Source: an uncultured Opitutaceae bacterium (lineage in GTDB: Bacteria; Verrucomicrobiota; Verrucomicrobiia; Opitutales; Opitutaceae). Taken from it: a stretch of DNA of 64,000 nucleotides. The translations under genes were made by a program, and so were the position numbers. The stretch covers positions 627,627 to 691,626 of the forward strand of contig OX638348.1 in assembly GCA_951813085.1 (NCBI GenBank). Reading direction: 5' to 3'. Under the pieces are notes generated by a model, which saw only the letters and a program-made list of their open reading frames with translations, had not been told where the DNA came from and searched no databases. How positions within the stretch are numbered: the first letter of the stretch is position 1; every line of letters starts with the position of its first letter. Shown here one piece after another: positions 1 to 64,000 of this stretch.

Positions 1-2
1 AA

Positions 3-647
3 GCAGCCGATAAAATAAAGCAAGCGGGTGGAGAATGCGTTGCGAAGGGTGGAAATGCGAGCGAACCAAGTTTCGTGGCGTCCCTTGTGGAGGAGGCCGT
101 GGAGCGCTATGGCGCAATTGACATAGCCGTAGCGAATGCGGGGGTCACTGCTTATGGGGCTTTTCTCGACTATACCGAAGAGCAATTCGAGACGCTTGTG
201 TCCCTCAATTTGCGGGGTTCATTTTTCTTAGCGCAGCAGGCGGCGATCTGTATGAAAAAGCAGAATACCGGAGGACGCATCGTGTTGATGTCATCCGTAA
301 CGGGCCATCAATCCCATCCCTATTTAGTTCCTTATGGAATGACAAAAGCGGCCCTGCGCATGCTCGCGAAGGGACTTGTCGGTGAACTGGCCCCGTTTGG
401 GATAACCGTCAATGCCATATCTCCGGGCGCTGTGCTGACGGAACGAACGACGGGTGACGATCCCGAATTCGAGGAAGGATGGTCCAAGGCAACCCCCAAT
501 GGTCGAGTTGCGACCGTAGAGGATATAGCCAATGCAGCGCTTTTCCTCGTATCCGACAAAGCTCGCCACATAAATGGCCACACCTTGCTTGTCGATGGAG
601 GGTGGACCGCGACGAGCGCGGTGCCCACGCTGAATATACCAGACTAA
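3..647 (+). CDS. Short-chain dehydrogenase/reductase (SDR) family oxidoreductase, 5' end cut by window edge
   Basis: The reading frame is open from position 3 with no stop before the ORF-track M at 75. Sequence has the SDR catalytic-region pattern (…MSSVTGHQSHPYLVPYGMTKAAL…ISPGAV…) and no N-terminal Rossmann GxxxGxG, so the N-terminus lies upstream of the window. Stop is TAA. Confidence 0.8.
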   Translation, partial: AADKIKQAGGECVAKGGNASEPSFVASLVEEAVERYGAIDIAVANAGVTAYGAFLDYTEEQFETLVSLNLRGSFFLAQQAAICMKKQNTGGRIVLMSSVTGHQSHPYLVPYGMTKAALRMLAKGLVGELAPFGITVNAISPGAVLTERTTGDDPEFEEGWSKATPNGRVATVEDIANAALFLVSDKARHINGHTLLVDGGWTATSAVPTLNIPD

Positions 648-808
648 TGCACTGGCGATTCTCGTCAAGTAAGCTGAAGCGCCTAGGCGATTGCGAAGCG
701 TGAGTAAAAACACGCCTTTTGAGGCCTAGCATTTTCGATTGCTTCTAATTCGCCGAAAGAAGGAGCGATCTTCTCGCGATAAACGAATTGCGTGGAGAAT
801 CCTGAATT

Positions 809-1211
809 ATGGCAAGGGTTGGGATTTTCAGTGTATTGGCGCTCGCCTTAGCAGCGTCGCTTTATGGGCAGAGCGACGACTTTGCGGGCGATGGGGCTTT
901 GGTTGGTTACACGACAAGCAATCCGGATAGCCTGCCTGACGTTCAGAGGGTTTCTGGACGAATATACGCAGCTCGGGATCGTCGAAGACCCTTTGTTTCT
1001 GGATATTGAGATGGGTCGATCGGAATCGGGAGATGCAGGAACCATTTCGGTGTTCCAGTTGGTTGAGGGTAAAATTTATTACCTACAGCGTTCCACCAAT
1101 TTCCAGTTGTGGGAAACGGTCGAATCCTATTCGCCGTTACAGGCGATGAATCAGTACGCATTCAGCTATGCTGCCGACGATGCGTTCTATCGGGTAAGGG
1201 AATCGGATTAG
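809..1211 (+). pseudogene. Small secreted hypothetical protein, probably frameshifted
   Basis: ORF 809-1009 encodes a signal peptide (MARVGIFSVLALALAASLYGQ…). ORF 864-1211 in a different frame encodes a plausible globular C-terminus (…LGIVEDPLFLDIEMGRS…YRVRESD). The frames would join if one base were removed in the ggg/ttt run at 948-953. Confidence 0.35.
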
Positions 1212-1840
1212 CGATTTGTGTCCATCTTAAGGATACGCTGCCGCAGTCCAGATTGACAAGTGTGCAGCAGGAATCCGAGGCCTGCTCCAAAACCGATTCC
1301 ATGAAATGCGCCCCAAAGCATTTTCCCCACTCGCCCGCCATAGGAGTTGTTGAGGTCATCGCCAATGTAGTAGCCTATGGTATGAAAGGCGAAAAGACCA
1401 ACGAAGCTAGTCAGTGTTTTACCCGTAACTCCAAAGGCTTTGTTGAATAGGGCCGCGAAAGCGAGCAAGCCAACTGCGGATCCATAGAGATCGCTGTGGT
1501 ATCGTGAGGTAAGGCCGAACCAGAAAAGGCACCAAACGACGGCGTAGATGAAGAAGCCTGAGGCGAACAGCAGAAAAAATCGCGATTGAGACTTGGGGAT
1601 TATCAAAAGCCTTCCGAAAACCCATCCCGCTAGCCCCAAGTATACGAGGGCGATCGCCGTGTACATGGGGCCCTGTCCGCGTACGATACGGAACGCCCAG
1701 ATAGAATAGGCGAGAGCGCTGACGATGCCAAATCCGATACTGCCGAAAAGCATCGAGTAGAGCATGGATTTCTGAGGAGCGATATCCTTGATGTCTATGC
1801 GATCGATCGCTTGCTGCGGGGTGAGTCCAAATAGCTTCAT
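1208..1840 (-). CDS. Hypothetical polytopic membrane protein
   Basis: 210-aa ORF with several hydrophobic helices (FGSIGFGIVSALAYSIWAF…, LAGWVFGRLLII…, FFIYAVVWCLFWF…). No recognisable family. Confidence 0.55.
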   Translation of the reverse strand: MKLFGLTPQQAIDRIDIKDIAPQKSMLYSMLFGSIGFGIVSALAYSIWAFRIVRGQGPMYTAIALVYLGLAGWVFGRLLIIPKSQSRFFLLFASGFFIYAVVWCLFWFGLTSRYHSDLYGSAVGLLAFAALFNKAFGVTGKTLTSFVGLFAFHTIGYYIGDDLNNSYGGRVGKMLWGAFHGIGFGAGLGFLLHTCQSGLRQRILKMDTNR

Positions 1841-2025
1841 GGCGGGAGGGAGGGGTTGCGTATAGATGCAAGGCCAGACCTGGCCTCAGGGCAAGCTCTT
1901 CTGAGTAGGTTGGCTGCGACGAGATTTCTAGCGAATAAAGCTCGCCCTTTTAGTTTCGGTTGGTTGATTTTCCCGTGTAGCTCTAATCATCTTTTCGCTC
2001 TCTTTTCCTTATTAGAACGCATCGC

Positions 2026-3228
2026 ATGCCAGAATCGAAGTACATTGTAGTAGGAAATTCATCCGACGATCCCTTCGCGATCGATGTCGCATTCGCGATG
2101 GGACAGGGTGAGGACATCGCGGATCTCATCAGTATGAAACGGTTTGCCAATTCCGAATTCTGTCCGCGATTCATTTCCGATGAGCAGGACTTCAAGAATA
2201 TTGGAAATAAGCTGGAAGGAAAGAGCATCATTATCGTCAGTACCAGCAGCTTGGTAATGAGTCGCCAGAGCTTGGCGATGCGGAATCTAATGATCGCGCG
2301 CGCGGCCAAGGAGAATGGGGCGGCTGAGGTGATCCTTGTAGAGCCAGATCTCTATTACAGCGCCCAGGATCGCGGGCCACGCAGAGACCTTGGCGAGACG
2401 GCGATCGTTCGCGAAGAAAAGGATCTCAAGAAATTCGATGGGCAGCTTTTTACTGCAAAACTCTACGCTCAAATGCTCAAACTCGCTGGCGTGGATCGCG
2501 TGCTGACCGTGCACAATCACTCGTTCTCAGTGCAGTCGATGTTTACGGATGTATTCGAGGGCAAGTTCCATAACCTGATTCCCTACGACATATACGTCGA
2601 TTACTTGCTGAATTCCGATATTGTCGACTATGGCGAGAAAGGAGAAGGGCTCGCCTTGTGCGCACCGGATAAGGGAGCTCGCGCGTTCGTCAAGGAGATG
2701 TTCAAGCGGCTTGGCCTTGAAAAAGCGAAATTCGTGCTGCTGGACAAGGAACGGACGAGCGAACGTCAGGTGGAAATAAAGATCCACCAAAAGAGCGAAA
2801 CTTCGCTCGAGGATATTCAGGGACATGACATCGCTCTTTTCGATGACATGGTTCGCACGGGGTCCACCGTGGTGAAATCGTGCCAGCTGCTGAAGCAGGT
2901 CAATCCGGGCAAGACGGTGTTTGCGCTCACTCACTTTTACGCAAGCGAAGAAGGTCGCGTGAAGATGGCGAATACAGCAATCGATGAAATTCTTACCTTG
3001 AATACGATTCCGACGGTCTTGAATCGGGACATTCAAGGCCGATTGAGAAAGAAGATGGTCGTACTGAAAATCGAGAAGTGGATGGCTTTGAATCTGTGCC
3101 GCATTCTAGATTTAGCCCAACCCGAGATGGGAGATAGCTTGTACGCGATCGATATGTCGTCGAAAAACACTCGCTGGAAGCGCAAGATCTGGCTGAGCGA
3201 GCAGCTCAAGAAACTGAATCCTGCCTAG
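2026..3228 (+). CDS. Ribose-phosphate pyrophosphokinase (PRPP synthetase)-like protein with about 80-aa C-terminal extension
   Basis: N-terminal Prs-like layout (…KSIIIVSTSS…NLMIARAAKENGAAEVILVEPDLYYSAQDRG…) and a PRPP-binding phosphoribosyltransferase motif (ALFDDMVRTGSTV). At 400 aa it is longer than canonical Prs (about 315 aa). Confidence 0.6.
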   Translation: MPESKYIVVGNSSDDPFAIDVAFAMGQGEDIADLISMKRFANSEFCPRFISDEQDFKNIGNKLEGKSIIIVSTSSLVMSRQSLAMRNLMIARAAKENGAAEVILVEPDLYYSAQDRGPRRDLGETAIVREEKDLKKFDGQLFTAKLYAQMLKLAGVDRVLTVHNHSFSVQSMFTDVFEGKFHNLIPYDIYVDYLLNSDIVDYGEKGEGLALCAPDKGARAFVKEMFKRLGLEKAKFVLLDKERTSERQVEIKIHQKSETSLEDIQGHDIALFDDMVRTGSTVVKSCQLLKQVNPGKTVFALTHFYASEEGRVKMANTAIDEILTLNTIPTVLNRDIQGRLRKKMVVLKIEKWMALNLCRILDLAQPEMGDSLYAIDMSSKNTRWKRKIWLSEQLKKLNPA

Positions 3229-3312
3229 GCGTCTCTTATTTCGCTCATCGCCGGTTCCCTATAAGGTTCGTATGTAGGCTTGGCATCGTCCAGATTACGG
3301 TTTGTATAAGTA

Positions 3313-6045
3313 ATGTACAGTGCTGCTCTTGCGAGCGGCCTCCCCATTACCTATACGATGACACGCTGCCTCAATCAACTGCCTCTGACGCTGCTCCGTG
3401 TGGGAGGGCTTGGAGCTATCGCCCTCTCGCGTTTCGCCGCGTCTTGCCTAGGGGTTGATGACTACAGCTTGGATCCCTCGATACGCGCCTTGGCGGCGGA
3501 TCATTGCACCTCCTGCCACAATCCGGAAAAAAGAAAAGGAAAGCTCGATTTAGAGAGCATCATCGATGACCCGATCGATGAGCATCTCGAGATTTGGGAT
3601 GAAGTGGCGTGGATGCTTAAGGAGCGGGAAATGCCTCCTGAGGATGCACCCGAAGCATCGCGCCCGAGCGAAAGCGAGTACGAGGGAGCTACCGATTGGC
3701 TGGAGGCGCAGCTTACGAAGATATTCCCCGAAGGGAACAGTAGAGAAACCTTCCTTACTTCGAAGCGCGCATTGATAAACCAGTATTGCGTCAGTTGCCA
3801 CAATCCCGAGGAAATGAAGGGCGACCTTTCGCTTGAAACTGTCGCCTTCGAAGATCCGGAAGCGAATCCAGAATTCTGGGAAACGGTGATTCGCAGGCTC
3901 GATTCGCGACAGATGCCCCCTCCCGATCGAAAGCGACCAAGCGAAGCGACATACGAAGCGGTTCTCAGTTCATTGATCGATAGCCTCGATACCCACGCCG
4001 CCGCCCATCCACAGCCGGGTCGAGTCGATACGTTTCGTCGCTTGAACCGCACGGAATACCAAAACGCGATTCGCGACTTGCTTGGGGTCGAGATTGATGC
4101 CCGTAGCTTGCTGCCTAAGGATGAAGAAAGCCATGGTTTTGACAATGTGACATTGGGGACGCTCGCGCCGAGCTTGCTGGATCGCTATATCACCGCTGCC
4201 CAGAAAGTGAGTCGGCTAGCGATTGGGCGGCCGCTATCTGCGCCTAAAGGCTATACGTATCGAATTCGCCCCGACGTAACGCAAGAGAAGCATGTAGAAG
4301 GGCTTCCTCTGGGAACTCGAGGCGGTGCGATTTTCGACTACACGTTCCCGAGGGATGGCGAGTATGAGATAGAAGCGGTCTTGACGCGCGATCGCAACGA
4401 GCATGTGGAAGGCCTAAAAGAGGAGCACGAAATGGACATCTTGCTCGGTCGAAAACTCGTAGAGCGGTTTACGGTGGCTCCTCCAGAAGGGAGACGCGAT
4501 CACAGCTTAGTGGACAAGCATTTGAAAACGCGTGTGTTCGTCGAGGCGGGACCGAAAAGCGTTGGGGTGACCTTCCTGAAAAATCCGTACTCCCTCCTGG
4601 AAAACAAGCGTCAACCCTTCAAGGCCCATTACAATCATCACCGGCATCCGCGACTGTCGCCGGCCATATACCAAGTTTCCATCACAGGACCTTTCAATTC
4701 ACCTAGAGTGGGGGATACTCCCAGTAGAAAGAAGATTTTTATCGTTCGACCCGAATCTGCGAAAGAGGAGGAACCTGCCGCGAGAACGATCCTTTCAAAT
4801 TTAATGGAGCGAGCCTTCCGGCGACCTATTTCTAAATCGGATTTGGAGCGGCCTCTGAAATTCTATCGCGACGGCGCGGAGGAAGGGGGATTCGAATCAG
4901 GAATCGAAGCAGCGCTCAATTCCATCCTCGTTAGCCCAGAATTCTTATTCCGAATTGAAAAAGAACCCAGGACTATTGCGGCAGGCGACGCCTATCGCAT
5001 AAGCGACATTGAGCTAGCGAGTCGAATGTCGTTTTTTCTATGGAGCAGCTTGCCGGATGAGGAACTCCTCGATTTGGCGATCGAAGGAAGGCTGAGCGAT
5101 CCGGAAAATCTCAACGCTCAAGTGGCCCGTATGCTGCCCGATGACCGTTCTCGAAATTTAGTAGAGAATTTCGCGGGCCAGTGGCTGCACTTGAGGAATC
5201 TGGAAGCGATCGTTCCGGATTTGCGTTTGTACCCGGATTTCGATGACAATTTGAGGCAAGCTTTCTGGAAGGAAACGGAGCTATTCGTAGAAAGCGTACT
5301 GCGCGAAAACCGTAGCGTCCTGGATTTGCTGAAGTCCGACTACACCTTTCTAAATGAACGCCTGGCCCAGCATTATGAAATTCCGGGCATTTTTGGAAGC
5401 GGCTTCCGTCGCGTCCCTCTCAAGCCAGAGTACCACCGTGGCGGGCTATTGAGGCAGGGGAGCATTTTGACGGTCACTTCATATGCAACTCGGACGTCGC
5501 CCGTCATTCGAGGGAATTGGGTGTTGGAGAATATACTGGGAACTCCAGCTAAGCCTCCTCCTCCAGATGTCCCTGCGTTGGAGGACAACAAGGTGGATGC
5601 TAGCTTGCCGATGCGAGAACGACTGGCGGAGCATCGAGCAAATCCAGCGTGCGCGAGCTGCCATGATCTCATGGATCCCGTCGGTTTCGCTTTGGAAAAT
5701 TTCGATGCGGTGGGACGCTGGCGCGTCTATGAGAACGGAGCCGAGATCGACGTGAGTGGAGGGCTCCCAGATGGAAGCGTTTTCGCAGGAGTGGAGAGCC
5801 TTGAAAATGGCCTCCTAGAGCGCCCTGAACTTTTCGTTCGCGCATTGACGGAGAAACTGCTAATATTCGCGCTCGGTAGGGGAGTTGAACCCTTCGACGC
5901 CCCTGCCGTTCGAAAAATTGTAAGTGACTCAAAACAAACGGATTACCAATTTTCATCAATCATCGAAGGGATCGTAAAGAGCGTCCCTTTTCAGATGAGA
6001 ACGAAACTCCCCAGCGATCGCTACCTTTCTCAAACCTCAGAATAG
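3313..6045 (+). CDS. DUF1592/DUF1595/DUF1587-family protein (planctomycete-type PSCyt/PSD domains)
   Basis: 910 aa. Two CxxCH-like motifs near the N-terminus (CTSCHNPEK, CVSCHNPEE) followed by the long conserved region typical of this family. Immediately followed by a DUF1552 partner gene. The true start may be the internal M of MTRCLNQLPLTLL… (signal peptide). Confidence 0.7.
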   Translation: MYSAALASGLPITYTMTRCLNQLPLTLLRVGGLGAIALSRFAASCLGVDDYSLDPSIRALAADHCTSCHNPEKRKGKLDLESIIDDPIDEHLEIWDEVAWMLKEREMPPEDAPEASRPSESEYEGATDWLEAQLTKIFPEGNSRETFLTSKRALINQYCVSCHNPEEMKGDLSLETVAFEDPEANPEFWETVIRRLDSRQMPPPDRKRPSEATYEAVLSSLIDSLDTHAAAHPQPGRVDTFRRLNRTEYQNAIRDLLGVEIDARSLLPKDEESHGFDNVTLGTLAPSLLDRYITAAQKVSRLAIGRPLSAPKGYTYRIRPDVTQEKHVEGLPLGTRGGAIFDYTFPRDGEYEIEAVLTRDRNEHVEGLKEEHEMDILLGRKLVERFTVAPPEGRRDHSLVDKHLKTRVFVEAGPKSVGVTFLKNPYSLLENKRQPFKAHYNHHRHPRLSPAIYQVSITGPFNSPRVGDTPSRKKIFIVRPESAKEEEPAARTILSNLMERAFRRPISKSDLERPLKFYRDGAEEGGFESGIEAALNSILVSPEFLFRIEKEPRTIAAGDAYRISDIELASRMSFFLWSSLPDEELLDLAIEGRLSDPENLNAQVARMLPDDRSRNLVENFAGQWLHLRNLEAIVPDLRLYPDFDDNLRQAFWKETELFVESVLRENRSVLDLLKSDYTFLNERLAQHYEIPGIFGSGFRRVPLKPEYHRGGLLRQGSILTVTSYATRTSPVIRGNWVLENILGTPAKPPPPDVPALEDNKVDASLPMRERLAEHRANPACASCHDLMDPVGFALENFDAVGRWRVYENGAEIDVSGGLPDGSVFAGVESLENGLLERPELFVRALTEKLLIFALGRGVEPFDAPAVRKIVSDSKQTDYQFSSIIEGIVKSVPFQMRTKLPSDRYLSQTSE

Positions 6046-6055
6046 CCTCATAGCC

Positions 6056-7402
6056 ATGAAGTTCATTACCAAGAAATCCATACCCCGGAGAACCTTCATC
6101 AAGGGCGTGGGCGCGTCGTTCGCCCTGCCACTTCTTGATGCTATGGTTCCGGCCGCTACCGCTGCTACGAAAACGACCGCGAATTCCCTCCGCCGACTCG
6201 GCTATGTGTTCATGCCTATGGGTTGCGACCAATCGCGGTGGACACCTGGAAGCGAAGGCGCGCTGGATACCTTGTCGCCCATCTTGGACTCGCTTGCGCC
6301 GGTTAAGGACAAGCTGACCGTTTTTACGAATATGGAGCTGCGGAACGCTTATCCCGGCTCGCACGCAACCTCCAACTCCTCGTTCCTGAGCGCGGCGAAG
6401 GCGAAGGTGACTGAAAGCTCGGACTATTATTTAGGTACGACCGCCGACCAGGTCGCGGCTAAGCAAATCGGCCAACAGACTCAGCTTCCGTCTCTTGAGC
6501 TTGCGATGGATCTGATGCAAACAGTAGGTCAATGCGACAATGGCTATGCCTGCGTTTATCAAAACAATCTTTCTTGGTCTTCTCCCACCACGCCGCTTCC
6601 TGCCGAGGCGCATCCGCGAATCGTATTCGAGACCTTGTTCGGGGAAGGAGGAACTCCAGAGGAGAGACGGGCAGCGCTTCGCAGTCGGGCGAGCTTGCTC
6701 GATTCGATCGCCGATGACATGAATCGATTGAAACGCGATCTTGGAGCGAGCGATAGGGCGCGCGTTTCTGAATATCTAGACGCCATACGTGAAGTTGAGA
6801 GACGGATACAGAAGGCGGAATCCGATACGAAGGACAATCCATTGCCTGACTTGGATCGACCATTAGGAGTGCCCGCAATGTATGCGGCTCATGCTCGGCT
6901 CATGTTCGATCTGCAGCTGCTTGCGTTCCAAGGGGATATTACGCGGGTCACCACGTTTCAAATTGCCCGGGAAACGAGCAATCGATCCTATCCAGAGATC
7001 GGCGTTCCCGATCCTCATCATCCTCTTTCTCATCACGGAGACAATCCGGACAAGGTTGCCCGCATGGCGAAGATCAATGCATTCCATGTGTCCTTGTTCG
7101 CGGAATACCTGGAGAAATTAAAGAATACGCCAGAAGGAAACGGGTCGCTCCTCGATAATGTATTGTTGCTTTATGGAAGCGGTATCGGAAATCCGAATGT
7201 CCATGATCATACGAACTTGCCGATCATAGTGGCGGGTGGCGCTTCGGGCGGCATGAGGGGAAATCGCCATATACGCTATGACAAGCCAACCCCGTTAGCC
7301 AATCTGCATTTGAGCCTGCTCGACAAGGTTGGGGTTCAAATCGACTCGTTCGGCGATAGCGATGGTATGATTGACGAGCTATTCCAGCCTCTTTCCGTTT
7401 AA
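6056..7402 (+). CDS. DUF1552 domain protein (Tat-exported partner of DUF1592 proteins)
   Basis: Twin-arginine signal (SIPRRTFIKGVGASFALPLLDAMVP). 448 aa. Positioned as the canonical downstream partner of a DUF1592 gene. Confidence 0.75.
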   Translation: MKFITKKSIPRRTFIKGVGASFALPLLDAMVPAATAATKTTANSLRRLGYVFMPMGCDQSRWTPGSEGALDTLSPILDSLAPVKDKLTVFTNMELRNAYPGSHATSNSSFLSAAKAKVTESSDYYLGTTADQVAAKQIGQQTQLPSLELAMDLMQTVGQCDNGYACVYQNNLSWSSPTTPLPAEAHPRIVFETLFGEGGTPEERRAALRSRASLLDSIADDMNRLKRDLGASDRARVSEYLDAIREVERRIQKAESDTKDNPLPDLDRPLGVPAMYAAHARLMFDLQLLAFQGDITRVTTFQIARETSNRSYPEIGVPDPHHPLSHHGDNPDKVARMAKINAFHVSLFAEYLEKLKNTPEGNGSLLDNVLLLYGSGIGNPNVHDHTNLPIIVAGGASGGMRGNRHIRYDKPTPLANLHLSLLDKVGVQIDSFGDSDGMIDELFQPLSV

Positions 7403-7412
7403 CCTTCACTGA

Positions 7413-8942
7413 GTGAGCCCCATGACCGGACAACGTTGCGCATCTCTCGATCACCTTCTTGGAAGATGGCTTTGGTCCATCGCGTTTGGAATTTCGATCA
7501 TTTGCAACTCGGTGCTGCATGCCGGCGAAAGCGCGGTAGCGAATGCGATAGAACTGGGCTCCTTCGATCACGCAGCGAAGTTGATTGAAAATGGCGCAAG
7601 CGTTTCCGCATCCCAAGCGGATGGAATGACGCCGCTTCACTGGGCCGCTCGTCACGGAGATGTTGAACTATCAAAGCTCCTCCTTTCCAAGGGAGCGGAT
7701 CCCGCGGTGGAGAATCGATATGGGATCGCGCCGCTTTACCTCGCATGCGTCAATGGCAACGCGGAATTGACTGCGGCATTGTTGGCTGCAGGCGCTGATC
7801 CGGAAACGGCGATTAGAGGGGGTGAAACTGCGTTGATGACGGCGTCACGTACGGGAGATCTTGATACGGTTGTGAAATTGCTGGATGCAGGAGCTGAAGT
7901 TAACGCGAAGGAACGCAAGGGCCAGACCGCTTTGATGTGGGCGGCTGCTGAAGGGCATTTGGATGTGGTCAAGCTGCTGATAGATGCAGGAGCCGATCCA
8001 GAGATAAGATTGAAGGTTTCAGGCTACACAGCGTTTTTCTTCGCCGTACGGGAAGGGCATAGCGATATCGTGCATCACTTCTTGAGCTTGGGCGCTGACT
8101 TGAGCAAACCTATGGATGCGAGCCGTTTTAATGGGACGCTGCCGAACAGGGGAACGACGCCTTTGCTTCTGGCGGTTGAGAATGGTCATTTTGACCTTGC
8201 GATTGAGTTGCTCGATTCGGGAGCGGATCCCAATGACATGACGCCTGGCTTTTCGATATTGCATGCGTTAACCTGGATTCGAAAGCCGGACATTGGCGAA
8301 TCGGCTATGGGCGCTCCCCCTCCAAAGGGATCAGGGAAACGCAATAGCGTTCAGTTTATTCGAGATTTAGTTGCCCGGGGAGCGGATGTGAATCTTCGGC
8401 GGAAATCAGGCCAACGCGCTGGCAATGGTCGCGTGAGCTTCGTCGGCGCGACTGCCTTTTTTATGGCTGCGGATCGAGCAGATCTGCCTTATATGAAGCT
8501 ACTCGTCGAGTTAGGAGCGGATCCGCATATCCCCAATGAGGATGGATCTACATCGCTTTTGGTCGCCGCAGGAGTGGGGAGCCGCGCCCCTGAAGAAGAG
8601 GCGGGTTCCGAGGAGGAATGCCTTGCAGCAGTCCAGTACTTGGTTGGCCTAGGTTCCGATGTAAATGCAGTGGACGCGAATGGCCATTCCGCGATGCACG
8701 GAGCCGCGTTGAAGAATATTCCTTCTATGGTTCACTACTTGAATGCGCAGGGCGCCGATGTCGGTATCTGGAATCGAAAAAATAGCGATGGCTGGACACC
8801 GCTTCTAATCGCCGAAGGCTACCGTCCTGGAAATTTCAAGCCTTCGTTTGCCACCGTAGATGCGATATCGGAAGTAATGATTGCAAATGGAACGCCGATA
8901 CCAACCGATCCTAAGCCAAAGCATACCAACTACGCGAACTAG
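7413..8942 (+). CDS. Ankyrin-repeat protein, secreted
   Basis: Multiple ANK repeats (GMTPLHWAARHGDVELSKLLLSKGADP…, GQTALMWAAAEGHLDVVKLLIDAGADP…, GTTPLLLAVENGHFDLAIELLDSGADP…). Hydrophobic N-terminus. Starts 11 bp after the DUF1552 stop. Confidence 0.8.
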   Translation: MSPMTGQRCASLDHLLGRWLWSIAFGISIICNSVLHAGESAVANAIELGSFDHAAKLIENGASVSASQADGMTPLHWAARHGDVELSKLLLSKGADPAVENRYGIAPLYLACVNGNAELTAALLAAGADPETAIRGGETALMTASRTGDLDTVVKLLDAGAEVNAKERKGQTALMWAAAEGHLDVVKLLIDAGADPEIRLKVSGYTAFFFAVREGHSDIVHHFLSLGADLSKPMDASRFNGTLPNRGTTPLLLAVENGHFDLAIELLDSGADPNDMTPGFSILHALTWIRKPDIGESAMGAPPPKGSGKRNSVQFIRDLVARGADVNLRRKSGQRAGNGRVSFVGATAFFMAADRADLPYMKLLVELGADPHIPNEDGSTSLLVAAGVGSRAPEEEAGSEEECLAAVQYLVGLGSDVNAVDANGHSAMHGAALKNIPSMVHYLNAQGADVGIWNRKNSDGWTPLLIAEGYRPGNFKPSFATVDAISEVMIANGTPIPTDPKPKHTNYAN

Positions 8943-8959
8943 TTAGATTTGCCTTTCAG

Positions 8960-11900
8960 CTACGTGGAAAGAGATCTTGTATCCTCAGAAGAGGTGTCGT
9001 CTTTTCTGAATACGAATTGAATGTATCCAAAGAATCGCACGCGCAGGTCATCGAATAGGGTATAGAACAAGGGGACGACCAGAAGGGTGAGAATGGTTGC
9101 GGTGAGCATTCCTCCCATCATAGCGCGGCCGAGTGGCGAATAGGATACATCCATCATTTTCGTATCACCCATGGACATAGGGATCATTCCGAAAATGGTT
9201 GTGAGCGACGTCATCCATATCGGACGAAAGCGCCGTTTGCAGGCTTCTACGATTGCATCCATCCGCTTAAGCCCTTCCGCGCGGAGCCGCGTTATGAGGT
9301 CGATAAGGACAATCCCGTTATTCACGACGACGCCAAGCAATATGATTGTACCGATTGTCGCCATAATATTGAAGCTGGTTCTCGTTAGGTAGAGCGTCCA
9401 CACGACTCCAACGCCGGCGAGAGGCATCGTTAGGAAAATGGAGAAGGGTAAGATGAATGACTCGAACATCGCTCCCATCAAAAGAATGATGAATACGATA
9501 ATCATTATGAGTGTGAATGTGAATGTTTCGTTGGTTTCCTGCATTTGCCGATACTGGCCGCCCTTGTCCCAACGGTAGCCTCGTGGAAACTCCAAGCCCT
9601 TCATAACGGCATCCGTGCGTTGGAACAGCGCCTTTGAGTCTTTTTCCGTGGCGATTCCCTGAACTCTCATGATCGTCTTGCGATCTTGGCGACGTATGCT
9701 GCGCGATCCGGCTTCGTAGGACAGCGTTGCGAGCGATTCGAGGGGAACGAGAGTACCGTCATTCCCTTCGAACGTCAGTCGTTGCACGTGGGCGACGCTT
9801 TCTCGATCACTTTCATCGAGCCATATGCGAATCCGGCTGCGGCGACCATTGTCATCATAATAGTAGCCGACGATATTGCCTCGGATCGCATAGGATATGG
9901 CTCCCGATATCGCCTGCGTCTGTATGCCGAAGTGATTGGCCCTTTCCCTGTCTAGAATGATGTTCATTTCCTGGCGCTGCATGTCCTCATCCGTTTCCAC
10001 TGCAACGAGGCCTTCCACGGTTCGTAGACGACGCTCTACTTCCTGGCTTAGGGACTTGAGCGTTTCGGTGTCATCGCCGTATAGTGTAACGTTGAAGACT
10101 TTGGTGGGGTCCTGATCTTTGGCGTTGAAACGGAGTTGGGCTCCTGGAGGCGTTTCAATCTTTTCACGGAGATCTTCGATTATTTCTTGGCGCGTCAAAT
10201 GCGGATTGTCCCATAGTCCGATCGACCCCATTAGCGATTGATAGCCTGTTACGTACCATGGTTTCACTGCTTCGTCGAATTGGAGTTCAATGTTTCCTTC
10301 CGACGCAGTATAGAACGAGGAGTAGGTATCGAAGTTATATCTCTCCTTCTCTGAATCCAAATGCTCGTAGACGGTGTGGAAGTATCGTTCGATGGTTTCG
10401 AGCGACTGCCCCCCGGGAAACTCGTACCGCAATCTGACGTCCTGAGGGCCGCCGGCTCCGAGATCTTTGCCGATGTTTTGAAACGGAACGGCTATCGATA
10501 GCCCGATAAGAGCCATCAGTATTATTGATGCATAGCTTCTTTGCCTTAGGGTCCAGCGAAGCATTCCCAGGTAGAACTGCGCAATTCTCGAATTGGATTC
10601 GGTTCCATTTTTCGTATTTACTCTCTCGTTAAATACTTTTGTAGCCAACGGTATTAGAAGGAGGGCAATGAGTAGAGAGGCGATTAGGCTTAGCATGACC
10701 GGAACGCCAATTCGAAGGAGCCAGAATTGAAGTTCATCTCCTTCCCCCATGAGGATGAGAGGGAGAAAGACGACGATCGTAGTCAGGGTAGCCAGCGTTA
10801 TTGCCATGCCCATTTCGCTGGCTCCGAGAAGAGATGCTTTACTTGGATTCAATCCCAGTTGCCTCTTAACGTGTATGTTCTCTACAATTACAATTGAATT
10901 GTCGACGACGAGTCCAACGCTCAGCAAAAGCCCCATCATCGTCGCCATGTTAAGCGACCATCCCAGGAAATATAAGGCTATGATGGACGCTAGGATCGAA
11001 AGCGGAATCGCGAGCATGATCGTTATTGTCATCTTCGCGGAACGCAGAAACAGGAATAGGACGATAACTGAAAAAAGCCCGCCCCAAAGGCCGGCATTCT
11101 TCAGATTGTTGACCGACTCCGTTACATGTTTTCCTTGATTCCAAAACACATGGAATTTAACGGAGTCTAATTCGGGCAATGCTTCCAGCTCGTTCAATGC
11201 GGCAACGACGTCTTCACAAACCTGGACGATATTCGCTCCGGATGACCGCGTAATCTCGATACCGTAGCTTCGATCCCTTTCTAAAGCAAAGACGCGCCAG
11301 GTATCTTCCGGCTCCGGATCAATCGTTGCGATGTCGCCTAGGAAAAGCCCTATATCCGTATCTACGGGAATCGTATTGAATGTCTCGAGATCGGGAATGC
11401 GACCGACGGAACGTACGAAAAGCTCCCGATCGGATTCTTCAACCAGTCCGGCGCTCAGGTTAAAATTTTGATTGTTCAATGTGGCCGCCAAGCGCGCGAC
11501 GCTTATGTTGTGGGCTTTGACCTTGTCGTGATCGAGTTCGATGCGGATCTCGCGTCCACGAACTCCATTCATCTCAACGTTGCCCACTCCATTGATACGT
11601 TGAAGAGCAGGGAGAATGTACCGATCCGATGCGTAATCGACGTCCACCTTGCTCTCATCGATCGACATGGCCGCAAAGAGTATGGGTATGTCATTGGCGC
11701 TAAACTTGTAGACGTTGATTTGCTCTACTTCGTCAGGAAGCTCAGGCATAACGCGATCCATGCGGTCGCGAACATTCGCGTATGCTTCGCTGATATCGAT
11801 CCCTCGATGAAACGTAACAAATACTTGAGAATACGATTCTCGGGAGATGGCAGTGATGCGATCGATTCCTGGAACGGTTCCAAGCCCTTCTTCGACTTTT

Positions 11901-12115
11901 TTCGTTATCTTTTCCTCGGTATCGGTAGGATTGGTGTTTGGATAGGCAATGCCTAGGAAGAGCGCTGGACTTTCCATGTCGTCTGGAAACAAGGCGATGG
12001 GGATTCTTATATAAGCAATCGCTCCTACGACGAGTAGGGTGAGCAGGCTCATCGTCACCAAAGTGGGCCGTTTTACGGACAATGAAGGGAGTATGCTGTG
12101 GTTTCTTCCTTCCAT
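8960..12115 (-). CDS. RND efflux permease (HAE1 family; MdtC/AcrB-like), second pump of a tandem pair
   Basis: 1051 aa with a typical RND N-terminus (…VTMSLLTLLVVGAIAYIRIPIALFPD…) and 12-TM architecture. Its ATG directly abuts the TAG of the upstream RND gene. Confidence 0.85.
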   Translation of the reverse strand: MEGRNHSILPSLSVKRPTLVTMSLLTLLVVGAIAYIRIPIALFPDDMESPALFLGIAYPNTNPTDTEEKITKKVEEGLGTVPGIDRITAISRESYSQVFVTFHRGIDISEAYANVRDRMDRVMPELPDEVEQINVYKFSANDIPILFAAMSIDESKVDVDYASDRYILPALQRINGVGNVEMNGVRGREIRIELDHDKVKAHNISVARLAATLNNQNFNLSAGLVEESDRELFVRSVGRIPDLETFNTIPVDTDIGLFLGDIATIDPEPEDTWRVFALERDRSYGIEITRSSGANIVQVCEDVVAALNELEALPELDSVKFHVFWNQGKHVTESVNNLKNAGLWGGLFSVIVLFLFLRSAKMTITIMLAIPLSILASIIALYFLGWSLNMATMMGLLLSVGLVVDNSIVIVENIHVKRQLGLNPSKASLLGASEMGMAITLATLTTIVVFLPLILMGEGDELQFWLLRIGVPVMLSLIASLLIALLLIPLATKVFNERVNTKNGTESNSRIAQFYLGMLRWTLRQRSYASIILMALIGLSIAVPFQNIGKDLGAGGPQDVRLRYEFPGGQSLETIERYFHTVYEHLDSEKERYNFDTYSSFYTASEGNIELQFDEAVKPWYVTGYQSLMGSIGLWDNPHLTRQEIIEDLREKIETPPGAQLRFNAKDQDPTKVFNVTLYGDDTETLKSLSQEVERRLRTVEGLVAVETDEDMQRQEMNIILDRERANHFGIQTQAISGAISYAIRGNIVGYYYDDNGRRSRIRIWLDESDRESVAHVQRLTFEGNDGTLVPLESLATLSYEAGSRSIRRQDRKTIMRVQGIATEKDSKALFQRTDAVMKGLEFPRGYRWDKGGQYRQMQETNETFTFTLIMIIVFIILLMGAMFESFILPFSIFLTMPLAGVGVVWTLYLTRTSFNIMATIGTIILLGVVVNNGIVLIDLITRLRAEGLKRMDAIVEACKRRFRPIWMTSLTTIFGMIPMSMGDTKMMDVSYSPLGRAMMGGMLTATILTLLVVPLFYTLFDDLRVRFFGYIQFVFRKDDTSSEDTRSLST

Positions 12116-15100
12116 CTATATCGGTGCGCTAGCTCCTGCTTCCGGAAGGGAATCCTCATCTTTGATCAAATCTACGACCCGCTCTCTGTCGATAAGCGAA
12201 TAGGCGCATGGGATCACTATAAGCGTCAGGAGAGTGGATACACTGAGACCGGATATGACAGTTATCGCGAGCGGAACGCGTATTTCCGCGCCTTCTCCCA
12301 TCCCTAAAGCCATAGGCGTTATGCCGAGAACGGTTGTCATGGTCGTCATCAGAATAGGTCGAAAACGAATGAGGCAGGCCTTCTTGATCGCGTCTCCTTT
12401 TTCCATGCCATCCCGACGCCTGAGCGTGTTGATGTAGTCTACCAATACAATAGCATTGTTGACGACGATGCCGGCCAGCATAATTAGTCCGATGAATACA
12501 AGAATATTCAATGTCCAACCTCCGGTATAGAGAGTGAGCAAAACGCCGATCATCCCAAGGGGGACAGTTAATAGGATTATAAGAGGGTGCACGAGTGATT
12601 CGAACTGGCTCGCCATTACGATGTATACGAGGAAAAGCGCCAGGCCGAGAGCGAATATCATGCTTGATGTGGAACGTTCCATTTCCTCACGCTGTCCAGC
12701 GATGCTGTAGGCGAAGCCCGCAGGAAATTCGAGTTGATTGAGCGATGCTTGAATTCGGCGAGAGGCTTCCGCCAAGTCGATGGAATCCACGTTCGCATAG
12801 ATGACCGTTCCACGCTGCTGGTCGATATGTCGGACTTCATTGGCTCCCTCCTTGACGATGAAATCCGCTACAGCTGATAGCTGAATAGGGAACTCTCCAC
12901 GAGGGTTGACGATCAGTTTCTTGAGGTCTTCGAGTCCGTAGCGATCATCTTCTTCGATGCGCACGCGAATATCGATTTGGCGGTCTTTTTTTCGGAACGT
13001 CGTAGCCACACGCCCTTGAACTTTATTGCGTACGAGCTCCGCTATGGGGCGTAGCTCGAGGCCGAGTTGCACGATACGCTTTCGATCATAGATGATCTGA
13101 ACCTCCGGACTCCCAGGCTGCAAGTTCGAGCGGGCGTCCACGATTCCGGGAATGCCACTAAGCTGATCGACGACTCTAGCGCTAAGCCCTTTCATCGTAT
13201 CTAGATCGTATCCAAATAATTCCACCTCGATTGGCGCTTTTGAACTAAATAGGACAGGGTAGTCGATTTCCATGGCCAGGTCTGGAATATTGGCCGCTCG
13301 ATTCCTGAGATCAGCAATTAGACTTTGCTCCAGCGCTTCGCTCGATCCTGAATCCATTACGACGGTAATGCGTGACGTGTGTTCACCTTCATCCGCATCG
13401 CTAGTCGCTCCTTTTTCAGTTCCTACAGCGGTAGCGAACGAAGCGACTCGATCGTCGTTATCCAATAGTGATTCGATTGTTATGATAGTAGAGGCGGTCT
13501 TCACGATGGGGGTTCCAACCGGTAGTTTCGAATCTATGTAAAATTCTCCTTGCCGCGTTTCGGGTATCAATTCGTTTCCGATTAATGGATACACGTAGAT
13601 CATGCAAAGAGTAAATGATCCAAATGCGATTGCGAGAACGACGACGCGTGCATTCAATGCAGCGATTAAGAACCCTTCGTATACACGGCTTAGGGTTGTA
13701 ATGAATAGCTTCGAAAGGGCGAGGGCCGGTTTGGTCAGGGAAAGGAGAAATCCTAGGAGCTTACCAATCAAGAATACCAAAAAGATGACAACGAGATTGA
13801 TCGATTCGAACAGTTTTCCTATAATTTGGAATACGAACTCAATCAGCAATATTGCTATGTTGATCGTCTGGATGGGAATGTAGCCGCATAATTGAACAAT
13901 CTTTAGAAGCCCGCTTGCTTGCTTTAAGCTGTCGTCGTAGGCGTTCCATCGTTCCCTGAATCTTGCGAATGGTTGGATAAGAAACGAAAGATTCCAGTAG
14001 GATATACGAGTCTTAGCGCTCGAGTTCACGGAAGCGCTACGAGACGCGAGCATCGGTATGAAGAAAAGCGCTACGAGTAGAGAGGCAATGAGGGAGAAAA
14101 CGACTGTCAATGACATATCGCCAAACACTTGTCCTGCAACTCCCTCGACGAATACGATCGGAAAGAATACGGCTATGGTTGTAAGAGTTGACGCAAATAC
14201 AGCGCCGCCTACTTCGGATACGCCCCGAATCGTTGCCGCTTTTATCTCATCTCCTTCTTCTCTACAGCGTGAGATGCTCTCCAGAACCACGATTGAATTG
14301 TCTACCAGCATGCCAATGCCAAGCGCGAGTCCCCCAAGCGAAATGATATTCAGTGACACATCGCTCAAATACATGGGAGCGAAGGTTGCGATGACGGATA
14401 CGGGGATTGTAATCCCGATGATGAGGGTGGTGCCTACTTTTCGCAGGAAAAGAAATATCACGGTTACTGCGATCAATCCACCGAATACAGCATTGCCCTT
14501 TACCTCCTCGATAGACGCTTTTATAAAAATGGATTGGTCGGTGAGTACGCCGATAGAGATACCGGGAGGCATCTTGTAAGCGATAAAGTCCGTTAGCCTC
14601 AGGTGATCGCGTAAGGTAGGCTCTTTCGGCTTAGTCGGCGATTCGCTCTTGTCCGATTTTTTCGATTCAGTTGATTCGTTATCGGCATTCGATTTCTTTT
14701 CCTGCTCTTCAACGTATTCGATTTGGGCGGGGAGGCCGAAAATTCGATTTCTTACCAACCGCGCTACTTCCACGATATTGGCATTTGCTTCCTTGTATAT
14801 TTCGACTTCGATGCTTTCGACACCGTTAACGCGGGTAATGATCTCTCTTTCCTTATGCTTCGCTTCGACCCGCGCGAAATCGCGTAGTCGAATATCCACT
14901 CCATTTTTCTCCGCGATGACAATGTTCGCCATATCGCTTATCGACTGGAACTCATTCAATGTACGAATCATGTACTGAGTCTCGCCCTCATCGAGTTGTC
15001 CACCAGGGATGTTGACGTTATTTTCAGCCAGCTTGTTGTTCACCTGCTGAATATCCAACCCGAGCGATGCCAGTTTATGCTCGTCGATATTGACTTGGTA

Positions 15101-15694
15101 TTCCTCTTCCAGGCCGCCTTTGACCCGAACAGCAGCCAACCCCTCTTCGCCTTCGAGGTCACGTTGAAGAACATCCTCAACGATAACGCGAAGCTCGTCC
15201 AAAGGGATTTTATCGCTGGTAACCCCAATTCTCATTATGGGATCGAGGGTAGGGTCGTACCTTAATATTAGCGGACGGGTGGCTTCTTCAGGAAGACGGA
15301 CGCGATCCATCTTTTCCCGTATCTCCTGAGTGATCAGACCCATGTCTGTATTCCAAGAGAACTCCATCACGATATCGGACTGCTCGGCCCTAGAAATGGA
15401 GCTGTGTGACTCCAAATTTGAAACGATCGCGAGTTGTTGCTCCAGTGGCTGAGAAATCTGGGTTTCTACCTCTTGAGGGGCGGTTCCCGGATATTCGGTA
15501 CGGATCGTCAAGCTCGGATATGAAATATCTGGCATGAGCGTCAGCGGCAATTTTTTATACGATACGAATCCGAATACGGAAACGGCTATGACGATCATCA
15601 AAATCGTTACTGGTCGCCGTGTGGAGATCTCAAATACGGAGGGTTTTTTCACGCGGCCGAGTAGTGATATCTTGGACGTTCGTTTGTATTCCAA
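12116..15694 (-). CDS. RND efflux permease (HAE1 family; MdtB-like), enlarged with insertions
   Basis: 1192 aa with RND N-terminus (…ILMIVIAVSVFGFVSYKKLPLTLMPDISYP…). Contains a K/E/S-rich low-complexity insert (…EEQEKKSNADNESTESKKSDKSESPTKPKEP…) and an extra hydrophobic segment between TM6 and TM7. Confidence 0.85.
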   Translation of the reverse strand: MEYKRTSKISLLGRVKKPSVFEISTRRPVTILMIVIAVSVFGFVSYKKLPLTLMPDISYPSLTIRTEYPGTAPQEVETQISQPLEQQLAIVSNLESHSSISRAEQSDIVMEFSWNTDMGLITQEIREKMDRVRLPEEATRPLILRYDPTLDPIMRIGVTSDKIPLDELRVIVEDVLQRDLEGEEGLAAVRVKGGLEEEYQVNIDEHKLASLGLDIQQVNNKLAENNVNIPGGQLDEGETQYMIRTLNEFQSISDMANIVIAEKNGVDIRLRDFARVEAKHKEREIITRVNGVESIEVEIYKEANANIVEVARLVRNRIFGLPAQIEYVEEQEKKSNADNESTESKKSDKSESPTKPKEPTLRDHLRLTDFIAYKMPPGISIGVLTDQSIFIKASIEEVKGNAVFGGLIAVTVIFLFLRKVGTTLIIGITIPVSVIATFAPMYLSDVSLNIISLGGLALGIGMLVDNSIVVLESISRCREEGDEIKAATIRGVSEVGGAVFASTLTTIAVFFPIVFVEGVAGQVFGDMSLTVVFSLIASLLVALFFIPMLASRSASVNSSAKTRISYWNLSFLIQPFARFRERWNAYDDSLKQASGLLKIVQLCGYIPIQTINIAILLIEFVFQIIGKLFESINLVVIFLVFLIGKLLGFLLSLTKPALALSKLFITTLSRVYEGFLIAALNARVVVLAIAFGSFTLCMIYVYPLIGNELIPETRQGEFYIDSKLPVGTPIVKTASTIITIESLLDNDDRVASFATAVGTEKGATSDADEGEHTSRITVVMDSGSSEALEQSLIADLRNRAANIPDLAMEIDYPVLFSSKAPIEVELFGYDLDTMKGLSARVVDQLSGIPGIVDARSNLQPGSPEVQIIYDRKRIVQLGLELRPIAELVRNKVQGRVATTFRKKDRQIDIRVRIEEDDRYGLEDLKKLIVNPRGEFPIQLSAVADFIVKEGANEVRHIDQQRGTVIYANVDSIDLAEASRRIQASLNQLEFPAGFAYSIAGQREEMERSTSSMIFALGLALFLVYIVMASQFESLVHPLIILLTVPLGMIGVLLTLYTGGWTLNILVFIGLIMLAGIVVNNAIVLVDYINTLRRRDGMEKGDAIKKACLIRFRPILMTTMTTVLGITPMALGMGEGAEIRVPLAITVISGLSVSTLLTLIVIPCAYSLIDRERVVDLIKDEDSLPEAGASAPI

Positions 15695-15696
15695 TA

Positions 15697-16824
15697 CTAG
15701 CCTTCGCTGGGTCGCGACTGGTTGGACGTCTCCGCATTTCGAACCGATAGGCTATCGTCGACAATCTTTACCTTCGCGCCATCTTTCAGGGCATTGTGAC
15801 CGAGGATAATGATCGATTCGCCCTCATCCAGGCCATTGAGCGATTCGATGCGATCGCTATTCGCGTATCCAGGATGAAACTCTGTCTTTTCGGCGATGGC
15901 ATCTTTCACTTTGTAAATGTACATTTTCTCTCCTTCGTGAACGATTGCTGCCTTGGGTATGATCACTGCATCGGGTTTCGTATCCAACACGATCCTAACG
16001 GTCACGAACATCCCGGGATAAATAGGGGTCGCGCTGTTGTGGTCTACAGCGACCTTAACATTGAAGGTACCGCTGGCAGAGTCGATAGCTGGGCTGACAA
16101 GCTTCACTTCGGCATCATACGATACGCCCTCGATAATTTCAGAGACAATTTCCGATTTGAGACCTTTCTGGATGTGTAGCATATGCTGCCCAGGAATGTT
16201 CACCTGAGCGAAAAGCTCGTCCATATTTAGGAGCGAGAAAAGCGCATTGCTTCCTGAAACCCGTTCTCCTTCTTGAGTGAGTCGCTTTGAAATAACTCCG
16301 GAAACAGGAGCTCGGACTTTCGTGTCCTCTAAACGGATACGGGAGCGCTCGTAGTTGATCTCCGCCTGCTCTAGATCGAAAAGCTCGGTATCGTATTCTT
16401 GTTGATTGATCAGGCTTCGATCAAACAGGTCCTGAGTCCTCTGAAATTTAGATTGCAGATGCTGATAGCGCGAAAGGGACTCCTTGACGTTAACTTGCTC
16501 TTCTTCGTTTTCGAGTTGAGCGATTATTTGTCCAGCCTCGACCGCATCGCCAACCTCGGCGAGCACTTCAACGACGAGTCCAGTGGATTCTGGGAAAATC
16601 TCAACGGCGCTTTCGGTTTCAAGAATCGAGTCGAACTCAAGGAAAGAAGAAATTTCACCGCGTTCAGCGGTTGCAACCTTTACGGGAATTTCGGTGACGA
16701 CTTCCTTCTCTTCCGAATCGGCTTTCGCGTCCTTGCCGTTACCTGGCGAATCTCCTACTTTCCCGCAACTCACGAGGATGATGCAGGCCAAGGAGGCGAT
16801 AAAGATTCGATAGAGGGTTTTCAT
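15697..16824 (-). CDS. RND efflux periplasmic adaptor (membrane fusion protein, HlyD/MdtA-like), lipoprotein
   Basis: Lipoprotein signal (…LACIILVSCGK). Coiled-coil plus beta-barrel MFP layout. First gene of the MFP-RND-RND operon on the minus strand. Confidence 0.85.
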   Translation of the reverse strand: MKTLYRIFIASLACIILVSCGKVGDSPGNGKDAKADSEEKEVVTEIPVKVATAERGEISSFLEFDSILETESAVEIFPESTGLVVEVLAEVGDAVEAGQIIAQLENEEEQVNVKESLSRYQHLQSKFQRTQDLFDRSLINQQEYDTELFDLEQAEINYERSRIRLEDTKVRAPVSGVISKRLTQEGERVSGSNALFSLLNMDELFAQVNIPGQHMLHIQKGLKSEIVSEIIEGVSYDAEVKLVSPAIDSASGTFNVKVAVDHNSATPIYPGMFVTVRIVLDTKPDAVIIPKAAIVHEGEKMYIYKVKDAIAEKTEFHPGYANSDRIESLNGLDEGESIIILGHNALKDGAKVKIVDDSLSVRNAETSNQSRPSEG

Positions 16825-17010
16825 GGAAGGAAAGCTATCAATGGAGCGAGGAATAGGTTCGTTAGGTGGCGTTGCGCGAAATGAGGCGCGCCTCGGGTTG
16901 GAACGTTGATTCCTCGCTGAGCTCCCACACTTCTTCAGTCAATTGTCTTTTACACGTAAAACGCTATCAAAGTTGCGCTATTTGTAGGAAAAAGCGACAA
17001 CGTAAGTCGA

Positions 17011-17772
17011 TTATAGCGCTCCCTTGGGTTTGTCGATTAACCGCGCGTGAACCTGGGCTACCATTCCCATAGAGTTGTTCATCGAATATTCGGTGGCAGC
17101 GAGGCGAATATGCTCCGTCGCCTGCTTGGTTTGGCCATTGGCTTCGAAATATAGTCCGAGGTAGAGGTGAGCGTAGCAAAGACGCTGCCGATTGCGTTCA
17201 GGGTCGGAACCTGGAGGACTGGCCGCCTCGAGTACTTCTTTGGGTGAGCCGGAACCATGGAAAAGCGCCCAGATCTCTTTCATCGGGATTCTCGAATCGA
17301 ATTGAATCGGAATGAAGGACTGGCGAGCTGCCTCGAGGCCATCGATCCTGGCTTTGCAAATGAAGTGCCAAACTGCGTTTTCGACATCCTGGCCATTGAC
17401 GGTTTGGTGGAGCTCGAATTGGCGCGTCCCGTTTGCGTATTGGCCCGCATAGTAGTAGCAAATCCCTCTTTGCCAATGGTGGGCTTCTTGGCTCGGGGAG
17501 ATTGCGATAACCTGATCGAAATCGGCGATCGCCCGCTCCATGTCCCCCAATTCAAAATAGGCTACTCCTCGTGACTGATGGGCTCTGGCCGAGGATGGGT
17601 GTTCGCGGATGGATTGGTCGAGAAAGGCGATCGTTTCCTTTAATTCTGCGATCCTCTCTGGCGACTGAGCGGATAGCTTTGAGTCGGGGATGGCGCAAAT
17701 TAATGCGGCGGTAGCGATCGCCGGTTTCAAGCAAGAGTCCAAGTCCATTGGACTGGAAGCGTGGACCGGCAA
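17011..17772 (-). CDS. TPR-repeat protein
   Basis: Tetratricopeptide-like repeats (…AHQSRGVAYFELGDMERAIADFDQVIAISP…HHWQRGICYYYAGQY…). Confidence 0.6.
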   Translation of the reverse strand: MPVHASSPMDLDSCLKPAIATAALICAIPDSKLSAQSPERIAELKETIAFLDQSIREHPSSARAHQSRGVAYFELGDMERAIADFDQVIAISPSQEAHHWQRGICYYYAGQYANGTRQFELHQTVNGQDVENAVWHFICKARIDGLEAARQSFIPIQFDSRIPMKEIWALFHGSGSPKEVLEAASPPGSDPERNRQRLCYAHLYLGLYFEANGQTKQATEHIRLAATEYSMNNSMGMVAQVHARLIDKPKGAL

Positions 17773-17826
17773 TGCGAGTTGTTCAAGCGCTCGCTGCTTG
17801 TTTCAGGGGAAGGGGTGTCGAGAACG

Positions 17827-18207
17827 CTAGTTGCGCATGCCCGCGAGGGCCTTGTTCGCCTCAATGTAGCATTCGGGCCACTTCGGACCCTTCTTCTTGC
17901 TGAGGGCGCTATTGTAAAGCTCTTCCTGCTCCTTGATCGAGCGGTCAATCAGCTTCGCAAGCTCCGAAATCTCAGGCTGGAACTGGCGGGCGGCTTCATC
18001 GATTCGCTTTCTCAGCTTGTGCGGAGGGAGCTCTGCTTGACTTGAGCTGTAGAGATTGATCCCCGCATTTTCCCAATCTATCGTAAAACGCTTGATCGCT
18101 ACTTCATCGCCGTCTTTCTCGGCAAGCACTGCTTCAATCTTCGTTTGAAGCGCCAAGCGTTGCTTTTCCCATTTACGGAGCAAACGTCGCTTATCCTTTG
18201 GTTGCAT
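17827..18207 (-). CDS. Hypothetical protein (126 aa)
   Basis: ORF immediately upstream of and co-directional with the TPR gene. No recognisable family. Confidence 0.35.
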   Translation of the reverse strand: MQPKDKRRLLRKWEKQRLALQTKIEAVLAEKDGDEVAIKRFTIDWENAGINLYSSSQAELPPHKLRKRIDEAARQFQPEISELAKLIDRSIKEQEELYNSALSKKKGPKWPECYIEANKALAGMRN

Positions 18208-18296
18208 AGACTTAGAATCGGTCGGCCTGAGTAGTTTCTTTAGCGGTTCAAGCCGAATGTTTCGCGCGCTAGCTTAGCGAGTGAGGGTGAGCCCTT

Positions 18297-19313
18297 ATGG
18301 TAGCGGGCAGAAATGACCCATGCCCGTGGAGCGAAAGAACTGGATTGCGCTTGCCTTGGGCCTTTCTACGCGAGATTGGGTTGGGTATCGAAGAGATACC
18401 AGCAGCGCATTCGGATTTCGGGTATGGACGAGTGGGTTTCGTTTCCATTATTGGAAGACCAAACGTGGGCAAGTCCACCTTTCTCAACAAGACCCTGGGT
18501 TATCACCTAGCGGCTATCTCGAATCGACCGAATACAACTCGAAAACGATGGCTGGGCATTCTCAGCGACGCTGAGTCGCAAATTATATTCGCGGACACGC
18601 CAGGTGTCCATGCGTCTTCAAATAAGATGCAGGAGGCCATGGCAAAAACCGTGCGAGCGGAAATCGAGGGAAACGATACGATTGTCTGTCTTTGCGATGC
18701 GACACGCGCTTTTGGCGATGAAGATCGGCAGGTAGCGCCGCTCGCTCAGAATAGCTCCAAGCCAGTGACGCTCGTTGTCAACAAATTGGACATCGCGGAT
18801 GCCAGCCAGGCTGAGGAAATTCAAGATGCCTATTTGGCGCTGCTCGGAGACGTGAGTGTATTTCATGTGTCCGCTCTGACCGGATCTGGGCTTGATCCGC
18901 TTTTGGCTCATATTCGTTGCCTCTTGCCTGAGGGGCCTTTCCTCTTTCCAGAAGACCAGCTGACGGATGTAATTGAGCGGGAAATCGCGGAAGAGCTCAT
19001 AAGGGAAGCAGCTAACGAATGCCTTTGGGAAGAACTGCCGCAATCGATTATAGTGAAAATCGATACGTGGTCCGAGAATGCCAAAAAAGTAAAGATCGCG
19101 GCGACGTTGTTCGTGGAGCGCGAAAGCCAAAAATCGATCGTCATCGGAGAGAAGGGCGCCATGGCGAATCGGATCATCAAAGGAGCCCGCGAGAAGCTAA
19201 GAGAAAGCGTGGATAAGTTCGTGGATGTGAAGCTTTCCGTGAAAGTTGCGTTAGACTGGCAAAACAAGAAACGTTTCTTGGAAGACTACCGAATCGTAGA
19301 TTCGAAGCGGTAG
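18297..19313 (+). CDS. era: GTPase Era
   Basis: G1 motif GRPNVGKST, G3 DTPG, NKLD, and a C-terminal KH-domain region. The true start is probably downstream of 18297 (around 18375), because the Era core begins at …GFVSIIGRPNVGKST. Confidence 0.85.
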   Translation: MVAGRNDPCPWSERTGLRLPWAFLREIGLGIEEIPAAHSDFGYGRVGFVSIIGRPNVGKSTFLNKTLGYHLAAISNRPNTTRKRWLGILSDAESQIIFADTPGVHASSNKMQEAMAKTVRAEIEGNDTIVCLCDATRAFGDEDRQVAPLAQNSSKPVTLVVNKLDIADASQAEEIQDAYLALLGDVSVFHVSALTGSGLDPLLAHIRCLLPEGPFLFPEDQLTDVIEREIAEELIREAANECLWEELPQSIIVKIDTWSENAKKVKIAATLFVERESQKSIVIGEKGAMANRIIKGAREKLRESVDKFVDVKLSVKVALDWQNKKRFLEDYRIVDSKR

Positions 19314-19327
19314 CTGGATCGCAAACG

Positions 19328-20584
19328 TTATTTGGCTTTCAGCGCCAAGATTGAAGTATCGTCTTGGGGAAAGTTGCTTTTGCTATACGCTTCAAGGAAA
19401 TCGTGTATGTGTTCGATGATTTTGGATACATCTTTTGTCGCAACGGAGGCGAATGCCTGAATCAGGCCCTCCAGTCCAATTTCGGCGTCATCCGAAGAGC
19501 GGCATTCTATTACTCCATCGGTTACGAACAGAATGCAGTCACCTGCCTCCAAATCGAATGCTTTGCTTTGGACCTCGCCGCAAATTCCAAGTCCGATCAC
19601 GTTCTCTGAAGGAAGCGTCACGATCTCGACCTCTCCCGATTGGCTATGAAACCAAAGGGCCGATGGCTGTCCCGCATTCGCGATCGTGATTTGGCAGCCT
19701 CCAGTCTGCTTTGCCTCAAGCGTACCGACCAGAATCGCTACGAACCCCGAGGGTATGAGCCCTTTGAGATGCTCGTCTAGCGTGAGCAATGCCTCATCTA
19801 GCTTATTGAAGCTGCGAGGCATGTAGAAATCAGCCAAGTGCTTGATTAAAACGGTGAATAAACCTGCAGAAACGCCGTGACCGCTTACGTCTCCTAAAAG
19901 GAAGGACAGCTTGTCATTGGTCACGGTAGGAAATGTGATAAGGTCTCCGTTTACCTCGGTAAGGCTTATGCTCGAGGCAGCGATGTCGACGAACGGTAGA
20001 TTTGGGATCGGACCCGGAATTAACCGACGTTGAATACGTCGGGCATTGTCGAAATCCGTCTGCATGATATCGTTCTTGCGCTTCAGGAGCTCGCGGCTTT
20101 TTTCCAATTCGATCTGGGCGTTGATCTGCTCAGTGACGTCTCGGGTTATGCCCATCATTCCAACCACATTTCCGGACGCCAAATGCAATGGGATCTTCGT
20201 TGAGGTCGCCCACGTGATGCTACCATCGGGCCAGGTCTCTTTCTCAGTGATATTGACGAGCTTCTCGTCGCCCCGCATCAGCCTTTGCTCATCGTCGTAG
20301 GATTGTTGGGCATGTTCCCGAGTGAAGAAGTCAAAGTCGCTTTTTCCCTCTAGTTCTTCGGTTGAAGCCAATCCAAACTTCTTCGCAACCACATCGCTCG
20401 CCTTGACGAAGCGGCTTTTGCGATCCTTGAAATAGACCTGGTCCTGCGTTTGGCTCAACAGCGCATCGAAGAGCATCAGGTCAGATGCGTTCAGCAATTC
20501 AGAATGGTCTCCTTCGGGTGTTTGCATGGGGCCTAAGCCGGAGGGAGAATCAGTTTTCGAAGGGCTTGGGTCAATCCCAATCAC
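19328..20584 (-). CDS. PAS-domain PP2C/SpoIIE-type serine phosphatase (RsbU-like)
   Basis: N-terminal PAS-like region and C-terminal PPM phosphatase signature (…LLGDVSGHGVSAGLFTVLIKHL…FVTDGVIE…). Confidence 0.75.
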   Translation of the reverse strand: MIGIDPSPSKTDSPSGLGPMQTPEGDHSELLNASDLMLFDALLSQTQDQVYFKDRKSRFVKASDVVAKKFGLASTEELEGKSDFDFFTREHAQQSYDDEQRLMRGDEKLVNITEKETWPDGSITWATSTKIPLHLASGNVVGMMGITRDVTEQINAQIELEKSRELLKRKNDIMQTDFDNARRIQRRLIPGPIPNLPFVDIAASSISLTEVNGDLITFPTVTNDKLSFLLGDVSGHGVSAGLFTVLIKHLADFYMPRSFNKLDEALLTLDEHLKGLIPSGFVAILVGTLEAKQTGGCQITIANAGQPSALWFHSQSGEVEIVTLPSENVIGLGICGEVQSKAFDLEAGDCILFVTDGVIECRSSDDAEIGLEGLIQAFASVATKDVSKIIEHIHDFLEAYSKSNFPQDDTSILALKAK

Positions 20585-20611
20585 AATGGGAGATCGATAC
20601 GCGTTTTCCCG

Positions 20612-21913
20612 CTAATCAGTCGCTCGATAGTATCCACCCAATTCCGATGCCAGATAAGCGAATGTAACATAGGCAGCGGCGCTTTGATTGATCCGTTCAG
20701 GCTCGATTTTGTCTATCGTATCGTTGGCTGTGTGGTGGAGGTCGAAATAATCGTCCGTAAACATGTCGAGTCCAACAATGGGAACGCCAGCGTTGCTCAT
20801 GGGGACGATATCCGGTCCTCCTCGGGACTTTGCTCTTCCAGGCTGAACCCCCAGCTTGGATAGGGCTGATCGGATTGTGGACAAGGTAGGTTCGAGTGGA
20901 TTGCCCACGCCAATATCGATCGTATGAACTGGGCCTTGGCCGGCATCCGCTTCGACCGCGATGATGTGGCGAGCCAATTCGTTCCGGTTGTTTTCGACGT
21001 AGAAGTTCCCGCCATAGATTCCAATTTCCTCCGCTCCAAAAAGGACGACGCGAATTGTTCGCTTTGGACGTTCGGGCAAGTCGAGGATTAGCTTCGAGGC
21101 CGTCATAACAATGCCGACGCCCGCTCCATCATCGATCGCTCCAGTCCCCAGGTCCCAAGAGTCAATGTGGGCCCCCAGCAAGACGATTTCATCGGGGCGT
21201 TCACTGCCTGAGATTTCAGCGATAAGGTTTTGGCTAGTTACGGTTCCAAGCTGTTTTGGTGTCAGGACGATTCGAATACGTATTGAATCCGTTCGGGTAG
21301 CAAGACGATCAAGCTGTTGGGCATCCGGTACGGATAGGGCTGCGGCGGGTATGCGTGGAACGCCATCCTAGTATCGAGTTCCACCCGTGTGCGCCATTCG
21401 ATCGCCGTCAGTTCCAGCGGACCTCATCAGGAAAGCGATCACGCCACGCTTGGCGGCTTCCGATGGGCCATTTCCGCGTATCGGTCCTGAGATGCGTCCA
21501 TATTCGCCAATTCCCATTGCCTGCGCGACCACTGCGATTTTTCCGCTCAAGGATCCTTCTGGTTGATCGAGGAGCGCCTGTATTGTGGGGAATAGAGCGA
21601 TCTCCGCTTCAATTCCTTCTGGTGGAGTAGCGACGCTGCCGCCCAAGGCCGTTATGACGAGGCCTTGCGGGGAGGGTAGAGTAATCTCGGCGGTTTCCAG
21701 GCCGCGCTCCCAACCGCGGTCGACGGGGAAAGATTCGGTCCAGATTTTATCGAATCCGTATTCCTCGAATCGCTTAGCTGCCCATTCCACCGCCTGCTTC
21801 TCGCTTTCGGAACCGAAAAGGCGGGGTCCAATCTCGGTGGTGAGATCAGTTGCGATCTCCAGCGCGAGTCCCGTAGAAATGGCTTGCTCCGCGAGGCGCT
21901 CCGCGGTTTTCAA
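20612..21913 (-). pseudogene. M28-family Zn peptidase with PA domain, interrupted by an in-frame TAG
   Basis: ORFs 21368-21913 and 20612-21181 share one frame. The stop-free stretch between them encodes …DGVPRIPAAALSVP…LIAEISGSERPDEIVLLGAHIDSWDLGTGAIDDGAG…, a continuous M28 peptidase. A single TAG (plus-strand 'cta' at 21368-21370) is the only interruption. The reading frame upstream of 21913 also encodes a signal peptide (…SRLGSIAIALLSSTLSYS…) but has no canonical start codon. Confidence 0.7.
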
Positions 21914-22019
21914 TGCGGTCTCGTTGGAGTAGGAGAGAGTTGAGGAAAGCAGAGCGATTGCGATGCTTCCCAGTCGAGATTTGGAAGCATTGAACGGTAG
22001 TTGAAAGTTAGTGACGTCG

Positions 22020-22976
22020 TTACTCTTCCGAATCGGTTGCTGCGTCGCTGTCTTCTTCGACCCCCACGGTTTCGAGCGTGCCGATGTCCACGGATCCGGT
22101 TCCGAAGTGAGTATTGCTTTTTGCGTATTTCTCTAGGCTGGTTCCAAAGTAGGGCCGTGCGGCCCGGGCAAGGGCTGGATAGGCGTCCACGAAGTTCGTG
22201 CCGATCGCAGGTACGCTGAATCGCGTCGTCCAAAGGAGTTCAGTCTCCTTCGTCGCCTTTAGCTTTTGGAAATCGTATGCCATGAGAATGATAAAATAAC
22301 GCTCATCTTCGAGTTCGACTCGCAAATTGAATTCCTCATTCCGATTGATGTTCTTTCGGCTTAGGGCCCTTCCGATACCCAACTCCCTATTGTCCATTAT
22401 GGTCTTGTGCTTTGCGACATTGTTTCGGCTGACTCTTGCTAAATCCTGAAGGTCTTCAAACGATTCGCTGTAGTTTTCTGAAAACCCTGTATATTCGCTC
22501 TCCTCGGGATCCGAGTAGAGGCCATCCGCGGTATCTGCATACGGATCTGAAGAGTCGGTCGGAAAGAGGTCTTCCCAATCCTGCTCTACGCTCGTTGATC
22601 CATAGTGTACGACGATAAGCAGGTCGCCGTCGTCAGGAATCGCAGAAGGATAGTAATTTCGGTCCTTCATGTTTTCGGCGAGACTACCGATTATTTCTTC
22701 GAAACTGGGCGTCCTGAGACTTTTGTCCTTAAAGTCTCTTCCGTAAAAATTCCCCTTCATGAAGACGAAGGTTTCATACTTAGATCCTTCGTCGGTATTC
22801 TTAGACTCATCGTAGGACACGGATGCCTCTGAATCTACGAAAACGCGCGCTGTTTTTGCAGCGAATCCAGTCGCTACGAGTGAAGCTAGGGCGATCGCTA
22901 AGAGTCCGGAACGAATCCAGTGAATTCGTTCTTTAGCTAGGAGGGCAGTGCCTTCAGTTGGAGAGCATGGGTTCAT
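22020..22976 (-). CDS. Hypothetical secreted acidic protein
   Basis: 318 aa with an N-terminal signal/anchor (…GLLAIALASLVATGFAAK…) and many D/E/S/Y-rich stretches. No recognisable family. Confidence 0.5.
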   Translation of the reverse strand: MNPCSPTEGTALLAKERIHWIRSGLLAIALASLVATGFAAKTARVFVDSEASVSYDESKNTDEGSKYETFVFMKGNFYGRDFKDKSLRTPSFEEIIGSLAENMKDRNYYPSAIPDDGDLLIVVHYGSTSVEQDWEDLFPTDSSDPYADTADGLYSDPEESEYTGFSENYSESFEDLQDLARVSRNNVAKHKTIMDNRELGIGRALSRKNINRNEEFNLRVELEDERYFIILMAYDFQKLKATKETELLWTTRFSVPAIGTNFVDAYPALARAARPYFGTSLEKYAKSNTHFGTGSVDIGTLETVGVEEDSDAATDSEE

Positions 22977-23099
22977 TTCAGTGTAGATTCCGGCTATTTG
23001 CTATCAGTTGGACAGTGCTGGCTTGGTCAAAATTGATTACTCTAGATAACGGAAAGAAATCGCATCACTAAATAAGTACAACGTCAATCGGGACTAGTT

Positions 23100-23119
23100 G
23101 GTAGTGTCCTAATTTGAAT
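23100..23119 (+). repeat. Terminal inverted repeat, left copy (overlaps the transposase stop codon)
   Basis: 20/20 match to the reverse complement of 25571-25590. Confidence 0.7.
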
Positions 23120-23777
23120 CGGTCCTTTCGACAAGCTCCGCGACCGACATTTGAGAATCCATCACACCGGCCTCCATTGCAGGAGCGCAACGAATCGTTT
23201 GGTGACGTTCGCAGAGGTTGCAGTATGCGTAGTGCAATGAGATTGCCGCTTCGAAATTGCGGCGCTTCTTACTGAATGCGTTGGTCAAGCGGCTTAGACG
23301 GCGGCAATGCATGCGGGCTGTGTGATTCTGCTTCTCGATATATGAGGTCGAAACCTTCTTCATGTCTGGGTTTCCCGCTTCGACCCTTCTTTCGATATGC
23401 ATGCATTCGGGCGGCGAATAACGGCGGCTTTCCGCAAGATCGTCCATGAGTCGCATTGCGCGAGGCAAGTCGCGATCTCCCACAACGACAGAAGGCGCAA
23501 GCTTAGTGTCGGCATCGATCGCAGACCAAACCCAAACGTCACCAAATCCTGGATCAAGCTTGTTCTTGGCTACCGTCTTCTTCTTGGCGCCGATGAATCC
23601 CCGCATTTCGTCAGCTTGGATGCTGCTACATGCGAGACCACGCATCGACTCATCGAGAAGCTTGCGGCATCCCTCTCCGACCCTGACACCAAGACGCATG
23701 ATCGCGTCACGGTGAATTGAGGTCATGCGTTCAATGGAGCGGACACGATTGCCTTCGCAGAGCATTGATACCGCCAT
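23109..23777 (-). CDS. IS1-family transposase (InsAB-like; lacks N-terminal zinc finger, possibly degenerate)
   Basis: Recalled similarity to IS1 InsB: …ADEMRGFIGAKKK… matches AEMDEQWGYVGAKSR; …VVVGDRDLPRAMRLMDDL… matches HVFGERTMATLGRLMSLL; …YIEKQNHTARMHCRRLSRLTNAFSKK… matches [27 protein letters not shown]. An HTH-like InsA-type segment precedes it. The segment corresponding to the IS1 'TDGW' catalytic region is not evident. Confidence 0.7.
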   Translation of the reverse strand: MAVSMLCEGNRVRSIERMTSIHRDAIMRLGVRVGEGCRKLLDESMRGLACSSIQADEMRGFIGAKKKTVAKNKLDPGFGDVWVWSAIDADTKLAPSVVVGDRDLPRAMRLMDDLAESRRYSPPECMHIERRVEAGNPDMKKVSTSYIEKQNHTARMHCRRLSRLTNAFSKKRRNFEAAISLHYAYCNLCERHQTIRCAPAMEAGVMDSQMSVAELVERTDSN

Positions 23778-23939
23778 TGTTTTGCTTTCGATTGTTTGCC
23801 ATGTCGTTTTCTCAACTTGATTGATATTCTGCTTTAATCAGTATGCTAGCCAATTAAAAAAGTAGGAAAGGAGTCGAATCTTGGCTGCGCTAGGGAAGGG
23901 GCTGGAGGACCAAAGGGCCAGACGAAGAAAAAGGTCTCC

Positions 23940-24371
23940 GTGTCGCTGGACAAGGAGACCCTAGGGAAAGCTTTAAGGAAATGGGGCGGGGATAAGACCT
24001 CTCAGCTACTGGGCGCCCTTCTTAAGGAGCATGTAAAGAAGCAGCGCTTTATTCAATTCAAGCTTGCAGCCTGCGGGGCTCGAACCCATGCCTCCGAGCT
24101 GGGAAGAGGCGCGGTTCGCCGATTGGCCCAAGGCTGCGAATTGGTCGAGCCCTCGCGCCTCACGGGAGAATCCGCCAAGGTTCACACTCCTGCGGGGCGC
24201 CGTCGTTTTGTTCGCGCGGGTGCGGGCGGCTCGTTGTCCATCGCGGGGCCGAAGCCCTGCCTATCCTGCTATTTCACTACCACGCGCCCTGAAGCTTGCT
24301 GCAGCGCTTTGGCGAGCTGGGAAGAGGCAGCTAGCGTTGGTTACGCGCGCTGCCGGACATTTGGGGTTTAG
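23940..24371 (+). CDS. Small ribbon-helix-helix/VapB-like antitoxin-type N-terminus (first 45 aa or so); the rest of the ORF is probably non-coding GC-rich read-through
   Basis: N-terminus (V)SLDKETLGKALRKWGGDKTSQLLGALLKEHVKK has the pattern of small RHH/VapB-type antitoxins. Beyond about 24075 the ORF overlaps a tRNA-like remnant and reads like translated GC-rich non-coding DNA. Confidence 0.25.
   Translation: MSLDKETLGKALRKWGGDKTSQLLGALLKEHVKKQRFIQFKLAACGARTHASELGRGAVRRLAQGCELVEPSRLTGESAKVHTPAGRRRFVRAGAGGSLSIAGPKPCLSCYFTTTRPEACCSALASWEEAASVGYARCRTFGV
24065..24137 (-). tRNA. Degenerate tRNA-like remnant (73 nt; intact acceptor stem and T-arm, broken anticodon arm)
   Basis: On the minus strand there is a perfect 7-bp acceptor stem (GCAGCCT/AGGCTGC), discriminator A, and T-arm ATGGG-TTCGAGC-CCCGC. 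Total length is exactly 73 nt. The anticodon arm cannot form a canonical 5-bp stem with a 7-nt loop. Confidence 0.35.
24095..24110 (+). repeat. Direct repeat copy 1 (cgagctgggaagaggc) inside the tRNA-like remnant
   Basis: Identical 16-mer recurs at 24313-24328. Both copies are preceded by aagcttgc (24060-24067 and 24292-24299). The second copy looks like the first with the T-arm segment deleted. Confidence 0.5.
24313..24328 (+). repeat. Direct repeat copy 2 (partial duplicate of the tRNA-like remnant)
   Basis: See copy 1. Confidence 0.5.
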
Positions 24372-24602
24372 CGTAAATAGCGGATCCGCAAAGGTTTCAG
24401 TCTCAGCGATGAAGAAATATGGCCTTATAGAGGATGAGGGCAGCCGCGCCTCTCGCAAGATGCGGATATCTGAGCAGGGCATCGCATTATTGAAGCCATC
24501 AAATCCAGGAAGGCCCCGGCTTTTGGGGGAAGCGGCTTTGAAACCCGCAACCCATACCGAGCTATGGGAGCGGTTCGGCGGCGGGGGATCCGATGGCTAA
24601 GA

Positions 24603-25173
24603 CTACCTAGTTTTCGAACGGCGATTTACTGAAGCTGCCGCAAAGGCCCTAATCTCGCAATCTCGAGATACGATTTCATTTGCAAAGATAGGTGAAGGCG
24701 ATAGGGCCGAGGCGAATTCAGATGAAGAGAAAGAGCCGCCGCCCGTAGGTTCGCTTGCTCAATGGGCTTCTGGCGGCGTTGATCGGTTTGCAGAGCCTAA
24801 GAAAATTAAAGGCATGTCTGACGATGGCGAATGGGCCTTCGTTGATGGTAGCCCAACTGGGCTGCGTATGGCAGAAGCATCACTGGCGGAACCACCCCTT
24901 GCCAAAGGGGAGCAATCAAAGGCTCGAAGCCCGCCGCCCAATCCGTCTGCTCTCAAAAAAGAGCAAGCAAGCGGCGCGCAAGAAGCCCCTCCGGCAGAAG
25001 GCTACGCCAAGGAACGATTCACGACTGAGGAGGGTCCAGCGCTTTTGCGATGGCCCATGGAGCTTTCCGAAGATAGCGTGGAGGATATTGAATACTGGAT
25101 CGAGGGAGCGATGCGACGGGCGCGCCGAAAAGCAGGTTCGCCACCTGCAGGATCAGAATGGGCGAATGCTTAG
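24603..25173 (+). CDS. Hypothetical acidic, low-complexity protein (frame open upstream of the ORF-track M at 24814)
   Basis: Stop-free frame from about 24603 (…FERRFTEAAAKALISQSRDTISFAKIGEGDRAEANSDEEKEPPP…MELSEDSVEDIEYWIEGAMRRARRKAG…). No canonical start upstream of 24814. May be a frameshifted continuation of ORF 24064-24600. Confidence 0.3.
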
Positions 25174-25445
25174 CCAACCTCCCTGACGCCGCGACAGCAA
25201 TGCACGGCGTTCCCTGTTCGCATGTGGAGGCCGCTCGCGTCATTGAGGCGATGGACGGTAAGGAGGCTTGGAACGGCGAGGCTGGGGTGTTCGCGCTCTC
25301 AGGACACCCCCAGCCACAAATGCCTATGCGTGGGGCTACAAGGACGAGATTCAGTACATGGCTGCGCTAAATGTGCCGCCGATCCATTCAGCCCGTGAAG
25401 CCGTACAAGCAGCTATTGCCAGCGGAAATTTCTCGTGATCGACAT

Positions 25446-25529
25446 CGGGAGGGGGATTCGAACCCCCGGACGTATGGTACGTACGCCCGATTATCAATCG
25501 GATGCCTTAAGCCACTCAGCCATCCCTCC
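25446..25529 (-). tRNA. Type-II (Ser-like) tRNA pseudogene/remnant: anticodon loop reads GAU, acceptor stem 3' strand mismatched
   Basis: Minus strand reads GGAGGGA-TG-GCT-GAGTGGCTTAA-GGC-A-TCCGA-TTGATAA-TCGGG-[long variable arm CGT ACGTA CCA TACGT CC]-GGGGG-TTCGAAT-CCCCC-TCCCGAT. The D-arm and variable-arm layout matches tRNA-Ser. The anticodon is GAU rather than GCU/NGA. The last three acceptor pairs fail (3' strand …CCCGAT instead of …CCCTCC). It lies just inside the right IR. Confidence 0.45.
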
Positions 25530-25570
25530 ATAAGTTCTATCTTAGGAGAATCCGGCGTTTGGTCAATCAA

Positions 25571-25590
25571 ATTCAAATTAGGACACTACC
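25571..25590 (-). repeat. Terminal inverted repeat, right copy
   Basis: 20/20 match to the reverse complement of 23100-23119. Confidence 0.7.
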
Positions 25591-25665
25591 GAGGAAAGTC
25601 GTTGGTGTTCCTAAGAAGGACCAGAATTCGGTTTGGGACCCGATGACGGAGTTCCTAGGATTGGT

Positions 25666-26442
25666 TTATTCGAAAAAAGCTCGGTTATCGGGTTTGGCGT
25701 CCGGCGCCCATATCTTGATGTTGTCGACCCATCCGATGTCGTCGAACGAGCCGAATCCGATGAAGCCTTGGTCAAAGGGAACGTCGTCCGCGATCATGAT
25801 AGGCGTGAGCATGTCGTCGAAATAGAGGGCCACCGTGCTTTTCGCTACATCGCGCACGATGCGGATCTTTCGCCACTCGCTCACGCCCCAGTCTACGCCG
25901 ACCGTTCTGAAGTCAGTGATAGGCGTTCGGTCCGCCTCATTCACGACGAAGACATTGTGGGCGTTGTTGTCGCCGGTCTTGGCGATGTGGATATACATGT
26001 AGTGAGCGGGATCTTCGAACCCGAAGAAAAAGCAATGGTCCCGATGGGCGTAGCCGCGCCCTTGGGTCGGATCCGGGTTCTCCTCCATGAATTGAGCGAT
26101 AGGAGTGCCTTTCACGCCGCTTTGCAGAATGTCCACTTCCAAGACGAAGCTGCCGAACGTATAGCCTCTGATCAGGGCGATGTTCAACGGGGAGCGGTGG
26201 GGTGGCTCGTAGTCGCTCGCCCCTTCCAGGGCGAGGAGACGGTTTCCGTCTTCGCTTCGCAGGTTCCAGGCAGAAGCGTCCGTCATCATGAAGTCTTGTA
26301 TCGATTTCTGAGAGCTGAACGATTGCTTGTATTGAAGCTTGTATCCGTCGGGTAGGTCGTCGGGGGCGCCGATGAGGGCAGGAGAAACCAGGCTGATGAG
26401 CCAAGAAAGCGCGATGAATGGAGAGTAGCGTATAGGAAGCAT
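25666..26442 (-). CDS. DUF1080-type (3-keto-disaccharide hydrolase-like, LamG-fold) secreted protein
   Basis: ATG at 26440-26442 followed by a signal peptide (MLPIRYSPFIALSWLISLVSPALIG). The body (…FFFGFEDPAHYMYIHIAK…ALYFDDMLTPIM…FIGFGSFDD…) fits the DUF1080 jelly-roll family. The ORF-track upstream extension has no signal peptide. Confidence 0.65.
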   Translation of the reverse strand: MLPIRYSPFIALSWLISLVSPALIGAPDDLPDGYKLQYKQSFSSQKSIQDFMMTDASAWNLRSEDGNRLLALEGASDYEPPHRSPLNIALIRGYTFGSFVLEVDILQSGVKGTPIAQFMEENPDPTQGRGYAHRDHCFFFGFEDPAHYMYIHIAKTGDNNAHNVFVVNEADRTPITDFRTVGVDWGVSEWRKIRIVRDVAKSTVALYFDDMLTPIMIADDVPFDQGFIGFGSFDDIGWVDNIKIWAPDAKPDNRAFFE

Positions 26443-26584
26443 TGGGGACGGATGATAGGAAACAGAGACGTTAGGACGGCTCCCTGCGCGAATGCAAATG
26501 ATAAACCTTAAAATCACACACCTGTAGGGTTTAACAGATTAAGCTATTGTCTCACTAATTGTCATTGCCTCCGCAAGGGCCCTT

Positions 26585-27400
26585 GTGGATGGTCGCAAGA
26601 CATTCAAACCGCGTATGGATCTTAATCTGGAATATAAAGTTGTCATCGTTACGGGCGGGACAAAGGGAATTGGCGAAGGCATCTCGCGATCGTTCGCTGC
26701 AGAAGGCGCGCAGGTTGTCGTATTCGGTAGAAACCAAGACGAAGGGGACGCCTTCGTCGCTCAATTGCAGGCGTCTCAAGGGAAGGCTGCCTTTCGATTC
26801 GCGGAACTCACGGACGAAGCCCAAGTGAAAAATGCGGTTGCGGATACTTTGCAGGAGTATGGACGCATCGACGTCGTGGTGAATAATGCGGGCGTGAATG
26901 ACAGCGTAAATTTGGAGGCGGGCGTGGAAGCGTTTCGTGCCTCGCTCGAGAAGAACCTGACCCAATGCTATGCCTTGGTCCATCATTGCTTGGACGCGCT
27001 CAAGTCAAGCCGAGGCAATATTGTCAATATCGGCTCGAAGGTCGCTGAAACGGGACAGGGGGGGACGTCTGGATATGCGGCTTCGAAAGGAGGGATTAAT
27101 GGCCTGACGCGTGAATGGGCGCTGGATCTGGCGAATCACGGAATCCGCGTCAATTGCGTCATTCCCGCTGAGGTGATGACTCCCCTCTACGAGCGATGGA
27201 TCGCCCGGCAACCGGATCCGGAAGCGGACTTGAAAGCGATATGCGATTCGATTCCGCTCGAGAATCGGATGACGACTATCGAAGAGGTTGGCGATGCTGT
27301 CGTGTTCGTAGCATCCGATCGATCATCGCATACGACTGGTCAAATTTTGTACGTAGACGGCGGATACACGCATTTCGATCGCCGTTGTACGCATCTGTAG
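26585..27400 (+). CDS. SDR-family oxidoreductase
   Basis: Rossmann motif VIVTGGTKGIGEGI, NNAGV, and a catalytic Y…K region (SGYAASKGGINGLTR). The start is probably the M of MDLNLEYKVV (about 26618). Confidence 0.8.
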   Translation: MDGRKTFKPRMDLNLEYKVVIVTGGTKGIGEGISRSFAAEGAQVVVFGRNQDEGDAFVAQLQASQGKAAFRFAELTDEAQVKNAVADTLQEYGRIDVVVNNAGVNDSVNLEAGVEAFRASLEKNLTQCYALVHHCLDALKSSRGNIVNIGSKVAETGQGGTSGYAASKGGINGLTREWALDLANHGIRVNCVIPAEVMTPLYERWIARQPDPEADLKAICDSIPLENRMTTIEEVGDAVVFVASDRSSHTTGQILYVDGGYTHFDRRCTHL

Positions 27401-27596
27401 GGTGTGGTCGCTCGGAGATCGACCGCTACCAGGTATCAGCGAACAACGACAGCCGCACGGTCGTCCTGAAGGACGGTACAGGCAACTTGAGCTTGAATGG
27501 GGATTTTTCCTTGGCGAGCGTGAACGACAGGATCGTCTTGTCCTATTATGAACATAGCTCCACTTGGGTGGAGATCTCCAGAAGCTCCAACGCGTC

Positions 27597-28022
27597 TTAG
27601 CTGCCCTTCATGATTTCCTGCTCATGCCGCGTCGCGCGAGCGTGCTCTTGGACCTTCCGCAGCGCTTCGGCCTTCTCCTCGACGAACACGCGAGGCATCA
27701 AGCGCTGAATGTGCGTTTTGCGCGGGCCTTTCTCTCGCGCTGCTTCAATGGAGAGCAGCGCGCGGGCGTCGTCCTGCGAAATCGCCCTCTCCTTCAGCTT
27801 GTTGGAGAGCTGGACGTACCCGACCACGTCGCCGCTCGTCGGATTGGAGACGAGCGCCACCCGGCGCTCGGAATCGTGCAAGGACACCGGAGCCGTGAGA
27901 AGCCCCCTCCTTTGCAGGTTGGCAATGACCTTCCGCGTGATGGCGGGCTGCTCTGCGAATAGCTTCGGATATTCCTTCATTTCCTGTTGAATGGTTTTTT
28001 TCATCTTATCGTCATTTGCCAT
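27597..28022 (-). CDS. Hypothetical protein (141 aa)
   Basis: ORF with reasonable composition. No recognisable family. Confidence 0.4.
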   Translation of the reverse strand: MANDDKMKKTIQQEMKEYPKLFAEQPAITRKVIANLQRRGLLTAPVSLHDSERRVALVSNPTSGDVVGYVQLSNKLKERAISQDDARALLSIEAAREKGPRKTHIQRLMPRVFVEEKAEALRKVQEHARATRHEQEIMKGS

Positions 28023-28052
28023 AGGTTGCCGTTGAAATTCGTCGGTATGGGT

Positions 28053-28970
28053 TTAGGCGTGTTTGGCGACGGCTTTTTCGATTAGTCGCTTTGTAGCCAG
28101 GATGCCTTCGACTGGATCCATTTCGTGACCTTCGAATTCAATACCGATCGAACCTTTGTATCCAGAATCCAACACGATTTTTATCATGCGGTAGTAATCG
28201 ACATTGACCTCGTTGCCATCGCTGTCGAATTTCTTCGACTTGGCGCAAACGATTTTAGCGGTCGGCATTAGATCCTCCACACCTTGGTAGGGGTCGTAAT
28301 CCTTGAAATTTTGAAAGTCGGGGAGGGAGCCGCAATTGCGTTTTCCTACCTTGCTCAAGACATCGGCCAGCCAGGTTCCATTGCTGGAGAATCCGCCGTG
28401 GTTCTCGACGACAATATTCATGCCGAAGGGGCGCGCTACGTCGCAAAGCTGCCTGAGGCCATCGATGGCGTATTTCTTCTGTTCTTCGTAGTCGCCGCTG
28501 GAGCGGCAGTCGACTCGAATGGTGTTGCCTCCTAGAAGCCGGACGGCTTCCAGCCAAGGGATGTAGCCTTCTACTGCTTGATAGCGTGTATTGCTGTCAG
28601 GAGAATCCAGAGCGTCATCGGACCGGCAAAGCATCATCGTGCAGGTAGCGCCAACGTCATTGCACCGTTTCTTCAGTTCGCGAAAAAAGCGCGTATCGCC
28701 GGACTTGTCCATGATGTGGCCATTGAAGTATTCCAGCGCGGTGATACCGGTTCCTTCGACCACGGTCTTAGGGTAGTCGAGGATGTCCAGGGTGCCGGCA
28801 TCGAGCTGGCGATTGAACGAGTACTGCTGGACGGCCAAGGTCAGTCCATTGGATTCCAAAGTGCCTTTGGCGCGGAGCGTTTGGGGAATCGCCATGGCGA
28901 CTGCTCCAAATGCCAGTCGTTTCAGGGTATCGCGTCGGGTGAGGCGGGTAGGGTATCGATCGTTAGACAT
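28053..28970 (-). CDS. Sugar phosphate isomerase/epimerase (xylose-isomerase-like TIM barrel), Tat-exported
   Basis: Tat signal (…RRDTLKRLAFGAVAMAIPQTLRA). TIM-barrel isomerase-like body (…NIVVENHGGFSSNG…, …GSIGIEFEGH…). Confidence 0.75.
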   Translation of the reverse strand: MSNDRYPTRLTRRDTLKRLAFGAVAMAIPQTLRAKGTLESNGLTLAVQQYSFNRQLDAGTLDILDYPKTVVEGTGITALEYFNGHIMDKSGDTRFFRELKKRCNDVGATCTMMLCRSDDALDSPDSNTRYQAVEGYIPWLEAVRLLGGNTIRVDCRSSGDYEEQKKYAIDGLRQLCDVARPFGMNIVVENHGGFSSNGTWLADVLSKVGKRNCGSLPDFQNFKDYDPYQGVEDLMPTAKIVCAKSKKFDSDGNEVNVDYYRMIKIVLDSGYKGSIGIEFEGHEMDPVEGILATKRLIEKAVAKHA

Positions 28971-29077
28971 GGATGTGAAAATAGGCGGTGAACGCAGGCG
29001 GGCAATCCATAAATACTGCGGGATCCGCGCATGAGCGTTTGCAAATGCGGTTCAATCCGCTCTTCTGCTGGTACCCT

Positions 29078-29989
29078 ATGAAGCGCTTGCCTCTCAATTT
29101 CTATCTGCAGGCGCTGCTTTGTGCAGCGTTGTGGGGTAGCGCCTTCCCGGTGCTCAAGCTGAGCTATGCCCACTTGAACCTGGAAAGCTACGGCGAAAAG
29201 CTGCTGTTTGCGGGCACGCGGTTTGTCCTGGCGGGAATATTGGTGACCTTGGTTTGCCGTCGCAGCGTGTGGCAGACTGCCTTGAACGCTCCGAAAGGAC
29301 CGCTGATCGGAGTGACTCTTGGGCAGACGTTTGGGCAATACGTTTTCTTCTACTATGGAATGATTGTATCGAGTGGCGCCTTGGGCGCCCTGCTGAATGG
29401 GATTGGGAGCTTGATGTGGGTGCTGCTGGCGCTTTTGATCCTGAAGTCGGGCTTCCCTAGCGGCAAGCAGTGGATCGCGTTTGGGTTTTGCATCCTGGGC
29501 ATTTCTCTCGCGGTATACGCTCCGGGAATCGGGAGCGGGAATGTATATTTGGGAGTAGCGGCGTTCTTCGGCGTTGGCGTGTCGGGCGCGGTAGGGGCGA
29601 TCTTCATGAAGAAAATCGCCTCGGAGCATGGAAGCCGAGCAGTGACCGCGATATCGCTCTTCGTTGGGGGAGTTCTACTGGTTTGTGTCGGCATAGGCAG
29701 CTGGCGACCGTTCTTGGCGGACTACTCCTGGGCAACCTTTGGAACGACGGTCTACCTATCCTTCTTGTCGGCGACGGCGTTCACGGTCTGGAATCGATTG
29801 ATTGAGCTTTACAGTATCAACGTGCTATCCGCATTCCGTTTTCTGATTCCGCTTTGTGGCGTTGTTGAGTCCGCTCTGTTCCTGAAGAATGAGACGGTAG
29901 GAATTGGAATTGTAGTGGGAGGAGCGATACTGATAGTCTCCCTTTTCGCCATGGGTCGGCTGGAGAATAAGCAATTGGAAAAAGGTTAA
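29078..29989 (+). CDS. DMT-superfamily (EamA-like) transporter
   Basis: Start taken at the M of MKRLPLNFYLQALLCAALWGSAFPVLKL (29078). Ten predicted TM helices in duplicated EamA-like halves. Confidence 0.7.
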   Translation: MKRLPLNFYLQALLCAALWGSAFPVLKLSYAHLNLESYGEKLLFAGTRFVLAGILVTLVCRRSVWQTALNAPKGPLIGVTLGQTFGQYVFFYYGMIVSSGALGALLNGIGSLMWVLLALLILKSGFPSGKQWIAFGFCILGISLAVYAPGIGSGNVYLGVAAFFGVGVSGAVGAIFMKKIASEHGSRAVTAISLFVGGVLLVCVGIGSWRPFLADYSWATFGTTVYLSFLSATAFTVWNRLIELYSINVLSAFRFLIPLCGVVESALFLKNETVGIGIVVGGAILIVSLFAMGRLENKQLEKG

Positions 29990-30008
29990 AGAAGGCATCC
30001 GAAATTCG

Positions 30009-30392
30009 ATGAAAATACTTTACTGCTCAGAATCTTCCGCGAAGCCCGTGGAAAACCTCGGGCCCTATCAAATCGAGTCGCTGATTGAACCGAATGAAGA
30101 GGGGCAATATACCGCTTATCGAGTTCGCATCGAACCGGGACAAACGACCAGCGAGAGCTATCACAAGATTGCCGAGGAATGCTATTACGTGACTGCAGGG
30201 AAGGGGATCGCCTTGCTGAACGGGGAAGAGTATGCGTTGGCCCCGGGAGATTTTCTGCGTCTGCCCCCAGGGACGCGGCACCAATTTTCAACAGCAGAAT
30301 CTCCCTTGGAAATGCTGGATATTCATTCCCCAGGCTCGCGGCCCGATCGAGACGTATATTTCACCGGTGAAACACCGAAGGGGTTTGGCTAG
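30009..30392 (+). CDS. Cupin-domain protein
   Basis: 127 aa with a cupin-like core (…YHKIAEECYYVTAGKGIALLNGEEYALAPGDFLRLPPGTRHQF…). Confidence 0.65.
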   Translation: MKILYCSESSAKPVENLGPYQIESLIEPNEEGQYTAYRVRIEPGQTTSESYHKIAEECYYVTAGKGIALLNGEEYALAPGDFLRLPPGTRHQFSTAESPLEMLDIHSPGSRPDRDVYFTGETPKGFG

Positions 30393-30977
30393 GGCGCTCC
30401 CTCGGATACCATCGTTCGATTCAGCGAGAGCGGCTCCGTAGATGGCGGCTTGGCGTGAATCGGATGCTTCCATTTCGGACCGCTTTTTCTCGGCTAATTC
30501 AGCTCGAGCTTCGGCCTCCATCTGGCTTGCTTTGGCGGCGACTTGCAAATCCTTTGGGGAAGGGTCCGCAGGCGCGAGGGCAGCGGCACGAATGCGTTGC
30601 GCTTTCTGAATGGTTTCTTCTGGGGTTCGCCCTTTAGAGGTGTCGATCTGAACGCTTCCTCCCACTGCGTATTGGCGACCATCGGGTCCGGTCTGGTAGA
30701 CGAGGCTCATGCCTCCTCGAGCCAGGGAACCAGCAGCTGCAAGGTGCGCCATCTCGTGGGCGCGTACTTCCGCGTCGCGCTCCTTCAAGCGTTGCGCTTG
30801 ATCCTGCTCTGCCGGATCGAGACCAGATTGCTCCTCCTGCTTGATCTTTCCTTCGAGCGCGGAGATTCGCGCTTCCAGACGCGCCTTCTCCGCCTCTCTC
30901 CCAAGAGAGAGCTTAGATGGGTCGTGGTATGAGTGGGTACCCGGTAGGGAATAGGACGCCGTTGCGGTGTCGATCAT
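30288..30977 (-). CDS. HExxH-motif protein, SprA-related-like putative metalloprotease
   Basis: AHEMAHL HExxH motif in the context …VRAHEMAHLAAAGSLARGGMSLVYQTGPDGRQYAVGGSVQIDTS…, which resembles the SprA-related family from memory. Its 3' end overlaps the convergent cupin gene by 105 bp. Confidence 0.5.
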   Translation of the reverse strand: MIDTATASYSLPGTHSYHDPSKLSLGREAEKARLEARISALEGKIKQEEQSGLDPAEQDQAQRLKERDAEVRAHEMAHLAAAGSLARGGMSLVYQTGPDGRQYAVGGSVQIDTSKGRTPEETIQKAQRIRAAALAPADPSPKDLQVAAKASQMEAEARAELAEKKRSEMEASDSRQAAIYGAALAESNDGIRGSALAKPLRCFTGEIYVSIGPRAWGMNIQHFQGRFCC

Positions 30978-31268
30978 GGGTGTCGTAGGTGGTCCCTATG
31001 TTATCGACGAGAACGAGAACAAATTTACCTGGCCGACCGCTGATTTTTCGACCGAAATTTTATTAACAGGATACGGCCCGCTCAACGGGACTACATGATG
31101 GCTTCGCCAACATGATGAGTGTTCAAGGGGCTCTAACATGCAGGCCTTGCCGTCATGCAAGCGATTCCGCGAATCGTTAGAGCGCCGCAGCCTGCTATAC
31201 AATTTCTTGCTTCTACCAGGGCGCCTTGTCGATGCCGAGGAACTTCATGTCAGAAGGCGCTCGGATTT

Positions 31269-32732
31269 CTATGACGTTTTTTCCTCGGCGGGTTCCGATG
31301 GCGTATCGGAAGGTGGCTCGGGTTCGGGCTGGGCTTCTTCTACTTTTTTCTCCGCGATTTCGCCCAGATACTTCGGCAGTTCGATCCCCGCCATTCCGGC
31401 GACTTCGTGCAACGGTGGAAGGCTCTTGATCAAGCCGGAGAGAAAGTCCGCTGTATTTGTTTTTCCATTAGAGCCTTCCGCTCCGGAATCCCAGACGGTA
31501 ACCTTATCAATCTTAATATTGCGGATGGCTTCTACTTGGACGTCGACGATCTGTTCGATTTTCTCGGTCATCAGGAGGGTCGCGGCGGACTTCGCGTCGC
31601 CATTGCATCCTTCTACGAGCGCGAGGTAGCCCGCGGCCTTGCTTTGCAGGACTTGTCGAACCCCTTCCGCTTCCGCTTGATACTTTAGCAAGATAGCATC
31701 TGCCTCGCCCTTGGCCTCTCTGCGCAGTTTTTCCGCTTCGGCTTCCGCCGCAATTTCGACCTTTCGTTTGTCGACTTCCTGACGGGCGATCTCTTCTGCG
31801 TTGAGGCGTTCCGACTCGGCTTTGTATTGAGCTTTCTGGATCTCGACTTCGGCCTCTCGTTTCGCAACTTCGCCACGTTGCAGGGCGGCGGCTTCTTTTA
31901 CCGCGAGCGTTGCGTTCGCATCGGCGATGTCCGCGTCCGCGGTATTTTCCCCTTCAACCGCTTTCGCTTCTTGCCCTTGCACGTAGATACGCTGATCCGC
32001 TTCCGCTTGTTTCTTCCCTTTTTCCGCTTCCGCCACGTTTTGGGCGACCTTGATTTCCTGCTCTCGCGTTGCGTGAGATTCTCCGATCGACCCTAGCTTT
32101 TCCTGCTCAGCGACATCGATCTTCGCTTGGTTGATCGCTTCTGCCGCCGCCTTCTTCCCAATCGAATCGATATACCCCGATTCATCGGTAATGTCGGTGA
32201 TGTTTACATTGATTAAATAGAGACCGATTTTGTTTAATTCTATGGATACATTCGTCCTTATGGATTCGAGAAAGCTCTCTCGGTCCTGGTTGATTTGCTC
32301 AATCGTAAGAGACGCCACTGTGAGACGGAGTTGACCGAATAGGATCTCTTTCGCCATTTCCTCGATTTCACTTTGATTGAGGTGCAAGAGGCGTTCCGCG
32401 GCCGCGGTCATGGTGTCCGGAATGGTACTGATTCCGATTGTAAAGGTACAGGGTACATTGATACGGATGTTCTGCATCGAGAGGGCTCCTTGCAGAGGAA
32501 TACCTATCGTCATAGGAGTCAGGCTCACGTAAGCGTAGTCCTGAATCAGAGGCCAAATGACGCTGCCGCCTCCATGGATACAGCGAGCAGATTGTCCACT
32601 TCCTACTTTCCCGTAAACGACTAGTATTTTGTCCGAGGGGCACCGCTTGTAGCGTGACGCGAGGAATATGATGGTAACCACCACCAGCAAGAGGAGGGCG
32701 GCGATTGGAACGATCCAGAAATTAAATGGCAT
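31269..32732 (-). CDS. Flotillin / SPFH (band-7) family protein
   Basis: N-terminal TM helix, SPFH domain, then a long A/E/K-rich coiled-coil (…AEADQRIYVQGQEAKAVEGE…EIAAEAEAEKLRREAKGEADAILLKYQAEAEG…). Confidence 0.8.
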   Translation of the reverse strand: MPFNFWIVPIAALLLLVVVTIIFLASRYKRCPSDKILVVYGKVGSGQSARCIHGGGSVIWPLIQDYAYVSLTPMTIGIPLQGALSMQNIRINVPCTFTIGISTIPDTMTAAAERLLHLNQSEIEEMAKEILFGQLRLTVASLTIEQINQDRESFLESIRTNVSIELNKIGLYLINVNITDITDESGYIDSIGKKAAAEAINQAKIDVAEQEKLGSIGESHATREQEIKVAQNVAEAEKGKKQAEADQRIYVQGQEAKAVEGENTADADIADANATLAVKEAAALQRGEVAKREAEVEIQKAQYKAESERLNAEEIARQEVDKRKVEIAAEAEAEKLRREAKGEADAILLKYQAEAEGVRQVLQSKAAGYLALVEGCNGDAKSAATLLMTEKIEQIVDVQVEAIRNIKIDKVTVWDSGAEGSNGKTNTADFLSGLIKSLPPLHEVAGMAGIELPKYLGEIAEKKVEEAQPEPEPPSDTPSEPAEEKTS

Positions 32733-32755
32733 AGTGGAGTTGGGTTGATTGGGGG

Positions 32756-33328
32756 TTATAGGAGTTTTTCGACGATCAGCACATTTGCGTGCACCTCTAA
32801 TATCTTTACGGGAGTACCGCTTTCAAGCTCCTCGCCGTCATTGGTTCGCGCATCGCATTCCCGTGACATACTGGGTACGGAAACTCGACCTGATCCCCCT
32901 TTAGGGATCCGTTGATAGACGGTTCCGGCGCGACCGACGGCGGCGGACGTATCTTTGGTTCCGCTCGATTCCAGACCACTGGCGAGCTTGAACAGTTTTC
33001 CAATGATCCATACGGAAATCGCACCTGCCACGAGACCTCCCAATATGGAAGGAGTGAACCCCGACGCGCTTTGTCGGTAGAGAGCGAGCCCGACCAGGCC
33101 GAACATCATGAAAAAGGCACTGAGTGCATGGAGAGACAGTACTTTAAACCCGACATCGGTGTTTGTGTGGGTTGCGTCGACATCGATGTCGACATCTCCG
33201 TCAAAGGCGTCTGCTTCCCCTCCAAAAAACTGAAGTATCATTCTGAGTAGAACAAAAAAGCCTCCGACACTTGCGCAGATTGCATAGAATATTTCGACTC
33301 CGTTGAAATCGGAGAAGGCTTCGGTCAT
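32756..33328 (-). CDS. NfeD-like membrane protein (flotillin partner)
   Basis: Hydrophobic N-terminal half plus a C-terminal OB-like soluble part. Located immediately upstream of the flotillin gene, the classic yqiJ-yqiK-type pairing. Confidence 0.65.
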   Translation of the reverse strand: MTEAFSDFNGVEIFYAICASVGGFFVLLRMILQFFGGEADAFDGDVDIDVDATHTNTDVGFKVLSLHALSAFFMMFGLVGLALYRQSASGFTPSILGGLVAGAISVWIIGKLFKLASGLESSGTKDTSAAVGRAGTVYQRIPKGGSGRVSVPSMSRECDARTNDGEELESGTPVKILEVHANVLIVEKLL

Positions 33329-33406
33329 GGAAAACTATGGGTTGGAGATTAAGAGTGGGAGGTCCATTTGGGGATGCCCTTAGTTGAATTATTCAGGATC
33401 GTGAAG

Positions 33407-34060
33407 CTACCAAGGGTGTTTGTCGATACCAAGATATTTCATAATTTCTGGTGGGGGACCGTCGAAGCTGGCGAGAGCGACGTTCCCGACGTATCCGACT
33501 TCGCGCGTACCATGATCAGTCGTGTAGTAGCCGCCCAGGGTCAGATCTCGAAACTTAGCGAAGAAGCGGGCGCCTTCCTCGAATTCGGGCTTCGCATCTG
33601 GCAGATAGGCGATGTCGTCGCATATCGCCTTTTTCTGCTGCTCGCTTAGTTGGTCGAAGCTCTGGCTGAATCGCTTGTTCGACTCGCCCTCCAACCAACC
33701 CAATCCAGGTAGGATTGTATCGCGGTCTGCGAGCGAGTCGGGATAGGGCGCGCTGATCCACTCGTCGATAAAATCGGGCACTTTCAGTTCGTTGGCGCTG
33801 GGGGATTGGCCAACACGCGGCAAGATCGTGTCGCATAGAGCGGTAACGGTCTTAAGCTGCTCATCTGTGAGCATGAGGTCCCAAGGGACATCGGTCCCCA
33901 TTAGATTCGGGTCGAATCCGATGCCCCCTTCCGTAGCGGTGGCGGGACCAGATTGGCCAAGCGAGCGTGTATTCAGAAAAGGGATCGTCGCGGAAGCGGT
34001 CAGGATCCATTTGATGGCGGAACGCCGATCTAGGCGTGAAGCGGGTTTATGGTCTTCCAT
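33407..34060 (-). CDS. Gluconate 2-dehydrogenase subunit 3-family protein (small Tat-signal subunit of a GMC flavoprotein dehydrogenase)
   Basis: Tat signal (…RLDRRSAIKWILTASATIPFLNTRS). Located immediately downstream of the GMC oxidoreductase, with a 1-bp gap. Confidence 0.7.
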   Translation of the reverse strand: MEDHKPASRLDRRSAIKWILTASATIPFLNTRSLGQSGPATATEGGIGFDPNLMGTDVPWDLMLTDEQLKTVTALCDTILPRVGQSPSANELKVPDFIDEWISAPYPDSLADRDTILPGLGWLEGESNKRFSQSFDQLSEQQKKAICDDIAYLPDAKPEFEEGARFFAKFRDLTLGGYYTTDHGTREVGYVGNVALASFDGPPPEIMKYLGIDKHPW

Positions 34061-34061
34061 G

Positions 34062-35918
34062 CTAAATGTTTCCTTTCTTCATTTCATCCATCATGTACTC
34101 GGCTGATCTCCAAGCGAGCGCCATGATCGTGAGGGTGGGGTTCTTGTCGGCATTGGAGCAGAAGGGGCCGCCATCGGTGATGAAGAGATTTTTCACGTCC
34201 CATGTTTGGCTGTATCCATTCGTTACGGACGTCTTGCGGTCGTCACCCATGATCGTGCCGCCGACTTCGTGGATAATGATGCCACCTTGGGCGATTGCTT
34301 TCTTGCCGGTCGGATCCACTTCGTCCAGCACAGTGCCGCCCATCTCGGTGATGAGCTCAGCGAAGGTCTTATGCATGTGGGCGGCCTGGCGAATTTCGTA
34401 GTCGGCCCATTTCCAATGGAATTTTGCGACTGGGATGCCCCACTTGTCCTTAACGGTATCGTCGATTTCCAGATAGCAGTTGTCGTTGGGCACCATCTCG
34501 CCGCGGCCCGCGTAGTTCATGAAGCTGCCATAGTAGCGGCGGGCATCTTCCTTAAGCTGGGCTCCGTAGCTGCCGCCTGTAAATCGTTCAAGTCCATTGA
34601 ACATACTCACGCTTGGAACGCGTCGGCTGCCGCCCATCTCGATGTGGTACCCTCGAGGAAAATCAAGCTTGCCCGCAAGCTGTTCCTTGTAGAGCCACCA
34701 GGGGACGTAGGCGTGTCCGCCTCCCGCTCCATCCTCATTGTGCGGTGGCATGCTTTCCCAGGCCGGGATTTGTCCGCTGATCCCGGCGCCGACGGTATCC
34801 ATAATATACTTGCCGACTTTTCCGGATGAATTGGCGATCCCGTCGGGGAAGAGGGAGCTCTTGGAATTGAGCATGATGCGAGCGGATTCGCAGGAACTGG
34901 CAGCTAGGGCCACGATCTTCCCTTTCACCGAGTAGTCGAGCCCGGTGGTCTTGTCGATGAAGTTGACTCCAGTAGCCTTGCCGCTGGAGTCGATCTCGAC
35001 CTCGCGAGCCATGGCGTTGGTGATGATATCCAAATTGCCTGTAGCCAGCGCTGGCGGGATGTGTACGGTAGTGGACTGGTAGTTGGCCTTGATGGAGCAG
35101 CCGCGTCCGCATGGGGTTGCCCAAAAGCAAGCGAGTCGCTGGTCCATTTGCTCGGCGAGTACCTTAGCGGCTTTGGGATTGTTGGGATGGAGCCACTTGG
35201 GAATTTTCTGCGAGTTGAGGCGTTCGGTTAAGACAGCTCGGTGAATGGGTATTACCGGTATGCCGAGGCGAGCAGCATACTTCTTGGTGTACATCTCGCT
35301 TGCCCGAGCCTTGGGCGCTGGTTGTAATACGCCCGGCGGCGAATTCGGCGTGTTCTCCATGCCTTCATTGCTCCCGTAGACGCCGATCAAGGACTCGACT
35401 TTGTCGTAATACGGGGCGACATCATCGTACGAGATGGGCCAATCGATGCCTACGCCGTCTCGGCTGCGTCCCTTGAAGTCGTATTCGCCATTCCTGAGGG
35501 AAATGCGGCCCCAGTGATTGGTGCGTCCACCCAGCATACGGGCGCGCCACCACCAGAATTGCTCCTCAGACTTTTCGGAAGCATTGGTGTAGGGCTCGTC
35601 GGGCACTTTCCAGCCACCATCGACCGTTGCATCGTAGAATCCGAAAGGCTTTTCCGGCGTGCCGGCGGCGCGGAGAGGAGCCTGCTGCCGCGTGTTGAAC
35701 ATAGGGGTTTCCGTGACCGGGTCGTAGTCACGTCCTGCTTCGAGCATGAGGACCTTGGCTCCGTCCATGGCGAGCGTATAGGCGGTCTGTCCGCCTGCTG
35801 CTCCAGAACCGACGACGATCACGTCGTATTCCGGCTTGGTTTTTCCAGCGTTGATATGGGGCATAGTTGAAAGGCGCGATGTATTCGAAATCGAACGGTC
35901 TGGCGATCGATTCTGCAA
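34062..35918 (-). CDS. GMC-family FAD-dependent oxidoreductase
   Basis: FAD-binding motif DVIVVGSGAAGGQTAYTLAMDGAKVLMLEAG. 618 aa, GMC N- and C-domains. Confidence 0.85.
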   Translation of the reverse strand: MQNRSPDRSISNTSRLSTMPHINAGKTKPEYDVIVVGSGAAGGQTAYTLAMDGAKVLMLEAGRDYDPVTETPMFNTRQQAPLRAAGTPEKPFGFYDATVDGGWKVPDEPYTNASEKSEEQFWWWRARMLGGRTNHWGRISLRNGEYDFKGRSRDGVGIDWPISYDDVAPYYDKVESLIGVYGSNEGMENTPNSPPGVLQPAPKARASEMYTKKYAARLGIPVIPIHRAVLTERLNSQKIPKWLHPNNPKAAKVLAEQMDQRLACFWATPCGRGCSIKANYQSTTVHIPPALATGNLDIITNAMAREVEIDSSGKATGVNFIDKTTGLDYSVKGKIVALAASSCESARIMLNSKSSLFPDGIANSSGKVGKYIMDTVGAGISGQIPAWESMPPHNEDGAGGGHAYVPWWLYKEQLAGKLDFPRGYHIEMGGSRRVPSVSMFNGLERFTGGSYGAQLKEDARRYYGSFMNYAGRGEMVPNDNCYLEIDDTVKDKWGIPVAKFHWKWADYEIRQAAHMHKTFAELITEMGGTVLDEVDPTGKKAIAQGGIIIHEVGGTIMGDDRKTSVTNGYSQTWDVKNLFITDGGPFCSNADKNPTLTIMALAWRSAEYMMDEMKKGNI

Positions 35919-36044
35919 TAATCATTCTACTTTCATGCAATTCTGGCAAGTAGTGATTCCATGCAAAGGCGCTCATTGTTCACTCGTTTTGATCCTGAGC
36001 GCCTATTTGAAGCGCCGGCAGGCTGAGGCGATCGACTCTTTGCA

Positions 36045-37166
36045 TTGCAGCAAGCAACGAAGTACTGCCTAATCAGAATCATGATCGCTCTTTTTGGCTT
36101 TCTCGCTCTCGCCCTTGGGGTGTCCTTTCTCTGCTCGATACTGGAAGCGGCGCTATTGTCTATGCCTCCTTCGTTTGTGCGGCAAGCGGAACAAAGCGGG
36201 CGCCGATTTGGACTTCGGCTAGGACTGCTAAAGAAAAATATCGATCAGTCGCTCGCCGCCATTCTCACCTTGAATACGGTCGCTCATACTGTCGGGGCGG
36301 CCGGCGTCGGCTCGCAAGCGGTGGCGGTTTTTGGAGAGGCGTATTTCGGTGTAATTTCCGCAATTCTCACACTGCTCATCCTGATACTCTCCGAGATCAT
36401 TCCCAAGACATTGGGGGCGCAGTACTGGCGCAAGCTCGCGCCATTCACCACCTACACCTGCCATTGGATCGTCATTGGCACGTACCCATTGGTTTTCGTT
36501 TCGAAACGCATCACCGCTCTTTTCCAATCGAAAGACGATTCCGCTACGAGCGTGAGCCGGGACGAGTTCATTGCATTGGCGCACCTAGGCACGAGCGAAG
36601 GTGTGCTCGCGGAGAATGAATCTCGAATGATCCGTAACCTGATTCGATTCCGGGACCTTCGAGTGGAGAATGTCATGACTCCCCGAACGGTCTTGGGCAG
36701 CCTTCCCGAATCGCTTGCTTGCAGCGAAGCGATCGAGCGTCCGGAAGCGACTCGATTCACTCGAATTCCTTTGTATTCGAAAACCAAGGACGAAATTACG
36801 GGCTACGCTCTTAAGACCGATCTGTTGCAAATGATTGTCGATGGTCGACCTGAAGAGTCCCTCAGCGGTATTCGGCGTTCAATCCGGAATGTCCAGGAAC
36901 ACGACACCCTCTCCAAGCTATTCGACGAGCTTTTAACCCACAATGAGCATATCGCAATTGTTGTGGATGAATTTGGCGGGACAAGTGGATTGGTAACATT
37001 GGAAGATGTGATTGAAACGCTTATCGGACTGGAAATCGTCGACGAGTCCGACTCGGAAGTCGACATGCGCGAGCTCGCCCGGCAGCGCTGGGTGCAACGC
37101 GCTCGAGAAATAGGGCTGCTTTCCGAAGAAGACAACGAGACATCGCCGAAAGGCGACTCCCATTGA
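36045..37166 (+). CDS. CNNM/hemolysin-family protein (DUF21 + CBS pair + CorC_HlyC)
   Basis: N-terminal 4-TM DUF21, CBS-pair region, C-terminal transporter-associated domain (…VVDEFGGTSGLVTLEDVIETLIG…). Confidence 0.8.
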   Translation: MQQATKYCLIRIMIALFGFLALALGVSFLCSILEAALLSMPPSFVRQAEQSGRRFGLRLGLLKKNIDQSLAAILTLNTVAHTVGAAGVGSQAVAVFGEAYFGVISAILTLLILILSEIIPKTLGAQYWRKLAPFTTYTCHWIVIGTYPLVFVSKRITALFQSKDDSATSVSRDEFIALAHLGTSEGVLAENESRMIRNLIRFRDLRVENVMTPRTVLGSLPESLACSEAIERPEATRFTRIPLYSKTKDEITGYALKTDLLQMIVDGRPEESLSGIRRSIRNVQEHDTLSKLFDELLTHNEHIAIVVDEFGGTSGLVTLEDVIETLIGLEIVDESDSEVDMRELARQRWVQRAREIGLLSEEDNETSPKGDSH

Positions 37167-37321
37167 GGACACCGTAATGCTCTAATTTCGTGTTGTCCAC
37201 AGAACGCGTGAAATTTCCACCGATAACTTCCATTCTACATTTTAGTGGAGAACCTTCGAGAGACATCAGTTCCAGGATCAGTATTTCATTTGTTGATTTT
37301 TAGCGGGCTAATGATTTCCTG

Positions 37322-39321
37322 ATGGCATCCCTTGTGATTATGGAATCCATGCCATTGAAGAAACGATTGATTGGGGTTACGTGGGTGATTGGCGTTGCCG
37401 CACTGACTGCTCATCTAAAGGCCATGAATTGGCTCCCCATTTCTGATGAAGATAAAGAATCTTCGGAATGCTACTATGAAAAGGATGCGGCAATAGAGGC
37501 GTTATACCAGTTTTCGGAGGGAGATTTTGGAGACGCAGATCTTAGCTATAGGCAATACTATACGCGTTTTAATGGTATACCGAAAGGAAGGAATCGAGGC
37601 TCTACGAAACGTTAGGTTCAAGCATTTTGGATCTGCTTCGGAAATTCGAGATGCGAAAGCGAGAATACACAAAACAACGTCTGGAAGCTTTGAATTCGAA
37701 GAAGGCCAAATCGTAGGGGCGGATGATGGGGAGGGATGGGATTTGCGTTTCGCGTTAGCTCCTTTGGAGACTGGAGATATAGTTGATTTGCAATACAGAA
37801 TTAGACGCAGAAGCATATATTCGAGCGAATATACTATTCTTCAAAAAGAGTGGCCCACTCGGAGGCGTTTAATCCGAATTAGGCCCCATGCATCCAGTCG
37901 CTATGACAATTTCTATGGACCACACTTTGCTCGATGGGAAACCTTGAATGCGGATCCAATTGAGATACAGGAAAAGGCCAATGGGTTCTACGAGGTTGTA
38001 GTTGGCAACATGAATACGTTTGCGGAGGAACCTTATAGTCTCCCCAAGGAAAAACGAGCGGCAGGTTTCTATTTCTATAGATCCTCTGATGACTCTCTCC
38101 CTGGAACGTACTGGATTCGAAGAGGTAAGGAAATATATCGAGAGACAAGAGCGCAGACTAAGCCGGGAGCTAACATAAGATCCGTTCTTGAGCAGCTGAT
38201 TACTGGCGGAATGGATCAAGACGAGAAATTGAAGGTACTGTATGACTATTGCGTTTCAGAATTGATAAACACGAGGCATGGCGATTTGTCCGCTCTTACT
38301 TCAGAGCAACGAAATTGGATAGATAGCGAAGGAACTGCGGAAAAAGTCTTGGAGCAGGGCTATGGTAGCCCAACTAATATTAACACGGTTTTTTTGCGCT
38401 CTAGTTCGGGCGGCTGGATTTGAAGCACGTAGAGTATTGTTGAATACAAGAATGGGTCCTCGGTTCACGGGTACAGTTGCGAGTTCCAGTTTCATGATGC
38501 CCAATCGATGCATTTCTGTACGTCTGGGTGATGAATGGCGCTTCTTTGATCCGGCTGACAAGTACTTGCCGATTGGGCAACTTTCATGGGAAGAGCAAGG
38601 TGTCGCTGCAATGATTACGAATCGGAATGGATTTGAGAGGACTTCGGTAAAAGTATCCTCATCGGAAGCTTCTAAGACGCTCAGAAAAGGGCGATTTACA
38701 TTGTCAAATAAGGGAATTCTATCGGGATCGGTTAGTTTGGAATATACTGGTCATTTTGGAGTTGATTTGAAGTGGATTCTTGACGACGAGTCGGTGAGCG
38801 GTCAGCATCGGTACGTCGAAGAGATGATTGCCAATTTCTGGCCGAATGCGGAAATATCATCCATTGTTGTTTCCAATGTAACGCATCCTTTTATGCCCTT
38901 GAAAATCTCCTTTGTTTTGGAGTCCTTATCAATCGGTCAAGTTGTGGGAGGTGATTTGACAATTCCTGTGAACCCTTTTGAGCTGTTAGCGACTTCGGAA
39001 CTGCCAGAAACGAAGCGCCATTCGGATTTGTTCTTCAAGTTCGCCAAGACAGAAGTAGATGACATTGAGATTACCTTGCCAAAAGATTTCGAATTAGGAA
39101 AAGCGCATGCACCAAGATCTTTTGAAATGGATGGAATATTTGAATACAAACCTCGATTGGGAATCAAACGAAGATCAAGTACTCTGGTGTATTCTCGTTC
39201 GTATTCACTTAAGGTTGTCGACTTTCCTAGCCGCCATTATGAGACGATTAGACAGTTGTTCCAGAACAAGACCCTTGAAGATAGACATAAAGTGTCGCTA
39301 AAACGGAAATCTAGCGAGTGA
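37322..39321 (+). pseudogene. Transglutaminase-like large secreted protein (DUF3857/TGase-core-like), split across three frames
   Basis: ORFs 37322-37615 (signal peptide), 37527-38423 and 38362-39321 are consecutive pieces in different frames. Removing one T from the T7 run at 38389-38395 joins …EQGYGSPTNINTVF to CALVRAAGFEARRVLL…, a TGase-core-like motif. Another shift lies near 37540-37600. Confidence 0.5.
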
Positions 39322-39542
39322 ACGAACGGAGTGTGAGCTTCTGAGGACGAGTCGCAGCCATAGCAGATGGTAATGCGAGGGTTGAAGAGGCAATCTTTCA
39401 GATGGAAGGTACAGGACCTCACGTCCACCAATGGTCCATTATGCCTCCGAAAGGCGAAATAACGTCGACCTTCATAGCTGGAACGCTTCTGTCAGCTTCA
39501 TTATCAAGATCTAGATTGTCGGAAAGGGAAGGGTGAACAGTA

Positions 39543-40373
39543 ATGGATCGGGAGGAGGTGTTCGAACGTTCGAGGAATCGGAAGGCAAGAGTGTCCAATA
39601 TTGGACCCAGGATCGAAATTTTTACTGTGAAGACGGTTTCCATTATCGCCATTGTTCTCTCAAGCACTGCATTGGCAGTGACGTTGTTCAATCGAGTCAC
39701 GGCCCCCGGTTCGGTATCAACGGAATCCGTGAGCGAATCGCTTCGATTGGAAGTGGAGGAATTGCGCGAGAGATTGGCGGCGCTGGAAAACTCGAACCCA
39801 ACAGTGGCGGAGCAGATTTTAGTTTCGCCAGAAATTGAGCAGAAAGTTGAGGAGTTGGCCGATAGCCAAATGGATCTAGCTGAACTTACGTTGAGCATCG
39901 ATTCACTGGGGGTTCTGGAAACGCAAGAGCGCGAGCTGGTAGAGGCCTACCAGGCTCTTCTCGATGAATCGCGGCCCGCAGGAGAGCGCGTTAAGCGAGC
40001 GCAATTGCTAAAGCGATACGGTCAATTTGATGAGCAAGCAGTGGAGTCGATGTGGAAACTGTTTTCGGAGGCAAAGAAACCCTATGATCAAGCGGCTGCG
40101 CTAACTGCCTTGAAAGGCCATATTTCAGTAGATCGTTTAGATGATGTAGTCGCTGCGCTCAATCAAGATACAGAAAATGGATACAAGAATGGCCGCCTTC
40201 GCTATTTCGGTGTCGAAGCGCTGCAACCCTTGCTCAATGAGCCGGCTGCCAAGGAGCAGTTGACGTTCATTGCCCAGAACGATCCTGAGCCGAAGATAGC
40301 CGCAAGAGCGGCTCGACTCGTTGGATTGCTCGTTCAGAAAGTAAAACGAACAACTTCGGACCGTCGAAAGTAG
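39543..40373 (+). CDS. Hypothetical membrane-anchored coiled-coil protein
   Basis: N-terminal TM helix (VKTVSIIAIVLSSTALAVTLF), coiled-coil region, C-terminal helical-repeat-like region. Confidence 0.4.
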   Translation: MDREEVFERSRNRKARVSNIGPRIEIFTVKTVSIIAIVLSSTALAVTLFNRVTAPGSVSTESVSESLRLEVEELRERLAALENSNPTVAEQILVSPEIEQKVEELADSQMDLAELTLSIDSLGVLETQERELVEAYQALLDESRPAGERVKRAQLLKRYGQFDEQAVESMWKLFSEAKKPYDQAAALTALKGHISVDRLDDVVAALNQDTENGYKNGRLRYFGVEALQPLLNEPAAKEQLTFIAQNDPEPKIAARAARLVGLLVQKVKRTTSDRRK

Positions 40374-40454
40374 GAGTTGGCCTTTTCGAAGATGTCAGGG
40401 TGGTCGCTCTTCCCAGCTTGCCCTGGGAGCCGGCCGACGGCTTAATCAATCGGT

Positions 40455-42608
40455 ATGTACCCCAAGATTGCGATCGCGAACCTTGCAGCGCTCGGCGCTT
40501 TGTTGGTTGGCTGCGGAGAAAGCCCCAAACCAGACGCGAAGGAGTATTCTACCTGGAGCAGCTATGCGGGCAGCGCCGATGCCGCCCAGTACTCAAGTCT
40601 GGATCAGATCAATCGCTCGAATGTGGGGCAACTGGAGGTCGCATGGTCCTATTCCACGGGTGACAATAACCGGTATTCGTTTGTGCCTCTCGTAGTGGAT
40701 GACCTGGCCTTCGTTCTGGCGAAAGACAATTCCATCGTGGCGATTGACGCCACAAGCGGTGAGGAAATCTGGATTCATAGCCCAGACGGAAAGGAAAAGG
40801 CATTAACCAATCGTGGCATCAACTATTGGGAAAGCGCCGATCGCACCGACCAGAGGCTCTTCTTCGCCAGCAATCATTTTCTTCGCGCTATCGATGCCCG
40901 AACGGGAAAGCCCATCGTCGATTTTGGTGATCAAGGGAGCGTGAGCTTGAAGGAAGGGCTGGGGCGGGACCCGAGTTCGTTCTCTCTCGTGCAATCGCAT
41001 TCGCCGGGCCGTGTATTCGAAAATACGCTTATCTTGGGATCGGCTACCAACGAAGGCTATGGGTCAGCTCCGGGTGACGTACGAGCGTACGACGTTCTAA
41101 CGGGCAAGATCGTCTGGTCATTCCATACCATTCCGCATCCAGGAGAATTTGGATACGATACCTGGCCAGAGGATGCTTGGAAAACAGTGGGGGGCGCCAA
41201 TGTCTGGTCTGAATTCACCGTGGATACGGAAAGAGGCATCGTCTATCTTCCCGTAGCCAGCGCCAAATACAACTTTTACGGAGCTGATCGCCAAGGGACC
41301 AATCTCTATAGCAATTGCCTGGTGGCTCTCGATGCCCGCAATGGAAAGCGGCTTTGGCATTTCCAATTCGTCCATCACGATATTTGGGACTACGATCCGG
41401 CGACCGCTCCAAAGCTATTGACTATCGAGCGCGAGGGCAAGCCGGTCGACGTAGTGGCCCAGGCCACGAAGCAAGGATTCCTATTCGTTTTCGACCGAGA
41501 AAGCGGCGAACCGATTTGGCCGATCGAGGAACGCCCCGTTCCGCAAGGCACTGAAATGCCACGCGAAACCTTGTGGCCGACCCAGCCCTTTCCCACGGCT
41601 CCTCCTCCATTCGCTCGACAGTCCTTTACGGTGGACGACCTGAATCCCCATATGAGCGAAGCGGGCCGGAAGCGGTTTTACGACGGCGTCAAGAATGCCC
41701 GGAACGAGGGTCTATTTACACCCCCGGGCCGGACGGATACGATCCAAATGTCGGGTAACAATGGCGGATCCAATTGGGGCGGCGGCGCCGTCGATCCAAG
41801 GAAGGGCGAGCTCTTCGTCGTCTCCAAAGATCATCCCGCCATCCTAAAAGCTGGTTCCCGATCAGGAGCAATCGGCCCCGCCTCCTAGCGAACGAGAGGG
41901 GCCCGGTCGCAGTATTTGTATGACATGCACTGTCAAAGCTGCCATTCGACCGAGCAGCAGCCAAACTCGCTGGCTGTGTCCTCATTGATCGGGGTTTCCA
42001 GCAAGCTCAGCGCTGCGCAGCTTCGAAACGTCATAGTAGCCGGTCAGGGACCCATGCCTGGATTTCCTTCGCTGCCTGAAGCAGATGTGGACCTGCTAGT
42101 AGATTTTCTAGCATCCCCTGTCCGTATCTAGAGTACGATGACTGATAGCAGTAGTTCGAGTGGCCTAGCCACGCGTTTCACGAGCGGCTTCGGACTAGTC
42201 CGCGCTAGCAATGGCCTTTCTCCGATCAAGCCTCCCTGGTCGACCCTCACCGCCTACGACTTGAATCGAGGAACTATCAAGTGGCAGATCCCTCTCGGAG
42301 ATGTTCCCCACTTGGCAGCTCAGGGAATAAAAGGAACCGGATCGTCCATGCCTAAGGTGGGGCCGGTCGCAACTGCGGGCGGCTTGATCTTCGCCGGGAC
42401 CCGAGACAAGAAAGTCCGGGCTTTCGATGTCGATAGTGGAGAGATTTTATGGGAAAGCGAAGTCTCGGCTGCTTTGGAAGGGATCCCCGCGGTCTACGAA
42501 GTGGACGGACGCCAGTATATCCTCTTCTGCGCCTCCGCTCAGGCAGGACTCACGAACGACACCGCCGAAACGATCAAGGGTCAATACGTCGCATTCGCGC
42601 TGCCTTAG
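40455..42608 (+). pseudogene. PQQ-dependent dehydrogenase (beta-propeller) with an internal cytochrome c domain; two in-frame TAG codons
   Basis: ORFs 40455-41888, 41916-42131 and 42138-42608 are all in one frame, separated only by TAG at 41886-41888 and 42129-42131. The lipoprotein signal (LVGCGE) and PQQ propeller blades sit in parts 1 and 3. The CxxCH haem motif (MHCQSCHS) is in part 2. Parts 2 and 3 alone lack signal peptides. Confidence 0.7.
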
Positions 42609-42654
42609 ATTCTCGATATCGAAATCGTGTTGCTACTGCGTAGTACTGCAAAGA

Positions 42655-43626
42655 CTACGGTTCCAACACGATGGCGCCGCACCGGCGTTCGGACTCTACT
42701 AACGCATGAGCGGTAGCAGCGTGTTCGAAGGGCAGCGTCTGGTCGACGATTGGTTTGATCTGGCCTTCTTCGATCAAGGAGCGCAGCTCATCTAAGTCTT
42801 GCATCGTTTCGCCTGCAAAGGTGGAAAGAGCTATCTTGTTGTCAGGCATTCGAAGCAATCGCGTCCTTAGCAGATCTGAAAATCGAGGGTTTCCCACAAG
42901 ATACCGTCCGCCATTATCCAGATTATTCATACACGTTTCGAACGATGCACCAGGAACCATATTGAAGATAAGGTCGTAGCGGTTCCCTTCATCTCCAAAC
43001 GCAATTTTCTCATAGTCGATAAAGTGGTCGGCCCCTGCGTGGCGTATTACGTCCTCCTTCTCTGACTTGTCGACGGCGGTGATTTCCGCCCCGCGGGCCT
43101 TGGCGATCTGGATCGCGAACAAGCCAATGCTTCCCCCTCCGCCATTAATCAAGACGCGATCTCCGTTGGAAACCTGACCCAGATTCAAGAAGTGCAGCGC
43201 GTTCAGCCCGCCTAGAAGCGCTGAAGCCGCTTCTGAATAATCAGAGCCTTCAGGCATTTTGCCTATCGTGAATGATTCGGGATAGGTAGCGTATTCTGCA
43301 TAGGCTCTCATCCGGAGCTGGCCGCAGCCAAATACTCTGTCGCCTATCGAAAATCGAGTGACATTCTTCCCGATCGCTACAATCTCTCCCGCAAAGTAGC
43401 TACCCAAAACTCGATTTCTAGGCTTTCTAATTCCCAGATATAAACGCAACGGCAGGGCGAACCATTTCACTGGAAATCGAAAGCTCCGCATTTCGCAATC
43501 CGCCTTCGTCGCTTCGACCGCGCGTATTCGAATGAGCGCTTCATTGCCTCTGGGACGCGGGGCCTCCAGTTCCTCGACCTTCAGGACTTCAGGGCCGCCG
43601 TAGTTGTCGTAGACGATTGATTTCAT
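42655..43626 (-). CDS. Zinc-type/MDR-family NAD(P)-dependent alcohol dehydrogenase or quinone oxidoreductase
   Basis: MDR fold with nucleotide-binding GGGGSIGLFAIQIAKARGA. 323 aa. Confidence 0.8.
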   Translation of the reverse strand: MKSIVYDNYGGPEVLKVEELEAPRPRGNEALIRIRAVEATKADCEMRSFRFPVKWFALPLRLYLGIRKPRNRVLGSYFAGEIVAIGKNVTRFSIGDRVFGCGQLRMRAYAEYATYPESFTIGKMPEGSDYSEAASALLGGLNALHFLNLGQVSNGDRVLINGGGGSIGLFAIQIAKARGAEITAVDKSEKEDVIRHAGADHFIDYEKIAFGDEGNRYDLIFNMVPGASFETCMNNLDNGGRYLVGNPRFSDLLRTRLLRMPDNKIALSTFAGETMQDLDELRSLIEEGQIKPIVDQTLPFEHAATAHALVESERRCGAIVLEP

Positions 43627-43637
43627 ATTTCTAGTCG

Positions 43638-43697
43638 ATTGCGCAGTACTACACCGTTCAGTTTACTTTACAATAATAAAATTGCACTACTCGGTGT
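43638..43697. promoter_or_regulatory. Candidate operator/divergent promoter region for the tetR–MDR dehydrogenase pair
   Basis: Inverted repeat actacaccg (43651-43659) and cggtgtagt (43689-43697) flank an AT-rich spacer. The 10-mer gcagtactac (43638-43647) is the reverse complement of gtagtactgc at 42632-42641, on the far side of the dehydrogenase gene. Confidence 0.3.
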
Positions 43698-43700
43698 AGT

Positions 43701-44339
43701 GTGCATGTTAAGGCGCCTATGAGTGAGGCGACCCATCAGACCGCCAAGGCAGCCAAGCGATCGGCGAAACGCGATTCCATTGTAGAGGGAGCCGTCAAGG
43801 CATTCGAGCTAGGGGGGTACGAAGGGGCCTCTATGGATCGCGTCGCAGAGCTTGCTGGGGCCTCGAAGCGTACGGTCTATAATTATTTCCCGAGCAAGGA
43901 AGCGCTTTTGATCGCGGTGATATCGGATTTGGTCGAAGGCCAGGCTGCTCTTAAGAGAATAAAATTCGATCCTCAAAAAAGCGTTTCGCAGCAGCTTTCA
44001 AAATTTATTGAAGCAGAGTTCTATGTCATGAATGACCCGACTCGCCTTTCCTTGGCCCGCGTGCTTACGTCTATTTTCGCCCGCAATCCGGAGCTGGCTG
44101 CAAAGGCCTGTCAAGGCATGGATCCGCCTCATGGACCCTTTATCGAGTGGTTGAATGCGGCCAATGAAGAAGGTGTTCTGAACGTTCCCGACGTCGCTTT
44201 GGCGGCAAAAGTATTTTATGGAATGATCGAGGGGCTTTTCAATTATCCCGCGCTGTTTCAAGCGACTCCTACCAAGAAGGAAATGGCGTCATTGAAGAAT
44301 GAGGTCATAGCGTTCATTCTTAGCCGCTATCAGGGGTAG
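43701..44339 (+). CDS. TetR/AcrR-family transcriptional regulator
   Basis: N-terminal TetR HTH (…GYEGASMDRVAELAGASKRTVYNYFPSKEALL…). Divergent from the MDR dehydrogenase gene. The start is probably the ATG of MSEATHQ (about 43728). Confidence 0.8.
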   Translation: MHVKAPMSEATHQTAKAAKRSAKRDSIVEGAVKAFELGGYEGASMDRVAELAGASKRTVYNYFPSKEALLIAVISDLVEGQAALKRIKFDPQKSVSQQLSKFIEAEFYVMNDPTRLSLARVLTSIFARNPELAAKACQGMDPPHGPFIEWLNAANEEGVLNVPDVALAAKVFYGMIEGLFNYPALFQATPTKKEMASLKNEVIAFILSRYQG

Positions 44340-44459
44340 GTGGAAATCGACCGGAACAATGAATAGGAACGTCGTTTGGCGCGTCTTGTCTACAGACGCA
44401 TTCTAGGCATCTAGCCTCCATTTCTGAGAGGTCAGATGTAAATTGGGAAAGGAAACGCT

Positions 44460-44918
44460 ATGAAAATTGTGACACGAATGAATTCTAGTCATCGCTCGAT
44501 CGCGGTGATTTCGCTTCTTGGATTGAGCCTGCTATTCGCTGGGTGCAACTCCACGGGGCACCACGAACGCAAGGGCGCGGTCGCAGGAGCGGCTACGGGA
44601 GCGGTGCTCGGAGCGATTATCGGCAAGCAGTCCAACGAAGAGGGCGAAGGCGCCGCTGTCGGCGCGGTTGCAGGAGCGCTCATCGGGCGCGAGATGGGCA
44701 GAGCCAAAGACCGGGCTGACTACGATGTCGGTCGGGCCCGCAATGCCGAGGTCTACGATGCGACTCGAGTCGACTACGGTGCGATGATGACGGAAGCCGA
44801 AAAGGACAGCGTCCGAGCCCGAGCCGGAAAAGAGCGAATCGACGATTGGGGATACTACCTGACGTCGGACGAAAAGCGCCGTCTAATAGACCGCGCCGAG
44901 CAAGGCGTCGGACTTTGA
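44460..44918 (+). CDS. Glycine-zipper (YMGG-like) lipoprotein
   Basis: Lipoprotein signal (…LLFAGCNS) followed by a GAxxGAxxGAxxG glycine-zipper stretch (GAVAGAATGAVLGAIIGK…AAVGAVAGALIGR). Confidence 0.5.
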   Translation: MKIVTRMNSSHRSIAVISLLGLSLLFAGCNSTGHHERKGAVAGAATGAVLGAIIGKQSNEEGEGAAVGAVAGALIGREMGRAKDRADYDVGRARNAEVYDATRVDYGAMMTEAEKDSVRARAGKERIDDWGYYLTSDEKRRLIDRAEQGVGL

Positions 44919-45080
44919 GGAGCGATCCAGCTTCTCGGTGATACCCTTTGACAAGAAAGTGAAGAGTAGCGGTTGAACGGTTGGAGCGTCGAGTTCTGTA
45001 GTTGAACCTTCGGCAACCGCGATTTTGCTGTCGCGGATCCGATGTATTGACGATTTGCAGAATCTGTAGAAGAGTGCGGC

Positions 45081-46202
45081 GTGAAATTTCGCAGCCTCTC
45101 AAATCGACTGACGATACTCTATCTTGGGATGCTGGTTAGCCTCTCTTGCTTTGGCGACGATGACCGCCCCGTGGCTAGGATCGAGAACGATCGGGTGGAA
45201 GTGGTCGTAGATCTAGGTGGGGGTTCCCTAACCGCTTATCGCTTGAAGCCCGACGGCCTGAATCCCTTGCAATGGGACTCCTGGTCCTTCAATGCGAAGG
45301 CGGATGAGACGCCTCCGATGACGCCCCGCTCGATGGGTCATTTTCTTTGCCTGGATCGTTGGGGACCTCCTTCGGACGCGGAAAGGGCTCGCGGACTGAA
45401 GAACCATGGCGAAGCGACTAAAGTATGGTGGGAGGAGGCGCCGGATTCGAAGGGCGCCCAGGGAGTTCTCAATCTCAGGGCAACGCTGCCCCTAGCCGAT
45501 TTAAGCGTAGAGCGCGTGGTTAGAATGGAGCCTGGGTCCACCTTGGTGCAGGTGGAGGAACGGGTTACGAATGTGAATCCGATTGGGCGAATCTACAATC
45601 TGGTGCAGCATCCAACGATTGGACCACCGTTTCTCGATAGGGAGACGATCGTCGACTCGAACGGAACGCGCGGTTTCATGCAAGAGAGGCCAATGCCCAA
45701 TCCCGAGTCGCCTGAGGTACGCTGGCCCAATAGCTTAACGCTAGATGGGACTGAGTCTGATTTACGCTACTTTACGTACGATCAAAAACCTGCAGTGGTC
45801 TCGTTCATCATCGAAGAAGAATACGGCTGGGTCACAGCGGCGAGCCCAAGCAGCGGACTCTTGCTCGGCTACCTTTGGAAGAGCGCCGACCATCCCTGGT
45901 TGAATATTTGGAGGCATTTGAAGGATGGGGAGCCATTCGCCCGCGGTCTCGAGTTTGGAACGACGGGATTGCATCGGCCCGGGCATGACTTGGTGGCGAA
46001 AGGTCGAATCTTTGATCGCTCTCTCTATCGGTATATCGATCCCGACGAGACACAGACGTTTCGCTTCGCCATGTTTCTTGTGGAAATCCCCGACGACTTT
46101 GCGGGTGTAAGTTCGTTGGAATATGCGGATGAGTCGATCCGGATACTGGAACGAGGCCCACGAGCGAGACCGATTGAAGTCGAGGCCTATTCCCTTTTTT
46201 AA
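45081..46202 (+). CDS. Hypothetical secreted protein (373 aa)
   Basis: Signal peptide (…LYLGMLVSLSCFG). No family recognised with confidence. Confidence 0.45.
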   Translation: MKFRSLSNRLTILYLGMLVSLSCFGDDDRPVARIENDRVEVVVDLGGGSLTAYRLKPDGLNPLQWDSWSFNAKADETPPMTPRSMGHFLCLDRWGPPSDAERARGLKNHGEATKVWWEEAPDSKGAQGVLNLRATLPLADLSVERVVRMEPGSTLVQVEERVTNVNPIGRIYNLVQHPTIGPPFLDRETIVDSNGTRGFMQERPMPNPESPEVRWPNSLTLDGTESDLRYFTYDQKPAVVSFIIEEEYGWVTAASPSSGLLLGYLWKSADHPWLNIWRHLKDGEPFARGLEFGTTGLHRPGHDLVAKGRIFDRSLYRYIDPDETQTFRFAMFLVEIPDDFAGVSSLEYADESIRILERGPRARPIEVEAYSLF

Positions 46203-46311
46203 GCAAAATGGGATTGGGGCGCTCGCCATCGCGCGGAAAATAATTGATGTGCCCAATGCTCACGCTGGCGCCATAATCGTCCTGAAATTAATTTAAATCT
46301 AGTATCCCTCG

Positions 46312-47418
46312 ATGAACCACACCTTGACGATCCCTCCCTCAATGGCAAAAGTCGGCCGTAGAACTTTTCTGGCCGCTGCTGCGACCACCGCCGTATCCAT
46401 AGCGCTGGGACGCGACTATGGAGAAAATGCGGCTCCGGTCCGCTATCCGGAACCGGACGTGCGAGCTCTCGACTCGCGATTCAACAAGTACAAGCTGGGC
46501 AATTCACCCATTCGCCGTCTCTATCACAGCAAGGATATGCTATGGGCTGAAGGTCCGGCCTGGAATGGGGTCGGGCGCTATCTTCTATGGAGCGATATTC
46601 CCAATGATGTACAGCTTCGCTGGCTGGACGAGGATGGCCATGTGAGCGTATTTCGAAGCCCTGCAGGCAATAGCAATGGAAACACTTTCGATTATCAAGG
46701 AAGGCAGATCTCCTGCCAGCATGGCCCCCGCAATGTGGTCCGCTACGAGTACGACGGTACGGTGACTGTATTGGCTGATGGATACAACGGAAAGTCCTTC
46801 AATGCGCCTAACGATGCCGTCGTACATCCCAATGGCGATATCTGGTTCACGGATCCTGGTTATGGCGGCTTGATGAACTACGAAGGCAGCCGCGCGGAAA
46901 ATGGTTCGACGCAGCCTTACCAGAAGGAAGCGGTATACCGGATCGACTCCAAGACGGGATCGCTACACCAGGTCACCGATGAAATCTTCAAGCCCAACGG
47001 GCTCTGCTTTTCTCCGGACTATAAGACCTTATATGTCGCGGATACGGGAGCCTCCCATTACGCAGACGCATCCAAGAGCATTTATGCTTGGAATGTCGTG
47101 GACGAGAGCCGATTGAGCGGTCGGCGGGCCTTCGCATCCATGGAAATGGAGGTCGGTGGCAAAACGGTCGCTGGGTTAGCGGATGGCATTCGAGCCGACG
47201 AGGACGGGAATATCTGGTCCAGCGCCGGCTGGGTTGGCGCTGGGTATGATGGAGTCCACATCTTCTCCCTTGAAGGAGAGAGAATCGGCCAAATTGTGTT
47301 GCCCGAGATTTGCAGCAATGTTTGCTTTGGCGGTCCCAAGCGAAACCGTCTTTTCATGACGGGAAGCCAGTCCTTATATGCGGTTTACGTAGAAACCAGA
47401 GGGGCTCATATTTGTTAG
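46312..47418 (+). CDS. SMP-30/gluconolactonase/LRE-family protein, Tat-exported
   Basis: Tat signal (…GRRTFLAAAATTAVSIALG). Beta-propeller lactonase pattern (…NAPNDAVVHPNGDIWFTDPGYG…LYVADTG…). Confidence 0.8.
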   Translation: MNHTLTIPPSMAKVGRRTFLAAAATTAVSIALGRDYGENAAPVRYPEPDVRALDSRFNKYKLGNSPIRRLYHSKDMLWAEGPAWNGVGRYLLWSDIPNDVQLRWLDEDGHVSVFRSPAGNSNGNTFDYQGRQISCQHGPRNVVRYEYDGTVTVLADGYNGKSFNAPNDAVVHPNGDIWFTDPGYGGLMNYEGSRAENGSTQPYQKEAVYRIDSKTGSLHQVTDEIFKPNGLCFSPDYKTLYVADTGASHYADASKSIYAWNVVDESRLSGRRAFASMEMEVGGKTVAGLADGIRADEDGNIWSSAGWVGAGYDGVHIFSLEGERIGQIVLPEICSNVCFGGPKRNRLFMTGSQSLYAVYVETRGAHIC

Positions 47419-47429
47419 AGCACTCGTGA

Positions 47430-48677
47430 TCAACCGCTAACGCGCTCCGTTCCTTTTAGAACTTCCTTCGTATCCACGATTCCAACACCTGGGCCTTTGG
47501 GAATGGTAAGGGACCCGTCTTCTATACGGAGGGGCGGATCGAACCAGTCGCTGTAGTTTTCAATGTTTCGCTTGTACTCTTGCCAGCCTCCTATGTCCGG
47601 CGTACGAGATGCGAAATGTAGCATGTAGATGAATCCGAATCCGCCGGATATGTGCACGGTCGTGGGGATGTTGAGCAGCTCGGCCATGCGGGATACGCGA
47701 ATCGAGCGGATTAGCCCTCCGTAGTAGTGAAGGTCAGGCTGGACGATGTCGACGGCCCGATTTTCGATGGCCCATTTGAAGCGCCATTGGCTGTATTCCT
47801 GTTCGCCGCCTGCGACCGGAATCTCTAAGGTATCCGTAACCTGGCGGGTATCCTCCAAGCGGTCAAGGGGGCAAGGCTCTTCGAAATAGACGGCGCCGAT
47901 GTCTTCCAGCATTCGCCCTACATCGATCGCTTGGAGGGGATCGTAGGAACTGTTCGAATCGGCGTGGATCGCCATGTCGTCGCCCAGCTCCTGGCGCGAC
48001 AACTTTATTAATTTGGGTGTACGTCCAAGGGAAGCGTCTTCGTTTCGACTCATGCGCCCACCGACTCGATATTTGATGGCTTTGGCCCCCGTCTCGTCGA
48101 TCAGGCCGCGAAGATAGTCGATCTCTTCCTCGGGAGTGGAGTCCCGCCGTCCGCTCGCGACGTAGAAAGGGATCTTCTTGCGGATGACGCCGCCCAGCAA
48201 ATCGCCGATAGACCTTCCGGCAACCCGCCCGAGCAGATCCAGGATCGCGAATTCGATCCAGGCGACGGGGCTCCAAAATGCGAGTCCTTGCAGCTTGTAG
48301 TTGCTCCCCCACCGGTACAGGCCCCAAAGATGGTCTTCGAGCTGTCGGGCATCCTTCCCGATAAAGTAAGGAGCCACGCGTTGCAGGAAGATCGGAGCCA
48401 GGTACTTGGCTCGGTTGTTGTCGAGCGATATACCCTCAGCGCCGTCTTTCGAGCGTACGCGAACGTAGTGCTGGTTTCCCTTTCGCAATAGATCGACCGA
48501 CTCGATGATAACCGGATCTTTCAAGCTTCCCAGTTCGAGGACCGGCTGAGCCGCTGCCTTGTCCAAGTGATAGCTTACGTCGCGACGCTCCTGGCCAATG
48601 AGCGATGCAGCGCTAGCGGCGGCAAGCGCTCCGAGACCGGCGGTCTTGCCCAGGAAATCACGTCGAGTAAGCGCCAT
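47430..48677 (-). CDS. Enolase-superfamily (mandelate racemase/muconate-lactonizing) sugar-acid dehydratase-like enzyme, Tat-exported
   Basis: Tat signal (MALTRRDFLGKTAGLGALAAASAAS) and an MR/MLE-type barrel region (…IHADSNSSYD…VYFEEP…VAGGEQEY…). Confidence 0.8.
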   Translation of the reverse strand: MALTRRDFLGKTAGLGALAAASAASLIGQERRDVSYHLDKAAAQPVLELGSLKDPVIIESVDLLRKGNQHYVRVRSKDGAEGISLDNNRAKYLAPIFLQRVAPYFIGKDARQLEDHLWGLYRWGSNYKLQGLAFWSPVAWIEFAILDLLGRVAGRSIGDLLGGVIRKKIPFYVASGRRDSTPEEEIDYLRGLIDETGAKAIKYRVGGRMSRNEDASLGRTPKLIKLSRQELGDDMAIHADSNSSYDPLQAIDVGRMLEDIGAVYFEEPCPLDRLEDTRQVTDTLEIPVAGGEQEYSQWRFKWAIENRAVDIVQPDLHYYGGLIRSIRVSRMAELLNIPTTVHISGGFGFIYMLHFASRTPDIGGWQEYKRNIENYSDWFDPPLRIEDGSLTIPKGPGVGIVDTKEVLKGTERVSG

Positions 48678-48710
48678 TGCGTCAATCTATGCAAAATAAG
48701 TAGATAGGCA

Positions 48711-48760
48711 AGGGTGAAGGGGAGGGTTGAAGAGTGAGGAGTGAGTGGTGAAGAGTGAAA
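48711..48760. repeat. Tandem heptamer repeat (RGTGARG)x6-7, 35-85 nt upstream of the enolase-superfamily gene start
   Basis: gggtgaag gggaggg ttgaag agtgagg agtgagt ggtgaag agtgaaa. On the coding (minus) strand it reads as TTCACTC/CTCACTC repeats. Confidence 0.5.
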
Positions 48761-48987
48761 CTTGAACCTGTATTCGATTTCATGTAACAAATTCTGTAGC
48801 ATTGATCGTGAGATCAGCGATCCGTCATCTAGCGCTGCTATAAAGGTTGTTCAGGATCGGAATTTAGTTTTGTTACTGGTGAAGGAAGCGTACGACGAAC
48901 GAGACGCGCATCCGTCTTATCGGTCGAATTGCGTCGAGGGCTCATCTGAGGCTTGCGATTCTCTCGAGGGCTCGTAGAAAGTTTCAT

Positions 48988-50409
48988 ATGACAAACCACC
49001 CCAAGTCTCAAAGCCGTAGGCAATTTTTGAAGCGTTCGACGCTTTTCGCGTCTTTTTCGGTACTGCCAAGCTCATTCGTGCTGGGTCAGCAATCGAGTGG
49101 AGGGCAGCTCCCGCCTAGCGGAAAGGTCAATCTCGCAGCGGTCGGGATCGGCAACCAGGGAAGAGGGGACTTGGAGAACTTGTTCAAGTCAGGCCATTGC
49201 AACGTGGTGGCGCTGTGCGATGTCGACCTTTTTGGCAAGCATACCCAATCCTCGCAACAGGCGCATTCCAATGCGCGTCGATTTACTGATTTCCGAGTGA
49301 TGTTTGATGAAATGGCTGACGAGATAGACGCCGTGCTCATCGCGATTCCGGACCACGCCCATTTTTGCGTTGCCATGCTGGCTATGTCTTTGGGCAAGCA
49401 CGTCTTCGTGGAAAAGCCGTTGGCTCATACCTTTGGGCAGTGCGAGCGCCTGATCGACTTGGCGGACCGCAGTGGAGTGGTCACCCAAATGGGCAACCAA
49501 GGCCATTCGGGCGCCAACTACTTTCAATTCAAGGCCTGGAAAGAGGCAGGGGTCATCAAGGATGTCGAACGAATCAGCGCGTTCATGAACAAGGATCGCC
49601 GCTGGCATGGCTGGGGCGCGTCGGTGACCGAGTATCCAAGCCAACCGCTTCCCGATGGAATGGACTGGGACACTTGGTACTGCACCGGTCCGGAGCACCC
49701 GTTTAGCGATCGGCTTCATCCGCAAGAATGGCGGAGCTGGTATGACTATGGAAGCGGCGCTTTTGGCGATTGGGGTCCGCATATTTTGGATACGGCGCAC
49801 CGATTTCTTGAACTAGGCCTTCCTGCCAAGATAACAGCCGTAAAACGCGACCAGCCGAACGATTTTGTGTTCCCTCAAGCCTCTACCATCGAGTTCCAAT
49901 TCGCTGAGCGAAAGACAATGCCAGCGTGTACCGTAACTTGGTACGATGGGGTTGAGAATCTTCCTGAGGTCGAGGAGGAGTTGGGCGAACCTGTGAAGAA
50001 TCCCGACACAGGAAAAACCGAGATCAAGCCACTGAACATCGGCAAGCCTGGAAAGATCATTTATGGCAAGGATCTCACCTTCGCGGGTGGTAGCCATTCC
50101 GATGCGCTCCGCGTTGTACCCAGAAAGAAATTTATGGACGTGAGAGAGATGCTGCCGCGGATCAGTGGCAAGAATTCGAATCACTACGCTAATTTTCTTC
50201 TCGCTTGCAAAGGGGAGGAAGAGTCGCGTTCGCCTTTCCGCGTAAGCGGGGAATTGACGCAAGTATTCAATTTGGGAGTAATCGCCCAGCGTCTCGGAGG
50301 CAGTCTGAGCTTCAATCCTAAGACTCGGAAGATAGTTGGCAACCGAACTGCCAACGCCCTCCTGGAACCCGCGCCGCGCAAAGGGTGGGAAGAATATTAC
50401 TCCATGTAG
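48988..50409 (+). CDS. Gfo/Idh/MocA-family oxidoreductase, Tat-exported
   Basis: Tat signal (…SRRQFLKRSTLFASFSVLPSS) and an N-terminal Rossmann fold of the Gfo/Idh/MocA type (…VNLAAVGIGNQGRG…). Confidence 0.8.
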   Translation: MTNHPKSQSRRQFLKRSTLFASFSVLPSSFVLGQQSSGGQLPPSGKVNLAAVGIGNQGRGDLENLFKSGHCNVVALCDVDLFGKHTQSSQQAHSNARRFTDFRVMFDEMADEIDAVLIAIPDHAHFCVAMLAMSLGKHVFVEKPLAHTFGQCERLIDLADRSGVVTQMGNQGHSGANYFQFKAWKEAGVIKDVERISAFMNKDRRWHGWGASVTEYPSQPLPDGMDWDTWYCTGPEHPFSDRLHPQEWRSWYDYGSGAFGDWGPHILDTAHRFLELGLPAKITAVKRDQPNDFVFPQASTIEFQFAERKTMPACTVTWYDGVENLPEVEEELGEPVKNPDTGKTEIKPLNIGKPGKIIYGKDLTFAGGSHSDALRVVPRKKFMDVREMLPRISGKNSNHYANFLLACKGEEESRSPFRVSGELTQVFNLGVIAQRLGGSLSFNPKTRKIVGNRTANALLEPAPRKGWEEYYSM

Positions 50410-50510
50410 ATCGCCTCAATGCGCAGCGCGATCGTGAGATTGGCGATATTGGAGAAATAGGTTTGGCTGCTGCCCATGCGTTAGTCAGGAGAGCTCCTCC
50501 TGTTAACTAA

Positions 50511-51849
50511 CTACCCATTTCCATAGTGCCAGCCCCAGCCCTTGGGGACTTGGCCTCCGCCTTTGTAGTCGGTGCTGGGCTTGAGAGGTGGCAGCGTCGC
50601 GACGAAGGCGTCGTAGCGCTGCCGTAGTTGATTCACCACTTCAGGATGCTGTTGCGCGCGATCTTTTGATTCCTTGGGATCCTTCTTGAGATCGAAAAGT
50701 TTCCAGCCGTCTGGATATTTTATCAGGCGCCAGTCTTTCCATCGAACTGCGTATAGGTTTCGCCGTGGCGCGTCGGTGGGATCGGCATTGTGCCAAAAGA
50801 TGTATTCGTGAGCATCGCCATTCTTATCGCCCTAAAGAAAGGGCAATAGGTTTACGCTGTCGCAGCGAGGGGGGCAAGGGCTTGCCAATGGCGGCTGCCA
50901 TAGTGGCGTAGAAATCGATGGTAGCGGTTTTGCCTTCATAGGTGATGCCGGCGGGAATGGCTTTGGGCCAGGTGATGATGGTAGGCGTATGCACCCAGTC
51001 CTCCTGCTGCGTGTCTTTCCCTTTTCCTCCGCGATAGGGTTCGGAGCTACCGCCGTGAGCCCGATTCGCCCCGTTGTCGCCCGTTAAGAAGATAAGCGTG
51101 TCGTTCTCAAGCTCGTGCGTCTCTAACGACTTGAGCAATTTGCCCACAGCGTCGTCGACCGCTACGACAGCGCCCTCGTAGGCAGTGCCATCGCCTCCGG
51201 GAATTCGGTCTCGATAGTGTTGGGGAGTATTCTTGACGTTTGAGTGAACGGCGAACGGCGAGAAATATAGAAAGAAGGGCTTCTCTGCGTTACGCTCGAC
51301 GAATTCGGCCATGTAGTCGCCATCGAGGTCCGTAAGGTAAACATAGCTGCCATCTTCCCGCTCGCGGTCATACTGTTGTCCAAGGGCGTTTTTGGCCACT
51401 TCCATGAAGCCGCGTTCATGGGGGCCTTGTCCCACTGCCCCTATATCCCACTTGCCAATTTGTCCGGTGGTGTAGCCTGCATCCCGCATGAATTCACCCA
51501 TAGTGGGGTGGTCTTCCGGGATGGGCAGGCCGCGGGCCATGCCAGACTTTCCGTACCGTTGCGCGTACATTCCGGTCATGAGACTGCAACGGCTGGGAGA
51601 GCAGGGCGGATTGGTGATGTAGGACATCGTGCACTTAGCTCCTCGTGCCGCGAGCGAATCGATGTGTGGCGTGGGAATGCGCAGATGACCAAAGCATCCA
51701 AGGTCGCCGACACCAAGATCATCGATAAAGAGAATGACCATGTTGGGTCGCTTGCGACCGCTTTCCTGAGCGAAATTGAATTCAGGAACGAGGCTCGTAG
51801 CGATAGCTCCGGCCGTAGCGGTCTTGATAAAGTGGCGTCTGTGGTTCAT
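50511..51849 (-). pseudogene. Sulfatase (arylsulfatase-like) with a frameshift in a G6/C6 run plus an in-frame TAG
   Basis: Main ORF 50824-51849 carries the sulfatase N-terminal signature (…CSPSRCSLMTGMY…). The conserved C-terminus (…GDKNGDAHEYIFWHNADP…KDWRLIKYPDGWKLFDLKKDP…) continues in the +1 frame down to a TAG at 50511-50513. The shift coincides with gggggg at 50869-50874. The continuation contains a TAG (plus 'cta' 50832-50834) within …DSVNLLPFL*GDKNGD…. Confidence 0.7.
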
Positions 51850-51999
51850 GGATACAGTTATTTGGAATAAGGTTTGATATTGAGCAGGACGTACCTGTGC
51901 CTCGGAAGTTTAATGCTATTCTTGTCTTATTTCATCAAGTTGGCGAAGCCATCAAGCGAGCGAGATACGAGCGCATCCTGTTAGATATATTAAGTTTCG

Positions 52000-54555
52000 C
52001 TATCTGGGCAGGGGCGTATTGGGTGGCACTGCGTTGTTTGGGCGCGGGTTGCGATTTCCGAAGACGAGCATCTGCTCGCGGGATTCTATCGTTACGAACG
52101 ATTCGTCGATCTCGCCGTTCGCATCTCGCATAGGACTGAAGTCGAGTTTCAGGTGCTTCTCTAGAAAAGGGTAGGCGGCCATTCGTTTCGATACTCCATA
52201 GTCATGACCTTCATCGGCGAAGTGCGCATTCGCTACCTTGTCCGCTTCGCCGTACAGATTGTACACGTGCTTGATATACGGATACTCGGTTTGAGGAACT
52301 TTTTTGGTCCAGTCTTCCCCATTGGAAATGACGAGCTGCGGTCGAGGCGCAGCGAGGGCCGCGATTTCGGCGTTGTTGGTCTTGTGGGTCAGGCTGTGAT
52401 GGATGGGCATGCCGCTCTCGCAGACGCAGCCCCCGAAGAAATGAGCGGACACCTGACATACCGGAACGCTCACCGCGACGCGATCATCGACGGCGGCAAG
52501 GATGAAAGACTGGGTTCCTCCTCCAGAGCAACCCGTAATCGCGAGCCGTTGCGAGTCTACGTGCGGCAAGGTCTCCAGGAAGTCGAGCGCCCGCATGCTG
52601 TTCCAAGTCTGCAAGCGCAGGACCTCAGGCGTTTGCTTGTGCTCCCAGCCGGCCTCTTCCCAATCACCATAGCCGACCATATCGTACTGGAAGACGGCGG
52701 CGCCCGCTCGAGCCAGTACGGCGCACCGCATTTGGCGACGGTCGATGAAGCGTCCTCCGTGACCATGCGGGCACAGGATCCCGGCCAATTCGCCATCGTA
52801 GTCAATGGGAAGATACAGGGAACCTGTCACATGAAAGCCGGGAGCGCTTTCGAACGAGACGCTTTCTACGGAATAGCCATCGTAGATTCGCTTGTCGGTA
52901 AACTTTGCATTGAGCGGCGTTCGCTTGGGTAGTGTAGATAGACCTGCTCCCTGCAGTATTCCATCGCGGATGGCTTGCTTACGTTTTTCCCAACCTGCGA
53001 CATCGGAATAGCTTTCCTTGAATTCCTCAAGCTCGTCCTTGGCTTCATCGGGAGTCATACTATGTCCAATACGAAGAATATCACCACGTTCTTTCGCTTG
53101 GACCACATCTCTATTGTTGACAGTTCCGTCGACGCCATGGTGGGTCAAAACTGCTTGAACCTGATCCTCCTCCCGCTCAATAGCGACGGACAGAAATCCG
53201 CCGATCACGTCGAGGTACTGGTGATACTCATTGCGGTATTCGTTACGATAGCCTCCTGCGTGCGCATCAGAGGCGGGTCCAGAGGAATACTCTCGCATGC
53301 CGGTTTGGGGATCCACCGATACGTATTGCCAATGCCGATCTCCGCAGATGACCAGCATGTTGTTTTGGCTTGAGATAAACTTCCTTAGCCTATCCCCCTC
53401 GGTTTGAAAGGTTTTGTTGGAGTGATTATCCTTCTTGCTTTCTCTGTCTGGACCGAGAATGGGTGTAGGAGAAATAAGGATACGGAATGTAGCATCGGAA
53501 GCCTGGGCTGATTCGATGAACCACTTTTCTTGCTTACGTCCCCAAATCGTTTTCGAGCTTCCATCCGGAATATCGTTGGGAGAGCGAAAGTCGCGCCCTT
53601 CGACCATCCAAATCTGCAGGTCCTTGCCCCAGCGTATTGTACGATAGGTGCGGTCGCCCATCGGTACCTGCTCTCTAAATACCTCTAGGCCTTGCTCGAA
53701 GGTGAACGCACCCATATACTTGGTTTCTTGACCGGGCCAGCAATCGTTCATCCAGGTATCGTGGTCATCCTTGATGAAGTAAGAAGAAACGTTCCGGTGG
53801 AAATCGACCAAGGTTTGAAGGCTGTACATGCGTTGCCAGTGCCAGTGAGCCAGGGGCAAGGTCTTGGCCATGCGATCGTAGTAGAGAATATCGCCTGCAT
53901 TAACGTAGAAGTTCGGATTGAGCGCCTGCATAGACGGGTAGATTTCGAAGCCGTCGGATCGATCGATGTCGTGGTAGGCTTGGCAAGTCGATACGGTGAA
54001 TAGGACGCGATCTATCTGCTTGGCAGTGGGAGCAGTGCGAAATCCGCCCTCTATGGAATTGCCCGACTCCGATTCGACGCGGACCTGGTAGGCCGTATTC
54101 GCTCGCAATCCTTCAATCGTCGCTTGTCGGGTATAGTCGCGAGTCGATTCGACTTCGAGCCAATCCGTTTTTCGCCATTGCGAATCGCTCGCCCCACGGT
54201 ACCATACACGGGCCTTGCCCGGGGCTCCCGGCACGGCTCCTTCGAGCTCGCTCGCTGTCTTGCCGTCAGGAAAGAGTACCATTGGCGCGGCGTTCGGGCG
54301 GCCTTTGGCGGGCCCATAGTCGCCCGTTTCCTCATCCAGGTAGACGACGTCCGGCATACCGCCTTCGGCTCCGACACGTTCTTCGTCCTCGCTCAGGCGA
54401 AACCAGACGATTGCGCTATCGGAATCGACCTCGCCGATTTTGATGCCCGTTGCGAAATAGGGACCTGCGCCTTTCGTGGGTTCCGGTAGGAGCAAGGATG
54501 TAAGCAGAACGAGCGAAACTGTAGACGAACGAAAATTCATTCTTTTTGGGTACAA
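52000..54555 (-). CDS. PhoD-like phosphatase (calcineurin-like) fused to a C-terminal alpha/beta-hydrolase (esterase/dienelactone-hydrolase-like) domain
   Basis: 851 aa. Signal peptide, PhoD-like metallophosphatase region (…[11 protein letters not shown]…[11 protein letters not shown]…) and a C-terminal serine-hydrolase region with GxSxG (ITGCSGGG). Confidence 0.7.
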
Positions 54556-54591
54556 GTTATCGAGGTAGCGAGCGGTGGATCGGTGCGAGCG

Positions 54592-57129
54592 CTAGCGCGC
54601 TCGTTGCTTTTGGAGCTTTTTAAGTTCCTTGTTTTCTAGATCTCGAATGAGAGTGGTGTAGGTTACGTCCGTGTCGAAAACCTTAAGGGTAACGGAGCTT
54701 CCTTCAGATACGGGCAGCGTGTATTCAATTTCTTTTGTCGATTCGTTGACGAGCTGAACATTGGTGGCTCCGCGAGGTATCTCGATCTTGGGTAGATGAC
54801 CTGCCGCTTCGCGTCCATATTGCGCTTCCAACGGGATGGTATGGGGCCAGCCGAGATACTGTCCGCGATTTTTCCTGGGGGTCCAATTGGTGTCGGGTCC
54901 CCAGTTCTCGACGGTTGATTCGAATGTCTTTGTATTGAATCGAACGATACCGTAGCCGCTACCGCTGCCCTGCAATCGTACGAACATTGAACTGTCCGTA
55001 GGCTCGAAATTGGGATTGATCGTGTCGGGGCGGTTGTTGACGGCCCATACATTCACCTTGTTCTTGAAGCCGTCGAGAAACTCACCGGTGTACTCGGGGG
55101 CGCCAGGTTGGCGATTCTTCCCGGGTTCGAGCGGGTCCCAGAGCCGCTTGTAGCCGTTGGCGATGCCTGGAGGGGCGAAGGACCAGCCAGAGTCATTCCA
55201 GTCATCCACTCCCTGGTGGGTCAAGGTGCCGACGTGCTGATCGCCATGAACCATGATGGCGTGGGCGCGGCGAATGGACTTCAAAGCGCGGTTCCGACCG
55301 CTCTGTGGCCACCCGTTCGAGTCGAGGTCGGCTGCCAGTCGCCCGTTGTAGGATCCATGCGTGGTGGCGACGGAACCGAAAGGCGTTTGCGAAAGGACGG
55401 CTTTCATCTTGTCGCCTTTCCAATTAGTGGTCCAGTGATCGAGGAATGTGAGCTGGCGATCGCCGAGAAGCTTGAGTCCGGGCTTGTCGACCAGACGCGT
55501 ATCGAATTCTGGATCGGTCACATGATCGATGCGCCCTTGTCCGCCCACGGGTTCATCAAGCGCATCGCCAGGAGCGGACTTGAACTTGCGGTCCTCCAGA
55601 ATGGCGAAGCTGACGCCCCCCACCGTGAGTTCTGTGTAGTAGACGGTGATCCCCTGTCTCACAGGCGTGGGGTTGAAGGGGTCGGGAAGGTGGGAGACCT
55701 GGGTGCGCTGAACCATGTTGACCCACTTTGGGTGCATATTGTATCCGCCAAAGCTGCTGGTGGTTTTGGCCACCTTTGGCATAGCGGCGCCGCCTTGCCC
55801 CCAGATATTGCCGTGATAGACGTCATGATCGTCGGGGATAATGACGGAGGGGCGATCCTTGAGCACTTCGCGAAAGCTCCAGCCGAAGAGCCAGTACTTT
55901 TGCAGATAATTTAGGGCGGCCCTAGGGATGTCCGCTTCGGAATGCGTGCGCACAACGCCGTAGCCCGCGACGCTTTCGTAAATCTGGTCGCCGGCGAAGA
56001 ATACCAGGTCCGGATTTTGGGCGTGTACGCTTTCGGCGATGTATTGATTGGGGAATGCGTAGTCGTGCATGCAGGACATGGCAGCGAGCGTGATCTCTTC
56101 CTGATCCATTGGGTCCCGACGTATGCGTCCGTCCCAATGATCGGTGACATCGCCAGAGCCGATGGCGTAGTCGAAGCTGAGGCGGTATTCGGTGTCGCGT
56201 TCGCTATTCCATTCTTCAATGCGAAAATGTGCGGTACGGGAAAGGGGGTCTATGGCTCCGCGCGCTGCAGGCTTCCAGGTGTCGCCATCCTTCAATGACA
56301 GTATAACAACCTTGTTTTCTCCAGAACCCACAGGGGCGACATGTGCGGTCATTTTCATGATGTCATCATGTAGCGTGTACTGCGACCAGAGAATGGGGCC
56401 GAAGCGTTGATCGTCCTTGGAGGCGATCTTTCTACCGGACACCTTCCAGTCGCTGAACCAGAAGCGAAAGTCGCCATTGGACCCGGTGCGTCGGGAGGCA
56501 TTCGATTGACCGCTATTGTCGATTGGCCCCGCGAATAGGCCGATATTGCCGATGAGCGGGTCGCTTTTTACCGTGGCGGAGAATTCAGCCAATACATCTC
56601 TGGATCCTGAGCCACGCCGCGCTTCAATCGTCACATTGGCGTTGGTTCCGCGACATTGGATCTCGACGTCCAGCTGTACGTTTTCGAGGAGAGAGGGATC
56701 GAGAGCGGCTTGGGAAAAGTGGCTACCGATAAAGAGCTTACCTTCTGTGGTGATGCCCGCGTTGACTCCCGAGCTACTGAATAAATTGGATCGATATTCC
56801 TCGGGCATCGCTCCGGTTACGGCAAAGCGAAAACCGACGGCGCCCATCCCGTTCTCATCGGAATGATCGCAGAGGGCTCCCGCCCGAACGCTCATCGTGA
56901 AGGAGCCGTTGCCGGGCTTCATCTGGTGCGTGAGCAGCTGGATGTCGTGCCCGCGCCCGCCTTGCACGATTTCGATGCGTCCATTGGAAACTTGCCAATC
57001 CATCATGGGTGTGGACCAGATTTCGGGGGCGATCCAAGGTCGGGTTACGGAATCGGGCAAATCCAATGAGTAGTCGTCCGCGAAAGCGAGCGATGGGAGG
57101 GCTAGGAGAAGAAGCGATAGTTTGCGCAT
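54592..57129 (-). CDS. PhoD-like alkaline phosphatase family protein, secreted
   Basis: Start set at the ATG of MRKLSLLLLALPSLAFA (57127-57129). The ORF-track N-terminal extension is Arg-rich junk. Calcineurin-like motifs are present (…DDHDVYHGNIWGQGG…). Confidence 0.75.
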   Translation of the reverse strand: MRKLSLLLLALPSLAFADDYSLDLPDSVTRPWIAPEIWSTPMMDWQVSNGRIEIVQGGRGHDIQLLTHQMKPGNGSFTMSVRAGALCDHSDENGMGAVGFRFAVTGAMPEEYRSNLFSSSGVNAGITTEGKLFIGSHFSQAALDPSLLENVQLDVEIQCRGTNANVTIEARRGSGSRDVLAEFSATVKSDPLIGNIGLFAGPIDNSGQSNASRRTGSNGDFRFWFSDWKVSGRKIASKDDQRFGPILWSQYTLHDDIMKMTAHVAPVGSGENKVVILSLKDGDTWKPAARGAIDPLSRTAHFRIEEWNSERDTEYRLSFDYAIGSGDVTDHWDGRIRRDPMDQEEITLAAMSCMHDYAFPNQYIAESVHAQNPDLVFFAGDQIYESVAGYGVVRTHSEADIPRAALNYLQKYWLFGWSFREVLKDRPSVIIPDDHDVYHGNIWGQGGAAMPKVAKTTSSFGGYNMHPKWVNMVQRTQVSHLPDPFNPTPVRQGITVYYTELTVGGVSFAILEDRKFKSAPGDALDEPVGGQGRIDHVTDPEFDTRLVDKPGLKLLGDRQLTFLDHWTTNWKGDKMKAVLSQTPFGSVATTHGSYNGRLAADLDSNGWPQSGRNRALKSIRRAHAIMVHGDQHVGTLTHQGVDDWNDSGWSFAPPGIANGYKRLWDPLEPGKNRQPGAPEYTGEFLDGFKNKVNVWAVNNRPDTINPNFEPTDSSMFVRLQGSGSGYGIVRFNTKTFESTVENWGPDTNWTPRKNRGQYLGWPHTIPLEAQYGREAAGHLPKIEIPRGATNVQLVNESTKEIEYTLPVSEGSSVTLKVFDTDVTYTTLIRDLENKELKKLQKQRAR

Positions 57130-57130
57130 T

Positions 57131-57158
57131 TGAATGGTGAAGAGTGAACGGTGAAATA
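57131..57158. repeat. Tandem heptamer repeat (TGAANRG)x4 immediately 5' of the PhoD-like gene start
   Basis: tgaatgg tgaagag tgaacgg tgaaata. The core ggtgaagagtgaa is shared with the repeat block at 48711-48760. Confidence 0.45.
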
Positions 57159-57236
57159 AGGCGGGCGCGGAACGCGCTTGGCTAGGGGATTCGGGGGTCG
57201 GTGATGGAATTGGACAATCTAGGATTTGCGCTCCGA

Positions 57237-58614
57237 CTATTCTTTCAGGTTTCTGGAGCTGCGGAGATCGGACTCCATTTCGGATTGCTGACCCTTGTCG
57301 CCTGTTCGTTCCATCCACGCCAGAAGGGCGGCCCGGAGCTGAGCCTTGATATCGGCGAATTCTGGATTGTCGGCGAGGTTGTTCCATTCGTGGTAGTCCT
57401 CGTTGATCGCGTAGAGCTCTTCGCCCGCTCGAAAGTGGTAGCGTCGCACTTTCTCGGCTGCGTCGGGATCGTGCTGGGCCTTTCGTTTCCAAGAATTGAA
57501 TACCTGCGCCTCGCCCCATCGCGTGTCTTCGGGAATGGTAACCACGTTTTCGAATTTCACCTCTGGCGTGAAGTTCCAGATGTATTTGAATCTCAAGGAT
57601 CTGGCGGACCGGATTCCAAAATGGTCGGGCGCGTTTATGATCCCTCGGGTCGTCATCTGCGAGAAGACGTATTCCTTATGGTTATCGGCTTTACCGGTCA
57701 GCAAAGGATAAGCTTTGCCCGTCTAGATTGGGCGCAGGCTTGCCCCCGGCGGCCTCTACGAAAGTGGGGACAACGTCCGAGTATTCGATCAGGGCGTCGC
57801 AAACGGATCCGGGTTCGATCTTTCCAGGCCATCGGACGATGAAGCCTGTGTGGAGGCCTGCGTCGTACAGCGTCCACTTGGCGAAAGGAAGGCTTGAGCC
57901 TTGCTCGGTTGTCGCGATGAAGAGCGTATTGTCCGCGTATCCATATTTTGATATGAGATCGAGCGTTTGCCCTACCTGGCCATCGAAATAGGTGGTTTCG
58001 GCGAGGTAGCGGACCATGGCGTCTCGGGTCTCAGGCGTGTCGACGAATGTGTAAGGGAGCTGAACTTCGTCCACGTCGTATTGGCTGGGATCGCCTTTGT
58101 CCCAAGGAGCATGCGGCTCGTTCGAAGTCACGAAGAGGCAGAAGGGAGCGTCCTCTTGCTGGCAGGACTGGATAAAGGATTCGATGGCCTTGAAATCGGG
58201 ACTGTTGCCCTTGTTCAGGTATTCGAAGGGAAAGACGGATTGAGGCTTGATGTGGGTCTTTCCGCTGAGGGCGATCCGATATCCCAATGGCTTCAAGTAA
58301 TGGACGATCGATTGCGTGCCTGGCTCGGCGAAGGTGTGGTTAGGATAGGCGCCGGATTTGAAGGGTGACAGGCCCGTGTAAATATTGTGGCGAGTGGGGG
58401 AGCAGGTGGGAGATGACTGGAAGCAATTGGTAAAGCGCATGCCTTCCTCGGCGAGCGCGTCCATGTGAGGGGTGATCGCTTGGCCGCCGTAGCAGCCGAC
58501 GTCGAAGTAGCTTAGATCGTCCGCGAGGACGAAAACGAAATTGGGCTTATCGCTTGCGCTCGCCCAGATAGAAAGCGCGCCGAAGAGTAGGGGGATAAGA
58601 AGGAAATGTCTCAT
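57237..58614 (-). pseudogene. Sulfatase split by a frameshift
   Basis: ORF 57691-58614 has the sulfatase N-terminus with signal peptide (…CSPTRHNIYTGL…). ORF 57237-57704 in another frame has the conserved C-terminus (…YPLLTGKADNHKEYVFSQ…). The junction is at about 57708-57722 (…DGQSLS | YPLLTGK…). Confidence 0.7.
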
Positions 58615-58741
58615 GTTGGGATGATAGGGACTCTTTACTGGACGAAATCGGAATTAATGTCAGGTCTAATGTCGCGAACGTGCCCCTAGGTCGTAATGCT
58701 TTGTAGCGCTGGGTCGAAGTCAGCGTGTAGAAAACCGTGAT

Positions 58742-60169
58742 ATGAAAACTCGCTTGCTACCCTTTTTGGCGTTGATCGCCGCCTCATTCACTGCCGCCGC
58801 TGAGCGCCTCAATATCGTGCTCATACTTACCGATGACCAAGGGTACGCGGATATCAGCTTCAACCCCGAGCATCCCAAGGAAGTGAACACGCCGCACATG
58901 GATGCATTGGCCCAGGAGGGCATATTCTTTACGCAGGCTTATACCAGTGGCCCGGTTTGCTCACCGACGCGGGCGGGTTTGATGCTCGGGCGCTACCAGC
59001 AGCGCGTAGGCGTTTACACAGCGGGCGACGGAGGGTCTGGCTTCGATCCTGAATTGCCGATTTTTCCCGGGTTTCTCCCAGAGGAGTACACCTCGACGGC
59101 GATTGGGAAATGGCACTTGGGGCTCGACAATGACTACCCCGAATTGAAATGGCACGCCGTGAGCCGGGGATTCGACGAAAGCTACAAGTTCATGGGCCGA
59201 GGCGGGCACGACTATTTTGAGCTGAAAGGAGTCAATAGCGACGACTACGCTCCCATTTACCGCAACAAGGACCGCGTTGCCCCGGAGGATTATGAAGGGT
59301 ATTTGACGACACGTCTTACCGAGGAAGCGGTGGATTTCATTGGCCGCGAGAGGGACAACCCCTTCTTTCTCTATCTTGCCTACAATGCTGTCCATGCGCC
59401 TGCTCAAGCGCCACGCGAAGATATTGACCACTACAAGAATAAGTATCCAGGCATTAGTGACAAGCGAGCGATCTTGATGGCGATGCTCTATCATCTAGAC
59501 GAGGGTGTAGGAGCTGTAGTAGGAAAACTGAAGGAAGAAAAGGTGTGGGGCAATACGCTCCTGTTCTTTCTGACGGACAATGGCGGCTCGAAAGCGATGG
59601 AAGCGAATAACGGATCTCTGCGTGGGTTTAAGCAAAACCTATATGAAGGAGGCATTCGCACTCCATGGATCGTTACTTGGCCGGAGAAATTCAGCGGCGG
59701 ACGAAAAATTGATACGCCAATTATATCCATCGATATCCTCCCTACGGTACTTGATGCTCTCGGAATCGATGGTCCAAAGGAAACACCCTTTGACGGAAAA
59801 AGCATACTGCCGATCATTAGTGGAAAATCGGATACGCATCATGCGGAAATGTACTGGAATAGCGGAGGGTCTAAGGGAGAGTGGGCGGTAAGGCAAGGCG
59901 ACTGGAAAGCGCATGGGTTCAAGGAAAAGTTTACGCTCTTCAATCTCAAGGACGATCCCTCCGAGACTAGGGATGTATCGATAGACAACTCAAGGAAAGC
60001 GAATGAGCTCTTCGCTCTTCACGCGAATTGGCTCGAGGAAATGAAGCGTTCGGAGAATGGTGGAAAGCTTCCGGTCGAAGCAGGAACGCAGCTATCGAAG
60101 GCGGAACGAAGGGCGCAGAATAGGGCTGAAAATGAAAAACGGCGTGCGGAACGAAGGGCCCAACAATAG
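58742..60169 (+). CDS. Sulfatase (arylsulfatase-family), secreted
   Basis: Signal peptide, C-x-P-x-R sulfatase signature (CSPTRAGLMLGRY), 475 aa, intact. Confidence 0.85.
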   Translation: MKTRLLPFLALIAASFTAAAERLNIVLILTDDQGYADISFNPEHPKEVNTPHMDALAQEGIFFTQAYTSGPVCSPTRAGLMLGRYQQRVGVYTAGDGGSGFDPELPIFPGFLPEEYTSTAIGKWHLGLDNDYPELKWHAVSRGFDESYKFMGRGGHDYFELKGVNSDDYAPIYRNKDRVAPEDYEGYLTTRLTEEAVDFIGRERDNPFFLYLAYNAVHAPAQAPREDIDHYKNKYPGISDKRAILMAMLYHLDEGVGAVVGKLKEEKVWGNTLLFFLTDNGGSKAMEANNGSLRGFKQNLYEGGIRTPWIVTWPEKFSGGRKIDTPIISIDILPTVLDALGIDGPKETPFDGKSILPIISGKSDTHHAEMYWNSGGSKGEWAVRQGDWKAHGFKEKFTLFNLKDDPSETRDVSIDNSRKANELFALHANWLEEMKRSENGGKLPVEAGTQLSKAERRAQNRAENEKRRAERRAQQ

Positions 60170-60275
60170 AACATCGAATTCGATTCATTTAAGCGGATGT
60201 ATACAATAACGCAATACGTTTGGTAATAATCCCAAGGGTTGACCTGTTTGCGTTTCTAGGATTTGGTACCCCTCT

Positions 60276-61874
60276 ATGAAACTACCCCTATCTTTGCTCG
60301 CTCTGTTTTTGGTCGGTTCCCTATTCGGCCAGAATGAACGTCCTGTCCCTCCGACTCCAACCCATGCGGATGTGGCCTATGGAGACCATTCGCAGCAGGT
60401 AATCGACTTTTGGAGGGCGGATGTAGGCGGACGAGGCCCGCTTGCGATCTATATCCATGGTGGTGGATTCACGGGTGGTAGCAAGCGCAGCATCAATGCG
60501 CGAGCGGTGAATCAGTTGCTGGAGGCAGGAATACATGTCGCGTCTGCGGAGTACCGTCTGCTTAAGCACGCTCGACTTCCCGCGGCCCACGAGGACGTTG
60601 CTCGGGCATTGCAATTCATCCGTTCCCAGGCACGGGAGTGGGGCGTAGATACCCAGCGAATTGGAGGGTTTGGAGGATCCGCTGGAGCTCAACTAGTAGC
60701 CTATTTAGCGTTCCACGATGATATGGCGGATCCAGATAGCGATGACCCGATCGCCCGCCAGTCGACGCGATTGACCTGCGTGGCGCCGAACGGGATTCAA
60801 TCCACCATGGACCTGAACTGGTGGGTTGAAAACATTCCTGGCTACAATGAAGTGCATACAAACCCCACGGGCTACTTCAACGCCGAGGGAGATGCCTTAG
60901 TCAAGGCCGCTCAAGAGGTTTCGGTGATCAACCATATTACTCCAGACGATCCCCCCGTTTTCCTCAGCTTCAACATGGCGCCCGATTCGCCGATTCCGTC
61001 CGATCCGAAGCGGAAGCGGGCCTGGATGATCCATCATGTCAATTTCGGGATCGCCTTGAAGGAAACCCTCGATGCTGCAGGTGTGGAGGTGGATCTGAAA
61101 TACCCAGGCGCGAGCACGCGCTACCCATCCAATGTGGAATTTCTAATCGATAAGCTAGCCTGGAAGGGCGAGCGAACCCTTTACGAGGATTATGAGCCCC
61201 ATGTTTTCAGGAATGGTGACGATGAGATCGCCTACCAGCTATTGAAACCGCGCGATTTCGATCCGCAGAAGACCTACCCATTGGTGCTATTCCTTCATGG
61301 AAGCGGTGGGCGCGGTCCGGGCAATATTCGCAATCTAACGGACGCGGACGTGCCGGCGAAGTTGGCGACTGATTCGATTAGCGGAACGCATAATGCCTTT
61401 TATCTCGTTCCGCAGTGCCCCGCTCCCAACACCTGGGCGGATGCCCCATGGATGAAGCGATCTTCCAGTCCGCGCCCCAGCAAGCAGTCCGCGCTCTATG
61501 CGCTCGTGGACAGCATCGTGGCATCCAATGCCATCGACACGAGCCGACTCTATGTCACGGGTTTGTCGATGGGGGGATTCGGCTCCTTTAGCGCGGTAGC
61601 GACGCGGCCCGATTTCTGGGCGGCAGCGGCCCCGGTTTGCGGGGGTTGGCGACCGGAGGACGCGTCGTTGTTTACGAGCACTCCTATGTGGCTTTTTCAC
61701 GGAGATGCCGACAAGGCGGTGGATGTCCAATACTCGCGCGATATGAACGAGGCGATCCGCAAGAAAGGTGGAAATATTCAATATACGGAGTATGCCGGAG
61801 TCGGCCACAATTCCTGGCTCAACGCCTATTGGGAACCGGAGCTCTGGAACTGGATGTTCGCTCAGAAGCGCTAG
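60276..61874 (+). CDS. Secreted tandem alpha/beta-hydrolase (two esterase/carboxylesterase-like domains)
   Basis: Signal peptide. First domain has HGGGF and GxSxG (GGFGGSAG). Second domain has GLSMGG and the C-terminal H of a phospholipase/carboxylesterase-like fold. Confidence 0.75.
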   Translation: MKLPLSLLALFLVGSLFGQNERPVPPTPTHADVAYGDHSQQVIDFWRADVGGRGPLAIYIHGGGFTGGSKRSINARAVNQLLEAGIHVASAEYRLLKHARLPAAHEDVARALQFIRSQAREWGVDTQRIGGFGGSAGAQLVAYLAFHDDMADPDSDDPIARQSTRLTCVAPNGIQSTMDLNWWVENIPGYNEVHTNPTGYFNAEGDALVKAAQEVSVINHITPDDPPVFLSFNMAPDSPIPSDPKRKRAWMIHHVNFGIALKETLDAAGVEVDLKYPGASTRYPSNVEFLIDKLAWKGERTLYEDYEPHVFRNGDDEIAYQLLKPRDFDPQKTYPLVLFLHGSGGRGPGNIRNLTDADVPAKLATDSISGTHNAFYLVPQCPAPNTWADAPWMKRSSSPRPSKQSALYALVDSIVASNAIDTSRLYVTGLSMGGFGSFSAVATRPDFWAAAAPVCGGWRPEDASLFTSTPMWLFHGDADKAVDVQYSRDMNEAIRKKGGNIQYTEYAGVGHNSWLNAYWEPELWNWMFAQKR

Positions 61875-61990
61875 AGCCGACGCCCAGGAGCGCGGCCCGG
61901 TCTTGCGAAAGGGCGGAAACTTCCCTTAGCTGCTGTCCATTCGCCATTTTCCCAAGGGAAATAGGGTGACCTCTCGTTGAGGAAAGTAAT

Positions 61991-64000
61991 ATGCCCACCC
62001 ACCAGCATCGCCCCTTTGCTTCGATAGCTCCGAAGAGCGCTCTCTTCGGCACGGCGATTTTTTGGGTGGCGGCAGCCTCTTTCGGGGAGGAACCGCTCGA
62101 TTTCAATCGCGACATCCGACCCCTCCTTTCGGATAACTGCTTCAAGTGTCATGGTCCGGATGAGGAATATCGCGAGGCGGGCCTTCGTCTGGACACGGAG
62201 CAGGGCTCCTTTGCAGACCTAGGGGAAGGGTATTTCGCAATTGTTCGCGGCGATCCAGACCGCAGCGAGCTGGTCTGGCGAATTACTGCGGATGACTCGG
62301 AAGATATCATGCCGCCCGAGGATTCCGGACTTTCGCTGTCAGGAGAGGAAAAAGAGCGCTTGCAGCGATGGATCGCCGAGGGTGCCTCATGGAGCCAGCA
62401 TTGGTCTTTCGAGCCGGTGACGCGGCCGGACTTGCCTGAGACGAGCGATCCCGACTGGGGTCGTAACGAGATCGATGCCTTTACCCTGGCGCGGATGGAT
62501 GCGGAGGGGCTGGCTCCGTCACCCGAGGCGGACCAGACGACCTTGATCCGTCGCGTGACGCTTGATTTGACGGGGCTTCCGCCCACGCCAGAAGAAGTGG
62601 ACGCGTTCTTGGCGGATGAGGCGGACGACGCCTACGAGCGGCTCGTAGATCGATTGCTGGAGTCGCCGCGGTATGGAGAAACGATGGCCCTTCCTTGGCT
62701 CGAGGCGGCCCGCTATGCGGATACGGATGGCTACCAGAACGATGGCCCGCGGGACATGTGGCGCTGGAGGGATTGGGTAATCGAAGCTTACAATCGGAAT
62801 TTGCCATTCGATGCCTTTACCATTGAGCAGCTAGCGGGTGACTTGCTGGAGAATCCGACTCTCGAACAGGTTATCGCCACCGGCTTCAATCGCAATCACC
62901 GCTACAATTCCGAGTCCGGCTTAGTGCCGGAGGAATTCCTGCTTGAGAATGCGGTAGATCGCGTGGACACCACGTCGACCATTTGGATGGGGATGACCAT
63001 GGGCTGCGCCCGTTGCCACGATCACAAGTACGATCCGATATCGACGAAAGAGTACTATCAGCTGATATCCTTTTTTGACAATGTAACTGAGACCGGGCGG
63101 GCGATCAAATTTGGCAATTCGGAGCCTTGGATTAGGGCTCCGACGAGAGAACAGGAGAAGCGTCTCTCTCAGTTGGACGAAAAAGTAGCCGATACCAAAG
63201 CGCGTCGAGATAAGGCCCGCTCGCAAATACAGGAGTGGATCGTGTCCGGCAGTATGGGGGATGCTCTCGTAGACGAAGCTCGATTTCTTTCTCGCGGATT
63301 GATGGAGCGTTATTCCTTCGATGAAGGAGAGGATCTTGAACTTGAAGACGATGCGGAACCGACTTATAGCGATGGCGTTTTCGGGCGGGGAGCGCGGTTT
63401 ACAGGAGACAACTTCCTAGTGATCGAAAGCGACTTTGGCTATCTATGTCATGAACGATTTAGTCTTTCGTTTTGGTTGAATCCAGATGATGTATCCAGCG
63501 GAACGATACTTTCCAAACAAAAAACGAATTCAACCCGGCCAGGCATGGCGATCGAGCTCGTAGACGGAAAGCTGCAATTCGATATCATGACACGTTGGAT
63601 CGCGGGAGTGGGACGCGTACGATCCCTGGCCGATATACCGACGAATGCCTGGACGCATGTGACATTGACAAACGACGGGACACAGCGAGCTGGTGGAATG
63701 AGTATCTACTTAAATGGCCGCCTTGCTGAATCCGAAATTTTGTTCAACACGAACAGCAATGTCGTTAAGACTCCCACAACTGCTAAGCTTCGCATTGGCA
63801 AGGGAGTCGTGGGAGATCCTTTCAAGGGAGCGATCGATGAGCTGCGCGTGTACGATCGGACTCTGTTTCACGATGAGGTGGCAGTATTGGCGACCCCCGA
63901 GCCCATTCGTGGCATCGTGTACAAGCGGACTGTGGATCTTAGCCCACAATCGATCGCTAAGCGAAATGCCTACCTCTTGGAAAACCTGGCGCCTGAACCC
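61991..64000 (+). CDS. DUF1549/DUF1553-family protein (planctomycete PSCyt/PSD domains) with a LamG-like region; 3' end beyond window
   Basis: Translated by hand: ATG at 61991, no stop through 64000 (about 670 codons). Absent from the ORF track because it runs off the window. N-terminal CxxCH-like DNCFKCHG, then the conserved DUF1549 block (…WSFEPVTRPDLPE…DAFTLARM…) and DUF1553-like block (…MGCARCHDHKYDPIS…). Confidence 0.8.
   Translation, partial: MPTHQHRPFASIAPKSALFGTAIFWVAAASFGEEPLDFNRDIRPLLSDNCFKCHGPDEEYREAGLRLDTEQGSFADLGEGYFAIVRGDPDRSELVWRITADDSEDIMPPEDSGLSLSGEEKERLQRWIAEGASWSQHWSFEPVTRPDLPETSDPDWGRNEIDAFTLARMDAEGLAPSPEADQTTLIRRVTLDLTGLPPTPEEVDAFLADEADDAYERLVDRLLESPRYGETMALPWLEAARYADTDGYQNDGPRDMWRWRDWVIEAYNRNLPFDAFTIEQLAGDLLENPTLEQVIATGFNRNHRYNSESGLVPEEFLLENAVDRVDTTSTIWMGMTMGCARCHDHKYDPISTKEYYQLISFFDNVTETGRAIKFGNSEPWIRAPTREQEKRLSQLDEKVADTKARRDKARSQIQEWIVSGSMGDALVDEARFLSRGLMERYSFDEGEDLELEDDAEPTYSDGVFGRGARFTGDNFLVIESDFGYLCHERFSLSFWLNPDDVSSGTILSKQKTNSTRPGMAIELVDGKLQFDIMTRWIAGVGRVRSLADIPTNAWTHVTLTNDGTQRAGGMSIYLNGRLAESEILFNTNSNVVKTPTTAKLRIGKGVVGDPFKGAIDELRVYDRTLFHDEVAVLATPEPIRGIVYKRTVDLSPQSIAKRNAYLLENLAPEP

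Follow-up and report, generated by a model that had tools for sequence, protein, structure and literature searches.

TAG as the most frequent stop codon in sampled regions of a marine Verrucomicrobiota lineage

Across the regions sampled from this marine Verrucomicrobiota genome and from its nearest relatives, approximately 55-60% of genes end in TAG, about 30% in TAA, and 10-15% in TGA. The reading we favour, with a probability of roughly 0.55, is that stop preference has been inverted under the standard code through selection at the termination step, and that the TAG codons found in frame within two genes are unrelated lesions.

Stop codons in the window and in related lineages

Within the window, i.e. 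the whole 64,000-nt stretch of DNA analysed, 39 genes were supported by a Pfam domain (36) or by syntenic orthologues alone (three ORFs); 23 of them (59%) end in TAG, 12 in TAA, and 4 in TGA (Table 1). This recount is close to the approximately 26, 12, and 4 of a preliminary description, which had put TAG at about 60% and whose named examples (three efflux genes, era, GMC oxidoreductase, flotillin, TetR, two PhoD-like genes, the intact sulfatase, and IS1) all end in TAG. The 36 Pfam-supported genes comprised 22 TAG, 10 TAA, and 4 TGA, TAG exceeding TGA by 22:4 (binomial p = 5e-4), with no strand effect (11 TAG stops on the plus and 11 on the minus strand). ORFs of at least 150 aa, counted mechanically, yielded 25, 14, and 5, and a greedy selection of non-overlapping ORFs with a minimum length of 100 aa yielded 27, 19, and 8 (TAG, TAA, and TGA, respectively). 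The chance of at least 22 TAG among 36 genes is P = 8e-8 at a true share of 20% and 1e-3 at 35%.

The bias is shared by five related lineages, mostly syntenic with the window, with Era 67-72% identical and GC of 48-57%, in each of which TAG accounts for 50-57% of stops; it is therefore not a local fluke, and the observation made in the preliminary description is borne out. The called genes (TAG/TAA/TGA) number 5/3/2 in L003, 10/3/6 in the MAG GCA_028284235.1 (L015 and L020), 7/5/2 in each of L017 and L021, 8/3/3 in L022, and 8/5/1 in L023. Pooling the complete genes of the clade gave 59 TAG (57%), 29 TAA, and 16 TGA (15%), although these are non-independent samples, since the relatives' genes come mostly from orthologous, syntenic loci. 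Three outgroups, namely Puniceicoccaceae bacterium K14 (L019; 3/8/5), L001 (0/2/3), and L014 (0/4/3), together had TAG in 3 of 28 genes, and differed from the in-clade relatives (Fisher p = 1.5e-4). Scans of genomes and metagenomes with Era retrieved relatives only, at approximately 60% identity, and no plasmid matched a 22-kb query taken from the window; the best named matches of the window were Puniceicoccaceae and unclassified Verrucomicrobiota.

Table 1. Supported genes of the window with their stop codons, and in-frame TAG codons, in order of position.
Feature	Coordinates	Strand	Stop codon	Basis and orthologues
Short-chain dehydrogenase, 5' end outside window	75-647	+	TAA 645..647	Pfam, stop
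Conserved ORF	1208-1840	-	TAA 1208..1210	L017/L021 orthologues, also TAA
Phosphoribosyltransferase/PRPP-synthetase-like gene	2026-3228	+	TAG 3226..3228	Pfam, stop; L017/L021 orthologues TAG
PSD/PSCyt multidomain gene	3313-6045	+	TAG 6043..6045	Pfam, stop; orthologues TAG
DUF1552 gene	6056-7402	+	TAA 7400..7402	Pfam; orthologues TAA
Ankyrin-repeat gene	7413-8942	+	TAG 8940..8942	Pfam; orthologues same end residue, TAG (L017/L021), TGA (L020/L022)
RND pump gene	8960-12115	-	TAG 8960..8962	Pfam ACR_tran, stop; orthologues TAG (L020), TAA (L022)
RND pump gene	12116-15694	-	TAG 12116..12118	Pfam; orthologues TAA/TGA; TAG directly abuts ATG of next pump gene (context TAGATG)
HlyD-type membrane-fusion gene	15697-16824	-	TAG 15697..15699	Pfam; orthologues same end residue, TGA (L020), TAG (L022)
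TPR gene	17011-17772	-	TAA 17011..17013	Pfam; orthologues TAA or TGA
Conserved 126-aa ORF	17827-18207	-	TAG 17827..17829	No Pfam match; 70% identical L020/L022 orthologues, also TAG
era	18297-19313	+	TAG 19311..19313	Pfam; orthologues TGA (L017, L021, L022), TAG (L019, L020), C-terminal offsets matching
PAS/SpoIIE phosphatase	19328-20584	-	TAA 19328..19330	Pfam; orthologues TAG
M28 peptidase gene, C-terminal ORF	20612-21181	-	TAG 20612..20614	Pfam; L017/L021/L022 orthologues TAG, same residue
In-frame TAG in M28 peptidase gene	21368..21370	-		Apparent point nonsense lesion; Glu (GAA) in intact 468-aa L017 orthologue
Conserved ORF	22020-22976	-	TAA 22020..22022	L017/L021/L022 orthologues TAG
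IS1-like transposase ORF	23109-23777	-	TAG 23109..23111	Weak Pfam DDE_Tnp_IS1 match under curated cut-off; stop
Short-chain dehydrogenase	26585-27400	+	TAG 27398..27400	Pfam, stop
Xylose-isomerase-like TIM-barrel gene	28053-28970	-	TAA 28053..28055	Pfam, stop
EamA transporter	28988-29989	+	TAA 29987..29989	Pfam, stop
SprA-related gene	30288-30977	-	TGA 30288..30290	Pfam, stop
Flotillin/Band 7 gene	31269-32732	-	TAG 31269..31271	Pfam, stop
NfeD-like gene	32756-33328	-	TAA 32756..32758	Pfam, stop
Gluconate 2-dehydrogenase subunit 3-like gene	33407-34060	-	TAG 33407..33409	Pfam, stop
GMC oxidoreductase	34062-35918	-	TAG 34062..34064	Pfam, stop
CNNM/CBS gene	36045-37166	+	TGA 37164..37166	Pfam, stop
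Disrupted PQQ-dependent dehydrogenase	40455-42608	+	TAG 42606..42608	L003/L015 orthologues TAG, ends 0-2 residues apart
In-frame TAG in PQQ dehydrogenase	41886..41888	+		Inside ~20-codon locally frameshifted stretch
In-frame TAG in PQQ dehydrogenase	42129..42131	+		Variable linker; apparent point nonsense lesion
Zinc-type alcohol dehydrogenase	42655-43626	-	TAG 42655..42657	Pfam, stop
TetR regulator	43701-44339	+	TAG 44337..44339	Pfam, stop
Glycine-zipper gene	44460-44918	+	TGA 44916..44918	Pfam, stop
DUF4432 gene	45081-46202	+	TAA 46200..46202	Pfam; L003 orthologue TGA
SMP-30/gluconolactonase-like gene	46312-47418	+	TAG 47416..47418	Pfam, stop
Mandelate racemase/enolase-family gene	47430-48677	-	TGA 47430..47432	Pfam, stop
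GFO/IDH/MocA oxidoreductase	48988-50409	+	TAG 50407..50409	Pfam, stop
Short sulfatase ORF, 341 aa, possibly truncated	50824-51849	-	TAA 50824..50826	Pfam; tblastn alignment with intact sulfatase stops near residue 341 of 475
PhoD-like gene	52000-54555	-	TAG 52000..52002	Pfam, stop
PhoD-like gene	54592-57519	-	TAG 54592..54594	Pfam, stop; next PhoD-like gene in same frame, 12 codons after TAG
Short sulfatase ORF, 307 aa, possibly truncated	57691-58614	-	TAA 57691..57693	Pfam, tblastn
Intact sulfatase	58742-60169	+	TAG 60167..60169	Pfam, stop
Esterase/alpha-beta hydrolase	60276-61874	+	TAG 61872..61874	Pfam, stop

Genetic code and in-frame TAG codons

The code in use appears to be the standard bacterial one (table 11), with three stops in use and TAG terminating at gene ends. 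Orthologues carrying different stops end 0-14 residues apart (ankyrin-repeat gene, TAG/TGA; HlyD, TAG/TGA; era, TAG/TGA, the L023 copy ending in TAG; SpoIIE, TAA/TAG), from which it follows that TAG terminates and that stops have turned over rather than being frozen by ancestry. TGA also terminates, at the ends of four Pfam-supported genes of the window and of orthologues at shared ends, and window ORFs matched by Pfam over their full length, the longest of 1192 codons, contained no in-frame TGA; all this speaks against the UGA-reassigned codes (tables 4 and 25). Within the 64,000 nt, the single tRNA has the anticodon GAU, and neither pylTSBCD genes nor a CUA-anticodon tRNA were found.

Three in-frame TAGs, one in an M28 peptidase gene and two in a PQQ-dependent dehydrogenase, appear to be window-specific gene lesions, involving no recoding and unrelated to the stop preference. 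Around the M28 codon the flanking sequence is well conserved and the frame unchanged, and the gene is intact, at 461-468 aa, in L017, L021, L022, and L023. Near the upstream TAG of the dehydrogenase, the frame shifts close to an AAAA run and a GGGG/CCC run, and the alternative frame gives KLVPDQEQSAPPPSE, in agreement with homologues; at the downstream TAG, the remaining two frames are filled with stops, and homologues vary in the residue at that column. The dehydrogenase gene is intact in L003 and L015, and neither TAG occurs among 12 aligned homologues. UAG recoding in the form of pyrrolysine, amber suppression, or a phage-type code was rejected because the in-frame TAGs are not conserved across orthologues. 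The preliminary description had treated TAG dominance as the backdrop to these codons, a connection that does not hold, as one lies in a frameshifted stretch, two are apparent point lesions, and orthologues are mostly intact.

That the TAG excess is an artefact, either a sampling fluke of the window or the product of a sense or read-through TAG cutting ORFs, is very improbable and already largely refuted. Such a codon might be suspected from the three in-frame TAGs lying within two otherwise conserved genes, and from several neighbouring genes that share a frame across a TAG. Nevertheless, the next in-frame stop beyond the TAGs of window genes lies at a random-like distance, usually approximately 4-48 codons, orthologues with TAA or TGA end at the residue of the window's TAG, and the in-frame TAGs are missing in most orthologues, one of them sitting in a frameshifted stretch; that both point lesions should be TAG has a probability of approximately 0.19, from neighbour-codon counts. 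A fluke, the reading against which the preliminary description had proposed a check, is excluded by P <= 1e-3 even at a true TAG share of 35% and by the same bias in five related lineages.

Possible causes of the preference

The skew is not compositional: it is confined to true stop sites and missing from neighbouring sequence. In the window, TAA, TAG, and TGA triplets number 143, 184, and 359 in frame +1, 103, 83, and 294 in frame +2, and 145, 171, and 215 in intergenic sequence, a background that predicts 8.3, 9.3, and 18.4 stops for 36 genes (chi-square p = 5e-7 vs observed). Off-frame shares across the clade are 23, 22, and 55%, and the off-frame mix of outgroup L019, with ordinary stop usage, is the same. 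A mutational or compositional explanation, in which neutral substitution yields more TAG than TGA and stops merely track it, is accordingly unlikely. Although the codons one substitution away number 2297 for TAG, 1752 for TAA, and 1223 for TGA in the window, and stop-like triplets just 3' of bacterial genes trend like real stops (Ho and Hurst, PMC9348620), TAG and TGA are equal in base content, TGA is the commonest triplet in every non-stop context with no enrichment of TAG, L019 combines the clade's off-frame mix with ordinary stops, and the bias persists over GC 48-57%. Of the "mutational or selective bias" put forward in the preliminary description, the mutational half is thus disfavoured, given a TGA-rich background that recurs in an outgroup with ordinary stops.

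A historical explanation, judged equally unlikely, supposes that an AT-rich, TAA-heavy ancestor gained GC with TAA-to-TAG exceeding TAA-to-TGA changes, leaving a non-equilibrium relic. It would fit the GC of clade members (48-57%) and the existence of low-GC, TGA-poor genomes such as Flavobacterium johnsoniae, with 7% RF2-specific stops (PMC12421855), yet orthologues at approximately 60-90% protein identity differ in their stops, which implies ample turnover, while every lineage stands at 50-57% TAG; moreover, the asymmetry between the two changes would itself still require a termination-linked cause. Slightly less probable again is a second role for UGA (frequent selenocysteine use, low-level Trp/Gly decoding, or early reassignment), with TAG filling the gap as GC rises. 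TGA is indeed the scarce stop (4/36 in the window, 15% in the clade), and passages of PMC8204192 and PMC13462651 describe UGA-to-Trp reassignment with prfB loss in reduced Verrucomicrobiota endosymbionts; however, TGA still ends four Pfam-supported window genes and genes of every relative, at orthologous ends, the ORFs that Pfam domains match along their entire length, reaching 1192 codons, lack it in frame, and the window, whose sole tRNA has the GAU anticodon, contains no Sec machinery.

Among the explanations offered in the preliminary description, a termination-linked selective bias (RF1/RF2 balance) is the one that remains, and we infer it from sequence. Selection at termination would favour UAG, the RF1-only codon, and disfavour UGA, the RF2-only codon, possibly owing to an abundance or activity of RF2 that is low relative to RF1 or, alternatively, to leaky termination at UGA; this would be "codon-decoder adaptation" (Wei et al., 2016) acting at a GC3 outside expectation. 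Selection for termination efficiency might produce a +4/-1 nucleotide preference or back-up stops, and neither a +4/-1 preference at stops nor an excess of back-up stops after TGA was seen, both in small numbers, which counts against the proposal, as does the view that RF abundance is unnecessary for bacterial stop usage in general (Ho and Hurst, PMC8789281, PMC9348620). An explanation by sequence context was likewise not supported: besides the missing +4/-1 preference, tandem stops are not in excess and the TAGATG junction occurs just once in the window. More tentatively, this free-living clade of mid GC may carry a modified termination apparatus in which UAG is preferred, and may be the first natural bacterial lineage with a TAG-majority stop; RF2 might be weakened, altered, or down-regulated, or else UGA might have become leaky through a change in the ribosome or in a tRNA.

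Significance and comparison with known systems

The cause of TAG's scarcity in bacteria, and of its insensitivity to GC content, is disputed among mutational, selective, and release-factor models (PMC3549826, PMC4989110, PMC8789281, PMC9348620). A clade at ordinary GC, with the opposite usage and a background like that of a sister lineage whose usage is normal, constitutes a natural experiment; as base composition does not explain the skew, it could be used to examine the reasons for which TAG is generally avoided by bacteria, and comparing clade and sisters for prfA/prfB, RF abundance, UGA/UAG readthrough, and mutation spectra could separate the models. A modified apparatus, if real, would provide a direct test of the release-factor account of the "TAG paradox", and could represent an initial stage on the way to reassigning UGA, reached with neither AT pressure nor genome reduction. 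Such genomes may also be mis-scored by gene finders and code-prediction tools that expect TAG stops to be rare.

At the GC of this DNA (approximately 53%; GC3 of window genes 0.603, hence AT3 0.40), either TAA or TGA may be the dominant stop, and the statement in the preliminary description that TGA normally dominates was a simplification. Its view that TAG dominance is abnormal for bacteria agrees with published surveys, in which TAG is flat, low, and "unpreferred" (Povolotskaya, 2012, PMC3549826; Ho and Hurst, 2022, on the "TAG paradox", PMC9348620; PMC4989110, which quotes Korkmaz, 2014). Our literature search found no report of a TAG-dominant bacterial lineage or of stop usage in Verrucomicrobiota or Planctomycetes, and the available portions of the supplementary tables of two surveys held no relevant taxa. 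As in the general pattern, the code is seemingly unchanged, a two-release-factor system is presumed, and TAA and TGA still terminate, whereas the rank here is TAG > TAA > TGA at mid GC; non-stop contexts, which usually trend with stops (Ho and Hurst, PMC9348620), here do not mirror usage in the off-frame triplets. The lineage contradicts both the generalisation that TAG is a minor bacterial stop and the regression in which UAG exceeds UGA only at AT3 > 0.71, a relation tied to RF1 exceeding RF2 (Wei, Wang and Xia, 2016, PMC4989110). It resembles the UAG > UGA bacteria of that study in that UAG beats UGA under an apparently standard code with both still used (22 vs 4; clade 59 vs 16), but differs in its AT3 of 0.40, well away from the high-AT3 condition (> ~0.71), and in that TAG is the majority stop (57%), above TAA, which the model keeps as the main stop.

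TGA-poor Bacteroidia and UGA-reassigned lineages are AT-rich and TAA-dominated, the latter having lost prfB and reading UGA as Trp. UGA reassignment is known in the verrucomicrobial endosymbionts Ca. Organicella and Ca. Pinguicoccus (PMC8204192), as well as in Mycoplasmatota. Unlike F. johnsoniae and other TGA-poor or UGA-reassigned lineages, the present one has a GC of approximately 53%, TGA still terminates, and it is TAG, not TAA, that takes over.

Stop codon usage in the window and related lineages

TAG is the dominant terminal stop of the window, ending 22 of the 36 Pfam-supported ORFs, with TAA ending 10 and TGA 4. Adding three ORFs supported solely by syntenic orthologues gives 23 TAG, 12 TAA and 4 TGA, closely matching the 26/12/4 claimed in the preliminary description, whose listed TAG-ending examples were all found to end in TAG. 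Greedy selection of non-overlapping ORFs gave TAG/TAA/TGA counts of 27/19/8 in a mechanical set of at least 100 aa and 25/14/5 at a threshold of at least 150 aa. Finding 22 or more TAG stops among 36 has a probability of 8e-8 for a true share of 20% and 1e-3 for 35%, the TAG to TGA ratio is 22:4 (p = 5e-4), and both strands are alike, with 11 TAG stops on each.

Base composition was rejected as the cause, since TAG and TGA contain the same bases and TGA outnumbers both TAA and TAG everywhere but at real stops. TAA, TAG and TGA occur 143, 184 and 359 times in frame +1 of the window genes, 103, 83 and 294 times in frame +2, and 145, 171 and 215 times in intergenic sequence. For the 36 genes, these off-frame and intergenic triplets predict 8.3 TAA, 9.3 TAG and 18.4 TGA stops, from which the observed counts depart strongly (chi-square p = 5e-7).

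The comparison with sister genomes called for in the preliminary description found sampled relatives to be TAG-rich, whereas stop usage was ordinary in three outgroups (Fisher test, in-clade relatives versus outgroups, p = 1.5e-4). The relatives' tallies come from called genes and are not independent of one another, most of the genes sampled being orthologues. Pooled over complete genes, window included, the clade has 29 TAA, 59 TAG and 16 TGA stops (28/57/15%), against 23/22/55% among its off-frame triplets; the off-frame mix of the outgroup Puniceicoccaceae bacterium K14 (29/22/49%) resembles that of the clade. As far as could be sampled, the TAG preference is a property of the lineage.

Terminal stop usage in related and outgroup contigs, with protein identity to the window
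Lineage	Relation to window	GC	TAG/TAA/TGA
L003, estuarine population	PQQ dehydrogenase 85%	53%	5/3/2
MAG GCA_028284235.1 (L015 and L020)	PQQ dehydrogenase 82%, Era 68%; L020 syntenic, including RND operon and SpoIIE gene	56-57%	10/3/6
L017 and L021, marine	Era 69%, syntenic	48%	7/5/2 each
L022	Era 72%	48%	8/3/3
L023, GCA_041166445.1	Era 67%	50%	8/5/1
Puniceicoccaceae bacterium K14 (L019)	Outgroup		3/8/5
L001	Outgroup		0/2/3
L014	Outgroup		0/4/3

With a GC of ~53% across its 64 kb, the window encodes planctomycete-type PSD/PSCyt and DUF1552 proteins, and its other Pfam-matched genes include an RND efflux operon, era, an M28 peptidase, flotillin/NfeD, a GMC oxidoreductase, a PQQ dehydrogenase, TetR, two PhoD-like proteins and three sulfatases. 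After one 100% match, the next best Era is 72% identical; among the best named relatives, Era identity is 66% to Puniceicoccaceae bacterium K14, 65% to an unclassified Verrucomicrobiota MAG and 58% to Lentisphaeraceae and Opitutae. A PQQ dehydrogenase homologue named 'Verrucomicrobia bacterium' is 76% identical.

The RND operon and the SpoIIE phosphatase gene are shared by the window, L020 and L022 and missing from L017 and L021, which are syntenic in other respects, while L023 carries the operon and lacks the SpoIIE gene; gene content thus varies inside a conserved neighbourhood. The L023 contig (JBFPED010014047.1) is syntenic with this verrucomicrobial window, and a PQQ dehydrogenase match whose longest contig is 45,556 bp, the same as that of L023, is labelled Bryobacterales; if both proteins share one contig, it may be mis-binned or mislabelled.

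The GC content falls to 48% in a segment that may be inserted, in which four ORFs lack a Pfam match. The CNNM/CBS gene preceding these ORFs ends at 373 aa, with CNNM and CBS as its only detected domains. The sole tRNA of the window (87-90 nt) has the long variable arm typical of Leu/Ser/Tyr tRNAs, an anticodon loop, UUGAUAA, read as Ile GAU, and unformed first acceptor-stem pairs. An IS1-like transposase ORF lies ~1.7 kb away, and the tRNA may have degenerated or be what is left of an integration site.

Coordinates of features in the window and in estuarine contigs
Feature	Sequence	Position	Strand
RND efflux operon	window	8960-16824	
PAS/SpoIIE phosphatase gene	window	19328-20584	
M28 peptidase gene	window	20612-22130	-
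In-frame TAG, M28 peptidase gene	window	21368	
tRNA	window	25443-25529	-
Low-GC segment	window	36000-40400	
ORFs without Pfam match	window	37502-37816, 37869-38219, 38362-39321, 39543-40373	
PQQ-dependent dehydrogenase gene	window	40455-42608	+
In-frame TAGs, PQQ dehydrogenase gene	window	41886, 42129	
Short sulfatase ORF, 341 aa	window	50824-51849	-
Short sulfatase ORF, 307 aa	window	57691-58614	-
Split genes	L004	2641-2667, 13640-13685	
Split gene	L008	5407-5465	

In-frame TAGs and disrupted genes

The PQQ-dependent dehydrogenase, which contains an inserted cytochrome c domain, is interrupted by two in-frame TAGs. Around the first, an alternative frame gives KLVPDQEQSAPPPSE, in agreement with homologues, which places this TAG inside a shifted stretch; the stretch spans ~20 codons between two indels that compensate each other, close to an AAAA run and a GGGG/CCC run. 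The second TAG lies in a variable linker where the other two frames are closed, and we take it for a point nonsense mutation. Most homologues at 82-88% identity are intact (~660-780 aa), and the genes of L003 and L015 are intact. The lesions reflect either recent pseudogene formation or, in the case of the indels, sequencing errors at homopolymers.

The M28 peptidase gene carries one nonsense TAG, opposite a Glu codon (GAA) in the intact 468-aa L017 orthologue. The flanks of this TAG are well conserved, the C-terminal ORF is 84% identical to the L017 orthologue, and orthologues are intact at 461-468 aa in L017, L021, L022 and L023; the inactivation looks very recent. One-substitution neighbours of TAG make up ~44% of the codons one substitution from any stop, giving a chance probability of ~0.19 that two point lesions would both be TAG. 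The in-frame TAGs represent lesions (or, where the indels are concerned, sequencing errors) and not recoding. The suggestion that TAG dominance forms the backdrop to them is not borne out: one lies in the shifted stretch, two are point lesions, and the orthologues of relatives are mostly intact.

Two sulfatase ORFs are short relative to the neighbouring intact one (475 aa), their alignments stopping near residue 340-355, and both are probably truncated. With the PQQ dehydrogenase and the M28 peptidase, this brings the likely pseudogenes to four in 64 kb. Split genes were also seen in single samples of near-identical estuarine contigs: a PSCyt/PSD gene whose upstream piece ends in TAG, and two sulfatases whose upstream pieces end in TAA. 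Such splits point to gene-disrupting polymorphisms, either nonsense or frameshift, in the wild estuarine population.

Proposed selection at termination and rival explanations

The TAG excess and TGA deficit are confined to stop sites and kept across lineages of differing GC despite stop-codon turnover, and neither a +4 or -1 context signature nor a surplus of back-up stops was found with them. We infer that selection at termination underlies the bias: the termination step would favour UAG, read only by RF1, and disfavour UGA, read only by RF2, with scarce or weak RF2, abundant RF1 or leaky decoding of UGA as candidate causes.

Context-dependent mutation is one rival source of the bias. Another would be historical carry-over. 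Orthologues on related contigs end 0-14 residues from the window protein ends with differing stop codons (ankyrin TAG/TGA, HlyD TAG/TGA, era TAG/TGA, SpoIIE TAA/TAG, RND pumps TAG/TAA/TGA), which shows that stops have turned over instead of staying frozen in an ancestral state. UGA might also have a second role; TGA terminates too, as the last codon of 4 Pfam-supported window genes, and in-frame TGA is absent from window ORFs of up to 1192 codons. Artefact is the remaining rival. TAG is a real terminator in the window genes, as the near-coincident ends of orthologues with differing stops also show: the next in-frame stop usually lies ~4-48 codons on, as in random sequence, and longer gaps reflect neighbouring genes sharing the frame by chance.

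Comparison with known stop usage

The TGA-poor and UGA-reassigned genomes named below are AT-rich and TAA-dominated. The literature searched contained no bacterial lineage reported to have TAG for its majority stop, though large surveys may hold unremarked outliers. In surveys of 644-736 genomes, TAG is 'unpreferred' and flat with GC (PMC9348620; PMC3549826), and a 4,684-genome survey, as quoted by Wei et al., describes TAG as the minor stop 'in all these phyla' (PMC4989110). Flavobacterium johnsoniae, with 7% RF2-specific stops, is a TGA-poor genome (PMC12421855), and reduced verrucomicrobial endosymbionts are among the UGA-reassigned lineages (PMC8204192). The inverted stop-codon preference described here is real and common to the related lineages sampled.

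The selection at termination proposed here is the same idea as the codon-decoder adaptation of Wei et al., whose regression expects UAG to exceed UGA solely at AT3>0.71 (PMC4989110), whereas GC3 of the window genes is 0.603. RF-based explanations have been disputed in general by Ho and Hurst (PMC8789281; PMC9348620). The inverted preference, an unusual form of an already known type of genomic bias with a putative termination-linked cause, is valuable chiefly because it puts the TAG problem to a natural test.

Follow-up and report, generated by a model that had tools for sequence, protein, structure and literature searches.

Frameshifts and in-frame stop codons in five genes of a marine Opitutales bacterium, an M28 peptidase gene among them: probable recent pseudogenes

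An interrupted M28 peptidase gene

The window analysed here, a stretch of 64,000 nucleotides, belongs to a marine Opitutales (Verrucomicrobiota) bacterium, of a species described as a marine polysaccharide-degrading member of the order. Its minus strand carries a disrupted gene for a peptidase of the M28 family, with the following features:

20612 to 21990, minus strand: M28 (carboxypeptidase Q-like) peptidase gene, a probable pseudogene, from the ATG at 21990-21988 to the natural TAG stop at 20614-20612; Pfam PF04389
21368 to 21370, minus strand: in-frame TAG, originally CAG (Gln), in which C became T (TAC CAG GAT to TAC TAG GAT)
21969 to 21982, minus strand: 7-nt deletion with its junction at 21975/21976, where one of two tandem AAATCTC copies is gone relative to the same-species contig L170

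The two open reading frame pieces of this gene (20612-21181 and 21368-21913) share one frame, with no stop codon in the stretch between them, and the minus strand around the interruption reads ...ACT CGA TAC TAG GAT GGC.... Both the sequence and the match to PF04389 confirm what an earlier note on this DNA had proposed, namely that an in-frame TAG (21370 to 21368) separates two pieces of a single M28 gene. Translated with X for the TAG, the joined product has 433 amino acids and spans positions 1-189 of the 193-position Peptidase_M28 profile (PF04389, E = 2e-29). Uninterrupted proteins of some 460 amino acids from Opitutales-type Verrucomicrobiota match it along its whole length with 80-83% identity. 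In an alignment of 25 sequences, residues H278, D280, D290/D291, E324/E325, D352 and H422/H423 are invariant, the window sequence included; we take these to be the M28 metal ligands. Judged from its sequence, the gene belongs to the M28 family, with a predicted catalytic domain that keeps the conserved metal-binding His, Asp and Glu residues. Metagenome contigs searched with the M28 protein gave matches at genus level only (80-83% identical), and when genome contigs were searched with the M28 alignment, the best among the matches listed was 59% identical.

As same-species references we used two conspecific Logan metagenome contigs: L086 (ERR9649157), with 96.7% nucleotide identity to window positions 39987-61865, and L170 (ERR15092721), with 97.0% nucleotide identity to positions 8257-23102. 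Jointly, they span the M28 gene, a PQQ dehydrogenase and two sulfatases (sulfatase-1 and sulfatase-2), all of which are intact there (461, 716, 445 and 459 amino acids, respectively), the M28 orthologue lying on L170 and those of the dehydrogenase and sulfatase-2 on L086. At the site of the M28 TAG, L170 has CAG, while genus-level relatives have CAG in four cases and CAA in two. The column varies across the 25-sequence alignment; of the 11 closest homologues, 7 carry Gln.

The 5' end of the M28 gene holds another lesion. In L170 the gene begins with ATG CTT CCA AAT CTC AAA TCT CGA CTG..., that is, MLPNLKSRLGSIAIALL. In the window, one AAATCTC copy is gone (7 nt, after codon 5), which leaves the ATG (21990-21988) in a different frame from the signal peptide and gene body; the body frame contains no ATG, GTG or TTG upstream of 21913. 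This ATG lies 29 nt past the stop of the upstream gene, a spacing that is the same in relatives. The TAG had been described as the only lesion of the gene, with no frameshift, a description that the 7-nt deletion at 21975/21976, just outside the interval considered then, overturns. Loss of a single nucleotide from CCAAAA at the M28 start was another candidate, which gave way to the 7-nt repeat deletion seen in the L170 alignment.

Lesions in four other genes of the window

Four more genes are disrupted:

24064 to 25173, plus strand: conserved hypothetical gene (homologues of 320-330 amino acids) with an in-frame TAA at 24598-24600
40455 to 42608, plus strand: PQQ-dependent dehydrogenase with an inserted cytochrome c domain, a probable pseudogene; Pfam PF01011 (E = 4.7e-179) and PF13442
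41846 to 41899, plus strand: out-of-frame segment (about 18 codons) of the PQQ dehydrogenase, between a +1 and a +2 insertion relative to L086
42129 to 42131, plus strand: true in-frame TAG of the PQQ dehydrogenase, CAG (Gln) in L086, a C-to-T change in a variable linker
50511 to 51849, minus strand: sulfatase-1, a probable pseudogene; Pfam PF00884 and SGSH_C; natural stop TAG at 50513-50511
57237 to 58614, minus strand: sulfatase-2, a probable pseudogene with a truncated Pfam sulfatase match

Three further in-frame TAGs had been reported in the window, two in the PQQ dehydrogenase and one in a sulfatase. Those at 42129-42131 and 50832-50834 stand, while the one at 41886-41888 belongs to a frame-shifted segment. 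Relative to L086, the dehydrogenase gene has gained one nucleotide at 41846, within CTAAAAGC, and two at 41898-41899, within GAGAGGGGCCC. The protein encoded in the window has KAGSRSGAIGPAS*RTRGARS around this first TAG, where the homologues have KLVPDQEQAAPPPSEPELRA; the +1 frame of the window gives KLVPDQEQSAPPPSE in this segment, which matches the homologues. The TAG at 41886-41888 is therefore a by-product of the shift and no point mutation; L086 read in the equivalent shifted frame would give TAA. At the true in-frame TAG (42129-42131) the homologue column contains P/S/A/T/....

Besides its TAG, sulfatase-1 has a +1 frameshift, from a G inserted into the G run at 50869-50874 (plus-strand numbering), which goes from G5 to G6. 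Its in-frame TAG (50834-50832, minus strand) derives from AAG (Lys) through an A-to-T transversion. The intact 445-amino-acid orthologue P0241 (97% identity) is present on seven contigs from at least four samples. Sulfatase-2, which the earlier note had missed, has a 2-nt deletion near 57708 relative to L086, not in a homopolymer, and ends early at a TAA (57693-57691). Its product is cut to 307 amino acids, and the remaining 150 or so go on in another frame.

For the fifth gene (24064-25173), which has no same-species reference contig, the comparison is with homologous proteins of about 325 amino acids: the 190 amino acids 3' of the TAA match residues ~140-330 of these proteins, and the joined product can be aligned with residues 18-330 of P0362 without a change of frame at the TAA (E = 1e-63). 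The statement that the window had no in-frame TGA or TAA lesions does not hold for this gene.

Overall, there are at least nine lesions in five genes, comprising five frameshifts, three in-frame TAGs and one in-frame TAA. Every TAG-bearing gene has at least one frameshift, and three genes have two to three lesions each. With 5 of about 42 genes disrupted (12%), the proportion is high for a free-living bacterium. The residues that homologues carry at the three TAG sites, a check that had been suggested earlier, are not a single amino acid: the ancestral residues are Gln, Gln and Lys, in variable columns.

Elsewhere in the window, the open reading frames 1208-1840, 25633-26517, 27600-28052 and 37527-39321 had no matches in Pfam, PHROGs or NCBIfam, and the frames 37527-38423 and 38362-39321 may be one frameshifted gene. 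Open frames also flank other stops (e.g. 49813, 54001, 55912, 36585, 36803 and 31686). These candidates were set aside, since each overlaps a longer open reading frame with a Pfam match on the opposite strand.

Stop-codon usage and the share of TAG

For the spectrum of nonsense mutations to be expected, the codons used in 33 intact window genes were followed along all single-base paths to a stop. Over a range of transition and GC-to-AT biases, 40-44% of such mutations should yield TAG, and the probability that three of three are TAG is 0.06-0.09 from window codon usage. Once the TAA lesion is included, the count of in-frame nonsense lesions (TAG:TAA:TGA = 3:1:0) is unremarkable. The idea that the nonsense codons form a run of a single type, which had made the locus worth following up, is thus not borne out, as the three TAGs have a sizeable chance probability and the TAA removes the pattern. 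The out-of-frame stops met after the frameshifts are TAG, TAA, TAA and TGA.

The genuine terminators of the window are a more unusual side observation, and a point of wider interest: the majority terminator of this lineage is TAG, the stop codon that bacteria usually employ least. TAG ends 26 of 41 window genes (63%), with TAA at 9 and TGA at 6, and the four disrupted genes with a same-species reference all have it as their natural stop. Of 50 called genes in four related contigs (L170, L086, L081 and L082), TAG terminates 28 (56%), TAA 18 and TGA 4. With the same open reading frame method, gammaproteobacterial control loci gave the usual TAA- or TGA-dominated usage. At 12116-12118 (minus strand) a TAG acts as a genuine terminator, ending one AcrB-family gene with the ATG of the next directly after it; both flanking open reading frames span the whole PF00873 profile, and the two-gene layout recurs in L081 and L170. 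TAG-majority termination is consistent across the window and four relatives, in samples that are small (41 and 50 genes). In bacteria, TAG is in general a globally suboptimal stop codon of low usage (PMC3549826; PMC9348620).

As a trinucleotide, TAG is not enriched in the window (both-strand counts: TGA 1882, TAG 1179, TAA 823). CTAG is depleted, with an observed/expected ratio of 0.42, as in most bacteria.

A single tRNA-like sequence was found in the window:

25441 to 25530, minus strand: tRNA-like sequence (ARAGORN; Rfam RF00005, 38.8 bits)

Its body is class II and Ser-like, the variable arm being long; the anticodon is GAU, and the acceptor stem has two mispaired positions. It is not an amber suppressor and looks degenerate. 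Among the Pfam matches of the scanned window open reading frames there were no pyl genes or methylamine methyltransferases.

Probable recent gene decay and its alternatives

We conclude that the M28 gene and the four other genes are most probably recently formed pseudogenes that arose through ordinary spontaneous mutations, which was one of the three options that the earlier note had left side by side. Recent pseudogenisation is supported by the same-species relatives, where four of the five genes are intact and the TAG sites are the sense codons CAG, CAG and AAG, and by the frameshift that accompanies each TAG. At the sequence level, the genes look like pseudogenes: they are disrupted relative to intact close orthologues, and they combine several lesions with presumably damaging substitutions. 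For the latter, amino-acid differences between the window and its relatives were polarised with about 120 homologues per gene, taking positions that are at least 99% conserved as invariant. Changes at invariant residues occurred on the window lineage in the M28 peptidase (T158A, A186V), the PQQ dehydrogenase (P433S) and sulfatase-1 (P156L, G284D, G331S), that is, 6 versus 0 in the relatives (p = 0.03). The dN/dS ratios against the relatives are 0.11-0.16 for disrupted genes and 0.045-0.28 for intact genes, so that the two groups are not separated. Since the disrupted genes fall within the range of intact ones, their inactivation would be recent relative to the strain divergence of about 3%; and since dN/dS is not clearly raised, relaxed selection rests on few sites (6 vs 0). 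By a rough estimate, a brief period of neutrality, a small part of the ~3% divergence, would yield about this lesion load. G:C to A:T changes are mildly in excess between the window and L086 (216 vs 177), and the mutation spectrum of this pair contained no mutagenesis-like signature.

Mechanistically, the M28 gene would have lost one copy of the 7-nt tandem repeat by strand slippage and acquired a CAG-to-TAG change. Small insertions (+1, +2) and another CAG-to-TAG change would have disrupted the PQQ dehydrogenase, an extra G and an AAG-to-TAG change sulfatase-1, a 2-nt deletion sulfatase-2, and an in-frame TAA the hypothetical gene of ~325 amino acids. In each case, the first hit would relax selection on the gene, allowing more lesions and damaging substitutions to accumulate. 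The apparent TAG-only pattern would then be a small-sample coincidence aided by codon usage. We infer that the lesions are no assembly errors but present in the organism itself, and that the in-frame TAGs are read as stops with no read-through.

Another of the three options was that the genes are intact in the organism, with the indels and substitutions being sequencing or polishing artefacts. Such consensus or assembly errors are unlikely in our assessment, although they keep an appreciable chance. Three of the indels do lie in short homopolymer runs (A3 to A4, G2 to G4, G5 to G6), where some sequencing chemistries err; the truncated products of the disrupted genes (e.g. the 341-amino-acid sulfatase fragment P0323) are on record from the source contig only, a single assembly of 4,852,771 bp in one piece; and the dN/dS of the affected genes is near that of intact genes. 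However, errors of this kind should be scattered, yet of the 25 genes that L086 and L170 cover, 4 account for all eight verified lesions (p = 0.013 if lesions were placed at random in proportion to gene length), and in the other coding sequence that aligns to the relatives, about 28 kb, no frameshift occurs. Called coding sequence has only one other indel, of 1 nt at 18309; it lies 5' to the G-domain of Era, and the true start of that gene is probably further downstream. The further indels are intergenic. Moreover, the M28 indel is an exact 7-nt repeat unit and the 2-nt deletion of sulfatase-2 is not homopolymeric, and the substitutions at invariant residues occur in the same genes, whereas random base errors would not be confined to frameshifted genes.

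The remaining option, a full-length protein maintained by amber suppression, read-through or recoding of TAG (through a suppressor tRNA, pyrrolysine machinery or a weak RF1), is contradicted by the evidence and we hold it to be very improbable. TAG does account for three of the four nonsense codons, and two of the TAGs come from Gln codons that a supE-type suppressor could restore. Against this, TAG is the preferred genuine stop in the window and in its relatives, the opposite of TAG-reading genomes, and a preferred terminator is a poor candidate for efficient amber suppression. One of the TAGs derives from Lys, all of them are sense codons in same-species relatives and sit in variable columns, the frameshift in each TAG gene is beyond repair by read-through, and a TAA lesion is present. 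The sole tRNA-like sequence in the window has a GAU anticodon, and our searches of the literature on stop-codon usage in Verrucomicrobia or Opitutales yielded no account of TAG suppression. A different possibility, which we consider distinctly unlikely, is that a single cause underlies both the surplus of TAG nonsense lesions and the TAG-dominant, TGA-poor terminators, be it a lineage termination bias (e.g. RF1-centred termination, with TAG best tolerated or recognised) or a TAG-favouring mutational process, with a leaky Gln-inserting amber suppressor as a weaker variant. If true, a shared cause in termination bias or mutational process would make the clade a natural exception to TAG as the globally suboptimal stop. 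Finally, short repeats (the 7-nt tandem and the G run) could toggle exported hydrolases reversibly, as in phase-variable (contingency) switching; the M28 frameshift is indeed a change in repeat copy number within the signal-peptide region, and sulfatase-1 went from G5 to G6. We give such switching hardly any credence, because efficient slippage would need much longer repeats than these (two copies; 5-6 G), the same genes carry irreversible nonsense codons and substitutions at invariant residues, and sulfatase-1 is intact on all seven metagenome contigs, from at least four samples.

Taken globally, recent pseudogenisation would describe one strain shedding exported hydrolase and oxidoreductase genes that are still intact in conspecific metagenome sequences, an accessory-gene turnover of a routine kind. 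A search of the literature for sulfatase pseudogenes or frameshifts in Verrucomicrobia found none. The analysis also removes a candidate for stop-codon recoding, whose signal had come from open reading frame tracks taken without the accompanying frameshifts and the TAA.

Compared with genomes that use TAG as sense (pyrrolysine users, TAG-recoded phages and laboratory strains with amber suppressors), the window shares the presence of in-frame TAGs in recognisable enzyme genes. It differs in that TAG is not rare here as a terminator but the majority one, and the in-frame TAGs are unconserved in position, not shared by relatives and without a consistent amino acid, having replaced different ones. 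Frameshifts and a TAA lesion accompany them, with no suppressor tRNA within the window.

The amber codons also invite comparison with the amber hotspots that Coulondre and Miller reportedly described in E. coli lacI, attributed to deamination of 5-methylcytosine at CCAGG (Dcm sites). The C-to-T change in the M28 gene hits the inner C of a CCAGG, as at such hotspots, so that deamination of 5-methylcytosine might lie behind this TAG, which we offer only as a lead. In contrast, the CAG-to-TAG change of the PQQ dehydrogenase lies in TCCAGA, which is not CCWGG, and the TAG of sulfatase-1 is an A-to-T change. The M28 frameshift resembles a slipped-strand deletion between short direct repeats, dropping exactly one AAATCTC of two; with two copies only, it would be a one-off deletion rather than the product of a hypermutable tract.

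The closest likeness in kind is to ordinary bacterial pseudogenes, with which the window genes share intact close orthologues, several independent lesions per gene, changes at conserved residues, and membership of large redundant families of exported hydrolases and oxidoreductases. Nothing essential sets them apart from this class; what differs is their density in the window, rather high for a free-living bacterium (5 of about 42 genes), and their very recent decay (dN/dS still about 0.1-0.16).

Synteny break and the region beyond it

Synteny between the window and L170, a metagenome contig of the same species, ends at 23102. Past this point L170 carries genes for a TonB_C protein, a multihaem/TPR protein, an aldo-keto reductase and a beta-CASP protein, all of them absent from the window, which instead presents, from 23102 to about 31000, a TAA-disrupted gene, an unusual tRNA-like sequence and a number of ORFs that match no family. 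The elements of this region are:

23109-23777, minus strand: IS1-like transposase (weak IS1-family match), adjoining the synteny break
24064-25173, plus strand: conserved hypothetical gene with an in-frame TAA at 24598-24600
25441-25530, minus strand: tRNA-like sequence of 90 nt (Rfam, 38.8 bits)

Taken globally, the stretch looks like an inserted island or a rearrangement mediated by the IS. The disrupted gene belongs to no Pfam family, its homologues measure 320-330 aa, and the source annotation retains only a 119-aa fragment of it (P0361). The tRNA-like sequence combines a long variable arm of the Ser type with a GAU (Ile) anticodon and an acceptor stem mispaired at two positions. Probably it represents either a tRNA gene that has decayed or what is left of an integration site.

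Other differences from same-species contigs

The window has one extra nucleotide relative to L170 at 18309, 5' of the G-domain of the GTPase Era. The called starts of Era differ, giving 338 aa in the window, 351 aa in L170 and 305 aa in L081 (a contig of a relative), and the insertion probably falls upstream of the true start.

Gene content also varies with respect to L086, a second contig of the same species. In the window (42655-44339), a zinc-ADH gene and a TetR gene separate the PQQ dehydrogenase from the Gly-zipper gene; L086 has neither at this place. In L086, the MR_MLE and SGL genes are separated by a Lactamase_B gene of 319 aa, which is missing from the window (47419-47452).

Sulfatases and an overlapping ORF pair

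57237-58614, minus strand: sulfatase-2, inactivated, with a 2-nt deletion near 57708
37527-38423 and 38362-39321, plus strand: two ORFs of about 300 aa each

The same-species counterpart of sulfatase-2 is an intact 459-aa gene. Because the deletion disrupts sulfatase-2, the ORF at 54592-57519 is too long for the adjoining PhoD-like gene, which measures 845 aa in L086. At the natural stop of sulfatase-1 (50500-50513, minus strand) the sequence reads TAGTTAGTTAA, where all three frames meet stop codons inside 11 nt.

The two ORFs lie in different frames and share 62 nt. Each terminates in TGA, and Pfam, PHROGs and NCBIfam gave no match for either; they could represent a single frameshifted gene or two unknown genes.

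Stop-codon usage

TAG is the majority among genuine terminators in the window (26/41 genes, with TGA rare at 6/41) and ends 28 of the 50 called genes in the relatives (L170, L086, L081 and L082), where TGA is likewise rare and ends four. Control loci from other phyla, treated by the identical method, showed normal usage. As a trinucleotide TAG has no overall enrichment, and CTAG is depleted (observed/expected 0.42). Bacteria in general make low use of TAG; the window and its relatives present the opposite, with TAG as their most-used stop.

What the first reader, a model, noticed from the sequence alone, without database searches (positions are those of the whole stretch)
23100..25590. 2.5-kb segment bounded by perfect 20-bp IS1-like inverted repeats, containing a degenerate IS1-family transposase and tRNA debris
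ggtagtgtcctaatttgaat at 23100-23119 and its exact reverse complement at 25571-25590 cannot be chance at this length. The IR tip resembles the IS1 family terminus. The transposase ORF (23109-23777) ends inside the left IR, as insB does in IS1. However, 2.5 kb is about three times the size of IS1, and the interior carries a VapB-like RHH ORF, two degenerate tRNA-like sequences and acidic low-complexity ORFs. Either this is an unusual cargo-carrying IS1-family element, or two IS ends have captured the scar of an integrative element at a tRNA locus.
Basis: partly seen in the sequence, partly recalled or inferred. Interest (0 to 1): 0.6.

Follow-up and report, generated by a model that had tools for sequence, protein, structure and literature searches.

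The report
Decayed IS1-family transposon at a rearrangement junction
The 2.5-kb segment is one dead copy of a widespread, so far undescribed group of large IS1-type jumping genes that carry extra genes and a structured RNA with a tRNA-like end; this copy is ordinary debris, but the family it reveals is worth a closer look.

Summary
The perfect 20-bp inverted repeats sit at 23100-23119 and 25571-25590, and they enclose a truncated IS1-family transposase gene and two tRNA-like sequences.

The segment is a single element, not two IS ends around a tRNA-locus scar. It is collinear with intact 3.1-3.2-kb relatives that have the same IRs and perfect 8-bp target duplications. The shared order is IR, variable slot, 82-96-aa gene, winged-helix gene, about 200-nt structured RNA ending in a tRNA-like domain, small RHH gene, transposase, IR.

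All four protein genes in the window copy are broken. The transposase has lost 44 residues, including an invariant Asp.

The copy has no target duplication. Sister strains (96-97% identical) match the window exactly up to each IR and then continue into different, non-adjacent loci. A second copy with the same deletion exists in the same genome. The element therefore marks an IS-associated rearrangement, or possibly a mis-join in the assembly.

The same 20-mer ends elements of 32 bp to 5.3 kb in more than 120 genomes from many phyla. About half of the closer relatives carry a tRNA-like module upstream of the transposase, often with a tRNA-Ala-type acceptor stem. I found no prior description of this.

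The parts
23100..23119 (+). Terminal inverted repeat at the transposase-proximal end (GGTAGTGTCCTAATTTGAAT). It also encodes the last residues (DSN) and the stop codon of the transposase.
   Evidence: The same 20-mer ends elements in more than 120 genomes. Sister-strain synteny stops at 23102/23099.
23109..23777 (-). Transposase pseudogene (222-aa ORF). Relatives are 275-277 aa. A 132-nt in-frame deletion at about 23433 removes residues 127-170 (P0004 numbering), including invariant Q134, D138, Y143, D156 and K162.
   Evidence: A1; A4; window 23432/23434 corresponds to L121 6511/6377.
23778..23852 (.). Divergent control region between the transposase and RHH genes. The ancestral transposase start (ATG at 23802-23800 on the - strand) is put out of frame by an 8-nt deletion after ATGGCAAA. 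The region holds a conserved palindrome (TTGATTAA..TTAATCAA in relatives) that is the likely RHH operator.
   Evidence: A11. The operator role is inferred.
23853..24041 (+). Remnant of the conserved 61-63-aa RHH-like gene. It is 81% identical to the L121 protein, but the start codon is ATT instead of ATG and the stop codon is lost, so translation would read on to 24371.
   Evidence: Relatives give weak BrnA- and NikA-like hits.
24064..24137 (-). Decayed tRNA-like 3' domain of the element's non-coding RNA. The acceptor stem GCAGCCU/AGGCUGC is intact.
   Evidence: Rfam tRNA gives 20.9 bits here, against 42-46 bits in L121-L123 at the same position.
24152..24255 (-). 5' domain of the same RNA: helix P1 plus a long hairpin P2.
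   Evidence: Covariance model R1 scores 81.7 bits here. In the 13-bp main helix of P2, 9 pairs show compensatory changes, and no shuffled or slid control reached the observed values.
24244..25173 (+). Remnant of the conserved 249-337-aa accessory gene, which has an N-terminal winged-helix domain. The start and about 16 N-terminal codons are missing, there is an in-frame TAA at 24598-24600, and the conserved C-terminal motif is degraded.
25158..25438 (+). Remnant of the conserved 82-96-aa gene (p96), split by a frameshift near 25308-25312.
   Evidence: This gene is the transposase's commonest companion across the family.
25441..25530 (-). Class-II (long variable arm) tRNA-like fragment in the element's variable slot. 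The body is Ser-type, the anticodon loop is UUGAUAA (GAU), and the 3' acceptor strand is broken after UCCC with no CCA.
   Evidence: It is absent from the sister-strain empty site.
25571..25590 (-). Terminal inverted repeat at the distal end, an exact reverse complement of 23100-23119.
   Evidence: Sister-strain synteny starts exactly at 25591.
23092..23099 (.). Left flank (GACTAGTT). It does not match the right flank. In sister strains this side continues into a TonB_C gene.
25591..25598 (.). Right flank (GAGGAAAG). In sister strains this octamer lies between the ribosome-binding site and the ATG of an AP_endonuc_2 gene that is absent from the window.

Best explanation
Window 23100-25590 is one non-autonomous, decayed copy of a large IS1-family transposon, of the 'tIS' kind that carries passenger genes.

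Shown: the family is defined by the 20-bp IR GGTAGTGTCCTAATTTGAAT, an 8-bp target duplication and a 275-277-aa single-ORF DDE transposase. In this subclade the order is IR, variable slot, p96 gene, winged-helix gene, structured RNA (P1, P2, tRNA-like domain), RHH gene, transposase, IR.

Shown: all four protein genes in the window copy are inactivated, while both IRs remain perfect.

Shown: the two flanks come from loci that are not adjacent in sister strains, and a second copy with the same transposase deletion exists in the same genome.

Inferred: the defective element was mobilised in trans to at least two sites. Homologous recombination between the two copies, or an intramolecular transposition event, then joined one flank of each site. 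That left this copy without a target duplication.

Inferred for intact relatives: the RHH protein represses the divergent promoters through the palindromic operator. The RNA is a separate transcript whose tRNA-like end serves as a processing signal or tRNA mimic linked to transposase expression.
For: 1. IR and ORF coordinates are confirmed.
2. The ORF shows IS1-family similarity.
3. The element is collinear with intact relatives at 73-82% nucleotide identity: L121 (3,082 bp, TSD CAACACAC) and L123 (3,222 bp, TSD CAGCATCC). L124, L218 and L222 are further complete relatives with perfect TSDs.
4. Of 58 IR-bounded units surveyed, 43 have a perfect 8-bp TSD and 4 more match at 7 of 8.
5. The gene lesions are documented.
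6. Sister-strain contigs align to the window up to 25591 and 23102 and then diverge into AP_endonuc_2/Nramp genes and a TonB_C gene respectively.
7. Nramp and GFO orthologs lie on the same 4,852,771-bp contig as the window, so those neighbours were not deleted.
8. P0121 is a second 222-aa copy, 98% identical, on the same contig.
9. RNA structure is supported.
Against: The source genome outside the window could not be read. The reciprocal junction, the location of the second copy and the presence of any intact helper transposase are therefore untested. None of the 120 best transposase homologs other than P0001 is on the 4.85-Mb contig, so no close helper is visible. The non-adjacent flanks could also come from an assembly mis-join across the two-copy repeat. 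The roles proposed for the RHH protein and the RNA are inferences with no expression data behind them. The origin of the class-II tRNA-like fragment is unresolved.
Confidence: 0.85

Rival explanations
1. Two independent IS ends, or two solo IRs, happen to flank chromosomal DNA that is the scar of an integrative element at a tRNA locus.
For: There is no target duplication. A tRNA-like fragment with a broken 3' acceptor end lies 40 bp inside one IR.
Against: The interior is collinear, gene by gene, with single intact elements bounded by the same IRs and by perfect TSDs. No integrase was found. Sister-strain sequence stops exactly at the outer edge of each IR, and no tRNA is present at either empty site.
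Confidence: 0.03
2. The element is real, but the join of the two unrelated flanks is an assembly artefact. On this reading the genome has two complete copies, each with its own TSD, and the assembler crossed over inside the 2.5-kb repeat.
For: Two copies about 98% identical exist on one contig. Both flanks end exactly at IR edges, which is what a repeat-mediated mis-join would also produce.
Against: The record is a single 4.85-Mb contig. Assemblies of that contiguity usually come from long reads that span 2.5-kb repeats, but this rests on general knowledge and was not checked here.
Confidence: 0.12
3. A single copy lost its TSD through IS1-type intramolecular transposition, either an adjacent deletion or an inversion started from one end, rather than through homologous recombination between two pre-existing copies.
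For: By established knowledge, IS1 and related elements cause adjacent deletions and inversions; PMC7986276 notes alternative transposition pathways for IS1. Replicative inversion would also create a second, inverted copy, which fits P0121.
Against: Simple deletion is excluded because the Nramp and GFO neighbours persist in the genome. Both copies share the 44-aa deletion, so the event would have needed a transposase supplied in trans, or the deletion spread afterwards by gene conversion.
Confidence: 0.2
4. The 222-aa ORF is still an active transposase and the element is autonomous.
For: The ORF is open, the IRs are perfect, and there are two copies.
Against: The deletion removes 14 positions that are invariant in 17 homologs, including D138, which is the expected second catalytic Asp by position. 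The ancestral N-terminus is frameshifted. The three other conserved genes are also broken.
Confidence: 0.02

Closest known systems
IS1 (E. coli) and the IS1 family as defined by ISfinder
   Same: The DDE transposase is detectably related to InsB (PF03400, NF033558). The IR tip GGTAGTG fits the family's GGnnnTG ends (consensus recalled from ISfinder). The 8-bp target duplication is within IS1's 8-9 bp. The transposase gene ends inside the IR.
   Different: The transposase is a single 277-aa ORF with no InsA/InsB frameshift arrangement. Elements are 2.3-5.3 kb rather than about 0.77 kb. They carry conserved accessory genes and, in many members, an RNA gene. Scores fall below the curated family cut-offs: 70.6 bits against a cut-off of 100, with a secondary IS6 hit.
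tIS (IS carrying passenger genes), including long IS1-family members of the ISMhu11 type and IS1595-family tIS
   Same: An IS-type transposase and IRs enclose extra genes. The concept is stated in PMC7986276. Cargo in relatives includes PIN, Abi_alpha (PADLOC PDC-S47) and Xre-type genes.
   Different: Part of the 'cargo' here is conserved with the transposase across the clade: p96, the RHH gene and the tRNA-like RNA. That suggests accessory functions rather than passengers. I could not compare against ISfinder entries, and my knowledge of ISMhu11 is from memory only.
MITEs and other non-autonomous IS derivatives
   Same: The IRs are perfect while the transposase is dead. The same defective copy is present twice. 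Many short derivatives of 32-930 bp with the same IRs and TSDs occur in other genomes.
   Different: This copy is 2.5 kb and keeps recognisable remnants of every gene. It also lacks a TSD.
tmRNA tRNA-like domain and MALAT1-mascRNA-type tRNA-like processing modules
   Same: The element RNAs have an acceptor stem plus T arm with a weak or absent anticodon arm. They give sub-threshold Rfam hits to tmRNA and mascRNA. Nine of 13 have G3:U70 and A73. In the window's subclade the tRNA-like unit sits at the 3' end of a larger structured RNA.
   Different: There is no mRNA-like tag region. No processing or aminoacylation has been shown. The location is inside a DDE transposon.
IS families that encode functional RNAs (IS110 bridge/seek RNA, IS200/IS605 omega RNA)
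   Same: A structured non-coding RNA is encoded inside the element next to the recombinase gene.
   Different: The enzyme class differs (an IS1-type DDE). I saw no complementarity between the RNA loops and the IRs by eye, and the RNA is absent from many members that have the same IR. A guide role is therefore unlikely.

Membership tests
IS1 family | DDE transposase homologous to IS1 InsB (Pfam PF03400 / NCBIfam NF033558) | tested here: inconclusive
   Window ORF: PF03400 23.3 bits against a gathering score of 24.1, and NF033558 49.9 bits (E 3.5e-13) against a cut-off of 100. Intact relative P0004: NF033558 70.6 bits (E 1.6e-19) against 100, plus an IS6 hit of 39.9 bits. Sources name relatives 'IS1 family transposase'. 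The similarity is significant but below the curated thresholds, so this is a distant subgroup.
IS1 family | Terminal inverted repeats of about 20-25 bp with GGnnnTG tips | tested here: met
   The IR is a perfect 20 bp beginning GGTAGTG. The consensus is recalled from ISfinder and was not checked against it.
IS1 family | Target-site duplication of 8-9 bp (family level) | tested here: met
   Of 58 IR-bounded units, 43 have a perfect 8-bp TSD and 4 more match at 7 of 8.
IS1 family | Target-site duplication flanking this particular copy | tested here: not met
   The flanks are GACTAGTT and GAGGAAAG, a 3 of 8 match. This is explained by the flanks coming from two different loci.
IS1 family (classical) | Size of about 0.7-1.2 kb with only InsA/InsB reading frames joined by a -1 frameshift | tested here: not met
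   The transposase is a single 275-277-aa ORF. Complete elements are 2.3-5.3 kb with extra genes.
tIS (IS with passenger genes) | Genes unrelated to transposition lie inside the IRs of an IS-type element | tested here: met
   Relatives carry PIN, Abi_alpha (PDC-S47, E 3.8e-52), DUF2283 and Xre-HTH genes inside the IRs. The concept is from PMC7986276.
Non-autonomous (trans-mobilised) derivative | Intact ends, an inactive transposase, and more than one copy sharing the same lesion | tested here: met
   The IRs are perfect. The 44-aa deletion includes invariant D138. P0121 shares the deletion. A helper transposase in the genome was not testable.
Composite transposon | Two complete IS copies flanking unrelated DNA | tested here: not met
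   Only one transposase remnant and two bare 20-bp IRs are present. The interior is collinear with single elements.
tRNA-targeting integrative element (scar) | A tyrosine or serine integrase, and direct repeats that duplicate a tRNA 3' end at a chromosomal tRNA gene | tested here: not met
   No integrase domain was found. No such direct repeats were found. The sister-strain empty sites hold no tRNA.
Genuine tRNA gene (24064-24137) | Rfam RF00005 at or above the gathering score, with all four arms | tested here: not met
   The window copy scores 20.9 bits against a threshold of 29. Orthologs score 42-46 bits, but the anticodon arm is only 36% paired across 10 elements and the 'anticodons' are inconsistent.
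Genuine tRNA gene (25441-25530) | An intact acceptor stem with a discriminator base and a plausible identity | tested here: not met
   Rfam gives 38.8 bits, but two acceptor pairs are mismatched because the 3' strand diverges after UCCC. The body is class II Ser-type with a GAU anticodon.

The most novel reading that the evidence does not exclude
This IS1-family clade encodes a dedicated structured RNA. Most members have a tRNA-like unit just upstream of the transposase, often with the tRNA-Ala/tmRNA identity set G3:U70 plus A73. The window's subclade has a roughly 200-nt RNA made of P1, P2 and a tRNA-like domain. The novel reading is that this RNA is processed by tRNA enzymes and takes part in controlling transposase expression or transposition. 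That would be a new class of RNA partner for a DDE transposon.
Probability: 0.3. Interest if true: 0.75.

Novelty: new variant of a known kind. Interest (0 to 1): 0.5.

Why it matters
The window copy itself is a dead transposon, and it matters only as a marker of a strain-specific genome rearrangement. The family it belongs to matters more, for four reasons.

First, one exact 20-bp end sequence is shared across at least ten phyla, which points to very wide horizontal spread or strong constraint on the transposase-end interaction.

Second, the elements carry varied toxin-like or defence-like cargo together with conserved proteins of unknown function: p96, which has a confident fold with no informative structural neighbour, and a winged-helix protein.

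Third, many members place a tRNA-like RNA, often with alanine identity elements, immediately upstream of the transposase. If that RNA is functional, it adds a new case to the short list of transposons that rely on their own structured RNAs.

Fourth, the proposal is testable, because intact copies exist in cultured bacteria.

Tried and rejected
- The first nhmmer run returned nothing because of a format error. It was repeated correctly, where sequence-level searches found the RNA only in close relatives.
- Look-ups of P0001 and P0130 in the contig index failed because the source genome is not indexed. The reciprocal junction and the second copy's context therefore could not be read.
- The organism name could not be retrieved.
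- Covariance model R1 (P1+P2) hits only the window and L121-L124, so the 5' RNA domain is specific to the subclade.
- Model R2 has only the T-arm pairs, because MAFFT misaligned the 5' acceptor strands. I used it only as a detector.
- ARAGORN misses most of the element tRNA-likes.
- A guide-RNA role was considered and set aside. I saw no complementarity to the IR by eye, and the RNA is absent from many members that have the same IR.
- The large protein gave only a winged-helix inference.
- Literature searches found no description of an IS1-type element with a tRNA-like RNA.
- The origin of the class-II tRNA-like fragment was not resolved. It is 74% similar to a genuine tRNA-Ser(GCU) and 71% similar to an element-borne class-II unit.
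Full report
**1. Observation.**

The sequence GGTAGTGTCCTAATTTGAAT occupies 23100-23119, and its exact reverse complement occupies 25571-25590. Allowing 3 mismatches, these are the only two matches in the window, and none occurred in 100 shuffles. The repeat is exactly 20 bp, because the inner neighbouring bases differ.

The ORF 23109-23777 (- strand, 222 aa) ends with a TAG at IR positions 10-12. ARAGORN and Rfam find a 90-nt class-II tRNA-like sequence at 25441-25530(-) scoring 38.8 bits. Rfam also finds a weak tRNA-like match at 24065-24137(-) scoring 20.9 bits, below the gathering score of 29.

**2. The transposase.**

The ORF matches the IS1 models. NCBIfam NF033558 gives E 3.5e-13 and 49.9 bits against a cut-off of 100. 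Pfam PF03400 gives 23.3 bits against a gathering score of 24.1. It has more than 5,000 homologs, and those listed are nearly all 275-277 aa. Where a source names them, the name is mostly 'IS1 family transposase'. An intact relative, P0004, scores 70.6 bits on the IS1 model and 39.9 bits on IS6. This is a distant single-ORF branch of IS1.

Alignment shows two lesions in the window copy.
- **N-terminal frameshift.** An 8-nt deletion just after the ancestral ATGGCAAA start puts the first 11 codons out of frame.
- **Internal deletion.** A 132-nt in-frame deletion at about 23433 removes residues 127-170 of the P0004 numbering. That block holds 14 positions that are invariant in 17 homologs, including D138 in the 'Q-I-S-x-D-A-L' motif. 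By position D138 is the expected second catalytic Asp; this assignment is an inference.

The protein is almost certainly inactive.

**3. One element, not two ends.**

The closest intact transposases were traced to their contigs. L121 carries a 3,082-bp element with the same IRs (one mismatch each) and the 8-bp duplication CAACACAC. L123 carries a 3,222-bp element with the duplication CAGCATCC.

The window segment is collinear with these elements at 73-82% nucleotide identity over the transposase, the small divergent gene, a non-coding stretch and a 96-aa gene. It is collinear at the protein level over a 249-337-aa gene.

With the transposase strand taken as +, the shared order is:
1. IR
2. Variable slot
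3. p96 gene (82-96 aa, - strand)
4. Large gene (- strand)
5. RNA (+ strand)
6. 61-63-aa RHH-like gene (- strand)
7. Transposase (+ strand), ending in the other IR

The window orthologs of the three accessory genes are all damaged.
- **RHH gene (23853-24041).** The start codon is ATT and the stop is lost.
- **Large gene (24244-25173).** The start and about 16 N-terminal codons are missing, and there is an in-frame TAA at 24598-24600.
- **p96 gene (25158-25438).** It is frameshifted near 25308-25312.

**4. The family.**

By record title these include Verrucomicrobiota, Acidobacteriota, Planctomycetota, Bacteroidota, Alpha-, Gamma- and Deltaproteobacteria, Chloroflexota, Gemmatimonadota, Zixibacteria and Ignavibacteriota-type genomes. 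The sequence on both sides of the 20-mer is unrelated between genomes.

Partner IRs lie 32 bp to 5,350 bp away. Units that hold the transposase are 2.0-5.3 kb, and shorter units are MITE-like. Of 58 IR-bounded units, 43 have a perfect 8-bp target duplication and 4 more match at 7 of 8. Further complete relatives confirm this: L124 (GGATATTC), L218 (CCTCTTTC), L219 (GTCGAGTT, with a nested IS) and L222 (CGATATTG).

At 2,491 bp the window element is therefore normal for its clade. Its missing duplication is a real exception.

Cargo differs between members. It includes PIN-domain genes, an Abi_alpha gene that matches the candidate defence family PDC-S47 at E 3.8e-52, DUF2283 and Xre-type HTH genes. 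Carrying passenger genes fits the established 'tIS' concept (PMC7986276).

The 82-96-aa protein p96 is the most regular companion of the transposase. In many members its gene overlaps the transposase stop codon.

**5. Why there is no target duplication.**

Metagenome contigs from strains 96-97% identical to the window carry both flanking genes. Contigs L206-L211 align to window 27412-25591 and stop at the first base outside the right IR. They then continue into AP_endonuc_2, Nramp and GFO/IDH genes that are not in the window. Contigs L212-L217 align to window 14026-23102 and stop at the left IR. They then continue into a TonB_C gene.

Both IRs are therefore genuine insertion junctions, but at two different loci that lie on separate contigs of at least 50 kb in the same sample. 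Site A lies between the ribosome-binding site and the ATG of the AP_endonuc_2 gene, with target GAGGAAAG.

Orthologs of the Nramp and GFO genes are present elsewhere on the same 4,852,771-bp contig as the window, so the neighbours were moved rather than deleted. A second 222-aa transposase ORF, P0121, lies on that same contig. It is 98% identical and has the same deletion.

The simplest reading has three steps. The already-defective element was inserted at both sites, which requires a transposase supplied in trans. The two copies then recombined, or an intramolecular transposition event occurred. The result was a hybrid copy with one flank from each site.

I could not read the rest of the genome. 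The reciprocal junction is therefore a prediction, and an assembly mis-join across the repeat remains possible.

No tRNA gene lies at either empty site. The 25441-25530 fragment therefore belongs to the element, in its variable slot. In L121 that slot holds a DUF2283 gene, and in L123 it holds an unrelated 145-aa gene.

**6. The 'tRNA debris' at 24065-24137 is a conserved RNA domain.**

At the same position in L121, L122 and L123, Rfam's tRNA model scores 45.5, 43.7 and 42.4 bits, on the transposase strand. The surrounding 200 nt of non-coding DNA is conserved. It folds into helix P1, a long hairpin P2 and the tRNA-like domain. In the relatives this is followed by an A/U hairpin that overlaps the end of the convergent RHH gene.

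The structural evidence for the 5' domain is strong.
- Across five sequences, 90.7% of cells are paired.
- Of 30 pairs, 13 show changes on both sides.
- In the 13-bp main helix of P2, 9 pairs show compensatory changes.
- No shuffle out of 500 reached the observed values for four of the five measures (5 of 500 did for the fifth), and no slid register came close.
- G-U pairs favour the transposase strand.

A covariance model of P1+P2 finds the window copy at 81.7 bits (24152-24255, - strand), but otherwise only L121-L124. The 5' domain is therefore specific to this subclade.

**7. tRNA-like units across the clade.**

A T-arm motif lies on the transposase strand within 600 nt upstream of the gene in 12 of 70 loci, at fixed distances of about -55 to -78 nt or about -285 nt. 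Elsewhere there are only 21 hits in 772 kb.

Rfam at gathering score finds upstream tRNA-like genes in L167, L195, L174, L134 and L137. Sub-threshold matches to the tmRNA tRNA-like domain or to mascRNA occur in L124, L139, L145, L146, L152, L154 and L218. A dedicated model adds L126, L131, L136 and a second tandem unit in L141.

Among loci whose transposase is at least 50% identical to P0004 and that have enough upstream sequence, 12 have such a unit and 10 do not.

On a 10-sequence alignment the arms behave as follows.

| Arm | Cells paired | Pairs with compensatory changes |
|---|---|---|
| Acceptor stem | 94% | 5 of 7 |
| T arm | 92% | 3 of 5 |
| D arm | 77% | 3 of 4 |
| Anticodon arm | 36% | 3 of 5 |

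Predicted 'anticodons' are inconsistent between elements: UCC, UUC, UUA, CAG, UAG and UGC. These are tRNA-like RNAs, not decoders.

Reading the alignments, 9 of 13 units have G3:U70 and A73. That is the alanine identity set shared by tRNA-Ala and tmRNA, by established knowledge. L124 and L218 carry the canonical GGGGCUA/UAGCUCC stem. The window's subclade has A3-U70 or G3-C70 instead.

In L145 the unit sits directly between a terminator-like hairpin and the transposase ribosome-binding site.

I found no paper describing such RNAs in IS1-type elements. Their function is unknown. The most economical hypothesis is that they serve as a tRNA-enzyme processing signal or tRNA mimic tied to transposase expression. 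In the window's subclade, such processing would release the P1-P2 RNA in the way MALAT1 and mascRNA are separated. This is inference only.

**8. Accessory proteins.**

- **RHH gene and operator.** A conserved palindrome lies between the RHH and transposase genes. This fits an RHH repressor controlling the divergent promoters; again this is an inference.

**9. The class-II fragment at 25441-25530.**

Its D, anticodon, variable and T stems are intact. The 3' acceptor strand departs after UCCC, which leaves two mismatched pairs and no CCA. It resembles a genuine tRNA-Ser(GCU) at 74% over 85 nt, and the element-borne class-II unit of L195 at 71%.

Its broken 3' end abuts the stop codon of the p96 remnant. 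That is the same boundary at which the variable slot begins in L121. Two origins remain open: a captured host tRNA piece, or a remnant of another family member's tRNA-like module.

**10. Verdict.**

The finding is real. The segment is best described as a dead, trans-dependent copy of a large IS1-family tIS that marks a strain-specific rearrangement. The copy itself is ordinary. The family-level features are new as far as I could determine, and they are the part worth following up:
- an IR conserved across many phyla
- TSD-flanked units as short as 32 bp
- conserved proteins of unknown function
- a covarying RNA with a tRNA-like domain, often of the alanine type

Noticed in passing
L018 464-495, L100 5578-5609, L015 3115-3150, L056 1409-1447: These units are only 32-39 bp long, essentially two overlapping IRs with no interior. 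They are flanked by perfect or 7-of-8 8-bp target duplications. If they moved as such, they would be among the smallest transposable units known. Alternatively they are internal-deletion remnants.
   Followed up: partly
L001-L120: The exact 20-mer GGTAGTGTCCTAATTTGAAT is present in more than 120 species-representative genomes from about ten phyla, although the associated transposases are only 35-50% identical to the window's. This is unusually strict conservation for an IS end.
   Followed up: partly
L124 4663-4733, L218 4673-4741, L145 4890-4962, L152 4757-4827, L146 1402-1474, L139 3397-3467, L134 1085-1159, L137 154-227, L141 3860-3933: The element-borne tRNA-like units carry G3:U70 plus A73, the alanine identity set of tRNA-Ala and tmRNA. 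Two of them have the canonical tRNA-Ala acceptor stem. The loop consensus CUUUACA resembles the tRNA-Ala loop UUUGCAC with one change.
   Followed up: partly
L141 3860-3932 and 3955-4022: Two tandem tRNA-like units lie upstream of one transposase gene.
   Followed up: no
L167 143-227, L137 154-226, L195 4847-4942: ARAGORN calls two of the element tRNA-likes 'tRNA-Stop' (anticodon UUA). L195 is a class-II Ser-type body with a UGC anticodon and an encoded CCA. If expressed and charged, these could mis-decode, but the variety of anticodons argues against a decoding role.
   Followed up: no
L121 4402-4692, L124 5831-6118 (p96); window 25158-25438: The 82-96-aa protein that accompanies the transposase has a confident predicted fold (pLDDT 92.8) with no informative structural neighbour. 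It has a conserved H-x-C-x-C-x-H...H pattern that could bind a metal.
   Followed up: partly
window 25591-25598; L206 8845-8860: Insertion site A lies exactly between the ribosome-binding site (CTTTCCTC on the gene strand) and the ATG of an AP_endonuc_2 gene. The insertion, or the later rearrangement, separated that gene from its upstream region.
   Followed up: no
window 31250-33407: A 2.16-kb stretch absent from the sister strain holds a flotillin-like gene (487 aa) and an NfeD-like gene (190 aa). No terminal repeats were found, so this is a strain-specific gene-pair indel rather than an IS.
   Followed up: partly
window 27413-28031: A 619-bp stretch replaces 8 bp in the sister strain. It holds one 141-aa ORF (27597-28022, - strand) of unknown function and no inverted repeats.
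   Followed up: partly
L219 3360-8102: This family member is 4,743 bp long with an intact TSD. The extra length is due to other transposase genes (DDE_Tnp_1 and possibly DDE_3) nested inside it.
   Followed up: no
L221 1065-1868: A cargo gene of a close relative matches the candidate anti-phage family PDC-S47 (Abi_alpha) at E 3.8e-52. Other relatives carry PIN-domain genes next to a small RHH gene. The clade appears to move toxin-like or defence-like modules.
   Followed up: partly
L125 244-623 and IR at 682: One complete element sits 58 bp from a cluster of three genuine tRNA genes (Val, Pro, Ser-GCU). I did not test whether the family prefers tRNA-proximal targets.
   Followed up: no

Follow-up and report, generated by a model that had tools for sequence, protein, structure and literature searches.

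A probable tRNA-Ser(GCU) pseudogene with a GAU anticodon inside a decayed IS1-family element

Results

A single tRNA call within a cargo-bearing element

What lies at this locus? ARAGORN calls a single tRNA in the whole 64-kb stretch of DNA that was analysed (hereafter, the window), at 25441-25530 on the minus strand, with the anticodon gat and the label tRNA-Ile(gat). The Rfam tRNA model RF00005, searched against the whole window, matches 25529..25443 with 38.8 bits (gathering score, 29; E = 1.2e-4), and the match is full length, covering model positions 1-71. The tRNA lies inside a 2.49-kb IS1-family element with cargo (23100-25590), about 40-41 nt from the right terminal inverted repeat (IR) (Table 1). 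The IR is perfect over 20 nt, and its two copies are the only ones in the window, where none would be expected by chance.

Table 1. Features of the IS1-family element and of the tRNA that it carries (window coordinates)
Feature	Position	Strand	Basis
Left (transposase-side) terminal IR, overlapping the transposase stop codon	23100..23119	+	Repeat search
Defective IS1-family transposase gene; open remnant of 222 aa (23777..23109)	23109..23795	-	Pfam, alignments, tblastn
Remnant of 63-aa ribbon-helix-helix-like gene, divergent from the transposase in relatives	23853..24041	+	tblastn, 81% identity to the L001 protein
Second, degraded tRNA-like element, ~260-335 nt upstream of the transposase start, same strand	24065..24137	-	Rfam (20.9 bits), alignment
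N-terminal remnant of 261-aa cargo gene	24208..24546	+	tblastn, 26% identity, E=6e-8
Pseudogene of 96-aa cargo protein, stop codon (25436-25438) abutting the tRNA 3' end	25158..25438	+	blastx/tblastn in two frames, blastn to L001
Probable type-II pseudo-tRNA derived from tRNA-Ser(GCU)	25443..25529	-	ARAGORN, RF00005, tRNA-Ser(GCT) relatives
Aberrant acceptor nucleotides 70-72, GAU instead of UCC	25444..25446	-	Rfam alignment, five-way alignment, pair probabilities
Anticodon GAU, C35->A relative to the GCU of all close relatives	25493..25495	-	Sequence, alignment
Promoter-like TTGACC-16 nt-TAAGAT, ending 10 nt upstream of tRNA position 1	25539..25566	-	Consensus scan
Right (cargo-side) terminal IR GGTAGTGTCCTAATTTGAAT	25571..25590	-	Repeat search; bounds related elements with 8-bp target duplications

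The transposase ORF, which has suffered a deletion, scores 23.3 bits against Pfam DDE_Tnp_IS1, just below the cut-off of 24.1. It has thousands of relatives, nearly all of about 277 aa; most of those listed carry a precomputed PF03400 assignment, several bear the name IS1 family transposase at JGI or NCBI, and the named sources include Verrucomicrobiia and Akkermansiaceae. The host itself is probably a verrucomicrobium, since a housekeeping protein encoded in the window has a relative, 52% identical, with an Opitutaceae name.

The cargo proteins adjacent to the tRNA gave no significant match in Pfam, PHROG or PADLOC. That of 96 aa belongs to a small family (49 homologs), many members of which are found on contigs that also bear IS1-family transposase homologs, and every copy of its gene for which DNA was examined (L001, L100 and L102-L112) sits beside or between copies of the GGTAGTGTCCTAATTTGAAT IR. 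A viral scan with a profile of the family returned one partial locus. AlphaFold models the protein confidently (pLDDT 93) as a helix, a four-stranded sheet and a helix, and Foldseek matched this model to no PDB structure at E<0.001.

A consensus scan of 23000-25800 returned a single promoter-like site, where 1-1.3 would be expected by chance. Its position alone is noteworthy and suggestive, as it lies where a promoter of the tRNA should be; its -35 box overlaps IS-end sequence common to related copies (homology 25565-25591). The scan of 23000-25800 returned no terminator-like site, and on this ground a terminator role was rejected for the tRNA.

Parentage in tRNA-Ser(GCU)

Which tRNA does the gene descend from? 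Read in the tRNA sense, the whole sequence is GGAGGGAUGGCUGAGUGGCUUAAGGCAUCCGAUUGAUAAUCGGGCGUACGUACCAUACGUCCGGGGGUUCGAAUCCCCCUCCCGAUG, which divides into GGAGGGA-UG-GCU-GAGUGGCUUAA-GGC-A-UCCGA-UUGAUAA-UCGGG-[CGU ACGUA CCA UACGU CC]-GGGGG-UUCGAAU-CCCCC-UCCCGAU-G. The D arm and the variable arm are those of a type-II tRNA: the D stem has 3 bp (GCU/GGC), and the variable region of 18 nt folds into a 5-bp stem (ACGUA/UACGU) closed by the loop CCA. The anticodon stem has 5 bp and carries the loop UUGAUAA, with the anticodon GAU at window positions 25495..25493, and the T arm (GGGGG/CCCCC, loop UUCGAAU) is perfect. The body is flawless everywhere but at positions 35 and 70-72, with U8, A14, G18G19, U33, A37, the GUUCGAAUC T loop and all stems in place.

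A BLAST search of the plasmid and phage collections with the 87 nt gave few matches; the four best full-length ones are genes labelled tRNA-Ser(GCT) by ARAGORN, which come from two Prevotella replicons, Persicobacter and a Vibrio phage. In a five-way alignment with these genes the architecture corresponds column for column and the T arm is identical; the window tRNA departs from the Ser(GCU) design at two places only, by C35->A and by UCC->GAU at 70-72. The discriminator G73 is kept. Serine anticodons are NGA or GCU, and all close relatives have GCU where the window tRNA has GAU.

Under the identity rules of IleRS, a tRNA-Ile(GAU) has a type-I scaffold, a short variable loop and A73. The long variable arm, G73 and the nearest relatives, all Ser(GCU), rule out a genuine tRNA-Ile; the software arrives at its label because of the anticodon GAU alone. 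An Rfam match to Plastid-psbI-rps4 runs antisense to the tRNA and reaches 35 bits where 68 are required, and it was rejected as a real element. It probably reflects resemblance to the antisense of plastid trnS-GCU, which would again point to Ser(GCU).

A broken acceptor stem

The Rfam alignment contains exactly two nonstandard pairs, G2.A71 and A3.G70, both in the acceptor stem, and 1-72 is a G.U wobble; the 7-bp acceptor helix of a functional tRNA gene is missing. In the ViennaRNA ensemble the canonical acceptor pairs have probabilities of about 0 in the real sequence vs. 0.79-1.0 once 70-72 are changed to UCC, and the cloverleaf energy is -23.3 kcal/mol as is vs. -31.4 kcal/mol with UCC restored; the tandem mismatch 5'-GA-3'/3'-AG-5', which can be fairly stable in RNA helices, was given no special treatment in this folding. 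Authentic tRNA-Ser(GCU) genes reach 49.7-54.9 bits on RF00005, so that the window tRNA scores 11-16 bits lower. No CCA is encoded at its 3' end.

How does this bear on charging? SerRS recognizes tRNA-Ser mainly by the variable arm and does not read the anticodon; in bacteria and eukaryotes recognition also draws on the pairs 2-71 and 3-70 (PMC6316282). The 3:70 pair is a determinant of tRNA-Ser function, and the anticodon is used by neither SerRS nor AlaRS (PMC6316282). In terms of the acceptor identity elements of tRNA-Ser (2-71, 3-70 and G73), the window tRNA retains G73, while 2-71 and 3-70 are non-pairs.

Most of what a first-pass annotation of the sequence had said about the tRNA itself stands. 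Its Ser-like body proves to be of the tRNA-Ser(GCU) type, on the evidence of the four BLAST relatives and the alignment; its 3-bp D stem, ACGUA/UACGU arm with CCA loop and GGGGG/CCCCC T arm agree with the sequence and with the Rfam alignment; and its reading of the anticodon loop UUGAUAA as GAU is matched by the gat of ARAGORN, which adds that the gene is on the minus strand. It had also placed the tRNA directly inside the right IR, where position 1 indeed lies 41 nt from the perfect repeat. The three terminal acceptor pairs that it described as failing are a more mixed case: G2.A71 and A3.G70 fail outright, but 1-72 can still form a wobble pair. ARAGORN does call a tRNA at the locus, yet the acceptor pairing is not intact in either the Rfam alignment or the folding ensemble.

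Decay of the element

The element is a fossil, with inactivating lesions in every component other than the tRNA. Alignments and tblastn show that the transposase gene has lost 8 nt after codon 3 and, in frame, a further 132 nt (44 aa of the catalytic core). The ribbon-helix-helix (RHH)-like gene has ATT in place of its ATG start, and its stop codon is gone. The 96-aa gene is frameshifted near 25307-25313 (blastx/tblastn in two frames), and the 261-aa gene is recognizable by tblastn only in its N-terminal third. The tRNA-like element conserved in the family scores 20.9 bits with Rfam in the window vs. 45.5 in L001 and 43.7 in L002. Amid this heavy decay the body of the Ser-type tRNA is near flawless, an observation that runs contrary to its being a pseudogene.

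The window element has no target-site duplication, as its flanks differ (GACTAGTT vs. GAGGAAAG). An exact 8-bp duplication is present in eight of the nine related elements checked, which range from 0.8 to 4 kb, and the ninth (L012) matches at 7 of 8 positions. The window transposase is 100% identical to a protein on a 4.85-Mb NCBI/ENA contig, and a second 222-aa transposase with the identical deletion and 98% identity is recorded on one 4.85-Mb contig. Recombination between two copies of the element would explain the missing duplication.

A probable junction at the tRNA 3' end

Where does the aberrant 3' end come from? Three closer copies of the element (L001-L003) have transposases with 65-69% identity (BLASTP) and the IR in common with the window. 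The L001 element measures 3,082 bp, has an 8-bp target duplication, and is arranged in the order IR, DUF4258/DUF2283 pair, 96-aa gene, 261-aa gene, tRNA-like element, 63-aa RHH-like gene, transposase, IR. Except at its far end, the window element follows L001 colinearly, with homology in three segments: 25591-25565 (the IR and 7 nt), 25425-25149 (the 96-aa gene up to its stop) and 24244-23100 (from the tRNA-like element to the transposase). The slot between the IR plus 7 nt and the 96-aa gene is filled in the window by the Ser-type tRNA and a 34-nt leader; the same slot holds a 620-nt toxin-antitoxin-like DUF4258/DUF2283 pair in L001 and L100 and 129 nt of unrelated sequence in L103-type elements.

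Between tRNA position 69 and the complement of the cargo stop codon there are only 8 nt (GAUGUCGA), and because they are so close, we infer that the aberrant 3' end is a recombination or deletion junction inside the element. Within the 64-kb window, nothing but the tRNA itself matches the authentic 3' fragment (GGGGGTTCGAATCCCCCTCCCTCC) that would have been displaced, even with 3 mismatches allowed; no integrase gene was found among the ORFs examined in and beside the element; and the window shows no direct repeat of the tRNA 3' segment of the kind that marks an att junction. The first-pass annotation had proposed that the 3' end of a tRNA-Ser was replaced when a mobile element integrated. Replacement at a mobile-DNA junction is supported in modified form, the divergent nucleotides lying at most 8 nt from the cargo stop; the junction, however, is internal to an IS1-family element and is not an integrase-type att site, and the displaced TCCCTCC... 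fragment that the proposal predicted is absent from the 64-kb window.

Does the tRNA recur elsewhere? Two different tRNA cores of 19-30 nt were searched, one with N at anticodon position 35. The core GGCATCCGATTGNTAATCGG has no match in IMG/VR and three in 185,579 representative genomes, none of them related (one match is to a tRNA-Asn that forms part of a tRNA array, and at the other two there is no tRNA); the core GCGTACGTACCATACGTCCGGGGGTTCGAA has none in the JGI metagenomes. Across all related sequences gathered, a tRNA in the IR-proximal interior (400 nt inward) occurs in the window only and at 0 of 39 other distinct ends, and no tRNA was found beside the 96-aa gene in other elements. A metagenome scan for the IR plus 6 nt also returned no match, with a pattern that was overspecified.

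tRNAs in relatives of the element

Are tRNAs found elsewhere in this IS family? Of the upstream regions of 78 more distant transposase relatives found in viral contigs, nine contain an ARAGORN tRNA call on the transposase strand, at a distance of 95-230 nt from the gene; there are none on the opposite strand and 1 in 77 downstream controls. Where the ends can be defined, as in L065 (a 1.3-kb IS) and L075, the upstream tRNAs lie inside the element delimited by the target duplication. In many of them the acceptor, D and T arms are perfect and the anticodon arm is irregular.

Three lineages (L065, L086 and L103) encode well-formed type-II tRNAs with the loop CUUUAAA and the ochre anticodon UUA. 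They are most closely related to authentic tRNA-Leu(UAA) genes, whose loop is CUUAAAA; the two loops differ at position 35. In all three lineages the acceptor stems differ from those of tRNA-Leu(UAA) in a fully compensated manner, and A73 is retained. Bacterial LeuRS, like SerRS, ignores the anticodon. L103 is an IR-bounded element without a transposase, in which the tRNA lies upstream of 313-aa and 98-aa genes. Across the IS loci as a whole, no tRNA label is assigned more often than 'tRNA-Stop(tta)'. As the well-formed tRNAs of relatives are also altered at position 35, the GAU of the window tRNA might be nonrandom, an observation contrary to a pseudogene.

It is conceivable, though unlikely, that this IS1 subfamily, defined by the GGTAGTGTCCTAATTTGAAT IR and the 8-bp duplication, systematically mobilizes anticodon-switched tRNAs (Leu-like UUA in several active or intact elements, possibly Ala-like, and the Ser-type GAU as a dead example), often along with an uncharacterized pair of genes for 190-313 aa and 96 aa, in which case recoding or suppressor tRNAs would move among genomes and phages on its elements. 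A literature search found no description of tRNA genes as cargo of IS1-family elements.

Discussion

The feature in the window is probably a nonfunctional tRNA-Ser(GCU) pseudogene that was cargo of a now dead copy of an IS1-family element. On this account a tRNA-Ser(GCU) gene would have become IS cargo, and recombination or deletion inside the element would have brought tRNA position 69-77 up against the end of the 96-aa gene, removing the authentic 3' acceptor strand; C35->A may be a later neutral mutation or an earlier change. A transcript from the upstream promoter-like site would be unable to form the acceptor helix for RNase P, the CCA-adding enzyme, SerRS and EF-Tu. Because that helix is lost, neither maturation nor CCA addition, serylation or EF-Tu binding is expected; no mature charged tRNA would accumulate, and therefore Ser would not be misincorporated for Ile. 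The first-pass annotation had raised the prospect of Ser misinsertion at Ile codons, which is unlikely given that the acceptor helix is destroyed, 2-71 and 3-70 included, and that the whole element is a fossil.

Might the RNA nevertheless be an active mistranslator today, matured and serylated despite its mismatches and inserting Ser at AUU and AUC? It does have G73 and the long variable arm that is the main SerRS determinant (PMC6316282), a promoter-like site lies upstream, and the tandem G.A mismatches together with the G.U wobble might hold a distorted helix. Of all the readings considered, we nonetheless give this one the least credence: the acceptor helix is predicted not to form, and the SerRS-relevant pairs 2-71 and 3-70 are destroyed (PMC6316282). 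CCA is not encoded, every neighbouring gene of the element is dead, and mistranslation of a common sense codon is strongly counter-selected. Unstable tRNAs of this kind, with a weak acceptor stem that starts with GG, are moreover tagged with CCACCA and degraded. A rather better, although still unlikely, prospect is that the gene is the dead copy of an IS-borne tRNA that once functioned with its switched anticodon: a mobile recoding or mistranslating tRNA of the Ser type, with GAU, charged by SerRS, that lost its 3' end later. The tRNA-Leu-like(UUA) genes of related elements are likewise changed at position 35 (compare GCU->GAU), all changes in the acceptor stems of their three lineages are compensated and A73 is retained, and 'tRNA-Stop(tta)' is the commonest call across the IS loci; SerRS, moreover, is blind to the anticodon (PMC6316282), and the body of the window tRNA is otherwise intact and preceded by a promoter-like site. 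However, an intact Ser(GAU) tRNA was not found in the collections or element ends searched, and the window tRNA lies outside the conserved tRNA position of the family, which is held by the second tRNA-like element. A misreader of sense codons (AUY->Ser) would also be far more toxic than a stop suppressor, and a single C->A change in a pseudogene requires no selection.

Two further readings were weighed. The tRNA could be a structural, tRNA-like RNA acting in cis, as an RNase P/Z processing signal or an insulation signal for transcripts that enter at the right end, a part that the conserved tRNA-like element of the family may play upstream of the transposase. A tRNA-like element does recur upstream of the transposase and on its strand in the IS subfamily (9/78, vs. 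0 on the minus strand and 1/77 downstream), many of the recurring elements have noncanonical anticodon loops, and the Ser-type tRNA of the window reads inward from the IR on the transposase strand. We consider such a role improbable: RNase P and RNase Z, too, depend on the acceptor helix, which is broken in this RNA; the element is dead; at the 39 other distinct element ends the slot holds no tRNA; and the sequence has plainly descended, not long ago, from a tRNA-Ser that served in decoding. It is more improbable still that the locus is an att remnant, the truncated 5' part of a chromosomal tRNA-Ser gene whose 3' end was the target of a tyrosine-recombinase element, with the IS repeat lying next to it by coincidence. 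Integration occurs most often at the 3' ends of tRNA genes, and the break at position 69/70 does fall in the 3' acceptor strand. But the T arm and 3' acceptor have no second copy within 3 mismatches in the window, the ORFs examined in and beside the element include no recognized integrase, and integrase-type integration normally regenerates an intact tRNA. The ~120-nt tRNA segment is, in addition, flanked on both sides by homology to IS interiors, so it is inside the IS and is not chromosomal DNA.

What follows if the tRNA is, as we think probable, an ordinary pseudogene? In itself it matters little. Annotation pipelines will mislabel it as tRNA-Ile, and it should be counted neither as decoding capacity nor as evidence of Ser/Ile ambiguity. 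The context is more useful than the feature: this IS1-family lineage moves cargo as IR-to-IR units, and intact copies carry tRNA-like elements and tRNA-Leu-like(UUA) genes. Should the UUA tRNAs be charged, nonsense suppressors would be travelling on transposons, which would bear on how phages and bacteria recode stop codons and on the control of translation by mobile elements. The IS family deserves a separate look.

Comparison with known systems

Like the tRNA pseudogenes and truncated tRNA genes known from mobile-element junctions, the window tRNA has lost its 3' acceptor strand at a junction with mobile DNA and keeps a recognizable body that tRNA finders still call; unlike them, its junction lies inside an IS1-family element beside a cargo gene and not at an att site. 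A further difference is that there is no duplicated 3' fragment in the window and the tRNA was not regenerated. With the anticodon-mutant tRNA-Ser mistranslators, which include engineered yeast tRNAs (e.g., tRNA-Ser UGG) and natural human variants, it shares a Ser scaffold, a long variable arm and a non-Ser anticodon. Their acceptor stems are intact and their charging has been demonstrated, whereas 2-71 and 3-70 are destroyed in the window tRNA.

As for the element, passenger-carrying members exist in the IS1 and IS1595 families. The window family resembles such passenger-gene (transporter) IS in its single transposase ORF, which carries the DDE_Tnp_IS1 domain in most of the listed relatives, its IRs of ~20 nt, the 8-bp duplications of its relatives and the variable cargo between one IR and the transposase. 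It differs in that the cargo of the relatives includes tRNA or tRNA-like genes and the uncharacterized 190-313-aa and 96-aa pair, and the window copy is defective and has no target duplication. Phage suppressor tRNAs are known mainly in connection with TAG or TGA recoding. The tRNA-Leu-like(UUA) genes of the relatives are like the suppressor tRNAs of phages and plasmids in being mobile, in having a stop-codon anticodon and in using the scaffold of an anticodon-blind synthetase, whereas the window tRNA has a sense (Ile) anticodon and sits, broken, in a chromosomal IS fossil.

tRNAs at Copies of the Element

What other tRNAs are found at or near copies of this IS? The most frequent ARAGORN call across all IS loci was "tRNA-Stop(tta)", and well-formed tRNAs with the ochre anticodon UUA lie within or beside related IS1-family elements (see table). 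Those of type II are nearest to tRNA-Leu(UAA), from which they differ at position 35, and their acceptor stems are fully compensated. The UUA tRNAs of these elements may be mobile nonsense suppressors.

A second tRNA-like element is found in the window itself, on the transposase strand and ~260-335 nt 5' of the transposase start, and it is kept in the closest IS copies. Its acceptor and T arms are perfect, while the anticodon arm is irregular, with a UUCCCA motif; L001 and L002 differ by a compensatory change at 27-43. ARAGORN with relaxed thresholds also placed a 72-nt tRNA-like sequence ~303-374 nt 5' of the transposase in a further retrieved locus, L023. With G3.U70 paired, A73 present, and CCA encoded, this sequence (GGGGAGC...GCTCTCCACCA) has identity features of the alanine type, again on an IS copy.

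Some IS copies are found close to tRNA genes of other kinds. On the viral contig L075, the IS insertion lies 28 nt 3' of a tRNA-Thr(GGT) gene (coordinates 3222-3296 and 3325), and phage tRNA clusters hold or adjoin several other copies (e.g., L085). An array of 27 tRNA genes in 4.4 kb (L005, 2229-6623), in a Jatrophihabitantaceae (Actinomycetota) MAG, was a chance match of the genome scan.

An Rfam match to "Plastid-psbI-rps4 3'UTR" at window 25446-25494 (+), which scored 35.3 bits against a threshold of 68, overlaps the tRNA-Ser-derived pseudo-tRNA on the opposite strand. We rejected it as a real element and read it as an artefact of likeness to plastid trnS-GCU antisense.

Coordinates of tRNAs, cargo modules, and transposase-less elements in the window and in retrieved loci
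Feature	Locus	Position	Strand	Remark
UUA tRNA	L065	4740-4823		Inside mapped IR boundaries
UUA tRNA	L103	2936-3020		Inside mapped IR boundaries; also in L105 and L112
UUA tRNA	L075	4731-4803		Inside mapped IR boundaries
UUA tRNA	L086	4745-4830		In or next to element; element ends undefinable
UUA tRNA	L022	4622-4697		In or next to element; element ends undefinable
Second tRNA-like element	Window	24065-24137	-	Rfam tRNA, 20.9 bits
Homologous tRNA-like element	L001	5666-5738		Rfam tRNA, 45.5 bits
Homologous tRNA-like element	L002	753-825		Rfam tRNA, 43.7 bits
Two-gene cargo module	L001	4402-5474	-	
Two-gene cargo module	L103	3378-4612	+	
Two-gene cargo module	Window	24208-25438	+	Degraded
Transposase-less IR-bounded element	L008	2397-3169		
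Transposase-less IR-bounded element	L012	9637-10138		
Transposase-less IR-bounded element	L014	7367-8602		
Transposase-less IR-bounded element	L104	3166-4520		

History and Surroundings of the Window Element

The flanks of the window element (23091-23099 and 25591-25599) contain no target-site duplication, and a second copy of its internally deleted transposase (P0121, 98% identity) is on record, on one 4.85-Mb genome contig. Together, these observations suggest that the dead element was duplicated and that recombination between the copies followed.

Elsewhere in the window, the model for the MzaA sigma factor, from the MZA anti-phage system, partially matches an ankyrin-repeat protein (7413-8942, +), with 121 bits, far below the cut-off of 800. 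An RND efflux operon (8960-16824) adjoins the gene of this protein.

Cargo Module and Transposase-Less Elements

A module of two genes with overlapping stop and start, encoding proteins of 190-313 and 96-98 aa, recurs in the retrieved elements that have the window IR. It had no matches in Pfam, PHROG, or PADLOC; the AlphaFold model of the 96-aa protein is confident and had no match in the PDB. Other elements, 0.5-1.4 kb long, lack a transposase altogether and have the window IR at both ends and 8-bp target duplications. These look like MITE-like or cargo-only derivatives that are mobilised in trans.
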